Shown: in pieces, positions 1 to 64,000 of the stretch
How positions within the stretch are numbered: the stretch's first letter is position 1
Layout: each line of letters starts with the position of its first letter
NCBI GenBank assembly: GCA_964016885.1
Contig: OZ024740.1
Coordinates: 285,076,001-285,140,000 of the forward strand
DNA: 64,000 nt
Origin: Eledone cirrhosa
Lineage: Eukaryota
Direction: 5' to 3'
The notes under the pieces: model-generated
Databases searched by the model: none
What the model was told of the DNA's origin: nothing
Seen by the model: only the letters and a program-made list of their open reading frames with translations
Position numbers and translations under genes: made by a program

Positions 1-179
1 CAGCAATTATCCCAGTGTATTACTGGTACTTTATTTTATCAACCCCGTAAGGATGAAAGGCAAAGTTAACCTCGGCGGGATTTGAACTCAGACCATAAAG
101 GGCCGTAACTCTTTGCTATAAAGCACGGCGTCAGACCCTCTACCGATACTGCCAATCCACCACCTTTTAATAATAATAA

Positions 180-3100
180 TGATAAGCAACAAGTCGAAAA
201 ATTACAGTACAGAACACAGACAAAACAAAAACAAACGCAACAGCAAAAGAAAAACAAATTTCAAAAGGTTTGAACGCAACAACCCCTACTTTCCTCATAG
301 CTAAAATCAAAAACAGCAGCAGCAACAACAACAACACTAGTAACCAATGTTACTGGCCTTGAAAAGTTTTTATCTATTTATTTGTTTATGTTCGTCTACA
401 GCGTGATGGTGCCACGCTAAAATCACCGGTGGTTATGTAACCATACATTCACCAATCCTCGATATGAGGGTTTAAATGTCGAACCTAAACAGTTCGAATA
501 ATGGTGAAAAAGAGACTGGAACATCATGTGAAAGACTTTCACCCAGCAAGTGCTCCCTAGCCCAGCAGCAGGGACCTGGCTGTCATCCAAATACTGCTGG
601 TGTTGGAGGAAGAAGAAGAAGGAAAGGGACAAGAACCAACTGGGCGAAAGAATTAAATAGAACTGTCATGAAATGCTACCTAAAGATTAACCCCATGGAA
701 AAAGGCTATAGGAAATGGATGCATAACATCTGGAATGAGGTTGGTCTATTTAAATTAGATGAACAAAAATTGGCCGGGCAGGCTCGGGTAATAAGAACTA
801 ATGGATGGAGCGAGTTGGAACTGGAGGAACTGAGCAGAAAGATTAAGTTGGAAATGGAGAGTGGAGTATGTCAGGCAAACGAGCCAGTGGGAAATGAAGG
901 CGAAGAAGTTGAGAGACCTGAGGAAGCATCCGAAGCAGACAATGATCTGAATGCTGAAATAAATAACATCTGGAACAAAGATATAGCCATTGAGGAAATG
1001 AATGCTGACGGGCTAGGACAAGATATGGTTGATATCCTGAACTTAGTGGTAGATGAAATGAACAATGATAGTGGAAAACCTATGAACCTAAGATTTGTAG
1101 ACAGGAAAAAGTTAAAAGAAACAACAGCTAAGGTAAACAAAGTCATCTCATACCTTGAGGCGAGGAACCTTCACCAATGCAACAATATCCTCAAAGCAAC
1201 CGCAAATGCGGTGAGGAAATTACTTGGCATAAAAACGAGAGGAAACAACAAACAAGAAAGATCAGAACCTTGGTGGAAGAAACAACTGAATGGTCAAATC
1301 AAGGAAATGAGAAAAGACATTGGAAAGCTTGAGTCCTTACTGAATGGGACATTACAAAACATAGACACTAAAGATAGATTGGAAATAAAATACAAAACTA
1401 GGGGTAAAAAGCTAAATATTATCATAGAGGAACTGAAGCAACGCATTGTAGCAAAGAGTGCAAAGATTAGGCGGTATGAGAACAGAGTCAGTCAGTATTG
1501 ACAGAACTGCATGTTTGACAACAACCAGAAGATATTGTTTGGGCAGCTTGAAGGGAAAGAAAGAGGCAATGACTTATCCCTGAGGCGGAACAGACTAAGA
1601 CATTCTGGAGAGGAATATGGGAGCAGGATGTTGAACATAATGGTCAGGCAGTGTGGATTGAAACAGTTCAAAAGGAGATTAGTAAACAGGCACACCAACA
1701 ACCTGATTTGAGTATCACAGTTGAAACTCTTAAGGGGCAGGCCAAAAAACTAACCAACTGGAAATCACCAGGCCCAGATGGTGTGCAAGGGTATTGGATT
1801 AAAAACATAACATCCCTCCACCCGAAACTGACAACCATGTTCAATGACTGCTTGATGTTGGGTGAGGTACCAGAGTGGTTGACAAAAGGTACCACATTTC
1901 TAGTAATGAAAGACCGAATCAAGGGTAATGATGTTACCAACTATAGGCCCATCACATGTCTGTCCGTAATGTGGAAACTTTTAACAAGCATTGTGTCTGA
2001 GGAAATTTACCATCACCTCCACATAAACAACTTGCTACCGGACAAACAGAAAGGATGCTGAAAGGAGTCCCGTGGTACAAAAGACCAGTTACTTATTGAT
2101 AAGATGGTAATGAGGAATTGCAAGAGGAGGCACACTGGTCTTGCCATGGAATGGATAGATTACAAAAAGGCATTTGAAATGGTACCTCATTCTTGGATAA
2201 CCAAAAGCCTAGAGATCTTCAAGGTGGCAGATAACATCAGACAGTTGTTGAGCAAAAGTATGAAGTCCTGGGAAACAGAGTTAACATCGGGTGGAGAATC
2301 CTTGGGATGCGTGAAGATCAAGAGAGGTATCTTCCAGGGAGATAGTTTGTCCCCTCTGCTGTTTGTCCTTGCCCTGATACCCCTGACCGTTTTATTGCGA
2401 AAAGTGAGAGCAGGATACAAGTTGGGAAAGGGAGAGCTTACCATCAACCACCTCCTCTTCATGGACGATCTTAAACTCTTTAGGAAGAGTGAGAAGGAGT
2501 TGGATGTACTTGTTGACACTGTCCGTATTTTCAGCAATTATATATGTATGGAATTTGGTATTAATAAGTGTGGAGTCCTAGTGATGAAGAGGGGTAAATT
2601 GAGCAGGTACCAACAGGTGAGATGATAAAGGAAATTGACACTGAGGAGGTATACAAATATTTAGGTGTTCTGGAGGCAGATGACATCGAGAACAAAAAAA
2701 ATGAAGGAATTGATAAGATCTGAGTACATAAGGAGGGTAAGGAGCGTATTAAAATAGTAGGAATGTCATAAGTGCAGTTAATTCCCGAGCTGTGTCTATT
2801 ATTAGGTACAGTGTGGGAATTCTGAAATGGAATGTTGCTGAACAAAAAGAAATCCCTTCATAGTACCTTCTTTAGGAAAACTGAATTTAGAGATCCACTG
2901 ACATGGAACTGGTTAAAAAGAGGAGACCATAAAAAAGCTACAGAAGGAATGCTAATGGCTGCGCTAGAGCAAGCCCTCAGAACGAAGTGGGTGAAACACC
3001 ATATTTACAAGGAGGAGGCTAGCTCACTGTGTAGGATCTGTGGAGAGAGAGAGAGAGAGAGGAGACTGTGGCTCACATTGTATCCGAGTGTAAAGACCTA

Positions 3101-3685
3101 GCCCAGACTCACTATAAAAGCTGGAGACATGATGTGATAGGCAGGGTGATCCACTGGCATTTATGCAAAGTAAACAATTTACCACATTCTGAGAAGTAGT
3201 ATGAGCATAAGCCAGTCGGTGATAGAAAACGATCAGGTGAAGGTGCTATGGGATTTTAGGATACAGACGGACAAGAAATTAGAATACAATATGCCTGACC
3301 TGGTGGTTTTGGACAAGGAAAAAAGATTGTGCCTGATTGTAGATGTAGCCTGCCCCTTTGACACGAGAGTGCAAGAAAAGGAGAGGGAAAAAATTAACCA
3401 ATACCAGGACTTAAAGTGGGAGGTAAAAAGGATTTGGAACTGCCATGAAGTCAAAGTGGTCCCGATTGTCATAGGCACACTAGGTACTATCTCAAAGAGT
3501 TTCCAAGGATGGTTAAAGAAGATTAGTCCAGCCCCGCTTTTTGGAACACTTCAAAAGGCATGCTTGCTGGGAACAGCAAGAACCCTCCGATACGTCCTGA
3601 ATATCTGAGGCTGCAGGTAGTGGCTTGATATTCATTTCAACAAACTTTCCAGTTAAATAACATCAATGACTGAGACTCAAAGAAC

Positions 3686-3728
<43 letters not shown>
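180..3728 (+). mobile_element. R4/Dong-clade non-LTR retrotransposon (RLE type), near full length, frameshifted, with (TAA)n tail
   Basis: Broken single ORF 476-3608 with RT motifs ([33 protein letters not shown]), a CRICG..H zinc knuckle and the restriction-like endonuclease PDLVVLDK..IVDVACP. Flanked by TAA repeats at ~170 and 3686-3728. Has an internal ~270-bp deletion near 2851 relative to the copy at 56129. Confidence 0.9.
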
Positions 3729-5620
3729 TTCAACAGTGTACCTCATTCATGGATCATAAAGACACTAGAAATGTATTACATTGCACCCGAGATCACAACT
3801 TTCCCGAAGGCAATGATGACACACTGGAAAACTATGTTGGTCCTTCAACACCACAACAGACCACTGGAATCTAGACAGATCAAGATTAATCGTGAAATAT
3901 TCCAAGGCGATTCCGTGTCCCCTTTGCTGTTCTGTATGTCACTTGCTCCATTTAGTTAGTTACTGCAGAGGACAGGCTATGGATATAAAATAGACAACAG
4001 ACACTACAGTCACCCTCTTTATATGGATGATATCAAGCTATTTGGAAACAATGATGAGCAACTGGAAGGATTACTGCACATAGAATTTGGACTGGACAAG
4101 TGTGCAAAAGCCACATTCAAGAGAGGGTTGCTCTCTAACCATAAAGATATTGTCATAGACCAATAAACTACCATAAAGGAACTTAACAATGAAGAGTTCT
4201 ACAAGTATCTTGGAGTTAATGAAAGAGATGGAATCCAATATTCAAATATGAAGGAAAAGATACGGAAGGAGTACATAAGGAGAGTGAGACTGGTAATAGA
4301 AAGTGAGCGAAACTCCTGCAACATGTTCAAAGCCATTAACAGTCTAGCAGTACCAGTTGTAACACACAGCTTTAACATCATAAACTGGAACCTGCAAGAA
4401 CTACAAAGGTCGGACTCTAAGACAAAGAAATTACTGACAACGGAAAAAATGCACCACCCTAAAGCTGATGTGCATAGGCTGTATATCTCAAGGAGAGAAG
4501 GTGGAAGGGGGCTCCGACAACTGGAAGCTGCATACAAAACAGCAACCATTGGATTGGATAGCTACCTCCACCACACCCAAGATGAACTCCTTATGCCTGT
4601 ACTCACTCAGGCATGAATGAATTAAGAAACTATACTCAATAACAAAAGAGGCAAGAAAATTTAAGCAAAAACTGAACATGGAGCAAGACATACCCATAGA
4701 AAATCAACAACAGAGTGCTGCACAGCTAGCTATAACAGTGAAGATCAGAGCAAAGAAATTCCAAACAGAGGAACTAAACTGTGAATGGAAGGCAAAACCA
4801 CTACATGGTAGATTCCCAAAATGACTTTCTGATAATGGTATCGATCAGCATGGCTCACTATCCTGGCTCAGAAGTGCTGGTTTGAAAGGAAAGACTGAGG
4901 CGTTCTTAGTTGCTGCACAAGAATAATCTCTAAACACGTGGGCTTATAGACACGGAATAGTGAAAGATGGGACTCGCCTTCTATGCAGAATATGCTACAA
5001 ACATGAAGAAACGGTAGATCATGTTATCTCCGGGTGTCCAGAGCTGGCAAAAACTGACTATATAGAAAGACACAACCACATTGCCAAATATGTGCACTGG
5101 ATGCTCTGCCACTCTCATGACATCCAAACTCCTAACAAATGGTATGAACATCAACCAAAAACAGTCATGGAAAAGGGCAACATATCCATGTTGTGGGATA
5201 TGCCTGTGATAACCCACCAAGAAATCGCTGCCAGCAGATCAGATATCATCATAAACTAAAACAGATCGGTCATGTAGCCTTATAGATATTTCCATACCAG
5301 CAGACAAGAATACATCTATAAAAACAATAGAAAAACTGTCAAAATACAAAGACCTGGAAATAGAGATCAACCGCATGTGGAGGGTGAACACAAACACTAT
5401 CCCTGTGGTAATAGGAGCATTAGGATTAATACCCAAATCCTCAGACCTACACCTTAACGTCCTTCCCTGCAAGATCAGCAAATATGAGCTACAGAAGATT
5501 GGGTTACTAGGAACAACACACATTCTCAGATGAGTTCTTTCTCTACAATGAAAACATCTATTGCCCTTGGGCAATAGAGAAACAGAACTGAGCTAAACAA
5601 AATAGCACAACAACAACAAC
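3729..5620 (+). mobile_element. Second, diverged R4/Dong-type element, 5'-truncated, starting in the TAA tail of the first
   Basis: SVPHSWI, IFQGDSVSPLLF, YMDD, CRICYKHEETVDHVISGC, SRSDIII..IDISIP motifs with stops and frameshifts; short CAA-repeat tail. Confidence 0.85.
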
Positions 5621-7112
5621 AAGAAAAAGAAGAACTAGTTAAAAACCTTGATATCACACTAGATACAGAAACTGAGATAAGAGAATTAGATCAAACACTG
5701 ACATACAAATAATTAGAGATCAATGAACTAGACACACAGCAAATGAAAAAAGATTAGAAAGAAATACTATGAACACATTAGATTACTTACTACTTAAAAC
5801 ATAGTTAACTATAAAAAATAAGGTAATAGGCTTCAATACTTTAACAATAATCAGCTATAGTTTTAATATTCTTAACTGAACACTAAAACAAACTAACAGA
5901 ACAAGAGAGAAAAGCAAGGAAAATAATTGTTGAGAAGCAAGGAAAATAATTGTTTCTATTTTAGGCACAAGGCCAGCAATTACTCAGTACATTACTGGTA
6001 CTTTATTTTATCGACCCCGTAAGGATGAAAGGCAAAGTTAACCTCGGCGGGTTTTGAACTCAGAGAGCAGAGAGCTAGAATGGATACCATAAAGCATTCT
6101 ATCCGACGTTCTAATGACTTTGCCAATTCACTACCTATCCACTTGAAGAACTATACAAATATCTAATGAAGAATAAAGCTGAATAGAGAGGAAAATTCAC
6201 CATGCTGGTACTAGAAGACATGTGATGCTTTGCTTCCATATTTATGATTAAATGACAAGGAAAAGTGAAAATGTGCAAAAATGGAACCTTCTTTAGAGAT
6301 ATGAAAATAAAGAAATAAAAACAAATTTTTCACTTTTATTTTTTTATTTTGATATTTCAGCCATGAACGAGGAGAGTGGAATGGTGTCCTGGCATGTGCC
6401 GTAAGATGGGGGTTGGGTGAGTACTGCAGCATGTGCAGATTAGCAGCGACAGAGCCACAAATGAGTGTGATACAATTCCTGTCTGTGCGCATCAGAACAA
6501 TGTCCTACTTTTCTCATTCATAACTAGGGGCTATTTAAGGGTTAAAACACATAAACATGCAAACATACATATACATATACTTCACCATATACAGTCACAC
6601 ACAGACTCATATACATACACACATATATGCTCATACACACACACACACACACATCCACACACTCACACACACATGCACATAAACACACTCACATACATAC
6701 ACACACATATGCTCACACACATACTCTAAATTAAAAATAATATTGAAAATGCCAATAAACTTACCTTTGTTAATTAAAGATCATCCCCATCCTCATCACA
6801 TCATTAGTTTTACAGGTGATTTTCCAGAGTGGCATGGGTTGGATGAGACTTTGTCAAGCAGAATTCTACGGCCCAATGCCCTTCCTGATGTCAACCCTTT
6901 TGTTGTTCTGTCTTTGTTTTTTAACGTAAGGTATAGATCTTTGCATGTTTAACCACTGCTCAGTAGAACTTCTGTTTACGTTAGATATAAACCAATATCA
7001 CCGTATGTGCTAACAACAAATGTAAAGTATAGAGAAAAAACATAGACAACAAACAAACAACACACACTTATGTACACACACATGCACACACATACACACA
7101 CATGCACATATA

Positions 7113-7452
7113 CAAGGGCCACCTGAAAAGTTCATAGGCTGACCAAGATACTCTCATGGCATGACCAAATGAGGTTTATTTTTCAACATTGTCCCTAGAA
7201 AGAAACAATGCAGTTATTAATAAGAAAAGTTGAAATTAATGCATGCAAGATTTCACAGCACTAGCATCACTCCTTCATAGGCTGAACAAGATACTCTCAT
7301 GGAATGACCAAATGAGATTTATTTTTCAACATAGTCCCTGGAAAGAAACAATGCAGTTATTAATAAAAAGAATTGAAATTAATGCATACAAGATTTCACA
7401 GCCCTAGCATCACTCCTTCATAGTCAGCCTATGAACATTTCAGCCGACCTTC
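7113..7452. mobile_element. Mariner-derived MITE with internal 143-bp tandem duplication
   Basis: TA then CAAGGGCCACCTGAAAAGTTCATAGGCTGAC ... GTCAGCCTATGAACATTTCAGCCGACCTT inverted ends; 7133-7275 is repeated at 7276-7420. Confidence 0.7.
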
Positions 7453-8018
7453 ATTCAACAGGCGTTGTACAGTTTCTGTCTACCAAATGTATTCAAGACA
7501 TTGATCAGTTTGAGGTTACAGTAGAACATACTTACCCAAGTTGTCATGCAGTGCAAGAGGACACATGACCAAGTGACAACCAAATGGTCTACTTAATGAC
7601 GTACCAATTTCTGTGTCTACTTATTTGTACTTGTGCTTGTGTCAACGTTCACCCAGGGCTCTAACCAGTCTACAGCTGTAGAATCACTAGTGAAGTCTTA
7701 TTGGAAATATGGGTTTCGCAGGCAAACTGTTGTAGCATAATAATAATCTACCATTGGACATAATTCCACAATAACTCCACCCATTTACTGTTTCCCCACC
7801 ACACACTCTCTCTCCTTTCCTCCCCCTCTCCCCCTCTCTTTCTCTCTCTTATCAAGAAACATTCTCCAGATCACCTGCCACTGTACTTTCATAGTACAGA
7901 AAGACTTAAAAGTTAAGATTTCCCCTTTTCTGTGAACATGGACAAAAATTCTTTAGACACTCCTGCCCAATTTCCTATACACACACACATTCACACACAC
8001 AACACACACACATACACA

Positions 8019-8089
<71 letters not shown>

Positions 8090-8644
8090 TATAAGTCTGG
8101 GAACTCCTTTAAAATTTCATCTTTGTAGGTCATCTGTAAATGTTCTGATCCTTAAAGTTACAATCCAATTCTACTTTCTAATTATCAACTATAGATCTAT
8201 CAGCAGTTTATGTTTTGTGTTCACTTTTTTGTATGCCAACCCCTTCTTAAACTGCCAAACCTTTTTTCTTCCTCAATATTTTTCATGGTTTCAATAAAAA
8301 TGGTTAGTAAATTTACAACAGTGAACTGATAAATTGCTTATATTTTATGTTACTGTCTGTAAATATAGACCATATGTGTATATATGTATATAACATCCAG
8401 CCCACACTGTAAAGTGATCGTGTAGGTGTCACAACAAAAAGCACCTAGCCCACACTGTAAAGCGGTTGTGTAAAAGACATGGCAAAAAGCACCCAGCTCA
8501 CACTGTCAATGTGGTTAGCATTAGGAAGGGCAAACCAGCCAGAAACACTCCTATATGAGCGAAATATGATCACCCGACCCAACTTGCCTCTAAATGGGAC
8601 AAACCCGTCTAACCCATGCTAGCGGGGAAGATAGATGTTAATCG

Positions 8645-9945
8645 ATTATGATGATGATGATGATGTCTGGTTACTGCTGCTGCTGTTGTTATTGTTGTAC
8701 TTTTTGATGATGATGATGTTGATGGTCATGGTGATTTTATGATGGTGGTAGGGACAATGATGATGATCTATGATAGTGACAGTAGTTGGAGTGGTGGTGG
8801 CAGTGGTGGTGGTGGTGATGGTGGTGGTGGTGGTGGTGATGATGATGATAATAATGAGGATAGAATTGAAGGTACAAGCTGATGTTAGTAATGGGAATAA
8901 TAATAGTGGTGGTGGTGGTTGTGGTGATGGTGGCGGCAGTGGTGGCGGTGGTGGTGGTGGTAGAGGTAGTAGTGGTGGTGATGGTGCCAATGGAGGTGGT
9001 AGTGGTGGTGTTGGTAGTGGCGATGGTGGTGGTAGTGGTGGTGGTGGCGATGGTGGTGGTAGTGGTGGCGGTGGAGGCTGTAGTGATGGTGGTTGGTGGC
9101 AGTGGTAGTGGTAGTAGTGGTGATGATGGTGGCAATGGTGGTGGTAGTGGTGGTGGAGGCGATGGTGGCGGTTGTGGTTTTGGTGGTGGTGGTAGTGGTA
9201 GTGGTGGTGGTGGTGTTGGTAGTGGTAGTGGTAGTGGTTGTTACAGTAAACAGTAAGTGGTTATGGTGATGATGTGGATAGCAAGTAGTAGTGTTAGAAG
9301 TTATGTTGTTGCTGTTGTTGTTGTTCATGATGATGATGGTAACAATGATGATGATGATGATGATGATAATGATAATGATGATGATGATGATGATGATAGT
9401 GGTAATGGTGGCAGTGGTGATTTGGTAGTGGTGGTAGTGCAGGTCGTAATTATAGCAATATTTGTAGCTATGACTGTAATGACAGTTGTTGTAATAGCAG
9501 TGGTGGTGGTGGTGGTGGTGGTGGTCGTGGTCGTGGTCGTGTTGGTGGTGGTGTTGGTGGTGGTGATGGTGGTAGTGGTGGTGGTGGTGGTGGTGGTGGT
9601 GGTGGTGGTGGTGGTGGTGGTGGTGGTGGTGGTGGTGGTGATAGTGGTGGTGGTGGTGGTGGTGGTGGTAGTGGTGGTGATAGTGGTGGTGGTGGTGGTG
9701 GTGGTGGCGGTGGTGGTGATGGTGGTGTTGGTGGTGATGGTGGTGGTGGTGGTGATGGTGGTGGTGGTGGTAGTGGTGGTGATAGTGGTGGTGGTGGTAG
9801 TGGTGGTGGTAGTGGTGGTGGTGGTGGTGATGGTGGTGGTGGTGATGGTGGTGGTGGTGGTGGTGGTGGTGGTGGTAGTGGTGGTGGTGGTGGTGGTGGT
9901 GGTGGTGGTGGTGGTGGTGATAGTGGTGGTGGTGGTGGTGGTGTG
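8645..9945. repeat. Compound (GGT)n/(GAT)n trinucleotide microsatellite region
   Basis: Long GGT runs at 8790-9240 and 9500-9942; source of the poly-V/G/T/H ORFs. Confidence 0.95.
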
Positions 9946-10639
9946 TAGTGTGGATGGTGATGTTAATTTAAAGAGTAAAAAAATGTTTTTTTTCTATAGT
10001 CTAATATTTAGTCTGACTCAAACATTAATTTTTTTCTTACAAAATCCTACCTATGATTAATTCTTTTTCCAGATTATTACAGTCAATGATGTGTGTGTGT
10101 ATGTGTGTGTGTGTGTGCATGTGTGTTTGTATGTGTGTGTGCGCATGTGTGTTTGTATGTGTGTGTGTGCACATGTGTGTATGTGTGTGTGTGCACATGT
10201 GTGTTTGTATGTGTGTGCACATGTGTGTATGTGTGTGTGTGTGTGCTATTGACTGTTATGCACAAGTAAAACTGAATTAACTTCAAAAGGGGGGAAAAAA
10301 AGATGAATACAAAGAGATGTGATAGAAAGTATTGAGTCAGTAAGATATTTATGATTTTTATTAGTAAGAAGAAAGCCCTGGTTGGCTGGTTGGACAGTTT
10401 GTAACTCTATGGACATGAGAGACCCATACACCTTCAATCAATTATATACTGATTTTGTTTTGATGAGCAAGGTATGACGTGGTCAACTGGTCAGACTTGC
10501 CTCATAATGGTTCTACCCAGTCTGACACTGTAAACACTGTAAGTTCCACCACACTGTAAATGTGGTTGAGGCTTAGGAAAGGCATCCAGCAGTCGAAAAA
10601 ACCTAGCCAAAACACAGTACCGCTAGAAGCAAGTTATGG

Positions 10640-11060
10640 CATGAACAACTGCCGACCTTCCTCATAACAGGATCACCTACCTCCCAAAATACTGTTTCAC
10701 TATGAGCAAGGTATGGTATGGCCAACTGGTGAGACCTTCCTCATAACAGGACCACCTACCTCCCAAAATACTGTTTCACTATGAGCAAGGTATGGCATGG
10801 CCAACTGGTGAGACCTTCTTCATAACAGGACCACCTACCTCCCAAAATACTGTTTCACTATGAGCAAGGTATGGCATGGCCAACTGGTGAGACCTTCCTC
10901 ATAACAGGACCACCTACCTCCCAAAATACTGTTTCACTATGAGCAAGGTATGGCGTGGCCAACTGGTGAGACCTTCTTCATAACAGGACCACCTACCTCC
11001 CAAAATACTGTTTCAGCAAGGTATGGCGTGGCCAACTGGCCTGATTTACCTCATAATGGG
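10640..11060. repeat. 79-bp minisatellite (~5 copies) within a composite repeat 10460-11310; related degenerate array at 18240-19530
   Basis: Unit ATGAGCAAGGTATGGCATGGCCAACTGGTGAGACCTTCCTCATAACAGGACCACCTACCTCCCAAAATACTGTTTCACT at 10702, 10781, 10860, 10939. Confidence 0.9.
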
Positions 11061-14000
11061 ACCATCCAGTCCCAAACTGTAAACACTGTAAGCGTGGTTG
11101 GTGCTAGGATGGGCATCCAGAAACTATAAAAGCCAAAACAAAAACACAGTCCCGCTGTATGCAAAGTGTGGCATGGCCAGACCTCCCTCATAATGAGACC
11201 ACGCAGCTCCCAAAATAAAGTTCCACTGACCCTCCTTATAACAGGACTACTCAGTTCCACACTGTAAACATGGTTGGTGTTAGGAAGGGTATCCAGCTGT
11301 AAAAACACCCATCACCATCCTTAAAAGGATGGTGATGGTCATCTAAAAACATAGCGTAATGAGGCTGTTTGCTTGCAAAGAAATTGAGTATTATTATTAT
11401 TCAATATAAAACTTACAAATGCATTTACATATCCAGCTATGTTAGAGCAAAAAACGAAATTCTAATTTTTTATTCTATGTAAAATTCTTTTTAGATTATA
11501 CTTCAAACTCCAGCATAATAATGAAAAAGCTAACTGTATTACAACATTATTTTAAAGATTATTTGAAAATGATAGGTAATATCTTTCATTATAAATATGG
11601 TAATGAAAGGTTTAATAAGCAGTGTATATGAAGAAAAAATGGTCTAAAAATCTATTAAAAAACAACAACAGCATGTGAAGTGTGTTTCCATGTTTCTGTG
11701 TAAACATCCAATGCAAGTAGGCATGATGTTATTTTTCTTAAGGAACTTAATCATTTCAAGCATGTTTGTTTAAAATGCATTAAAACTAAATAATATAATA
11801 CTGGAAAAAAGATTCATAAAAAATAAACAGATAGAAATCATTGCAATCAATCTCCCCACCTATATAAAATAGAGTTTTTTTTTGTCATATTAAATAAGCC
11901 AAATTTTGAAGAAAATCAGGTGAAATGTCAAAATTTGATAACTTCGCCTTAAGAATCAAAAATTAAAACTAAATCTGAAGAATTTGAATTCAAGTAGTTG
12001 TTATTTTTTATTGCATGGTTACATTAGATTTGTTCAAAATTACTGTTCACTGGGAAAACATTACAATGAAACTTTGATTCAGTCTTGATACAAACTATCT
12101 TATAGTTTCACATAGCTTAAAGTCACACACTGCTTACAATCATATTTTCTCATGACCTTAAATTTTTACCATATAGTCACACTCTATTTTGTTTTTCTCT
12201 ATTATTATTTTTATTCAACACTGAACTGAAGCCATAGACAGCTGTTCTACAACCGACAGAAAATAAATTTTTTTCTATTTCCTCTAGTTGAAGCATGAGA
12301 ATAAAAATGGTTAGATTGACATCACCAAATTACACATTTAACAGATAATCATTCATTCATAACTAACTTGTTCAAAGCCACTCAAGTGATAAGGTTTCTC
12401 TATCGCAGAAAAATTCAGAAGAGCAGGAGTCAAAAATTACTTAAGGCTTCTTCTCCCTACTTCAGTACCAGATCTGATTATTTCTAAATCCCAGAAGAGC
12501 AGGAGTCAAAAATTACTTGTTAAGGTTTCTTGTCTCTATTTCTCTACCAGATCTGATTATTTCTAAATCTCAGAATTTGATATTGTCAGAAACATCAGGT
12601 ATGTATAGACTCATAAACATTTACCACTTACACAGAGTAAGTCATGCTTCCTGAAACGCCTATGAGATATATTTTGAATGAATTTAAAGGTATTGCAAAT
12701 CATAATCTTTTATATTTTGTTATATACCTGACTATTTTGTAATATGCTAACAAGGTGGCCACCGACAAGAAAACCTGTAGCAGTTGTGGATCAAATGAAT
12801 GAATTATTTGAAAGTGTTTTATTATTTCTTTACAAATATGACACAGCATGGCTGAATGGCTAAGAAATTTGCTTCCCAATTACAAGATCCTGGGTCAATC
12901 TCACTGTTTGGCATCTTGGGCAAATGCCTTTTACCGTAGATTTGAGTCAACCCAAGTCTTATGAATGGAATTGGGGAGAGACACTATGATGAAGTTTGTG
13001 AAAGGAATTCTACCAGTAATTCAAAGGTTCAGCCTTGTCTCACACTATGTCATACTGATTCTGCTTGAGGATTAAGTTAAGGGTACATGTGTCAGTGGAA
13101 TACCCAGCTATTTACATGCTAATTCAATGAACAGGTAGTTCAGCTGATCAAATAACTGAATACTCATCATCAAAACAGATGGAAATCCATTTTTATTTCC
13201 TTAGAAATCAGTGAATTAGGAGAAACAATAGAATCATCCTCAACAATATATAACATCTGCTTCCTCTGCTAGCAGCGGTTGGCTGAGTCTACATAAACCA
13301 AGTCAGTACTAGAGTGGTGGCTACTGCCCTCCCAGACAGGCTAAGGAGTCAGTATCCTGCTTACATACCTTTCCTAACACCAACCACTTTACAGCGTGTA
13401 CTGGATGCTTTTATTGTGTAGATCACCAGCATTAGGGAGGTTGTCGTGTCCTTGACACAACTAAAGGGTCCTCCCAATCCTTTGTTTGGCCAGCTTTCTA
13501 TAGCTGGATGGCCTTCCTATCACCAACCACTTTACAGTGTGTACTGGATGCATTTATCATGTAGACCACTATATCAAATGAAAACGAAATGCCTTACAGT
13601 ATTTAGTTTTGACACTTTGAATTCAAATCCTGTCAGGAATCAGCATTGTCTTTCATCCCAACAAGGGGAGTCAAAGAGATATGTTCCAATCAAATGCATT
13701 ATTAGTCTCTTCAAAATTTGGGACCTTCAACTAAATCAAATCTGAACCATTCAATCCACAGGCTTGTTATTGTTATTGATATTATTGTTGTTATTGTTAT
13801 TTGACTGAATAGACCTATGATCAAAGACAACCTAACTGTAATCAACCTGTCTTTTGAAAGGTATCCATAACTAAATTTTCTAATATATACTTTCTTTTTT
13901 TTATGATGGCAGGCTTATGATCTGAGGGAGATTTGGTTGCTATCTTGAGCTAGTTGATTGATCATGTAGGGGCTATTCCATTGGCCCAACCCTCACTTTC

Positions 14001-14531
14001 TTTTTTAAAGATGGTAGAGCATGATTTAGTTAAGATTTTTGCTGTTATTCCTAGTTGGTTGTGTAATCACAAAACAACTCCCTCACTGACCCGACCCTTG
14101 GGTTGATTACAAAAATAAGTATCAATAATACTTTAAGATCACTGTAGTTATCTGAACTTCTCTCAACAAATATGTAATATGTGCTCTTGTACCATTGTAA
14201 GACACAACAATTTCTACTCAGCACTTGCTAGAATGTGTGACCATATGTAAATGAGATGCAGACCACTCGTTCTGTCTGGGAGGTCAGTAGTCCCACTTCA
14301 GTACTGACTTGGTCTATGTAGACCCATCCTTGCTAGCAGGGAGAGTGGACGTTAAATGATGACGATGATGATGATGATGTTATAGAAAATTCTGTGATTT
14401 ATGGCTGTGTGGTGGCAGAATCTTCAACATACCACTGTGATCTGGTCACTGACACCAAAATTCCACTGCAGTAGCCACGTTGCAGTGATGCAACAAACAT
14501 TTTAACATCTCACAAAATAGAAAAATGAATA

Positions 14532-14720
14532 AAGGTAAAATTCCATTATAATGAATATCATTATAATTAATTTTTCAGTATAACAAAATTCTTTTCAATC
14601 CCTGAGGTAATAACAAACAAATGCTCGATTTGTTTTGGTCGATCTCGTTGTAATGAATTTTTCATTACAACTTATTTTTTTTTATCCCCTGTGAATTTCG
14701 TTATAACGGAATTTCACTGT
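14532..14720. mobile_element. Tigger/pogo-like MITE
   Basis: Degenerate TIRs GGTAAAATTCCATTATAATGAA / TTCGTTATAACGGAATTTCACTG followed by TA. Confidence 0.55.
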
Positions 14721-16661
14721 ATAATGTTTTTTATGCGTTTACAGAAAGCTAAATTGGCTCTTCCATAATGTAACTGCTTTGATTTATTTTTCAGAATTAA
14801 AAAGAAAAGTATTATTAAGTTCAAAGGATATTTTATTATTAATTAGTTTGTAGATAGAGAAGCCAAATATTTCTTTTGATTTAAAAAAAAATATTATCAT
14901 TTAATCAGAGAAGGAGGGAGGGGGGGGGGGGGGGGGGGCAGTGCTTATGGTCTTCGCAGACAACTGCCAGGCTGGATAGATGAGAGTAGCACATGGATTG
15001 GCAGTATCGATAGAGAGTCAGACACCTTGCTTTGCAGCATAGAGTTACGGCCCTTTGCAGTCCGAGTTCAAATCCAGCGGAGGTTAACTTTGCCTACATC
15101 CTTAAGGGGTCGATAAAATAAAGCACCAGTAACGTACTGGGGTCAGCTTAATCGACTTTCCCCCTCCCCCTAAATTACTGGCCTAGTGTTCAAGATTAAA
15201 CATGTGCAGATCATCAGTTGTAAGGAAGGAGGATATAGTTGGGAAGAGGATTACAGAGAGGCAGAGTTTTATACAATGCGTCTCCTACATACAGTTTTGA
15301 GCTGTCTAAGAGCTGTGTTGGATATGGTACCTATACATCCTGTTCCTGCAACTGGCTGTGCCAGTTATTGGAGTACCACTTTAGATGATTTTGTAGTCAG
15401 TCATCACCATTGGTCTCTATTCTCCATCATGGGTCTCGGTGTTGTGACCAGTTCGGTCCAGTCTTGGATGTCGGATCAGGAGTTTCTTTGTCTGACTCTT
15501 CTTCGCCCTCCCTTGACTGTGCTTTAAAGGATGGTTTCGGACAAGGAGTTGTGGTGGGCTATATGACCATACCAGGCAAACTTCCATCTTTTTACCATTG
15601 CAAGGATGACTAATTGAACCATAATGACAGGATATTAATCATAAACCCTTAAGTCAACAGTGTCACTTAGGCAAACACACCACCTACATCTTTTGATATT
15701 ACTACAACAGATACAAAACAACAAGGAAGTCTCCATATAGCAGTTTAACAGGATCAAAATAGCCACTAAATATTCATCCCTTTACACCCTACATGTTGTC
15801 TGAAGGATATGATGACACATGGGAACTGATTGAGGTAGCAAAAAGGTTTTAGAAACAAATTGAATTTCAAACTTTAATTGGAATTCCTTTTCAAAAAATA
15901 AAATTTAATTATGTATTGATAATAATTTCTATTTAATCTTCTGATTATCAATTTTGAATTCATAAAAAAATAGAAAAAATAGAAAATACAGCAGAATGAA
16001 TAGAAAAAGTTCTTCACAGGACTGTGAGCCTCTTTCAAAACATGATTTGAGAGGAGGTAGGTAGTAGAGAGGTAGGTAGTAGAACATAGGTTGGAAATTT
16101 AGAAATTTGATTTCTTTATATTAGACATAAAATCGTTTTTAACTTTTAACAAAGGATTGATATAGGTAATTGTTATGCAAAAAAAAATATAAAGGCCCCC
16201 TAAGTGCTGAGCTGGGCTTTCTTCCAATTTTGTGACGTTCAGTTGATGATGGTTAAATTTCTCTTTCAGATATCAAACAGATTTATCACAGGTAAGAATC
16301 AATGTTGAACTGGTATTTATTCCGGACATCTGGAGTAATTGATGGATATAGAATTCATAGTATTGAAATGCAAATGCCTGCAGCTAAATTGAACTCTACA
16401 TCTATGAATTCAAAGTACAATATCATATCCACTCAGCCATTTTGGTTTCAGAATTTTTTTATTCATTTTTTTTTTGTTTATTTGATTCCTCTATTTTATT
16501 GTTACTTATTTTATCTATCCTGGGAAGGTGAAAATTTATATAAACCCTAATGAAATAAGTAAACACAAAAAATAGAAACATGACACCAACTACTACAATG
16601 TATCTAGTTCAGGTTTTAACTGGATTATCAGTAATTAAAAATGTAATATTTCTCATTTTCC

Positions 16662-16667
16662 TTTATT
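16662..16667 (-). promoter_or_regulatory. Candidate polyadenylation signal (AATAAA) of the BtpA-family gene
   Basis: First AATAAA on the minus strand, about 145 nt past the stop codon. Confidence 0.45.
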
Positions 16668-16810
16668 AAGTTATTGTTAAATACTATGAATTAACTATGA
16701 AATATTAATAGAAATGATATATAAAAAAATGGCGTCAGTGGATATAATGATGTACAATGTTTTCAAAAATGTTTCTCTCAGCATTTGTTAAACCTAATCA
16801 GCTAAAGTGT

Positions 16811-17010
16811 TTAACTACTAGTTGATCGTAGCTTCTTCACTTTCTCCATAAAAGAAACAACTCTGTGAATATTCAAATCATTTTTCCAGTGTCCAGCTTC
16901 TTTGAAATGAGATCCAACTATTATAGCATTTGCTTCAAGAAATTTGGATAAATTTTCACATGTGACACCAGAGCCAACAACTACTGGTATATTCACAGCT
17001 TTCTTCACAG
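16811..17010 (-). CDS. BtpA/SgcQ-family protein, terminal coding exon
   Basis: AG acceptor at 17011-17012 after a pyrimidine tract, phase 1. Translates AVKKAVNIPVVVGSGVTCENLSKFLEANAIIVGSHFKEAGHWKNDLNIHRVVSFMEKVKKLRSTSS*, with the PVVVGSGVT and IVGSHFK phosphate-binding TIM-barrel motifs. The ORF-track ORF 16811..17083 reads through into intron. Confidence 0.93.
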
Positions 17011-17654
17011 CTAAAACAGAATAAAAAAAGGTAAAACATTGTTGTCTCTGATGAGGACAAAGCAAGAGTGTATTTGAATACATATAAAAATGAGAATTCT
17101 CATCACTAGAACAGCCGTCTTCTAGCGATGAATTTTCTCACTTTTATATGTATAAAATAAAAAAATCATTGCAACATATAATGTGTAAAAATATTCATGT
17201 ATTCATGTATATATATAAATAAAGTATAATTATCGGAAGAAATAAAACACTTTATGACTTGGATAAGAAAATGTAATAATAAAACATTGTTTATAATTTG
17301 AATCTAGAGCTTTCATCTTTTGTGAGACTTATCACGTCCTAACACCCCACCCACATCCTAACAACCCGCCCTTTATCCATTTCCCTACATCCACAACCAG
17401 ATAAGTTCCCCACCCTAGATCGCCAATCTGCACATCCCACACCCCATCCTCCAGTCCACACTGTAAATGTGGTTGGTGTTAGGAAGGGTCTCCTGCTGTA
17501 GAAACCAAGCCAGAAACAGTTGTGTATGAGCAAGACATAGTCAGCTGATCCGGCTTGTCTCACAACGGAACAACTCATTTAACCAATGCTAGCATGGAAA
17601 AATGGACGTGAAATGGTGATGATGTTGATTATGATGATATATATGTCTTGCAGT

Positions 17655-18240
17655 CTATAATAGAAAAGTTTAAGACTGGTTGTCCATGGGAACTTTCATA
17701 TGTTGACGATTAGACCCTCATTACCGAATCTATGACAAAATTAGAAAAGAAATTTCATATATGGGGGTGTAGCTTGGAAACAAAAGGCCTTAAAGTTAAC
17801 TTGGCAAAGACAAAATCTTAGTAAGTAGAAAGGAAAACAGGGCCCTGATCCCGCCAGGGAAAAGGCCCTCCTCATTGTGCAGGAAAGAAGTAGGTAGAAA
17901 CTCCATCCTGTGTCCCAAATGCAAATTATGGGTACACAAAAGATGTAGCGATAACTCAGGCAGGCTCACAAACAACATAGATTTCATATGCAGACATTGC
18001 ACAGGGGCAGTAAGCAAAAATCCACAGGAAACAAGTTCTTATAAATGCACAGAGGACTCTGTAGAACTAGTTGGCAGTTTCTGCAACCTGGGAAGCCAAA
18101 TCACCAGTGGAGGTGGGAGCTCAGAAAATACAGTTGCTAGAGAAATGATGGGATGAAAACAGTTGAGAAAGTTGCTGCTACTACAAGAAATCTCTCCCTC
18201 AAGCTAAAAGTTAAGTTGTTTGATGTGCAAACAGCAATGC
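17655..18240 (+). mobile_element. RTE-clade LINE internal fragment (RT end plus C-rich insertion)
   Basis: Decayed CPWEL.YVDD, GLKVNLAKTK, C..CRKEVGRNSILCPKCKLWVHKRCS, VGSFCNLGS. Confidence 0.75.
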
Positions 18241-20181
18241 AACATACAACATAAGCTGACAACCCAGTCAGCCCACACCATATGTGTGGTCTGTGCTTAT
18301 GAAGGGCATCCAGTAGCTGCAAAAACCATGATGGTAATACCCAGCTCCACACTGTAAACATGGTTGGTGTTAGAAATGGGCATCCAACTGTAAAAATCAT
18401 AGCCAAAATATGATTTTGTTGTGTGCAAGGCACAATGTGGCAAACTTGCCAGACTTACCGCATAACAAGATTATCCACCCCTCCTTCATTCCCACACTGT
18501 GGTTGAGGCTTAGGAAGGGCATCCAGCAGTCATAAAAACCCAGCCAAAATGCTGTCCCGCTATGAGGAGGGTATCGTGTGGCCAACTAACCAGAATTGCC
18601 TCATAACAGGACCACCCAGCTCCATGCTGTAAACTTGGTTGGTGCTATGAAGGGCATCCAGCAACCATAAAAACTCAGCTAAAACATGGTCCTTCTTGGA
18701 GCAAGGCACAATGTAGCCAACTGGCCAGACCTCCCTCATAACGAGGCCACCCAGCTCTCAAAATATTGTTCTGCTATGAGCAAGGGTATGAAGCAGCCAA
18801 CTCGCCAGACCCTGCCCCTTAACAGAACCATCCAGTTCCACACTGTAAATGTGGTTGAGGCTTAGGAAAGGCATATATCAGTCGTAAAAATCCAGTCAAA
18901 ACATAGTCTTGCTATGAGCAAGGTATGGCATGGCCAACTGGCAAGACTTCCTCATAACAGGAGCACCTATCTCCCAAAATACTGTTCCACTATGAGCAAG
19001 GTATGGTGTGGCCAACTAGCCAGACTTGTTTTATAATGGGACAACCTAGTTTCACACTGTAAACAAGCGTGGTTGGTGTTAAGAAGGGCATCCAAAAACT
19101 ATAAAAACCCAACCAAAACACAGTCCCGCTGTCTGCAAAGAACAGCGTAGCCAACTGACCAGACATCCCTCATAACAGGACCACCTACCTCCCAAAATAC
19201 TGTTCCACTATGAGCAAGGTATGGTGTGGTCAACTGGCCAGATTTGCCTCATAATGATACCACCCAGTTCTACACTGTAAACACTGTAAGTGTGGTTGGT
19301 ACTCGGAAGGGCATCCAGAGACTGTAAAAGCCCAACCAAAATACAGTCCCGTTATGAGCAAGGTATTGCACGGCCAACTAGCCAGACGTCCCTCATAATG
19401 AGACTACCTAGCTCCCAAAATACAGTTCCGCTATGAGCAGAGGACAGTGTGGCCAACTGGCCAGACCCTCCTCATAATGGGACCACCCAGTTCCACAACG
19501 TGAACGTAGTTAGTGTTAGGAAGGGCACCCATTAACTGTCGGATCGGCAAAGGAGCTGCAGTTTTCCAGTGGATGCATCCAGTCTGATTGTCTTCATGCA
19601 TCAGCACCAGGATCAAGATGCGCCTGTACGAGATCATTGTGCTGCCGACAGTGCTTTACGCAAGCGAAACCTGGAAGAGCACAGCAAAGATAGAGAGAGA
19701 CAGCTGAGCGCTTTAAACCAGCAGTGCCTGCGAATTATCCTTCATGTGTCCTGGCACGACCGAATGAAAAACGAGGAAATCCTGCGGAGAGCTGAGTTGT
19801 GGACGTTGCAGAGGATTGTCACGGAGCACTGGTGTTGCCTGGCTGGCCATATTCTGCGCTTGCCCAACAAACGACCCTCGAAAACAGCAATGAACTGGAC
19901 TCCACAGGGTATGTCTTGCTAATAAGTGTTTTTACGGAGGTACCTGGTCTTTCTACTATCTTAATATTGAGTTTATGTTTATTGAGTTTATGTTTATTTC
20001 TTATTGGCAACATGACCCTCCCAAAGTATAACAATATCGGTTTCAACACACGATTTCAGATAAAGAATCTTGCTAAACAAATTCAGAAACGAAATATATA
20101 TATATAATTTATATATTAATATAAGCAAGTATTGCACTAAGAAAAATAAAACGTCGGTGTGAAGAGATTATGGATTTATTT

Positions 20182-20291
20182 GCTTTGACATGTTTCTGTG
20201 TCTATTATAAATTGTCTACATATGCTGACTACAATATATATTGTTCAATCATATGCAATACTTAATTATTTATTACACTTCATCAGAAAAC
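20182..20291 (-). ncRNA. Type I hammerhead ribozyme with long helix II insertion
   Basis: GTTTT-CTGATGA-A-GTGT(~73 nt partly self-paired)ACAC-A-GAAAC(AT)GTC^AAAGC followed by AAATAAA. Confidence 0.7.
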
Positions 20292-20879
20292 CTATAGGAG
20301 TAGAATTCAACTATTCACTACTAGGTAGAATTCAGTAATGAGATTTTCATTTAAGAAAACGTAAACAAGTCAAAAATAGCATGAAATAGAGTGAGTTAGT
20401 GTGATAGTTGAGAGAGAGAGAGGAAGTGGGGGTAAATAGTTTCACTATCAATTCCTGTGCTGTGATGTGGAACAATTATTCTTTGACCATTATTATAGGT
20501 GAAGTGGATTGGCAGTATAGGTAGAGGATCGGACGCCATGCTTTGACGCATAGAGTTACGGCCCTTGCCATTCTGAGTTCAAATCCCGCCGAGGTTAACT
20601 TTGCCTTTCATCCTTACGGGGTCGATAAAATAAAGTACCAGTAATACACTGGATATTTGCTGGCCTTGTGCCAAAAGTAGAAACAATTATTATAGGTGAA
20701 AGTTTTGATGTTTACCATATATGGGGGTAGAGAAGGTATAAAGAGAGGGACAGAGAAAGATAAGGTAGAGATTAAAAGTAGGCTACAGTGGGCAAGGAGG
20801 AAAGGAATTAAGAAAATGGGATTGTTTTGAATATTCCTGAATCTATTGGGTGAGAAAAGTTCAAATGCCACAGAAAATG

Positions 20880-21630
20880 TAACTCAGGCAAACTAACAGG
20901 TAGGGAAAACGATGTATGCAGTAGATGTACAGGGAAATTTGACAAGTAGAAGTCGCAGTGATAGACACATTTTTCAAATGCAGGTGGGTTCTATAGAAGT
21001 GGTTGATAGCTTCCGGTACCTAGGTGATCAGATTAGCATGGGAGGGGGGGGGGGTTCCGAGGCCATACTATCTAGAATAAGGATGGGTTGGAAGAAGTTT
21101 AGGCAGCTGCTTCCTCTGTTGACAAAGAAGGGTTTTTCCCTGCATACAAAAGGCTGATTATATGATGCCTGTATGAGATGCGTGATGCTGCATGGTAGTG
21201 AGACAAGGGCAGCAACTGTAGAGGATATGCGACCAATGGAGAGAAATGAAGCAAGCATGCTCTGTTGGATGTGCAATGTCAATGTGCGTGAACGACCAAG
21301 CATAGATGAGTTGAGAGAGAAACTGTGTATAAGAGGGATAAGTTGTAGTGTGCGGGAGAGAAGACTGCGAGGGTTTGGACATGTGATGCGCATGGAGGAT
21401 AACTGCTGGGTAAAGAAGTGCCAAGAAATCCCAGTAGAAGGAAGACGCAATAGAGGAAGACCACGAAAAACTTGGGCGGAGGTGGTGAGAGCAGACCTCA
21501 GATTGCTGAAGCTCACGGAGGAGATGGTGAAGGGCTGTGACAAGTGGAGAGATGCTGTGCTGAATAGGACCTGTTCCACCCTTGCAAGCAGGGAAAATTG
21601 GACATAAAATGGTGATGATGATGAGGATGA
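20880..21630 (+). mobile_element. RTE-clade LINE 3' fragment with (TGA)n tail
   Basis: EVVDSFRYLGDQIS..SRIRMGWKKFRQLLPLL, VMLHGSET, RERRLRGFGHVMRM, GRRNRGRPRKTW. Confidence 0.85.
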
Positions 21631-22395
21631 GATACAATAACAACAACCACACTATAAACACACACCAACTCAGACACGAACACACACCAACTCAGACACG
21701 AACACACACCAAACAGAAAACACATACACAAATGCATGCGCAAACAGAGACAAGAATAAATAAATAAATAAAAATGGAATATAGATTACAATACAACAGG
21801 AAGAAACATAATAGTACCATTGATGATGACACAGGTGTGTGATGAAAGAACTTTGATAGACTATATATATATATTTATATATATATTTTTAACCGCTGGT
21901 CAATCAATGATAAACATTGATTGCCAGCTAAATTAACTATAGGGATATAAAATATACAGAAGCGAAAACCAATCCAAACCAAACAGTGAGTGTATTTTAT
22001 TACCATTTCTGGCAATATCATAACAATATGACCCTCCCCAAATATAACAATATATCATCATCATCATCATCATTTCATTTTACGTCCGCTTTTTCCCTGC
22101 TTGCAAGGGTGGGACGGGAACTGATTTTGGCTTAATTTCTACAGCTGGATGCCCTTCCTAACACCAACCTCATTTACAGTGAGTGCTGGGTGCTTTTTTG
22201 CCGTAGCACCTCCACGACCACTTTGCAGTGGAATGATAGGGACTCCTGTCCCTATCATCTCATTTCTACAGCTGAGTAAACTGGAGCAATGTGAAATAAA
22301 GTGTCTTTCCCAAGGAAACAACACATCACCCGGTCTGAGAATTGAACTCACAACCTTTCGATTGCAAGGCCAATGCTCTAACTACTAATATAACA

Positions 22396-22590
22396 AGGAG
22401 GGTGTGGTAAGATGCCAGGTGGACCATAATGCACCAGCATACTCGATACTTGGTGTAGTAGAGTGGGTAATATGAAAAGTTTCAGGACCCTGACGGCTGA
22501 GCTCTGGCCATTTCGACAGCTAGATCCGAGTTCGGATCTAGCTGTAGAAACGGCTGGAGCTCAACTGTCGGGGTCCTGAATCTTTTCATA
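22396..22590 (-). mobile_element. Hairpin element family A, copy 1
   Basis: 59-bp imperfect stem 22471-22590 with the same conserved flank and an adjacent (TA)n. Confidence 0.75.
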
Positions 22591-22773
22591 TATATATATA
22601 CAGATTGTGTAACAGTGACTGCACTAATGTGTATATAAATATACGACAGTCCTATGCGAGCAAGACAACCACTCTTGCCTCAAGTAGGAAAACCCCCGTC
22701 CAAACCCATGCAAGCGTGGAACACGGACGCTAAACCTGATGATGATGATGATGATGACACATATATGTATATA

Positions 22774-23543
22774 TCTATATATCTAAAACAGAGAACGTCT
22801 GTCTGTCTCTCTGACTCCCTAAAACTCGAGAACTACCCAACCGATTGTTTTCAAACATTATACATGTAATACTTATGGTCGTGTGAGTGTTTTGAGCAAA
22901 AAATATTTCAAATTTTCAATGCCATAGGGACCTCATTAGGCGATTTAGCGATCTCTCTCTGTAATTCTTAGTCTGTCTTTTTAGATAGACACACAGCTAC
23001 GATGTCGCGTCCTTATAATATCTGTTTGTATGTCTGGCTGTCTGCATTATGACATTATGACACTATCTGTGTGTGTGTGTATATATGTATGTATAGTGTG
23101 TGTGTATATATATATATAGTGTGTGTAACGCTTTTCGAAATATTTACTGCTGCATTCACAGATTGATTTTTTTAGTTTCAGAAGATCCCGTTAAGGATGA
23201 AAGCAGCGATTCTTTGCTTAAACTTTAATCTGTTATTTTAATATATATATATAATTATATATTCGTGTACAGATAGTTTTGCATACACAACAAAATATAA
23301 ACAAAAGTATTTATTTCCCGAGGCTCGATAGCAGCAAAAACAACAAAAAAGAGAGGGAACGCAATTACATGCTTTTGAAAAATCTCAATGGAAAATTATT
23401 TGCCTATTCATCCAAGGTGACTTCACTTTTTATTAGGACTTCTGCATCAATTGGTGAACATATGACGAAACTGTTTCAGAAAGGAGGGATAAACATGCCA
23501 ATCTATGTTTAGAATCCTGAGCAACGCCGGGCCATTCTGCTAG
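22774..23543 (+). mobile_element. Non-autonomous Helitron
   Basis: 5' TC (TCTATATATCTAAAA) after an A, GTCT microsatellite near the 5' end, subterminal GC-rich hairpin-like CCTGAGCAACGCCGGG, and 3' CTAG followed by T. Confidence 0.7.
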
Positions 23544-23596
23544 TATATATCTATATCTGTCTATCTATCTCTCCCTCTCTTTCTCTCCCCACCATT

Positions 23597-23639
<43 letters not shown>

Positions 23640-23727
23640 GTTCATAAATGGAACAAAAGCGCTACCAAAAGTTTCCCAATTATGACCATCTCCCCAGATT
23701 GTAAGAGCGATCAAATTTGCAACCTAG

Positions 23728-23781
<54 letters not shown>

Positions 23782-23852
23782 CTAAAGAAATATGCATATT
23801 TACATATAACAAAAAAAAAGAGAGGAAAAAAAAGGTGTGTCAGAGAGAGAGG

Positions 23853-23911
<59 letters not shown>

Positions 23912-24979
23912 TGTGTGTGTAACAAGATAATCTATGTAACAAAATATATAGCTATACATTACAAAATCTTCATTAATGAATTACTTGTATTTGTACAACA
24001 GTGAATGTTTGGATGTTTGTAAATAGATATATCAAAATTCTTCACAGTGAAGAACAAAATATGGTTTAATGCTACAACAATATATTCCAGTTTTAAATTC
24101 CAAAGGGATGTAAAATGTCTTGAAAAATGTTCTATGGGGAAAAGTTCTTATCATTTAGTTGTACATAGATAGTTTGCAAAGAACCCATTTATGTACTTCA
24201 GTAATAAAGTCTGATATGCCTAGTAAGTGCAAAATATATCAAATTTCAGTTCTTCATTATTCTTGGTACCTTTAGGTAAATCAAAAGAATTTTTTTTTTT
24301 TTTTTTTTATTGTAGAAGAGTATCTAATAAGAGTTTAACTGAAAATAGTGTCAATGTGTTAAAAAAAAAAGGAATAACTTTTTGAATGACTATTCTCTTC
24401 CCTCATTTTTATCATCCATAACATTGTTTTCTTTCCTAGCTTGCTTAGTCACCTAGCTGTTTTTTAAACTCTTTTCTAACACTCACCCTGCTCACTGCAT
24501 TTTTTTCACTCATACACCCACCAACGATACCTTACTCATCGGTTATTTGTAACAATAGTGAATGGTTTTGTTACAACTTTAAGGAGGGAATGTATTGATC
24601 TGAAATATAAGTGAGCTGAGAAATTTGAGTAGGATCCTTTACGAATTTGAACAGTGGAATAAATGTTAAGTGGATTATATATTTTATTTGGACAGCTTAG
24701 TTCAGGTAGTTATGCTATGGCTCATTCAGTTGGGTAAACTATCCACCCACACAAGCATGTTGCATGAACACATGCTAAGACGTCATATGATCTTCAAATG
24801 AGGCCAAAAAAATCTGATATACATCTTTGCAGTTTCAATGTCTGATCAGGCAAAACTTGACAAAGCTCACAACTCACAAAGAAAGTATTCTAACCTATTT
24901 ATGAATAAAAAGAAAAAAATGTTAAGGGAGGACTATAACAAGAAAGTTAACAAATTAAATATATGTTGCAACCTGCTTT

Positions 24980-25156
24980 TCAATGTAGCTGGGCCACATG
25001 AGCCAATGGGCCACATGAGACAACTAATTGTGCACATTGCAACTAATATTTTTTTAATTGTATATTACGCTCATGCTGTAAAAACCTTTGTGTGGGCCGC
25101 AGGTGTGCTTGTAAAAGGCCACATGTGGCCCACAGGCCACATGTTTGACATGCCTG
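24980..25156. mobile_element. hAT-like element right end
   Basis: GGCCAC subterminal repeats ending in GTTTGACATGCCTG followed by GTTTAAAG. Confidence 0.45.
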
Positions 25157-26229
25157 GTTTAAAGCATGGTGTCTGATGTCCTACCGATACTGCCAATCTA
25201 CTAATATAATAGCCTTGTGTATTTGTCCATAACGCAGTAGAGATGACTGAGGAAGTAAGGGGTGATGACAAAACTTCAGAAAGCAGTGTCTAACATTTGC
25301 TACACCTGTGTGTGTGTATTTATATAGCGAATTGGCTACACACATTGGCTTTTATAATTATGTGAGTGTTTGTGTGTGTGTATATGTATCATCATCATCA
25401 TCATCATTATCGTTTAACATCTATCTTCCATGCTAGCATGGGTTAGACAGGAGTTGTCCCAATTTGAGGCAAGGTTGATCGGGTGATCGTGTCTCACTCA
25501 TATAGGACTATCTGGCAGGTTTTCTACGGCTGGATGCCTTTCCTAACACCAACCACATTTACAGTGTGGAACTGGGAACTTTTTACCATGTTACCTACAC
25601 GGCCACATTACAGCATGGACTGTGTGTTTTTGTGGTGACACCTACATGATCTCGATCTCATTATCTCATTTATTTGGACTGGATGTTGTGGTACCAACTT
25701 TACAGACAGAGGGTGGTGTTGGTGGGAGTTGTAGGATGGAGTAGGGGTAGTGGGTTGGGGTGTATATTTGGTTAAGAGGTGCCTACTCACTGTAGGTTTT
25801 GCTTTGTACATAGGCAAGGCGGGTCTTCTGTATTACTGCGTGGCGCCAAAGATCTCGTTCCAGTGACATTGTCTTAGAGAGGTGCAAGTGTGTAAGGGCG
25901 GAATTTATCAAATCGTCCCAGGTTTTTCTGGGTCTACCTACTCCATAACTTCCATCAATTTTGATCGCCCTGCACTTTTTTATACAGCTGTCGTCTTTCA
26001 TGCACATCACGTGACCATACCAATGTAGTCTTCTCTCAAGTAAACAGCATCTGATCTCTCTTATTCCTAATTTCTCACTTGTTTGTGAAAATTATATTTA
26101 TATATAATATTTGTGTTTGTGTATGTTTATTTAGAAAGATACATAGATAATAGAATTACAAACACACACACATCTACGCATACATATATATAAATAGACA
26201 CACTTAGAAAAAATAATATTACATACACA

Positions 26230-26449
26230 CACACATCTATGTGATGACTGAGGAAGAAGTGGGTGGTGAGAAGCTATAGAAGTCCAGTGTTCTAAGATTC
26301 ATTATAGCTGTGTTTGTGTGTTTGTATCACTTGTGTGAGTGATCGCGAAGGAATCAACCAACTAGCCAACAAACAAACAAACATCTCTTTTTTCATATTA
26401 TGTATATATTACAATTAGCCGTCATTTTTGACAGCACGAGGCCAGCTAG
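26230..26449 (+). mobile_element. Helitron-like 3' end
   Basis: GCCGTCA-TTTT-TGACAGC hairpin about 10 nt before CTAG|T; related sequence at 25240-25320. The 5' boundary is approximate. Confidence 0.45.
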
Positions 26450-26497
26450 TATGATAATAAAAATTAAGAGAGCAAAAAAAATAAGGCAGAAACCTAC

Positions 26498-26625
26498 CTT
26501 CCAGTTCAGATTGATCAGCTGGAAAACCTGTGGATGTTCCTGTCAGAATTACTCCATCACTTAAGAAGAATTCTGCAGCCTTCGCAGTTTCAACTGTATC
26601 AATATCTTCTGTAATGCTGTGAGAG
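26498..26625 (-). CDS. BtpA/SgcQ-family protein, internal coding exon
   Basis: 128-nt exon with TAG acceptor (26626-26628) and GTAGGT donor (from 26497), phase 2 to 1, in frame with both neighbours. Translates SHSITEDIDTVETAKAAEFFLSDGVILTGTSTGFPADQSELE (DGVILTG..TG motif). Confidence 0.93.
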
Positions 26626-26759
26626 CTAGTTTTAAATTTGAATTTTGTAAAAATATAAACAATGTCTTTTAGGCATAGTTAAATTTAATTAAAAACATAA
26701 CTTTTTGTGAAAAATGAAAATTTCAAGTATGTGTTCACATTAGATTTAAATGTGTACCT

Positions 26760-26988
26760 TTAACCCTTTAGTATTTACATTACTCTATATATACTATTAT
26801 ATTTTCATGGTAAAGGTTTTATCTTACATAATTATCTCACAAAATATCGAATCTACGATATTTTGATGTCAATTATTTCAAGAACAATACCTTAACATCA
26901 GTATGAGTGGCTGATTACAGCCGGTTTGAACAGAAAGAGGTGAGAGAATTCTGGCCAGATATAGCCAGTTTAAATGCTAAAGGGTTAA
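26760..26988. mobile_element. piggyBac-type MITE (related copies at 44142-44856 and 62473-63075, both interrupted by SINE/RTE inserts, and 46727-46930)
   Basis: TTAA-CCCTTTAGTATTTA ... TAAATGCTAAAGGG-TTAA. Confidence 0.75.
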
Positions 26989-29900
26989 TAGAGACCAGTT
27001 TGTTACAAACATTTGAGTCAGGTTTCTGATCCTAGGATAATCTCCTTCTGCCAGTCCTGAGGCAACTGAAAAAGGTTATAGGCACTGCCCTTTCTCTTTT
27101 GTCTTAACCTTAACCCTAACAATAACCCAGAGTGTATGACAGAGTGTATGTTTAATAATTGAGATCAGTTTTTTTCATCTAAACAAATTTTTTATTCATT
27201 ATTTTTTTTTAAATGGTACTAGGGTCATTCTCCTTGAACACCAGTTATCACATGGCAGACTCTTAATTATCAGATCACAGACTTTTGATTATGACATCAC
27301 AGATATTTTCCTTATAATATCATGTAGTCATGATAATGACATCACACACTCTTGATTATGACATCAGATAATCTCGATTATGACATCACATAATCTTGTT
27401 CCAACTTCACAGACTTTTATGTTAGAAATATTTGACTAGATTATCCGAAGACTAGATTAACCAATGCTAGCGTGGAAGATGGATGTTAAACGAGGATGGT
27501 GATGATGATGATCTACGACAGTATTATGCTGTTAAATAATTGCCTAGAATGCTTTTTAGATAATGGTTCCTGATTTAGGCACAAGACCAACAATTTGGGG
27601 GGAAAGGGAAAGTCAATTAAATCGACCCAGTGCATTACTGGTACTTTATTTTATCAATCCTGTAAGGATGAAAGGCAAAGCTAACCCCAACGGGATTTAT
27701 ACTCAGAACGTAAAGGGCATTAACTCTGTCTGACGTTCTATCGATTCTGCTAATGTTTTTTTAAATAATGCAATGCAGAGCCACTTAGTATAAGGTTTGT
27801 GTTGCTGCTAACATTTTTCACAAAAAACTATCAAATTAAACCAATAATATCTGTAAAGTCACAAGCAGTTATGAATTGAAGACTATGGATTAATTATTGT
27901 TGTTGATGTTTTTGTTGTTGTCTAGACCTAAATTAACCCTGAGTAGAACTATTATCAAAGGCATTCAAGCCATGACGATCAATCCCTGTCTTTTATTCAG
28001 TGTATCTAGGCTTACATTATGTAATTTGTATTTTCTTTTTTTTCCTTAAGACAGTGGAATGTGATATCAAGTTTGGCTGTAATTTCTAGCAGATTGAGTG
28101 GTCATATTTTATGTAAGTTAATCCTTTTGTAGCCATATTTCTAATGAAATACAGTGCCAACCCTTACCTATGGTCATGAATATTGGGTTAAGACCGAAAG
28201 AGTACAATCACAAATACAAGCGGTCGAAATGGGGTTACTCTGAAGGGTCTTTTGAGTAACGTAGCTCAGAGATCAGAGAGCCACTCCAGGTAGAGCTGCT
28301 ACTTCTCCAAATTGAGAGATCACAGCTCCGATACTATGGGCATGTGGTTAGAATATCTGAGGAAAGATATCGTTGGACAGATTTTATGGGCAAAACCAAC
28401 AGGTAAGAGACCCAGGAGTAGACTCTGAGCAAGATGGTTGGATAACATCCATGAGCTTGGCTGGTCTGACTTGGGGATCCAGCCAGATCAGTTGGAGAAG
28501 GTTGCTTTTTACAGGACCCACTGGTAGGCATGTTTGAGGACTCTGTCTCCATGACCCTCTCAGGAATAAGTGGGCAAAGAAGAAGAAAAAGGAGGAAGAG
28601 GGTACAGAATCAGTGTTGAGAGCAAGATTATTATGAACCAGGTGCATTGGGCTGGTCATGTGGTCAGGTTGGAAAATGGAAGGCTGCCTAAACAGTTATT
28701 TTTGTGGGGAGCTGACCAGAGAAAAAGGTCACAGCATAAACCAAAGAAGTGGTTTATGGATGTTATAAAAGACAATATTAAAGAACTGAAGATTGATATG
28801 GAGAACTGGGAGAGACTGACTGAAGGTCGTATATAATGGAGAATGATCATCAAGTATGGATGTGATGTCTTTGAGAAAAGGCGAGTGGAGCATGCTGCTT
28901 TGAAGCATTCACTTTGTAAAGAGAACTCAAGTGTTGTGCTTGTAAAAATCCAGCAGGAATTGAAGTGCAATGTATGTGAATGATTACTTTTATTAAGAGT
29001 TGGATTTGTCAACCATCTAACTAAAGTCACACAAGCCAAGGAGAAATTGAGCCACTTGTGATATGGTTCTACTACCATACCTGCTGTAGTGCCTTTGCAG
29101 TGACTGTGGCTTAATTTGTAAGTCAGTTGGTGGATTGCCCAGACATGGTAGAATGCATGAAGACACACCCCAACCAGTAATGCCAGGAGACAGATAGTTC
29201 AAGTGTCACATCTGTGAATATTTCTGAAAAACAGAAGCTGGTCTGAAAAGTCACCTGCAGGCACATGATTGGGCAATGTTCAATGAAGGGATGGCACCCT
29301 TCTGACAAGAAGTAGCATTCAACATGTATGTATGTATGTATGTATGTATGTATGTATGTATGTATACACATTTGTATACATATGTGTCCATGAGTGAGTG
29401 TGTATGTGGGGGGGGGGGTCTAAATTTAGAAGATAATCATTGTTAGATTACAAGCTTTTCTTATCAACTGACACATAAACATACCCTTCTTTTAACAGAT
29501 TCCCCTTTAAACACACACACACGGATAAATAAAGCCATCAAATAAAAAATAAAATAGATCACCTCAAATACAAACACACACACACACACACACATATATT
29601 TACATAAACCTCCAGAATATGTTAGTTCCAGTATTGCACTTGTTCTGAAGAACACAGTAACCCAGTTTCTATAAATCTAATAAGACCTGGAGACAACATT
29701 TCATTTCAAATTTAAGGGTTAGTAATAGTATCCTAACAAAACAAAAACAAAAAACAAAAAAAAAGAACTTCCCATATCTTATATCAGTGCTATTCAGAAG
29801 GAGTAGTGGGGGCGGCAGGGGGTGAGGAGGTGTAAACTAATTCTTTCATCTTTTACATGTAGCAACCTTGATCCCCCACCACCACCACCACCATCACCAC

Positions 29901-30017
29901 CCCCACAGTCTATTCAGTTTAGCTGTTTAGCTAGTATAAAAAAAAAGCAGATTCATAACTCAGTATGTTAACTAATAGTTAATATACTTTTAACCAGTAT
30001 TTTCTGTTAACTTAGAA

Positions 30018-30470
30018 GAGAGAGAGAGTGAGAGAGAGAGAGAGGGAGAGAGAGACACACACATACACACAAGGGAAGTTGAAGTAAGAGATAGTGTGTG
30101 TGTGTGTGTGTGTGTGTGTGAGAGAAAAAGAGAGAAACAGAGAAAAACAGACAGGCAGCTAAAGATAGAGAAGGAAAAGGAAAGAGAGAGAGGGGGAAAG
30201 AAAGAGAGAGAGAGAGATAGATAGATAGAAAGAGAGAGAGGGAGAGAGAGAAATAGAGAGAAATAGAGAGAGAGGGAGATAGATAGATAGAGAGAGACAA
30301 AGAAAGGAGGGGAGAACGAGAGAGGGAGATAGAAAGATATAGATAGAGAGAGAGAGAGAAAGAGAGAGGGAGATAGACAGATAGATAGAGAGAAAGCGAT
30401 AGATAGATAGAGATAGAGAGAGAATATATATATAGATAAAGAGAGAGTGTGGGAGAGAGAGAGAGAGATG
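30018..30470. repeat. Compound (GA)n/(GATA)n microsatellite (other GA tracts at 23840-23910 and 39976-40077)
   Basis: Purine-rich dinucleotide and tetranucleotide runs. Confidence 0.9.
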
Positions 30471-30633
30471 GATGTGGTAGAATGAAAAGAGTTATCGATA
30501 ATCTTGCAAATATTCTAGTAAATTTCAGTTTATTAAAATATTTAATAAATTTCTTTTTACTCCATTATTATCGTCCTGCGTTGTCTTTATTGTTTCCTTA
30601 ATGTGAAGCCTGTGTGGCTAATAAAGAAATCAT

Positions 30634-31650
30634 TGGTGGATTGGCAGTATCGGTAGAGGGTCGGACACCATGCTTTGACGCAAAGAGTTACAGCCCTTGC
30701 TATTCTGAGTTCAAATCCTGCCGAGTTTAACTTTGCCTTTCATCCTTACAGGGTCGATAAAATAAAGTACCAGTAATGCACTGGATTATTACTGGCCTTG
30801 TGCCAAAAGTAGAAACAATTATTATTAATATTATGGCAAGGTGGTGGATTGGCAGTATCGGTAGAGGGTCGGACGCCATGCTTTCCAGCATAGTTACGTC
30901 CCTTTACGATCTGAGTTCAAATCCCGCCGAGGTTAACTTTGCCTTTCATCCTTACGGGGTCGATAAAATAAAGTACCAGTAATGAACTGGATAATTGCTG
31001 GCCTTGTGCCTAAAGAAGAAACAATTAATATTATGGCAGTATCGGTTGTGTGTCGGGCACCATGCTTTGCAACACAGAGTTGCGGCCCTTTACGTTCTGA
31101 GTTCAAATCCTTCCGAGGTTAGCTTTACCTTTCATCCTTACGGGGTCGATAAAATAAAGCCCCAGTAATGCACTGAGGTCAATTTAATCGACTTTCCCTT
31201 CCCCAAAAATTGCTGGCCCTGTGCTTATAGTAGAAATCATTATTATTAGTAGTATTGGTAGAGGGTCGGAATGCCACGCTTTGCAGCATAGAGTTACGGC
31301 CCTTTATGGTCTGAGTTCAAATCCCGCCCAGTTTAACTTTGCCTTTTATCCTTATGGGGTCGATAAAATAAAGTACCAGTCACGCACTGGGGTCAATTTA
31401 ATCGACTCCCCCCCCCCAAATTGCTGGCCTTGTGCCTATAATAGAAATCATCATCATTATTATTGATTGGCAGTATCGGTAGAGGGTCAGACACCCTGCT
31501 TCACGGCAGAGTTGCGGCCCTTTACGTTCTGAGTTCAAATCCCGCCGAGGTTAACTTTGCCTTTCATCTTTATGGGGTCGATAAAATAAAGTACCAGTAA
31601 TGCACTGGGGTAATTGCTAGCCTTGAGCCAAAAGTAGAAACAATATCATT
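30634..31650 (+). mobile_element. Head-to-tail array of ~5 tRNA-derived SINEs with a Meta/Sauria-like central domain (other copies or arrays at 1-160, 5952-6140, 14995-15200, 20505-20692, 27565-27755, 33292-33805, 38497-38680, 39381-39630, 45145-45620, 46437-46575, 55310-55700)
   Basis: Repeated GGATTGGCAGTATCGGTAG..GAGTTCAAATCC..CTTTGCCTTTCATCCTTACGGGGTCGATAAAATAAAGTACCAG..GTAGAAACAATTATT units. Confidence 0.85.
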
Positions 31651-31912
31651 ACTATTATCATCATCATCATCATCATCATGATTTTTGTTATTTTTACTGG
31701 TCCCCTCAGCCATAGCCTTATGACATGTAAAGAAATGTGTTGTTATTGTTGCTGTTGATGGTGGCTATATTGTTATTATCTTTTTTATATTGCTGTTATT
31801 ATTTTAACTGAATATATAGAAATGTATACATACACACATATATACACACACACACACATGTATGTGTGAGTATATATATATATATATATACACATACACA
31901 CACACATATGTA

Positions 31913-31946
<34 letters not shown>

Positions 31947-34852
31947 CACATACACACACACATAAATATGTGTATGTATGTATGTGTGTGTATGTATGTA
32001 CACAAGAAGTAAAGTAAACAAGAATATGTAACTAAATTAGGCTTAAACAACAGGCAATAAGGAAGAAAGAGTATCATATATAAAGTCAATAGAAATAATA
32101 TTTAAAAGACAATTGATGGTTGCGTTGAATCTTTTCTTTCTGTTGTTTTGGTAGAGGGAGTATTCTATTCCAAAGAAGAAAAAAAAAACTGGAAAAAAAA
32201 AAAAACTTTGTTCCTGTTTTGCAAAGTTGAAGAGAAGTCTTGGCATTTGATGTGAAATGTAAGAGAATAAATGGAGATAGGCTGCTTGGATAATCAGAAA
32301 CAGTGTTACTAAGCATGGTAAAATGAAATTGAATGGGGGAACAAGGACAGCATTAAACCAAAATAAAATACATAAACACATACAATTCAGCAAAGCTTTA
32401 CAAAAATGTTATGATGCTCCTGCTGGAGGGTAAGAACTTAAAGATTAAAATACTGTCTGTCAACAAAAAAAAAGGGCTACTGACCAAGATGCCAGAGGTC
32501 AGCTAAGTTTGTTGATGGAACTCTGAGCATGCAAGTTATCTTTTGTTACAGTGACTAAAAAAAAAGTGTACAAGCAGGAGAGAGATGGCTATAGTGGTAA
32601 AGTGTAATGGTGGTGGTGGTGATAGTGGTAAAGCAAGTAGGAAAAAGGAAACCAATTTGACACATGGAAGTTATCACAACCTAGGTGTCAACTTTAGGTC
32701 AGTAGACTTAATTCAGTTTTGAGTTAAGAAGACTCAGTAGGAGGTTGTTTTGTGTTTATGCTTTCAGTTTCAATTCAATACAGTTTTGTTTTATTTGTTG
32801 TTGTTATTTTATATATCCCTTCAACCAGTTATTCCAGTTTCAAATTTAGAATAATCCTTGGAATTTTTGTTTTTCTTTTCAAGTTGTTGGTACATCATAC
32901 CACCTGGTTTAACATCAATACTTGGCCCATGAGTGCCTTTAGTAGAGTTCACTCTGTTAGAAAATTTAGGCCAAGATCTCAGCAGTGTTATCATGATGCT
33001 GGCTCAAGTTTGTTTATCTCTTCGTGATGGGCCCTGGAAACTGATCCCTGATCATTGATCCCAATCTGGAAAATGACAACAACCTGAGATCAACTCATAT
33101 GTAAGAAGAAGATGATGCTGGTTATATCCTACTGTACATAGTGTGCGTTTTTGTCCCAAAATGACTGAAATATAATGCTGCATTTTACATGTGATGCTGA
33201 AATCTCTTGAATTATTTATTCCATGATAACGACTACCAAAAACTACTGACATTTCTAAATTATATCCATATATGATTTAATATTATTATTTTCTGAGTTC
33301 AAATCCTGCCGAGGTTAACTTTGCCTTTCATCCTTACGGGGTTGATAAAATAAAGTACCAGTAATACACTGGGATAATTGCTGGCCTTGTGCCAAAAAGT
33401 AGAAACAATTATTTACACCACACTTTGCAGCATAGAGTTATGGCTCATTATGTTCTCTGTTCAAATCCCACCGGGATTAACTTTGCCTTTCATCCTTACG
33501 GGGTCGATAAAATAAAGTACCAGTAATACACTGGAATAATTGCTGGCCTTGTGCCAAAAGTATACACAATTATTTACATAAACATTGGGAATTGGCAGTA
33601 TCAGTAGAGAGTTGGACACCATGCTGCGAAGCATCGAGCTACGGCTCTTTACATTCTGAGTTCAAAGCCCGCTGAGGTTAGCCTTGTCTGTCATCCTTCC
33701 CTGTCATCGATAAAATAAAGCACCAATAATGCACTGGGGTTGATTCAATTGATTTTCCTCTCCCCTTCAAATTGCTGACCTTGTGCCTAAAGTAAAAATA
33801 ATTATTTACACAAGCATCATAATTTTTGTTTAGTCATAGAGTGGTGGATGACAAATTGTAGAGTTATTAAAGCATTGGATGGAATGCATTATGATGATGA
33901 TGATGATGATCATCATCATCATCATCATCATCCTCATCATTGTTTAACATCCATTTTCCACACTTGCTTGGGTTAGGTGGTTTGTTGTGTTATGAGACAA
34001 GTCAGGTCAGGAGATTGCGTCTTGCTTATATGGACCTGTATTTTGAATTGGTTTCTATGCGGGATGTCCTTCCTAACCCCAACCACGGTACAGTGTGTAC
34101 TGGGTGCTTTTTACCATGGTACCAAAACGACCACCATACAAGGTGGACTGGGTAGTATTTGTCGTGACACTAGCACGACCACCTTACAAGCTGGTCTGGG
34201 TGCTTTTTGTCTTGTCACCAGCATGACCCCCTTACAGGCTAGACTAGGTGCTTTTTGTCATGTCACCAGCATGACCACCTTACATCTGGACTAGGTGCTT
34301 TTTGTCATGTACTTTTCTAAGATGGTAAGAGATATTTGGACATTATTTCAAGTAGTAGATTTAGGAATTCCCTTGTTGGCTCAAAGTTAAATATACATTT
34401 TACACAGGCAGTGGACAGACAAAATACTTTGTAGTATTTACTTATGTCTTTTATGCTCTAAGTTCAAAATCTGTTCAGATTCACTTTGTCATTCATCTTT
34501 TGCAGGTTAATAAAATAAGCATCAATCAAGTACTCCAGCATGGCCACAGTCCAATTAATGAAGCCAGTAAAAGAATAAAAGGAAACAGAATTTGTATAAC
34601 TCATTATTTGTAATTACTTGAAAGTAAATGATATAAAATAATAATTTGTAATTTAGACACGAAGCCAAGAATATATGGGGATGGAAAAGTCAATCACATT
34701 GACTCCAGTATGTGACTGGTACTTTATTTCATCGACTCAGTGGGATTTGAACTCAGAACATAAAGAACTATAACTAAGTGTTGCAAAATATTTTGGCTGG
34801 TGCTCTAACGATTCTGCCAATCCACTGCCATTAAATGATTTAAAATACTAAC

Positions 34853-35003
34853 CTATGTTTCTTCTTGATGTCAGTAAAGATGAGAATGTCATCTGCATCA
34901 AGCTGTCGGCGGTAGCGCAATAAGGGGCCTGCACATGCATTCATTAAACCTTCATCAGCAACATGAGAAAATACAAAGCCTTCAGCACGGATGAAGTTAG
35001 CAC
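34853..35003 (-). CDS. BtpA/SgcQ-family protein, internal coding exon (first visible exon)
   Basis: 151-nt exon with CAG acceptor (35004-35006) and GTTAGT donor (from 34852), phase 1 to 2. Translates (G)ANFIRAEGFVFSHVADEGLMNACAGPLLRYRRQLDADDILIFTDIKKKH(S), carrying the BtpA-family FIRAEGFVF..HVADEG and DIKKKH motifs. Confidence 0.93.
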
Positions 35004-35789
35004 CTGTAGAAGACAAATGATAAATGTCATTGAATATGATACATTAACAAGAAAACAATAAAACAAATTGTAAAGTAATTTATACATGATAAATACACCC
35101 AGTATACTCTGTAAAGTGATTTGTAATAGGAAGGGTATCCAGCTGTAGAAAACCTACCAAACAAAACTGTGTCAAAAACATACTAACTACCCTAGTGCTG
35201 ACAGTTGGTAGAATGCAGGAATGTATATAAACTAGATGCAGGCCCCTGGACCGTCTGAGCACATGGTCGAGTGCAGGAAAGTATGTAAGTAAAATGCAGG
35301 CCCCTGGCTCACCTGAGAGGTCATGAGCTCCACTTGAATACCAATTTAGTCTGTGACAGCCTGTCCAACCCTTGCTAGCAGGGAAAACAGAAGTTGAATA
35401 ATGATGATGATGATGATGATGATATTAGGTACAGGCATGGCTGGAACCATGTGGTCTTAGGTTCTATTCCATTGCACGACACTTGGGACACTTGCCCCAA
35501 CTACTATAGTCTTCTACTACTATAGCCTCAGGCCAACCAATGCCTAGTGAATATGGTAGACAGAAACTATACAGAAGGCTATTATGTGTGTGTGTGTGTG
35601 CGTGTGCGTGTGTGTGTGGGGATATGTATGTGTGTATGCCTGTGTCTGTTAGTGTGTGTGCGTATGTATATGTATGTATGTATGCATGTGTGTGTGTGTG
35701 TGTGTTTGTCACTTTTGCTCTCTTCTCTTTGAACTTACATCACAGACACTGATATTTGTATCAACAGACATCAGAAGTTAGACAGTTAG

Positions 35790-36270
35790 ACTATGAAGGA
35801 GTGACGCTAGAGCTGTGAAATCCTGCATGCATTAATTTCAACTCTTATTAATAGCGGAATTGTTTCTTTCCATGTAAACTGACACCTGACTGCTCAAAGA
35901 AGACTTCAAAAGTAACTAGTAGCAACCTTTCTAAAAAATGAACAAAACTTGACATCGTGGTCTTATCAAGTACCTGCAGAAAAAGGATTTAGCCCCAGGG
36001 GACATTCGTGCTGACATGGTTGCAACATTAGGGGATCATACTCCAGCTTTATTAACAGTGCAAAAGTGGGCAGCTGAATTTAAGAGGAGAAGGGAGTGTC
36101 TTGAAGATCACCCAAGGTCTGGATATTCTCAACTACCACCACCGAGGAAAACAGATTGTATTTACCACATGCTGATGGATGACAGGTGATTGACTATAAA
36201 TCAAATAGCCAATACTATTAGCATACCCCATGAGAGAGTTGAGAATATTCTGCACAATGAACATGGCATG
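35790..36270 (+). pseudogene. Mariner transposase N-terminal (HTH) relic with upstream terminal region
   Basis: From ATG 35938: MNKT*HRGLIKYLQKKDLAPGDIRADMVATLGDHTPALLTVQKWAAEFKRRRECLEDHPRSG (mariner W...FK.G..SLED.PRSGRP pattern). The leader is homologous to the MITE at 7113. Confidence 0.8.
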
Positions 36271-36789
36271 ATGTACTCCAGCCATCACTGCAGTAAACAT
36301 ATGAAATGACTGCATTGCTTTGATGTTAAAACATTATGTCAAGTGACTAAGTAACTGCCAGTATAAATGGGAATCAATAATTTCTATATATAAACTGTAG
36401 TTTCAGATTAACAGCAAACTGGCAGAGTCGTTAGGGCATTAGATTAAAAATGTCCCTGCATTTGTTCTGACTAACTGTGCTCTGAGTTCAAATCCAACTG
36501 AGGTCAACTTTGCTTTTCATCCTTTCGAGATCATTGTATGTATAAAGCACCAATGCAGTACAACAGTTAGTTCTCCTATCTCTCTTTATTTCCTTGGAGA
36601 GGGGATGGGCTCCACCTGGTAGCAAATGCCAAAACACATTCTATGTGTCAAGACAGTGCTCCTAGAACACCAACAAGAATTAAGGGACCTTGATGTTTTT
36701 TTCTTTTAGTTTCTAATTAGATATTCAAATATATTTTCTTTCTCATTCATTTACTATATATTGTTTGCTAGATAACTATGTTATGTTTA

Positions 36790-36971
36790 CTGTATATACT
36801 GGAATGTAAGCTGATCTGAGTATAAGCTGCCCTCCACCTTATTTTATGTCTAAGAAATGAGGCAGCTAATCAACACACTGTTTAGATAGCATATATAAGC
36901 AGACCCCTCCCCCATTTTTCCATCGATTATTTGCTCACAAATTCTTCAGTTTATATTTGAGTATATATGGT
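36790..36971. mobile_element. Tc1/mariner-superfamily (Tc2/pogo-like) MITE
   Basis: TA-CTGTATATACTGGAATGTAAGCTGA ... TCAGTTTATATTTGAGTATATATGG-TA inverted ends. Confidence 0.55.
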
Positions 36972-38871
36972 AATATAACATTTGTTTCATAGATAAACTA
37001 CTCTTTTATTTTTACATTTTTTTTATTGGTTTCAGTCATCTGTCTGTGGCCAAGCTGGGACATCACTTTCAAAGGATTTAATCAATTATATCAACCACAG
37101 TACTATTTTTTTTAAATCTGGGACTTATTTTATCAGTCTTTTTTAACACACACACACACACACACACAGCTGTCCACACACATACACATACACACACATA
37201 TACACATATTAGTTCTTCCATAGAAAATCTCTCTTGAGAAACACTCCTATATGAAAGACATTTTTTGCTCCTCCACCACACATTAATGATAAACTTTGTA
37301 CTTGCACCCCTGGCAAGACCGGTTACATTGTAGTCAACACCCCATCCACCCCTTTTCACATAAGTGAGTGTAAATAGACATCCCCAGGTAGACACTCCTG
37401 TTGCTTCTCCCCTTTTTTCTCTCTGGCATTTGTATTGTCAACACCACGACCACTTTACAGAGTGGACTGGGTACTTTTTCTCTTGTCACCAACATGACCA
37501 CCTTACAGGGTGAACTGGGTGGTTTTTGTTGTGTCACCAACACGACCATGGTGAGCCTTGTTATTCTGGAGTTTCACCAGCACAGTTGTAGGATCCTCAG
37601 TTTTGTCAAATGAGTCAGTGAGTGCATAGGTGAAATTCCAGAGTAACACTGCTCATCACTTGGCCAGTGAATGAATATTTAAACTCTACTTTGGTATAGA
37701 GTACTTTTTCTCACATCTGTCAATAATACATGGATGTAGATGTATGCATATATATATATATATCATCATCATCATCATTGTCATTGTCATTTTAACATCC
37801 ACTTTCCCTGCTAATACATATCTATCTATCTAGGGCGGGTAAAATTCCCGAGATCCATCGACGAGTTCTCTCCAGCGGTCTCTGTCCCTCATTATCGCTG
37901 CCATGTCCTGCGTCTCCAAGAGACCAGTGTCTGTCCTTAGGGCATCAACATATGTTAACCTTGGTCTTCCTCTTCCAGTGTGTCTATGCAGGGGCTCCCA
38001 CAGGAGCACTGAGTGCAGTGTCAACTCTGGATGTCGGTGAGCATGTCCAGCTGACCTCAGTCTCCTCTATGTCACTTTTGAGCTGACTTTTGGGGGCTTC
38101 CCGTACATCTTACATCCGTTTTCCAGACAGGCATGGGTTGACATAGCTAGAGGGGTCAGATGATTATGTCATGCTCATACATTCCAGTTTAGCATGGTTT
38201 TTACAGCTGGTCACCTTCTCTAACACCAACCACTTTACAGTATATATATATATATATACTTATGATGCTCTTCCACACAGTTCCCATCTACCAAATTTCA
38301 CTCCCAAGGCATTGGTAACTATAAAAGGAGACACAAGCCCAGGTGCCCTGTGGTGGGGCTAAACCCCCGAAACTACATAGGGTTATGAAGCCATATCTTT
38401 AACCACACACCCAGGACTGTACCTATGTTATACTTTAACGTGCATTTTTTATTTAAAGGATAAATAACCGACGTCATTCAAAGTGGTAAATTTATATAAT
38501 TGTTTCTACATTTGGCACAAGGCCAGCAATTATCCCAGTGTATTACTGGTACTTTATTTTATCGACCCTGTAAGGATGAAAGGCAAAGTTAACCTTAGCA
38601 GGATTTGAACTCAGAACGTAAAGGCCCATAACTCTATGCTGTAAAGCATGGTATCTGATGCTCTACCGATACTGACAATGTAATAAAAAGAAATTATATA
38701 TATATATAGCCCTTTTATTACCATATTTCTAATGAAAAGCATTGTCAATGATTCTCAAATTAAAGGGTTTCAACTTCAAAATAATCAAGAATTTAGTAAC
38801 ATAAATAATTTTTTCATTATTAAACTTGTGTTTGGAACGTAATTATGATGGAAGGTTTTTAGACATATATA

Positions 38872-39200
38872 ACTGGCATTCCTTCGGTTACGACGCTGAG
38901 TGTTGCAGTTGATCTGATCACAGAAACAGCCTGCTCGTGAAATTAAAACGCAAGTGGCTGAGCATTCCACAGACACACGTACCCTTACTGTAGAGCTCAG
39001 GGAGATTCAGGGTGACACAGAATGTGACAAGGCTGACTCTTCGAATTACAGTCACAACTCATTTTTGCCAGCTGAGTGAACTGGAGCAATGTGAAATAAA
39101 GTGTCTTGCTCAAGGACATAATGCGCTGCCGGGAATCAAACTCACAAACTTACGATTGTGTGTCAAATACCCTAACCACAAAGCCATGCACCTTCATCCA
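38872..39200 (-). mobile_element. Third SINE family (tRNA/CORE-like head, distinct tail) nested in a piggyBac MITE; partial copies at 13020-13190 and 40790-40945
   Basis: Shares CTGGAGCAATGTGAAATAAAGTGTCTTGCTCAAGGA with the CORE-like SINE, but has a different GTGGCTGAGCATTCCACAGACAC..GGGAGATTCAG body. Confidence 0.6.
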
Positions 39201-39656
39201 TACATACTTTACAACAAACAGCTTTGTATCACAGAATCAGGGCATCTTCATGCAATTTTATATCAAAAGGGTTAATCTGAGTTGCTGAACTTAGATTTCC
39301 AAATTTTCTTAACATAAGCCTTATAATGTTTGACAACATATCATACATATGCAACTTTCATTATTTTCATGTTTAATTTATGGTGGATTGGCAGTATCGG
39401 TAGAGGGTCGGACGCCATGCTTTCCAGCATAGTTACGTCCCTTTACGGTCTGAGTTCAAATCCTGCCGAGGTTGACTTTGCCTTTCATCCTTACGGGGTC
39501 GATAAAATAAAGTACCAGTAATGCACTGGATAATTGCTGGCCTTGTGCCTAAAGAAGAAACAATTATTTAACACACAATTATGTACTGGGTAATTGCTGG
39601 CCTTGTGCCTACAGTAGAAACAATTATTTAACACACAATTACTGAAGAGAGCTGCT

Positions 39657-39938
39657 TTAACCTTTTTGATACCAACCCATCCCAAATGCCTATGTCGCTA
39701 TGAAAAAACACCGATTTGAAAGGGTCTCTACTTCAATTTGTCTCTATGAAACAAAACCACTCATTTTAAAGTGTTCCTATTTAAATTAAAACCATCCAAC
39801 ATAATTTTATATAACATTTTGTTATGTTTCAACTACCATCTTAATGAAATTAGAATTTTAGTAAATCCATCCCTTAATTTTTCATTAATTAATTAGAATA
39901 CAATGTATTTCATTAGTAATATGCTAATAAAAGGGTTA
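39657..39938. mobile_element. Second piggyBac-type MITE family (also 38710-39275 and 46032-46289)
   Basis: TTAA-CCTTTTTGATACC ... CTAATAAAAGGG-TTAA. Confidence 0.6.
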
Positions 39939-39993
39939 ATAATATTTTAGTATATCTATAATAGTATACCATGTTGAGAGAGAGAGAGAGAGA

Positions 39994-40081
<88 letters not shown>

Positions 40082-40643
40082 GAAAAAAATGTATACTTAT
40101 TAGGCCTAGAAATAGCAGCCAGATTTCACTTAAATCACTCCACAAGTTTCAATATTCAATCACACAGCCAAATATTGGATCTGGATTAAACATTAGAAGT
40201 ATTGATATCAGCTGCTCTGTTGATCCCCACATAATCCTTGCTCAATACAGTTCTCTTCCTTCTCATATTAGATGCAATGTGACCACCCCCGCAATCATCC
40301 CTAAATACCTCATTCAATCATTTCCTTTCCAGGCATGCACCCCCTTATTATAACTTCCTTCTCTGTTTAACGTTTTTTATTTCTTCTAAGTACTAACCTG
40401 GGGTGAACTGAAATTAATATTAACTGATATACATGATACATTAGATCAAGAGAACTGGTTTCACCTTATCTTTCAAGGCAGCACTAGATATCGTTGCCAG
40501 GTGGTAAGTAAGGTAAGAAAGAGGAAGAGGTGATCCTCATGGTAGCTGGGGAAATGAAGATTATGATGATTATTTATAACATTTACTTTTAGAGCACAAA
40601 AGTCTACTCACACACAAACGCACACACACATATACACACACAT

Positions 40644-40678
<35 letters not shown>

Positions 40679-40701
40679 AACACACACATATATATATATA
40701 G

Positions 40702-40748
<47 letters not shown>

Positions 40749-41065
40749 CACACACATATATATCATCATTTATTTATATATCTTTATGGAATGGACCTCC
40801 ATTTTGTTCAATCAACAAAGCAGCTAGCTCATGAAGTTAATGTGTAAGTGGCTGAGCATTCCATAGACATGTGTATTGTTAACGTAATTCTCAGGGAGAT
40901 TCAGTGTGACACAATGTATGACAGGGTTGGCACTTTGAATTACATGTGCAGTCCTTTGATGGGCTTTGAAACATTTTACCCTGTTTCATTCACTTGCTCA
41001 AGATACCACAGTTGAATCAAACCTACCCTCATGATTACTAAGCAAACTCCTTGACCATGCTGCAT

Positions 41066-41131
<66 letters not shown>

Positions 41132-41342
41132 ATAATAATATTATTTATAGTTATATATACACTATATACAACTATAAACAGGAAAGGTCAGTAATTCATT
41201 ACTACCTTATTACCAGTAAGAAAAATAGCTCAATGTAAATATATCAGATGTTTTACAGAGCAGGAATATAAATTACACAATAATCATACGCTTGCATATG
41301 TACTGTTAATGTCCTCGTTTTATGAATAACTTTCTGCCTTAA

Positions 41343-41748
41343 TGCCTCTTTAATTATTATACTATTCCCTTGTAATCTCTGTCACATGCATTCCACTCTG
41401 TGCCTCTTTAATTATTATACTATTCCCTTGTAATCTCTGTCACATCCATTCCACTCTGTGCCTCTTTAATTATTATACTATTCCCTTGTAATCTCTGTCA
41501 CATCCATTCCACTCTGTGCCTCTTTAATTATTATACTATTCCCTTGTAATCTCTGTCACATCCATTCCACTCTGTGCCTCTTTAATTATTATACTATTCC
41601 CTTGTAATCTCTGTCACATCCATTCCACTCTGTGCCTCTTTAATTATTATACTATTCCCTTGTAATCTCTGTCACATCCATTCCACTCTGTGCCTCTTTA
41701 ATTATTATACTATTCCCTTGTAATCTCTGTCACATCCATTCCACTCTG
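41343..41748. repeat. 58-bp minisatellite, 7 near-identical copies
   Basis: Unit TGCCTCTTTAATTATTATACTATTCCCTTGTAATCTCTGTCACATCCATTCCACTCTG at 41343, 41401, 41459 ... 41691. Confidence 0.95.
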
Positions 41749-41843
41749 TAAATATGAAACTGTTGATGACAAGATTAATATTCATGTATCTATATGATTG
41801 TTCAGTTGAATATGAAGTTAATTATATGTCCAAACTTTGCTAG

Positions 41844-41890
41844 TGCTCCGATGAATCCAAACGAAAGTTTGGAAGAAACGATTGTCAGCA
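41844..41890 (+). ncRNA. Type I hammerhead ribozyme, U4C core variant
   Basis: TGCT-CCGATGA-A-TCCAAAC(GAAA)GTTTGGA-A-GAAAC(GATT)GTC^AGCA followed by ATAAAA. Confidence 0.75.
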
Positions 41891-41926
41891 ATAAAATGTT
41901 TTGAACATAGTTTTGATAATTGTGTA

Positions 41927-41971
<45 letters not shown>

Positions 41972-42017
41972 AACAAAGTGGAGATGTTACATAGGAGATT
42001 TATTGCTCAACTCAATC

Positions 42018-42106
42018 CTGGTTACAAATGTTTCTCAAGCAGCTGGCTCAATATCTGGGATGCCATGTCCAAACTAGAGTCCAAGTCTGCCTGATCCTCA
42101 GACCAG
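42018..42106 (-). ncRNA. Type I hammerhead ribozyme with extended helix II
   Basis: CTGGT-CTGAGGA-TCAGGCAG(44 nt)CTGCTTGA-GAAAC(ATTT)GTA^ACCAG, followed by AATAAA and a (TA)n tract. Confidence 0.82.
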
Positions 42107-43222
42107 CGTTAACGCAACAAAAATCACATCAAATCTGTGGATGAACCAGCAAAAACACAAACAAGCATATAGAATGACCAAACACAGGCCTAGAATTCAA
42201 CGAATGTACCTATCCCGAGCATCACACACACATACATACATACACACACATATATATATATATATTTTTATATATACAATACATATATATTATTAGTACA
42301 GATTAAAAGTTTAAGCAATGAATTTCTGCTTTCACCCTAAGTGGGCTCATCAGATGATCCTGCTTAGGGTAAAAGCTGAAATTCATTGCTTAAACTTTTA
42401 ATTTGTACTAATAATAAATGTTTGCTCTACGGGTTTATATATACTTATATTTATACAACCCTTATTGAGTCCTCTTTGGATTTTGGTCTTTATTACTATA
42501 TAACTATATAAATATTTTGGTCTTTATTACTATATAACTATATAAATATTTTGGTCTTTATTACTATATAACTATATAAATATAAATATATATATATATT
42601 TTCTCCCAACAAGCAGATTAAAAATGAGAGTAAGTTGAACAATTTTTCACATTTTTTTAATTGTGTTTTGTTTAATATATGCTCTAATACCTGTTATATA
42701 TTTCTCTCTCACTCACCTATTGAAATGTACAAGTTGTGAAATTGACTGGTTTACGCACGTGGCTGGTTGAAATATCTAGAATTCAAACTCTAACCAGTGC
42801 ACTAACTCTATATCGCTGTCTAATCAGCAGTTGACATTTAATGTCCGGAAAGGTTTTAGGCACTACCATTGTTACTGTCGCACTATTTCTCGCCATGGGA
42901 CTTGGAGACGAGAGCCGAATGCTACTATTCTATTGTACAGCGATTGGAGACTGAATTTTTGTAATAACCAATTTTTCACTCACTTGTTACTTTGTGCTTG
43001 AGATACGTTGGCTGGGTGCTTATGGAGGGAGCGGAACTACTTGAATTTCAACTCCTGTGATCACGTAAATTTCTGAATCGGTAGCCAATCGGTGGACGGC
43101 ATTGTATGACGTGTGGAGATTTCAGTAACAAATGTTTTACTTTGTTGGCCATCACATACAGTCATAGCTGACACAGACTGGAATCGAATTCTGTCCATCA
43201 ATTGGTTAGTGATTAGACAAAA

Positions 43223-43333
43223 CCCGTTGATGAAGCCACATGCGCTGATTGTGCATTGTTGCATAATATATGTGGACAGTGGGTGCTGTGCACTTTATTG
43301 CTGCATTAAGTGTGACCGAAACTTGAGTACGGG
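43223..43333 (+). ncRNA. Hammerhead-like motif, C3U variant, long helix II
   Basis: CCCG-TTGATGA-A-GCCACAT(long)GTGTGAC-C-GAAAC(TTGA)GTA^CGGG, about 110 nt before a (TA)n tract. Confidence 0.62.
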
Positions 43334-46300
43334 AATAATTGAAGGTACCCATTTACGTGTGTTGTATTGAAACTCTGGGAGTTTATTTAACATTATCTAC
43401 TGAGTACGCTGAGATGCAGTGAAACCCATGCTAGTTCCGTCAACTTATTATATATATATATATATAGTTCAAGGACACAACAAACAGAGGTACAAAAAGT
43501 CTTGTTAGTTTCACACATCATATGGAAAAAGGGAAAGGAAGTTCGACATGTCGGCTTTAGCCTTTCTTCCAAAGTATAAAAATAGAGACAGGATCACAAA
43601 GGATAGTTACAGTAATATTTGTGAACCAATTTGTAATATATGTATAACTCAATCTTTTCAGATTCACTTACAAATGTAATGGACACAGGCACTTCCTCCA
43701 AACAAAATCAATAAAAAAAATGTTTGGTGGGAAAATATATTTCATCTATAGATATCCTATAATATAGTCCTTTTAAATATTTTTGAATATGTAATATCTT
43801 AATTAATTGTTTTGTTTTGTTGATCCCTCATCTTACAGTCTATTATCTTACAAAAGAAATTACACATTGGACAATGTAGACAATGTAGTCCCTGATATAC
43901 AAAATGATGGGACAGTTACAGCTGAGACACCTTTGATCATAGGCTTGTTTCATCAGAGATGACTTGGGGCTAAACAACAACAATGATAAAATGTTCAAAA
44001 TGAATGATGTATGTAAATTGTCTTTGGTTTTCAACTATATTTTTCAATGTGCACCTTCATCTGAAATATACCTGCAGGCATTGCACATATCTTCCTTTAT
44101 TCACAAAGAAAATCAGATTTGAGAAAAAGAATAAAATAGTTTTTAACCCTTTACTCTATATTTACTATTATATTTTCAGGGTAAAGGCTTATCTCACATA
44201 ATATCAAATCTATGAGATTTTGATATTATTTCATCATCATCATCATCATCATCATCATTATCGTTTAACGTCTATCTTCCACGCTAGCATGGGTTAGACG
44301 GGAATTGTCCCACTTGAGTCAAGATTGATCAAGTGACCATGTGTCACTCGTATACCACTGTATCTGGCAGGTTTTCTATGGCTGGATGCCCTTCCTAACA
44401 TCAACCACATTTACAGTGTGGAATGGGAGCCTTTTTACCGTGTCTCCTACACAACCACTTTACAGCTTGGACTGGGTGCTTTTTGTCGTGACACCTACAC
44501 AACCTCTTTAGTTTGGACTGGATGTTCTGTGGTACCAACATAACTTTACGGAGAAAGGGTGGTTGGGGGAAGTGGGAGGATGGAGAAGGGGTAGTGGGTT
44601 GGGTGTACATTTGGTTAAGAGGTGCCTACTGACTGTAGGTTTAAGGTCTCGATGAGTGACATTGTCTTAGAGAGGTGTAAGTGTGCAAGGTCAGATTTTA
44701 TCCCGGGTTTTTCTGGGTTTACCTACTCCATAAATTCCATCAATTTTGAGAAAAATACATTAACATCAGTATGAGCGGTCGGTTACAGGCAGTTTGAACA
44801 GAAAGAGATGTGAGAATTCTGGCTGGATATGACAGGTTTAAATGCTAAAGGGTTAATGGTTGGTGTTATTTGTTTATCTTTGCTGGATCTTTGGTGCATC
44901 CCCCCCTCCCCACAAACCTATTATAAGGCATAATGGGTAGGGGATCAACTGACCACAGTGAACCCCTACAAATGTAATATGAGGTGCTGTAACCTCATTC
45001 CCCCTGCACCCAGAAAATTTGTTAATTAGATTATTTTCAATGGTATTTGAGCACATGCTTTCTCTGAGAGACAATATTTAATATTTAGTATTTAAATAGC
45101 TGATATTACCGATAATAATGATTATTTCTTTATTAAATAATAATAATGGTTTCTTATATAGGCACAAGGCCAGCAATTTTGGGGGAAGGGAAAATCGATC
45201 AAATCGACCCCCAGTGCGTGACTGGTACTTTATTTTATCAACTCCATAAGGATGAAAGGCAAAGTTAACCTTGGTGGGATTTGAACTCAGATCATAAAGG
45301 GCTGTTAAATCGACCCCAGTGCATTATTGGTGCTTAATTTTATCGACCCTTTAAGGATGAAAGGCAAAGCTAACCTTGGCGGGATTTGAACTAAGAATGT
45401 AAAGGGCCGTAACTCCATGCCACAAAACAGGGTGTCCAACGCTCTACTGCTACTGCCAATCAACTCCAATACTTAACTAGTACTTTTATTTTATGGACCC
45501 TAGAAGGATAGCTGGCAAAACTGACATCAGTGGAATTTGAACTCAGAATATAAAGAGCCATAACTAAATGCCACAAAGCATTTTATCTAATGTTCTAATG
45601 ATTCTGCCAATCCACCACATCTAAATGAAAAATGATGGGCACTTGCAGATAGTAAGTCTCATACTGGAACAATGGCATTGTGAATGTTGCAATCATCATT
45701 ATGAAGGCCTGACCCAGAGCTGGCAAACTGATTTATGCCTCCTAATAGATGCCCATCTAAAAATAAACCTTTAGATTTTCGGATTGAGCAAGAAGCTAAC
45801 AGCCTTTTCTGATCTAGCATGCTGCAAAAGCCATCCAAAAATAGCAGAGAACATGGAAAACATAGACAGACCAATATGTTGTAAGTATATGTGTGTGTGT
45901 GTGTGTGTGTGTGTTCTTTTGTTTTATTGATAGCAAGACCACAACGTTATCAGAAGAAATAGTCCACTGAAGAATAAACTTGACATTTATGTGAAAGTGC
46001 TGCTGGAAAATATCAGCTGCTGAGATCAAATTTAACCCTTTCATTACCAATATTCTAGGAAAAAGACACTGCTTATAATTTTCAAATCCTTTTGAAACTA
46101 AAATTTTGGAGGATTTAGTAGTATAACTAACTTTCTCAATGTTAAGCTGATATTTGGAATATAACTTTAAAGTGTTCTTACATAAAATTATGATGAAATG
46201 TGTTACAGTAAATATAAACATTTCAAAATAAATAACTCAGTATCACAGAACCATGAATGGTTTCAAATGGTTTGGTATCAAAAGGGTTAGTATTGATTTG

Positions 46301-47293
46301 TTTCTTACAAAAGCACTAAGACAATTTTGTAGTCACTCAACCTGCTAGAAATAGTTGAACCACATATTACCATCTTAAAATGGCAGGACACAAGATAATA
46401 TAGTGGGAAATATACTGTCTGTAAAAAATAAAAAAATAATTGTTTCTACATTTGGCACAAGGCCAGCAATTATCCAGTGCATTACTGGTACTTTATTTTA
46501 TCGACCTCGTAAGGATGAAAGGCAAAGTTGACCTCAGCAGGAATTGAACTCAGGCTGTAAAGGGCCGTAACTCTAATAATGGTGAAAAGATAGGATCATC
46601 ATAGTTGGGTTGTTTTTGATCATAGTTCTGCTTGATCAGAGTTGACAGGGAGTTGAATAACAACACACACACATCTATTGATTCTCTGAAATAAATTCTT
46701 CAGGTTGTTATTACTTGTCAAATACATTAACCCCTTAGCATTTAAGCCAGCTGTATCCGGCCAGAATTCTCTCATCTTTTTCTGTTCAAACAAGCTGTAA
46801 CCAGCCACTCATATTGATGTTAAGGTATTTTAGCCAAAATAAATAATATCAAAATCTCATAGATTCGATATTATGTGAGATAAAGCCTTTACCATGAAAA
46901 TATAGAGTAATGTAAATACTAAAGGGTTAATACTTCGTCAATCCAATAAAAGAACTGCTATGTAGTTGCTCAAGCTGCTAAAGAATAAAAGCCAAATCTC
47001 CTTCAAATCACATACTGCCATCTTGAAAAAAAAAAAAAAAAAAAGAAACTACACATTGGATAATGTAATCCTAGATACACCTTGATAGAAGACACGTTTG
47101 GATATTCATGGCTGAAATGTTATTGATCATGAATCTTCTCAACCACAGCTGACCTAGGGCTGATTATTAAAAAAAAAAAAAAAAAAAAAAATGTAGAATT
47201 TGTATATTGGCATAAGGCCACAAAATTTAGTATGTTATAACTGATTTATTTGACCCTAATATGTGACTGGTACATATGTTATTGACTCTAGAA

Positions 47294-47800
47294 CAGGGGT
47301 CGGCAACCTTTTGGAGACAGAGGGCCAAACAGCTATGCAGTGTCATGGAGGAGGGCCATGTTATTAAATATGTAAATAAATTTTCTGGAGGTTTAAAGCA
47401 AAACAAGGAATTTAATATAATTTTATTTTAACAAGGCCCCTTATTTTACTGCAGGAATAACAAAAAAAAAAAAAGAAAAAAGAACTCAAACACATTCAAC
47501 AAAAAAAAAAAGCAAATTCCTTATTTTACTGCAGGAATAACAGAAAAACAACTACTATCACAATCAACAAAAAGAAAAGCAAATTCCTTGCTACAAACAA
47601 AATACAGTTAGAAATGGCAAATGATTTAATGTAACACTTGTTTCTGCTTATTGTGCGACATCTTCTCCGCATCAGGTGAAATATTTGACAGAGCTCTGTT
47701 TCATACTATTTGGTACTTATCAAAGCTAAGTACTCCACCTGTCCGCTGAAAATCATGAATGTTTGATTCTTATAGAATTCTAGTAATAATCAGGAACTGA
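47294..47800 (+). mobile_element. hAT (Charlie-like) element left end
   Basis: CAGGGGTCGGCAACC terminus preceded by CTCTAGAA, the Charlie-type NTCTAGAN target. No right end seen; the extent is approximate. Confidence 0.5.
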
Positions 47801-47984
47801 TTATACAGAGCGGTTGCCGGTCAAGCAGAAATTGAAAATTAGAATTTAAAGTAAGTGAGACCGTCACTACTCTAAAACAATAGCGTAAGGTCTTCAAAAT
47901 GCTTTTAATTAAGCATACAGTGTATTGCAAAATACACTATATATATATTCATATATATATCGCTATTTCAGAGCACCAATTCTA

Positions 47985-48019
<35 letters not shown>

Positions 48020-48421
48020 TATATATAGGAGGCACATGGCTTAGTGGTTAGAGCATTGGTCTTGCAATCGAAAGGTTGTGAGTTTAATTCTTAGACCGGG
48101 TGATGTGTTTTTTCTTTGAGCAAGACACTTTATTTCACATTGCTCCAGTTTACTCAGCTGTAGAAATGAGATGATAGGGACTGGGGTCCATATCATTCCA
48201 TTGCAAAGTGGTCATGGAGGTGCCACGGCAAAAAAGCACCCAGCACTCACTGTAAATGAGGTTGGTGTTAGGGAGGGCATCCAGCTGTAGAAATCAAGCC
48301 AGAATCAGTTCCCGTCCCACCCTTGCAAGCAGGAAAAAGCGGACGTAAAATGATGATGATGATGATATATATATATATATATACGTATGTATTTATATAT
48401 ATATATATAAATACGTATGTA

Positions 48422-48459
<38 letters not shown>

Positions 48460-48493
48460 CATACAGCGAGTTATGTATATATATATATATATA

Positions 48494-48681
48494 TAGGAGA
48501 AAGTGTTTAACCCCGACGGCAGAGCTCAAGTCGTTTCGACGGCTCCAGAAATGGCCGTCGAAACGACTTGAGCTCTGCCGTTGGGGTTAAACACTTTCTC
48601 CTATTACCCACTCTACTACTACCCTAAGTATTGAGTACTCTGGTGCATTATGGTCCATCTGCTTCCTTACCACACTTCCTT

Positions 48682-48686
<5 letters not shown>
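48494..48686 (+). mobile_element. Hairpin element family A, copy 2
   Basis: ~50-bp stem 48494-48603 followed by TTACCCACTCTACTAC..TATTGAGTACTCTGGTGCATTATGGTCC..CTTACCACAC, with (TA)n on both sides. Confidence 0.75.
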
Positions 48687-48736
<50 letters not shown>

Positions 48737-49226
48737 CATACATATATATATCTGATGAAAGCACACCATAATCCATTTGTTAATATATTGTATATTTACT
48801 CCAATAATTTGTTGAGTGCTTTATATCAGTTATAAAAAATATTTTGCTTGTTGTATCCCAACAAATTAAATATAACCTAACCTCTACATATATATATATA
48901 TATATATGTAGTTATGTAATAAACAACATAATTTCATTTACCAGTGGTTTCTTAAAAGCAAAAAAAAAAAATCTTGCTTTCAATCATCAGAACGAAAAAA
49001 TCCTGGTGTAATCCAACATCAATAAATACACCAGAAATTTTTCGTTCTGATGATTGAAAGCAAGATTTTTTTTTTTTTGCTTTTAAGAAACCACTCGTAA
49101 ATGAAATAATTGCCTTATGTTGTTTATTACATAACTATTAAGCTCTGTTACCTACATAGAGCACTCTTTTTTCCTGGACTTTTCCGACGGAATTACTTCA
49201 TTTATTCACACACATATATATATGTA

Positions 49227-49498
49227 TATATAATAGAAAAAACGAGGAAGTTTTGTTTACATATGAAAAATATTTATTGCGTATCGACTTGTTATGTGTG
49301 TTTCGCAGAGGATTGACTCAAGGTGACCCATAGGAGTTATGGAGCTGACTGCAGTATCGATCTGCTCCTCAGACTGGTGATGTGACAAATGATATATTTT
49401 TGTAAACGAAACTTCCTCGTTTTTTCTATTATATACACTCTTCCTGTGCATAGAGTGCTTGATTTGGTACCAACATCAGTACTTCACCGTACTACCTA

Positions 49499-49500
<2 letters not shown>
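49227..49500. mobile_element. Fold-back element with ~35-bp inverted arms enclosing a truncated hammerhead
   Basis: Arms TATATAATAGAAAAAACGAGGAAGTTT..TTTACA and its reverse complement (to 49435). Minus strand 49286-49372 reads CTGAGGA-GCAGA..TCTGC-GAAAC..GTC, but helix I is unpaired. Confidence 0.6.
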
Positions 49501-49545
<45 letters not shown>

Positions 49546-49624
49546 TGCATGTACCCCCCCCCCCCCCCCTTGTAATGTATTGTGACTGTGTTTGTGAATA
49601 AATTGTAAATATATTTACATGCTT

Positions 49625-50340
49625 TATCATCATCCTCATCATCATCGTTTTACGTCTGTTCTTCCACGCTAGCATGGGTTAGACGGGTTGTCCTGTTGTG
49701 GGCAGTGTCCAGTCGACTGACCTTGTCTTGCTCATACAGGTACTGATTCTGGCTTGATTTCTAGAGCTGGATGCCCTTCCTAATACCAACCTCATTTACA
49801 GTGAGTGCTGGGTGCTTTTTTCCGTAGCGCCTACACGTCCACTTTACAGTGTGGGCTGGGTGCTTTTTTCCGTAGCGCCTACACATCCACTTTGCAGTGG
49901 GAGGGGGTAGGGGCATATTGTCTATATACTTCAGCTTCGGCTTGTTCCTGTGAGGGGGTCGAGTCTTCTGTATTACTGCGTGACGCCAGAGGTCACGGTC
50001 ATGTGTCATTGCTCTTGAGAGGTGCAATTGTGTAAGGTCGGCCTTTATCACCTCATCCGAGGTCTTCTTGGATCTCCCCACTCCGCGGCTTCCATCGACT
50101 TCTAGTGCTCTGTACCTTTTTATGCAGCTGTCATATGTCCATACCAACGTAACCTCCTCTCCTGCACACAGCATTTGATTCCTCTGATGCTCAGTCTCTC
50201 TCTCGATTCGTTTATACTTTGCCGTTCGCGTATATTACTATTATACATCCATCGGAGCATGCAGGCTTTGTCTCTTTCTAATCTGCGCAAGTCTTCTACA
50301 GACAGCGCCCAGGTTTCACTTCCATGTAACATTTCTGTGC
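49625..50340 (-). mobile_element. RTE 3' end including 3' UTR (similar pieces at 25390-26080, 58945-59485 minus; 60445-61200 plus)
   Basis: MLHGSETWALSVEDLRRLER, RRLRWYGH, GVGR.KKTWDE, running into the same tail sequence that ends the CORE-like SINE. Confidence 0.8.
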
Positions 50341-51381
50341 GTATACACGCAATGTTTAATAAACATATATTTAGCCACATTGTGAAAATAGATGTATTGC
50401 ACGCTCTCTGCAAGTTAACCACAAACGTGCTGTCTTCAGTTTATACGTATCACCGATTAATGTACTGATATGCACAAATGAACAAAGGTTATACTTGCTG
50501 ATCATCACATTTTTCATAAGTAGTTGTAAGCCTCTCTCACTCTCTTTCTCTCTCACTCTCTCTCACTCTCTCTCTCTCTCTCTCTCAGTGTAGAACAAAT
50601 AAAGTCAAATGCTTAATAAACTGGTAAAGACCAGGTAAAACAAGTCCATCCTGCAAAGAGAACCTTCTTTTGGTGTTATAAGCATAAATATATGTAATCT
50701 AAAATGCACATATGCACATAACACTGAAAGAAAAAAATACTGGTGAATATACTGGTTTTGCTCAGTATATAAACATTAGTAAAGCAAAATAGAAGTGGGC
50801 AAGACACATTACCAGAATGACTGACAACAGATAGACCACTCTCGTCACCTTCTGGACCCCACGAGGTCACAGAAGAAACTGAAGCCACCAGAAGACCAGG
50901 TGGCAAGACAACCTCGAGAGAATTGAAAACTTTTGACCAAGAATGGCTCAAGACAAAGATTTTACAGCTCAAGGAAGGCCTTTGTCCAGCAATGGACTTT
51001 CTAGGGCTGAAGATGATGATTAAAATATCTCCAAAATACAAACAGAATCAAAATGAAATTGTTCACTCACTAAAAGATAAAATTATAGAAATGCACATAA
51101 AAATTTGATTCCTAATTTGATAAAATTTGCATAAAAATGCACATAAAAATTTGATTCCTAAAATAAATAAGAATTATTGATTCCCATTTATACTGGTAGT
51201 GACATAGGCACTTGGCTAAATGACATAATGTCTAAACATCAAAGCAATGCAGTCATTTCATATGTATACTGCAGTGATGGCTGGAGTTCATTCTCACCAG
51301 AACATGAAAGTGTTAGAAACAAATGAGGAGGAAAGAACTTCATATCTAAAACAGGAACTACTACTCACATGTAAAAAAAAT

Positions 51382-51421
<40 letters not shown>

Positions 51422-51694
51422 AGAATGAAACGAAATTTCATTTCTCACTCTTAGTATGGCACTTACTTAAATGTAAGTATGTATGTATGTATACGTACAT
51501 ACATATATGTATACAGACGTACAGTAGTATGTATATATATACATACATGCACACATATATATATGCACGTATCAGTTTACCGAACATTTATTATAATGCT
51601 CGGTTTGTTCGTTTGTAAACAAACAAACAGCCTGAATTACGCCATACAGTGTTTAGACAACCACGTCACCTTTTTGTTCAACACTGACACAGGA

Positions 51695-51737
51695 ACGATG
51701 TACTAGTTTCAAGCTTATTAGCTATCATCAGCATCGT
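51695..51737 (-). ncRNA. Type I hammerhead ribozyme
   Basis: ACGATG-CTGATGA-T-AGCT(AATA)AGCT-T-GAAAC(TA)GTA^CATCGT: 6-bp helix I, GUA triplet. Confidence 0.85.
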
Positions 51738-51896
51738 ATACCTTCCTGCCAGATGGTTGAACGTCTGAAAGTATATACGTTTTCGGTGCGCCCAGCCGAC
51801 TGATCTCACTCGATATGCAAATTAGGCTGCTCAGCCGTTAATATGCATAAGGAAAGTATATACTTTCAGACGTTCAACCATCTGACAGGAAGGTAT

Positions 51897-51939
51897 ACGA
51901 TGCTGACGATAGCTAATAAGCTTGAAACTAGTACATCGT
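51897..51939 (+). ncRNA. Type I hammerhead ribozyme (inverted partner, CUGACGA core)
   Basis: acgatg ctgacga tagct aata agctt gaaac ta gta catcgt; differs from the left copy only at the free N7 position. Confidence 0.85.
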
Positions 51940-52598
51940 TCCTGTGTCAGTGTTGAACAAAAAGCTGACGTGGTTGCCGAAACACTGTACGGCGTAATTC
52001 GGGCTGTTTGTTTGTTTACAAACAAACAAACCGAGCATTATAATAAATGTTCGGTAAACCGATACGTGCATATATATATGTGTGCATGTATGTATATATA
52101 CACATGCTACTGTACGTCTATATACATATATGTATGTACATATACATACATACATACTTACATATATATATATATATATATACACACACGCACACATATA
52201 TATTTGTTAACAAAGCTAGTGGAAGAAATATCATTATCATCGTCACTATTTAACTTGGTTAGATGGGTTATCACATTATACTGTTAGACAGGTCAGATGA
52301 GTATCTTGCACATACAATCAATTTTGGGCTTATTTTCTATGGTTGGATGCTTTTCCTAATGCCAACCAATTTACAGGGTTGACTGGGTGCTTTTTTTGTC
52401 ATGGCACCAGCACAACCATTCTACAAGGTTGACTGCATATATATGTGTGTGTGTGTTTGTGTGTGTGTATTTATGTAGATACAATAAACATCCGTAGATG
52501 TGAAAAAGGAAAACAGTGCTAAATCAGGTATGAGAGCTGATATATTATATTATTTATGAACATAAATAAATAATATAAAACTATATATATCTATCTAT

Positions 52599-52834
52599 CT
52601 AGGGCAGGTAAAATTCCCGAGATCCATAGACGAGTTCTCTCCAGCGGCCTCTGTCCCTCATCATTGCCGCAATGTCCTGTGTCTCTAAGAGATCAGTGTC
52701 TGTCCTTAGGGCATCAATATATGTCAACCTCGGTCTCCCTTTTCTAGTGTGTCCGTGCAGGGGCTCCCACAGGAGCACTGAGTGCAGTGTCAACTCTGGA
52801 TGTTGGTGAGCATGTCCAGCTAACCTCAGTCTCC
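52599..52834 (-). mobile_element. RTE-X/RTE-like LINE 3' end (second copy 37830-38100; other RTE-like scraps at 15400-15610, 19545-19910, 28175-28920, 50790-51020)
   Basis: RRLRLAGHAHQHPELTLHSVLLWEPLHGHTRKGRPRLTYID, ending in an ATAG-repeat tail. Confidence 0.75.
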
Positions 52835-52998
52835 GAAGGAAATGTGGTAAGGAACCAGGTGGACCATAACGCACCAAAGTACTCAATACTTGAGGTAGTA
52901 GAGTGGGTAATAGGAACCAGTAAGACCCCGACAGCTGAGCTCAAGCCGTTTCGTCGAAACGGCTTGAGCTCAGCTGTCGGGGTCTTACTGGTTCCTAT
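52835..52998 (-). mobile_element. Hairpin element family A, copy 3 (perfect 44-bp stem, half-hammerhead)
   Basis: 52910-52998 is a perfect palindrome with a 1-nt loop. Each arm reads GAAAC-GGC..GCT-GTC-GGGG. It shares its ~75-bp flank with 22396 and 48604. Confidence 0.75.
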
Positions 52999-53310
52999 AT
53001 ATATATATATATATATATATAAAAACAAATAACGAAACGAAATTAAATTTCGTTTCGCTTCTAACTCACTTTTGTATGACTGACGCTTAAACAATTAAGT
53101 TAAAGTGTACATCTACATATGTATACGGAAGTATTAGTATGCATATAAATACACACATGTATACATATGTATATGTACTGAGTTTTTCACTAGACACTTT
53201 ACAGTGAGTGTCAGCTAGTCTGTATGTAACCACACAGACGGACCGGGTTTTAGAGTCATACGAGTTTTCAAGGAAACACATTTCCTCTATTCTGCAGAGG
53301 GCCAGACAGG

Positions 53311-53355
53311 AATATTGGACTAGTTTCGATGTTATTACATCTCATCAGCAATATT
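53311..53355 (-). ncRNA. Type I hammerhead ribozyme, perfect core
   Basis: AATATTG-CTGATGA-GATGT(AATA)ACATC-GAAAC(TA)GTC^CAATATT: 7-bp helix I, 5-bp helix II, palindromic ACTAGT helix III, GUC cleavage triplet. Confidence 0.92.
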
Positions 53356-53779
53356 TACCCATCTTCCGGCTTCTCTGGAGAATTGTAAAAGCACATATCG
53401 TTATATGCTTTTTCTATGAAAATTAGTAGTGGGTAGACCAATTTGCATAGAACGTGAGTCATTGTACGCACCGGTTCAGCGGAAACGATAAAAACAAATA
53501 ACGAAACAAAATTAAATTTCGTTTCGCTTCTAACTCACTTTTGTATGACTGACGCTTAAACAATTAAGTTAAAGTGTACATCTACATATGTATACGGAAG
53601 TATTAGTATGCATATAAATACACACATGTATACATATGTATATGTACTGAGTTTTTCACTAGACACTTTACAGTCAGTGTCAGCTAGTCTGTATGTAACC
53701 ACACAGACGGACCGGGTTTTAGAGTCATACGAGTTTTCAAGGAAACACATTTCCTCTATTCTGCAGAGGGCCAGACAGG

Positions 53780-53824
53780 AATATTGGACTAGTTTCGATG
53801 TTATTACATCTCATCAGCAATATT
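53780..53824 (-). ncRNA. Type I hammerhead ribozyme, identical second copy
   Basis: Same sequence as 53311-53355, exactly 469 nt away. Confidence 0.92.
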
Positions 53825-54098
53825 TACCCATCTTCCGGCTTCTCTGGAGAATTGTAAAAGCACATATCGTTATATGCTTTTTCTATGAAAATTAGTAGTG
53901 GGTAGACCAATTTGCATAGAACGTGAGTCATTGTATGCACCGGTTCAGCGGAAACGATAAAAACAAATAACGAAACGAACCGGTGCGTACAATGACTCAC
54001 GTTCTATGCAAATTGGTCTACCCACTACTAATTTTCATAGAAAAAGCATATAACGATATGTGTTTTTACAATTCTCCAGAGAAGCCGGAAGATGGGTA

Positions 54099-54143
54099 AA
54101 TATTGCTGATGAGATGTAATAACATCGAAACTAGTCCAATATT
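54099..54143 (+). ncRNA. Type I hammerhead ribozyme in the inverted unit
   Basis: aatattg ctgatga gatgt aata acatc gaaac ta gtc caatatt, read directly on the plus strand. Confidence 0.92.
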
Positions 54144-54362
54144 CCTGTCTGGCCCTCTGCAGAATAGAGGAAATGTGTTTCCTTGAAAACTCGTATGACT
54201 CTAAAACCCGGTCCGTCTGTGTGGTTACATACAGACTAGCTGACACTCACTGTAAAGTGTCTAGTGAAAAACTCAGTACATATACATATGTATACATGTG
54301 TGTATTTATATGCATACTAATACTTCCGTATACATATGTAGATGTACACTTTAACTTAATTG

Positions 54363-54930
<568 letters not shown>

Positions 54931-54945
54931 ATATATATATATATA

Positions 54946-55286
54946 GGCATACGTCAAAACGGCCGGTCTCAAAAGTGAAACTAATTTTTGACAGTGACGT
55001 ACACGTTATAAGAGTTATTTAAATTTATATATATAAAATAAAGGTGCAAATAAGAGCATGATATGAAGTCAGTAATGTGTGTGTGTGTAAACGAATGTAA
55101 AAGAATATATGTAGGGCATAGATAAGGTTTCCTAGAATTTTACACACACACATATACACACACACGTGTATATATTATAGTGTGTATGTGTGCATATAAA
55201 AGTGTATATGTGTGTGTACTTTTACATTCGTTTACACACACACACACACACATATACTTTTGAGGCCGGCCGTTTTGACGTATGCC
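54946..55286. mobile_element. MITE with ~32-bp GC-rich TIRs inserted in (TA)n
   Basis: GGCATACGTCAAAACGGCCGGTCTCAAAAGT ... ACTTTTGAGGCCGGCCGTTTTGACGTATGCC, plus a second internal inverted pair (55077-55103 / 55219-55245). Confidence 0.7.
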
Positions 55287-55471
55287 TATATATATATATA
55301 TATATATATAAATAATTGTTTCTACTTTTTGGCACAAAAAGTACTTTATTTTATCGATCCCGTTAGGATTTGAACTTCGACGAGATTTGAACTCAGACCG
55401 TAAAGGAACATAACTATGCTAGAAAGCATGGCATCTGACCTACCAATACTGCCAATTCACCACCCTTATAC

Positions 55472-55515
<44 letters not shown>

Positions 55516-55710
55516 TGTTTCTACTATTGGCACAAGGCCAGAAATTACCCAGTACATTACTGGTACTTTATTTTATCGACCCCGTAAGGATGAAAGGCAA
55601 AGTTAACCTCGGCGGGATTTGAACTCAGAATGGCAAGGGCCGTAACTCTATGCGTCAAAGAATGGCGTCCGACCCTCTACCGATACTGCCAATCCACCAA
55701 TAATAATAAT

Positions 55711-56128
55711 ACACAATGGACCTGACCTGGTGGTTTTGGACAAGGAAAAAAGATCGTGCCTGATTGCGGATGTGGCCTGCCCATTCGACACAAGAGTGCA
55801 AGAGAAGGAGAGGGAGAAAATTAACCGATACCAGGACTTAAAGTGGGAGGTAAAAAGGATTTGGAACTGCCATGAAGTCAAAGTGGTCCCGATTGTCATA
55901 GGCGCACTAGGTACTATCTCAAAAAGTTTCCAGGGATGGTTAAAGAAAATTGGCCCCGCCACGCTTTTTGGAACACTTCAAAAGGCATGCTTGCTGGGAA
56001 CAGCAAGAACCCTCCGATATGTCCTGAATATCTGAGGCTGCAGGTAGTGGCTTGATATTCATTTCAACAAACTTTCCAGTTAACTAACATCAGTGACTGA
56101 GACTCAAAGAACAATAATAATAATAATA
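55711..56128 (+). mobile_element. R4/Dong 3' fragment (endonuclease end plus 3' UTR) in a TAA repeat
   Basis: Near-identical to 3293-3690 (GTLQKACLLGTARTLRYVLNI*), bounded by TAA repeats on both sides. Confidence 0.9.
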
Positions 56129-57587
56129 GAGTTAACATCGGGCGGAGAATCCTTGGGAGGCATGAAGATCAAGAGAGGTATCTTCCAGGGAGATAGTTTG
56201 TCCCCTCTGTTGTTTGTCCTTGCCCCTGACCATTATACTGCGAAAAGTGAGAGCAGGATACAAGTTGGGAAAGGGAGAGCTTACCATCAATCACCTCCTC
56301 TTCATGGACGATCTTAATCTCTTCGGGAAGAGTGAGAAGGAGTTGGATGTACTTGTTGACACTGTCCGTATTTTCAGCAATGATATATGTATGGAATTTG
56401 GTATTAGTAAATGTGGAGTCCTTGTGATGAAGAGGGGTAAATTGAGCAGAAGCAACGGAATCCAGGTACCAACAGGTGAGATGATAAAGGAAATTGATAC
56501 TGAAGAAGGATACAAATATTTAGGTGTTCTGGAGGCTGATGACATCGAGAACAAAAAAATGAAGGAATTGATAAGATCTGAATACATTCGGAGAGTAAGG
56601 AGCGTATTAAAGTCACATCTGAACAGTAGGAATGCCATAAGTGCAGTAAACTCCCGAGCTGTGTCTATTATTAGGTACAGTGCAGGAATTCTGAAATGGA
56701 ATGTTGATGAACAAAAAGAAATGGATAGGAAGACTAGGAAGCGATTGACTATCTACAACATGTTCCACAAGAGGAGTGATGTCGATAGACTCTACTTAAA
56801 GAGATCTGAAGGTGGAAGAGGTCTTATCAGCATAGAGGACTGTGTTCAGATGGAGAAAAACAACCTACACAAATACGTGACTGATAGTAGGGAGCCAATG
56901 CTCAGAATTGTACTGAAGGAGAGGACAATAGACCAGGGGATGTCCAAGGAGGAAATAACAACAAGGAGGAAGAGCAACCTTCATGAAAAATCCCTTCATA
57001 GTACCTTCTTTAAGAAAACGGAATTTAGAGACCAACAGACATGGAACTGGTTAAAAAGAGGATACCTTAAAAAAGCTACAGAAGGAATGCTAATGGCTGC
57101 GCTAGAGCAAGCCCTCAGAACGAAGTGGGTGAAACACCATATTGACAAGGAGAAGGCTAGCTCCCTGTGTAGGATCTGTGGAGAGAGAGAGAGAGGAGAC
57201 TGTGGCTCACATTGTATCCGAGTGTAAACACCTAGCCCAGACTCACTATAAAGGCTGGAGACATGATGTGATGGGCAGGGTGATCCACTGGCACCTATGC
57301 AAACTAAACAATTTACCACATTCTGAGAAGTGGTATGAGCATAAGCCAGAGTCGGTGATAGAAAATGATCAGGTGAAGGTGCTATGGGATTTTAGGATAC
57401 AGACGGACAAGAAATTAGAACACAATAGGCCTGACCTGGTGGTTTTGGACAAAGGAAAAAGATCACACCTGATTGTAGATGTAGCCTGCCCATTTGACAC
57501 GAGAGTGCAAGAAAAGGAGAAGGAAAAAATTAACCGATACCAGGATTTAAAGTGGGAGTTAAAAAGGATTTGGAACTGCCATGATAT
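56129..57587 (+). mobile_element. R4/Dong fragment (RT C-half, zinc knuckle, RLE), truncated at both ends
   Basis: ORFs 56214..57227 and 57142..57744 are near-identical to 2280-3447. Similarity stops abruptly at GCCATGA (57587). Confidence 0.9.
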
Positions 57588-57788
57588 CAAGCCGATGTTT
57601 GACATAAACCCACAAGTCAGCAATGTTCAGACACTGGAGTGCGTGCAGGACGGTTTCATTGCCCTACACGCATCTCAGATAGGCCCGGCTGATGGCACTT
57701 CCATGCCTGTAGAGTTTATCCCCAACTGGCAAACTTCTCGGTAGCACTGCCAGGCCAGGGATTTCTGGAAGTTGTCCATGGGCCCCAA
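57588..57788 (-). mobile_element. L1/Tx1-type LINE fragment (zf-RVT region)
   Basis: Minus strand reads SLPVGDKLYRHGSAISRAYLRCV*GNETVLHALQCLNIADLWVYVK, a decayed LP..D.L....C..C...ET..H...C...W zinc-knuckle motif. Confidence 0.65.
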
Positions 57789-58070
57789 ATAATAATAATA
57801 ATAATAAAATTATTGTGTACAGTGCTCAGGTGCACTACAACTCATCAAAGGTGCATGTATAGTACATAGAATAATGTACAAATGCTAGGAAAGTGAACAG
57901 TGTATGAGTCATGATATACATGTATGCGTGTGTATGGAGGGGAGATATTAGGTGTAGTGATGGTGAATTTCAGGAAGCATGGAGGTTTTAAAGGATGCAG
58001 TGTCTCGGCAGCTAACAACTGATGCAGATTGTTTGTTCCATGCTTCAGCAACTCTGAACATGAAAAGATG
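57789..58070 (-). mobile_element. CR1-like LINE 3' end with (ATT)n tail
   Basis: Minus strand RVAEAWNKQSASVVSCRDTASFKTSML resembles the CR1 ORF2 C-terminus (RV...WN.LP..VV......FK), followed by a 3' UTR and a triplet tail. Confidence 0.6.
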
Positions 58071-58848
58071 TTTCTTTCTTCTATTTTCTTACTGGTTTTA
58101 GTCATTAGTCCATGGCCATGTTGAGGCACTTTCTATTTGACTATTATTATGGGGTACACACATTTCAAAATTTCCCATTCCCAATGCTTCCTAAGTCAAC
58201 TACTTTGTTTATATATATATATAATGGAGGCACATGGCTTAGTGGTTAGAGCATTGGCCTTGCAATCGAAAGGTTGTGAGTTCAATTCTCAGACCGGGTG
58301 ATGTGTTGTTTCCTTGAGCAAGACACTTTATTTCACATTGCTCCAGTTTACTCAGCTGTAGAAATGAGATGATAGGGACTGGGGTCCATATCATTCCACT
58401 GCAAAGTGGTCGTGGAGGTGCCACGGCAAAAAAGCACCCAGCACTCACTGTAAATGAGGTTGGTGTTAGGAAGGGCATCCAGCTGTAGAAATCAAGCCAG
58501 AATCAGTTCCCGTCCCACCCTTGCAAGCAGGGAAAAAGCGGACGTAAAATGAAATGAAATGATATATATATATATGACTTCTACAGGACTAGAAAGGCTT
58601 CATTCATATGACCATACCAGGACTTTCCTGATTTCATATGAATGAAACAATTCTAGTCCTATACTCTACCAACTTATTGAGTACTTTTTGGTCACCTCCC
58701 AATAACAATAATTATACATATGCATGCAAACATGGTCCTGTAACTCCTATATGTATGTATGTTCTGGTTTTATAATAGAGAGAGTCAGTTTCTAACATAG
58801 ATTCAAGACTCTCTCATTGTATGTATATATGTATGCATGTATGAATGC

Positions 58849-58904
<56 letters not shown>

Positions 58905-59544
58905 CATGACTCATACACTGTTCACTTTCCTAATATATATATATCATCATCACCGTTTTACGTCCGTTCTTCCACGCTAGCATGGGTTAGACGGGTTGTC
59001 CTGTTGTGTGCAGTGTCTGGTCGGCTGACCATGCCTTGCTCATACAGGAACTGATCTGGCTTGATTTCTACAGCTGGATGCCCTTCCTAACACCAACCTC
59101 ATTTACAGTGAGTGCTGGGTGCTTTTTCGTGGCGCCTACACGTCCACTTTACAGTGTGGGCTGGCTGCTTTTTTGCCGTGGCACCTCCACGACTACCTTG
59201 CGGTGGGGGGTGTGGGGGCATATTGTCTATATGCTTCAGCTTGTACCCATGGGAGGTCGGGTACTCTGTATTACTGCGTGACGCCAGAAGTCACGGTCGT
59301 GTGTCATTGTCTTTGAGAGGTGTAATTGGGTAAGGTCGGCTTTTATCACCTCATCCCAGGTCATCTTGGGTCTCCCCACTCCGCGGTTTCCATCAACTTC
59401 TAGTGCTCTGCACCTTTTTATGCAGCTGTCATCCTTCATACGCATCACATGTCCATACCAGCGCAACCGCCTCTCCTGCACACAGCATTATATATATATA
59501 TATACAATATTAACAAATGGAAACTATATTTATAAAACCATATC

Positions 59545-59609
59545 TATTTTATTATACATATTTCAAGGATACCATGTTAAATGATGGTATGCTTTCATCA
59601 GACAAAATA
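59545..59609 (-). ncRNA. Type I hammerhead ribozyme, AUA cleavage triplet
   Basis: TATTTTGT-CTGATGA-AAG-C-ATACCAT(CATTTAAC)ATGGTAT-C-CTT-GAAAT(ATGT)ATA^ATAAAATA: 8-bp helix I with one G-U pair. Confidence 0.75.
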
Positions 59610-61689
59610 CAATATATACCAGTTTTATAAATAAATATTGACATACCCTTTAAAAATGCAACCGTTACTTTTGGAAGACATCAGGATGTCTTCCAAAAGT
59701 AACGGTTGCATTTATATTTATGTATATACATATATATATATATATATATACATATATATACATAACTGTTTCTACTTTAGGCACAAGGCCAGCAATTACC
59801 CAGTTCATGTGGAGTATCAGTTCATTATTTAATTCTGTGAGAATACTTTTACCATTTCAAGTATGGGAGACAGAAAAGAAATTACACACTGAAAATTATA
59901 TTAATAGATAATTAATATTATTGTATTGATATAATTAATATAATATTAATTATATCAATTATATCAATATAATTACTATATATTTTGATATAAATTAATG
60001 TAATTAATATATATTTTTAAAATTTATGTATACTAATAATTATAAGCATCAACATTTAAGCAACATCATTTAACGTCAATTTTCCCATCTAGCAAATCAG
60101 TACTTAATCAGATCTGCTCACCTCGCAGACAGGCCATGCTTACATATCTTCCTCACTGTTTAGAGGGCCCTGGGGGCATTTTTTCCTGACACCAACACTA
60201 GGGAGGTTTTTCTATCTTCAACACAGCTGAAGAGTACTCCAAACCCTTTGTTTGGCAGAATTTCTCTGGCTGGATTCCTTTTCTACCACCAACTAATGTA
60301 CAGAATGTACTGGTCATGGTTATCATATAGTTTACCAACACTAGAAGAACTGTCTCAACCTTTTATTGCATGGTTTCTATGACTGGATGCCCACTTTAAC
60401 CTATAGGGGTGGAAGGGGATAGGAAGTATGCCATGAGTGGGCTGCAGAATGGAAAGGAACGAAGCTCTGCATGCTCTGTTGGATGTGCAATAGTAATATA
60501 CACGAACAGCTAAACATAAACAAACTAAGTGAGAAATTAGGAATAAGAGGGATCAGATGCTGTTTACTTGAGAGAAGATTACATTGGTATGGTCATGTGA
60601 TGCGCATGAAAGATGACACCTGTATAAAAAATTGCAGGGCAATCAAAATTGATGGAAGTTACAGAGTAGGTAGACCCAGAAAAACTTGCACACTTTCACC
60701 TCTCTAAGACAATGTCACTGGATCGATATCTTTGGCGCCACACAGTAATACAGAAGAGCCGCGTTCTCTACAGTCAGTAGGCCCCTCCAAACCAAACATA
60801 CATCCAAACCCACTACCCCTACTCCACCCTTCCACTCCCGCCAACACCACCCTTTCTCTATAAAGTTATGTTAGTACCACAACATCCAGTACCAAACTAA
60901 TGAGGTTGTGTAGGTGTCACGACAAAAAAAGAAAAAAAGGGTAAAAGAAAAGGGAGAAAAAACACAGTCCATGCTGTAATGTGGTCATATAGGTAACACG
61001 GTAAAAAGCTCCCAGTCCACATGGTAAACGTGGTTGGTGTTAGAAAGGGCATCCAACCGTAGAAAACCTGCCAGATAGTCCTATACAAGCGAGACATGGT
61101 CACCCAACCAATCTTACCTCAAATGGGACAATTCCTGTCTAACCCATGCTAGTGTGGAAGATAGACATTAAACGATGATGATGATGATGATGATGATGAT
61201 TATATATATATATATATGTCCACGCTGTAATGTGGCCGTGTAGGCAACACGGTAAAAACCTCCCAGCCCCACACTGTAAATGTGGTTGGTGTTAGGAAGG
61301 GCATCCAACTGTAGAAAACCCGCCAGACAGTCCTATGCGAGCAAGACAACCACTCTTGCCTCAAGTGGGAAAACTCCCGTCCAAACCCATGCAAGCATGG
61401 AACACGGACGTTAAACGATGATGATGATGATGATGATGATATATTCATGAAAGATTGGAGGCCATATTCAGTTGATTCAGATTTAATTAAAAGTCCAATA
61501 TACATATTTCACTGAGGACTATCCATTATGATAGCCTGAGCTCTTCAGATGGCCAAACATAAAATAAACATAGAAAGTTCCTAAAAAACATTTAACTTTG
61601 CAAAAATCCAATAATTTCTCTGTACAGGGGCCAGCCGTCGAAGAAACAACACCATGCGTTTGGCTGGCCCCCTGTATCATGAAAAGAAA

Positions 61690-62004
61690 ATCTTTTTCGG
61701 GGAAATTATTGGATTTTTCCAAATTTAAAGGTGTTTATGATCGCCATCATAGAGAAGTTTCCATGGGCAGTCAGTCTTAAACTCCTCTGTTATGGCTTGG
61801 AGAACTATAAGGAATAAGAGTGGGCTGAGGACCGAACCATGGAGAACTCCTACTTATATCTGGAATTCCTCACTAAACTCCATTCCTACTATCACTTTAC
61901 TGACAGCTCCTCACAAGCCATTCCTCCACACCTAGTTTCCTTAGGGACCACCAGATGACAGATCGTGGTACTCTACCAAAGGCCTTCTCTAGGTCAACAA
62001 AAGC

Positions 62005-62008
<4 letters not shown>
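61690..62008 (-). mobile_element. RTE RT fragment
   Basis: LAFVDLEKAFGRVPRSVIWWSLRKLGVEEWLV and GVLHGSVLSPLLF. Confidence 0.75.
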
Positions 62009-62042
<34 letters not shown>

Positions 62043-62053
62043 GCTTTTGTTGA

Positions 62054-62086
<33 letters not shown>

Positions 62087-64000
62087 CTATATTTAGTGAT
62101 ATTGAGGTCATCTGCCCTGTAGTTAGACTTAAAAGACACACATACACAACAAATAGATGACAACGCAGAAAGAAAATATGTGAATTTAAAAAACCTATAC
62201 GTATGTAGTAACTGGTAAAAGGATATGAACTGCTGAACTCTCAGTTAGTTGCCTATTACTCTAATGGTATAATTCTTTTGTTTAATCCAAGTGTTTCCAA
62301 TTGTTTTTCACAATAGAAACATCAAATATTGCTGAGAGGCTTATAAAGAAGCCATAACCTTTTTAATACCAAACCAATTGAAATTACTCATGATTCTTCT
62401 ATACAAAATTATTTGTTATAAATTGTCTAGATTTATATAAAAACCATCCATCATAATTTTGTGCAAGAGCCCTTAACCCTTTAGCATTTACATTACATGG
62501 CTTAGTGGTTAGAGCATTGGCTTTGCAATCGAAAGGTTGTGAGTTCAATTCTCAGATCGGGTTATGTGTTGTTTCCTTGAGCAAGACACTTTATTTCACA
62601 TTGCTCCAGTTTACTCAGCTGTAGAAATGAGATGATAGGACTGGGGTCCCTATCATTCCATTGCAAAGTGGTCATGGAGGTGCCACGGCAAAAAAGCATC
62701 CAGCACTCACTGTAAATGAGGTTGGTGTTAGGAAGGGCATCCAGCTGTAGAAAGCAAGCCAGAATCAGTTCTCGTATGAGCAAGACAAGGTCAGCTGACC
62801 AGACACTGCCCACAACAGGACAACCTGTCTAACCCATGCTAGCGTGGAAGAATGGACGTAAAATGGTCATGATGATGATGATGATGATTACCCTATATAT
62901 ACTATCATATTTTCACAGCTTTACCTCACATAATTATCTCACATAATATCAAATCAATGAGACTTTGATGTTATTTATTTTGAGAGTAATACCATAACAT
63001 TAGTATGAGTGGCCAGTTCGAGCCAGTTTAAACAGAAAGAGGTGAGAGAATGCTAAAGGTTTAAGTTATAAAGGTTTAAATGCTAAAGAGTTAAGTTATG
63101 TCTAAACACAAGTTTAAAAATGTGTTAGAATTTCACCAAATTCCTAAATGCCGATAAGCAATGACCCCGCATCTTTGGTCAAAGAAGGCATTGGAGCCTC
63201 AGCAGTCAGTTTAAAAATGACAAAGATAATACTTTCAAAAGTTTGATTATTTTCGAAATTATTTTAAACATGAACTCAGTGTATTTTATTGGAAATATGT
63301 CCACAAAAGTTATGTAATAACAAATGGGTCAAACTTGATAATTGAAAGAATGTTTATTATACTAAAATATATCATATCATTAAAATAAATATATAATAAA
63401 GTAGAAGAATTATCAGACTTTATTGACAAATCATGTAGGAACTTGCCAAATTATTTTAATGAAAATGTTGAATGAAAACCACAGGTTTAACCTCAGACTA
63501 ACTCTGACAAATCTATGACCACCTATTCTTTTTTGTCAAGATATAGTTTATGCAAGATTACATTATTCAATACGATCTTTTAATAAGATAGTAGCAGGGG
63601 ATTTAAGGGAGATTTCTCTGCTGTTTCTAGCCACACCAAGACTTCCTTGTTGGCTTGTGCTCACTTATGTATTAAATTAAAGTGCAAATTATCTTATCAC
63701 AGCCAAAGACAATAATCTGTTGTAGATAAATTCTCTGTATGCCAGGCTCATAAAAATGTCTAAAATCACAGATATATAGAAATAAGAGGAATGAAATATT
63801 TCAACCACGAAAGAAACTTATTTTATAGATTATCTACTTTTACATGGTGTTCACATCCTTGTTGGTAAAACTGCTTCTTATATATACTGAGGAGACAAAC
63901 AATTAAACTAATTTTCACCAAAGTACCAGGTCTTACTTAAGTAGTTAGAGGTTATCAAAGAGGATGTTACTATTTTAGTATCTTATTCAAGACTTTATCA

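Follow-up and report, generated by a model that had tools for sequence, protein, structure and literature searches.

Three hairpins in Eledone cirrhosa as stubs of a Penelope-like element of the Hydra clade

How can three hairpins share one flank while each has its own self-complementary stem? This question is raised by a 64,000-nucleotide stretch of Eledone cirrhosa (assembly GCA_964016885.1, contig OZ024740.1, positions 285,076,001 to 285,140,000, forward strand), called the window here. An initial annotation had located the three copies, and their limits are refined to 22392-22591, 48493-48685 and 52834-52998. The common flank, described as about 75 bp, was found to measure 77-81 nt, and the outer stems do differ as quoted, each pairing with its own opposite arm. 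Judged by sequence, the three hairpins are stub insertions of a Penelope-like element (PLE) of the Hydra clade in (TA)n; the flank common to all three is the tail of the PLE, and the outer stems, which differ, represent subfamily variants that were each copied twice. Their arms are the 3' half of a predicted type I hammerhead. In the following list, positions within the element are given on a u scale, counted in nucleotides upstream from the site where the hammerhead is predicted to cleave.

22392-22591, whole first copy, with the tail on its left side
22392-22469, minus strand, PLE tail of the first copy (RNA sense is the minus strand), its outer end being initiation site 2
22470-22528, minus strand, tail-side arm of the first copy, divergent subfamily, stopping at about u37-38
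22529-22591, plus strand, inverted arm of the first copy, starting at u41 and ending at initiation site 1 on (AT)n
between 22569 and 22570, predicted cleavage site in the inverted arm of the first copy
48493-48685, whole second copy, with the tail on its right side
48493-48543, minus strand, arm of the second copy, running from initiation site 1, on (TA)n, to about u28
48544-48604, plus strand, tail-side arm of the second copy, reaching about u39
48605-48685, plus strand, PLE tail of the second copy, whose end at initiation site 2 abuts (AT)n
48610-48636, bulged hairpin in the tail of the second copy
52834-52998, whole third copy
52834-52909, minus strand, PLE tail of the third copy, equal to the long copy L125 over 77 nt with no difference
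52881-52904, bulged hairpin in the tail of the third copy
52910-52953, minus strand, tail-side arm of the third copy, reaching about u27
52955-52998, plus strand, inverted arm of the third copy, ending at initiation site 1 on (AT)n
between 52978 and 52979, predicted cleavage site in the inverted arm of the third copy

The flanks of the first two copies are 85-87% identical to the long relative, and that of the third 100%. The palindrome reported earlier is the third copy, where 52910-52998 form a perfect 44-bp stem around a centre of 1 nt; in the second and first copies, perfect stems reach at most 28 bp and 14 bp. The tail-side arm of the first copy holds the helix I 3' strand, helix III, GAAA and the helix II 3' strand, and the first base of its inverted arm (u41, the proposed RNA start) is common to both arms. 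The motif proposed for every arm does describe the 3' half of a type I hammerhead, but it is not exact throughout: an arm of the second copy reads GAAACGAC and the tail-side arm of the first reads GAAATGGC. The hammerhead 5' core strand (the CUGANGA half), already described as missing, was looked for and is absent from all three copies, and Rfam does not list them as hammerheads.

A 16-mer from the flank has 51,910 exact matches genome-wide and a 27-mer from the arm has 56,467, against 0 for either reversed control, so the hairpins are not products of chance; the stub family has more than 50,000 matches in the genome. Most insertions consist of the head-to-head structure alone, about 170-200 bp, and two arms are present in 74/103 short inserts. 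The very high copy number, the near-perfect stems and the TA target would also suit a hairpin that is itself the mobile unit (MITE-, Helentron- or retrozyme-like), or a small-RNA hairpin selected with covarying stems. Such an origin is highly improbable, as the junctions vary among copies and the stubs are colinear with the terminal part of an element that bears an RT; variable junctions and continuation into that element likewise ruled out Helitron/Helentron, MITE and miRNA-like readings. Since the two arms of a stub are copies of one segment, its stem matches.

The long relative L125 combines an inverted arm, a partial tandem and an open 719-aa ORF with Hydra motifs: RWR at 37 (a conservative variant of RWK), DKT at 117 in place of DKG, RT YRDD at 348, a CxCX5C linker at 572, endonuclease YIG at 606, and CxxC and CxH motifs at 670 and 698, with no GxKF. 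A Pfam scan of this ORF returned 0 families, and GIY-YIG/RVT_1 is carried by part of the members of its neighbours in the Atlas. Hydra-1_Obim (Craig et al. 2021, PMC8557442) similarly has a single ORF with RT and C-terminal endonuclease, DKT, CxCX5C and CxxC/CxH, and the Eledone protein is visibly homologous to it in a by-eye comparison with the supplement text. The Hydra clade also shares the (TA)n target and a hammerhead near the 3' end (PMC8557442). Nevertheless, the Eledone element is a different family from Hydra-1_Obim, with a unit of 3.0-3.5 kb (3,035 bp in L125, and a tandem spacing of about 3.54 kb), whereas Hydra-clade units are generally <3 kb, and with a tail of 80 nt instead of 30-40. 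Partial tandems, an inverted 5'-truncated copy and a tail at one end, the insertion structure of EN+ PLEs, are found in L125, L110, L149 and L150.

The stubs have fixed outer ends, one at u-19 and one at u-98, and a bulged hairpin follows each of them after 5-6 nt. Of the first arms, 86/103 start at u-98, and of the second arms, 64/74 end at u-19; (TA)n adjoins 77/86 and 59/64 of these ends, respectively. TAT/TA is common to both initiation sites and the (TA)n target. Since uninverted long copies such as L125 also end at site 1, this is a priming site by itself. Contigs of sequencing runs, of a kind that is not stated, contain (AT)n loose ends behind both initiation sites, and also a depth plateau over the stub region, where depth is no copy number.

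The initial annotation attributed the hairpins to Penelope-type inversion, with each junction made independently, and this part holds: the junctions differ from copy to copy, and each was made at its own insertion. It further supposed that reverse transcription stalls and snaps back at the ribozyme. A single cDNA from the tail end would then stall or run off, fold, copy itself and be resolved at site 1, asymmetric cases being later deletions, akin to the self-priming proposed in PMC3846280. Several features agree with this. Both arms are usually of the same subfamily (at most one difference in 46/55 scored copies), there is always one tail per pair (site 1 with tail in 18/18 fully classified arm-anchored pairs, with 5 more pairs having one unclassified end), and junction palindromes are common, with an overlap of at least 4 nt in 15/74. 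However, the second arm is longer by at least 10 nt in 21/74 copies and shorter in 7/74 (p=0.013); at 20 nt or more, the figures are 17 longer and 3 shorter, excluding the tail/tail pair L030. In 6 copies (7 listed, L030 being excluded), the arms share nothing, because the first ends before the outer end of the second. The second arm, which often holds sequence missing from the first, is therefore no copy of it. Junctions are blunt or inserted (at most 3 nt of overlap, or an insertion) in 59/74, with inserted bases in 31/74, and several carry an extra terminal base of each arm's own, as where two arms at u41 are joined by CG, with two extra bases and no loop. Chimeric arms are not a general rule, with one clear case, perhaps two, among 55; the arms of C1:13301169 belong to two subfamilies. 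Joining of two cDNAs, each primed at its own site, fits better than a simple snap-back, which is disfavoured by the fixed second-arm end and the 17 to 3 asymmetry, and which we consider improbable.

The best explanation, and in our judgement the probable one, is that the stubs are minimal Hydra-clade PLE insertions made by twin priming, with u41 marking a capped start and u0 self-cleaved ends. On the element RNA, cDNA would likely be primed by both cut target strands, at the pLTR end by one and at the tail end, 80 nt beyond, by the other; each cDNA would run off the 5' end of the RNA, and the two cDNA ends would then be joined head to head. Most templates would derive from 5'-truncated pLTR copies mobilised in trans. 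One PLE protein has been shown in vitro to cut both strands and to extend them from two internal RNA sites (PMC11167929). Against this explanation, a deletion arising later in a palindrome could account for asymmetric arms, and snap-back likewise predicts near-identical arms and site 1/tail pairing.

The origin of PLE inverted ends is stated as open in PMC8557442. In EN+ PLEs, inverted 5'-truncated pLTRs are also head-to-head, with a tail at one end only and junction palindromes (PMC8557442, PMC3846280), the palindromes being taken, in a published guess, as self-priming on an antisense RNA template (PMC3846280). Here, by contrast, most insertions are only the head-to-head stub, with junctions clustering at two defined points, and the Eledone data favour two sense-templated cDNAs over antisense self-priming. 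The Poseidon PLE of Anolis (Frangieh et al. 2024, PMC11167929) resembles the Eledone element in its two initiation sites bounding the tail, extension of both target strands, AT-rich target and stem-loop near the start. There, no reads were found at the cleavage site, unprocessed RNA was the main template and inversions were left unexplained, whereas a minority of Eledone stubs end exactly at the cleavage site. Twin priming of L1 (PMC11702581) also yields a 5' inversion by second priming on the other target end, but from variable internal sites, while both Eledone sites are fixed.

Longer copies carry the missing hammerhead half. Intact relatives had been predicted with CCCC-CTGANGA upstream; the 5' half does exist, with 5,635 genomic matches, but the intact core is CCCC-(U/C)UGANAA, and the longer copies hold UUGANAA, with a U3-A8 core and a long loop II. 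In the type I alignment of long relatives, three helices surround the core and 93.9% of cells are paired, the U3-A8 pair is present in 15/18, and G10.1-C11.1 and an NUH site are found; two-sided changes occur at 4 pairs, nearly all owed to two divergent rows. The U3-A8 variant stands in place of the canonical hammerhead, which is typical of the Hydra clade without being diagnostic. MFE folding recovered helices I and II and mispaired helix III.

Breakpoints are not random, as 95/148 arm ends fall in one 16-nt stretch. Inner ends cluster at u33-48, with a mode at u41 in the young subfamily and a minor cluster at u0. Fold-back within helix II, as first suggested, is not borne out: arms mostly stop just past helix II, in loop II, and not inside helix II or at its base. 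The base u41 is an initiator-like A in loop II, and the base following ends there is C in 25/35 cases against 24/117 elsewhere (Fisher p=5e-8); genome-wide, C follows 3,253 times and T 650. Among the long copies listed, the template base at the extra C is A, sometimes G, and never C. This pile-up with a non-templated C is as expected of a capped RNA start, and u41 is likely where capped Pol II transcripts start, within loop II. An extra G marks the capped 5' ends of full-length L1 insertions (PMC11702581). With a start at u41, most templates would lack the CUGANGA-equivalent half and would not self-cleave in cis. A TATA-like TATTTA, picked out by eye at about -30, was dropped as evidence, being also part of helix II and lost in the divergent subfamily; an MTE-like stretch was spotted by eye and not used as evidence.

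Twin priming may also be right while the stops at u33-48 come from stalled RT or broken RNA in the AU-rich loop II, and those at u0 from a stall at the helix III base. The ends are scattered across u33-48 and not at one base, which counts against a single start; excess C is also seen at u36 (8/14), and in the divergent subfamily C follows only 2/10 u41 ends. Reverse transcriptases also add non-templated bases without a cap. ORF-bearing copies were expected to start at u41, but only 2/60 do (tested at u38-44), and 40/60 have an intact hammerhead 5' half directly upstream, so that long insertions come mostly from read-through RNA rather than from a start at u41. RNA-seq of the lizard PLE gave no reads at the cleavage site (PMC11167929). 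On the other side, the upper edge is sharp, with none of 168 arms beyond u45, and the divergent subfamily, with an otherwise different loop II, keeps both the TTAGT motif at u41 and the stop (22/30 matches at u40-41). Added bases also differ between the two stops, being C at u41 and mostly A/T at u0, and a stall at helix III would be expected to include a copy of the unpaired C17, giving ends at u1, whereas 28/60 arm ends of the short hairpins lie at u0. We regard stalling as unlikely, less so than snap-back.

At u0, 15 of the first 30 short hairpins end at the cleavage site, 10/30 having both arms exactly there with inserted bases between and 5/30 a blunt joint, CCCCGGGG. Such ends may derive from self-cleaved read-through RNA, and the pile-up is likely a fossil of self-cleavage in vivo. 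The blunt CCCCGGGG joints can alternatively be read as a 2-nt microhomology at u1.

A literature search, with most subscription papers outside its reach, returned no publication that reads PLE junctions in terms of twin priming, a cap or the cleavage site. It is conceivable, though we lean slightly against it, that the stubs, tens of thousands in number, form a genomic 5'-RACE library, recording at once ordered twin priming on sense RNA at two hairpin-marked sites, a capped start in loop II, and a long-armed U3-A8 hammerhead cutting in the germ line with its 3' product retroposed. If so, primary transcripts would carry half a ribozyme, and self-cleavage would be confined to read-through RNA. 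The family gives base-level, high-count predictions (start at u41/u45, cut at u0, one arm per site). As the element class and anatomy are already known, the interest is mechanistic, mainly for retroelement and ribozyme specialists.

In the Eledone hammerhead, the core is of the U3-A8 kind, helix III measures 5 bp and is closed by a loop of 9 nt, and loop II spans about 32-34 nt; the Hydra rows of File S2 (PMC8557442), by contrast, have CUGANGA cores and short loops. Type I hammerheads in which U3-A8 replaces C3-G8 are also found in the Cercyon PLEs of Schistosoma (Cervera and de la Pena 2014, PMC4209133); these motifs are minimal and lack a stable helix III, whereas in the Eledone hammerhead helix III is complete and helix/loop II very long.

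The three hairpins described in the initial annotation are all found on sequence inspection, at window positions 22392–22591 (copy 1), 48493–48685 (copy 2) and 52834–52998 (copy 3). The stem of copy 3 is a perfect 44-bp duplex, and perfect cores of 28 bp (copy 2) and 14 bp (copy 1) lie inside longer stems. Their shared flank of about 75 bp is real, but it is the tail of a Penelope-like element (PLE), which in a long relative (L125) extends into the following ORF's leader. The outer stems do differ between copies and self-pair, as proposed, but the differences reflect subfamily variation immediately 3′ of helix I, and the stems pair because both arms are copies of the same segment. In the 3.0-Gb genome, exact matches number 51,910 for a 16-mer of the flank and 56,467 for a 27-mer of the arm, against 0 for each reversed control.

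These stubs are short head-to-head insertions with a tail, a tail-side first arm and an inverted second arm. An unbiased sample of 103 loci combined the three window copies with 100 flank matches, the earliest on contig C1 (its first 14 Mb). Some of them extend uninverted into reverse transcriptase (RT) and endonuclease sequence. In L125 (C1:11.22 Mb), an inverted arm is accompanied by two units, one truncated and one full, the latter with an open 719-aa ORF. The ORF motifs agree with the Hydra clade as defined in PMC8557442, and the protein, compared by eye with a passage of its supplement, is like Hydra-1_Obim; on these motifs and this likeness, the stub family appears to match the Hydra clade. 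The hammerhead 5′ half, which the initial annotation expected in fuller relatives, is indeed present, with a (U/C)UGANAA core and 5,635 genomic matches. An ORF-start 24-mer has 286; stubs are therefore far commoner than long copies, in a ratio that is rough, as the search patterns span different subfamily ranges. Head-to-tail arrays of 3–4 full units, spaced by ~3.54 kb, occur at C1:91.48 Mb, C1:437.20 Mb and, on a second contig, C2:320.55 Mb. By eye, the tail hairpin at window 52881–52904 resembles the 3′ end of Hydra-2_Amil, with the same UU-bulged stem, in the supplement passage of PMC8557442.

The ribozyme of long copies consists of helix I, the (U/C)UGANAA core strand, helix II with a loop (loop II) of ~32–34 nt, GAAA, helix III and GUC. 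Core position 8 is A in 100/100 listed matches under a pattern permitting G too. In an alignment of 18 copies, 93.9% of cells are paired and U3-A8 is kept in 15; two-sided changes at 4 pairs come nearly all from two divergent rows, so that the covariation represents few events. U3-A8 is already known from Schistosoma PLE hammerheads (PMC4209133). One subfamily (L016, L078, L079) has spread even though its core combines C3 with A8, a mismatch, and its ribozyme may be weakly active or inactive.

Outer ends are fixed at two initiation sites, numbered in nucleotides upstream (u) of the predicted cleavage site (u0). First arms start at u-98 in 86/103 loci, and second arms end at u-19 in 64 of 74 scored pairs, the remaining 29 loci being long, single-armed or complex and excluded from pair scoring. 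This arrangement agrees with a lizard PLE studied in vitro, in which two sites bound the tail and both target strands are cut and extended (PMC11167929). A bulged hairpin lies 5–6 nt past each site; its eight stem pairs are 96–100% kept in 91/100 copies, among which no compensatory pairs were found, and its loop is variable.

Inner ends form two clusters. Of the 148 arm ends in the unbiased sample, 95 map to u33–48, within loop II and immediately beyond helix II, and 4 lie past u48. The youngest subfamily (88 among the first 100 of 3,639 matched hairpins, with a pattern selecting summed arm lengths of 62–92) yielded 84 parsed hairpins, three of them parsed wrongly at substitutions, with a mode at u41 (34/168 ends) and none past u45. 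These positions are the A of TTAGTC (u41) and of TCATTT (u45), both initiator-like contexts. The base after the u41 end is C in 25/35 cases, compared with 24/117 elsewhere; genome-wide, C follows in 3,253 cases and T in 650. In L1 insertions, an extra G marks capped ends (PMC11702581), of which C in the cDNA would be the counterpart, and by this analogy the u41 junctions are likely capped RNA ends. Start sites and TATA/Inr-like motifs have precedent in pseudo-LTRs (pLTRs) (PMC2377424 and PMC3846280). Among matches of the divergent subfamily to which copy 1 belongs, 22/30 end at u40–41, where TTAGT is conserved, with C added at only 2/10 u41 ends; the second arm of copy 1 begins at the u41 base (window 22529). 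Counting against a start at u41, only 2 of 60 ORF-bearing copies (among the first 100 listed) begin at u38–44; 4/60 begin at u-2 to 6, and 40/60 keep an intact hammerhead half upstream. Long insertions therefore derive mostly from read-through RNA, and stub templates would come mainly from the far commoner truncated pLTRs.

The minor cluster lies at the predicted cleavage site. The young subfamily has 253 very short hairpins in the genome; in the first 30, 28/60 arm ends fall exactly at u0. Both arms end there in ten hairpins, which carry inserted bases (mostly A/T) at the joint, and five hairpins have a blunt CCCCGGGG joint. By eye, 100 listed hairpins include ~27 of the inserted-base and ~25 of the blunt class. 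Blunt CCCCGGGG joints could be 2-nt microhomology; the inserted joints could not. The simplest reading of the u0 ends would be run-off from the 3′ product of the predicted self-cleavage, the rival being a stall at helix III. Published work already covers the clade, the inverted pLTR, the tail, initiation at two sites and U3-A8; PLE junctions read as capped and cleaved RNA ends were not found in the literature searched.

The initial annotation had proposed snap-back at the ribozyme structure, in which the cDNA folds back and copies its own first arm. Near-identical arms (46/55 copies) and one arm per site (18/18 classified pairs) fit this origin, but are just as compatible with a single RNA engaged at the two sites, whose tail-primed cDNA could displace the other cDNA. 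As a fold-back copy is limited to first-arm content, longer second arms count against snap-back and fit two separately primed cDNAs better: they are at least 10 nt longer in 21/74 pairs and shorter in 7/74, some 10–13 nt differences being alignment artefacts. With a threshold of 20 nt, 17 are longer and 3 shorter (L030 excluded). Also against it, the arms lack any overlap in six copies, junctions carry inserted bases in 31/74 pairs and overlaps of 0–3 nt in 28/74, and one of 55 scored copies has arms from two subfamilies. Later deletion could explain some of the asymmetry, but not easily its direction. L023 and L026 each have an arm from which precisely the helix III segment, bounded by two GACGGC repeats, is missing, as though the RT had skipped the hairpin.

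Other repeats in the window are as follows:
8750–9850, long GGT-rich simple repeat
22070–22388, 48028–48327, 54600–54899, 58226–58525 and 62498–62775, 300-bp SINE-like family, weak tRNA-like head (Rfam 25–28 bits)
41285–41807, 58-bp tandem array, 99% identical
48940–49100, long, perfect-looking fold-back, CTGATGA..GAAA on both strands
51468–52166, third fold-back, 314-nt arms (95%), in (TA)n, mirror hammerhead cores
53089–54365, second hammerhead family, unrelated to the first, canonical core CUGAUGA, two direct copies and one inverted (Rfam HH9 31.8 bits, below gathering)

The fold-back at 51468–52166 is likely another PLE family, and that at 48940–49100 is possibly another stub type. ARAGORN found no tRNA in the SINE-like family, copies of which adjoin hairpin copies 1 and 2. 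The second hammerhead family starts just past the (TA)n of copy 3, and a linker sequence seen there also follows a stub in another sampled locus (L143).
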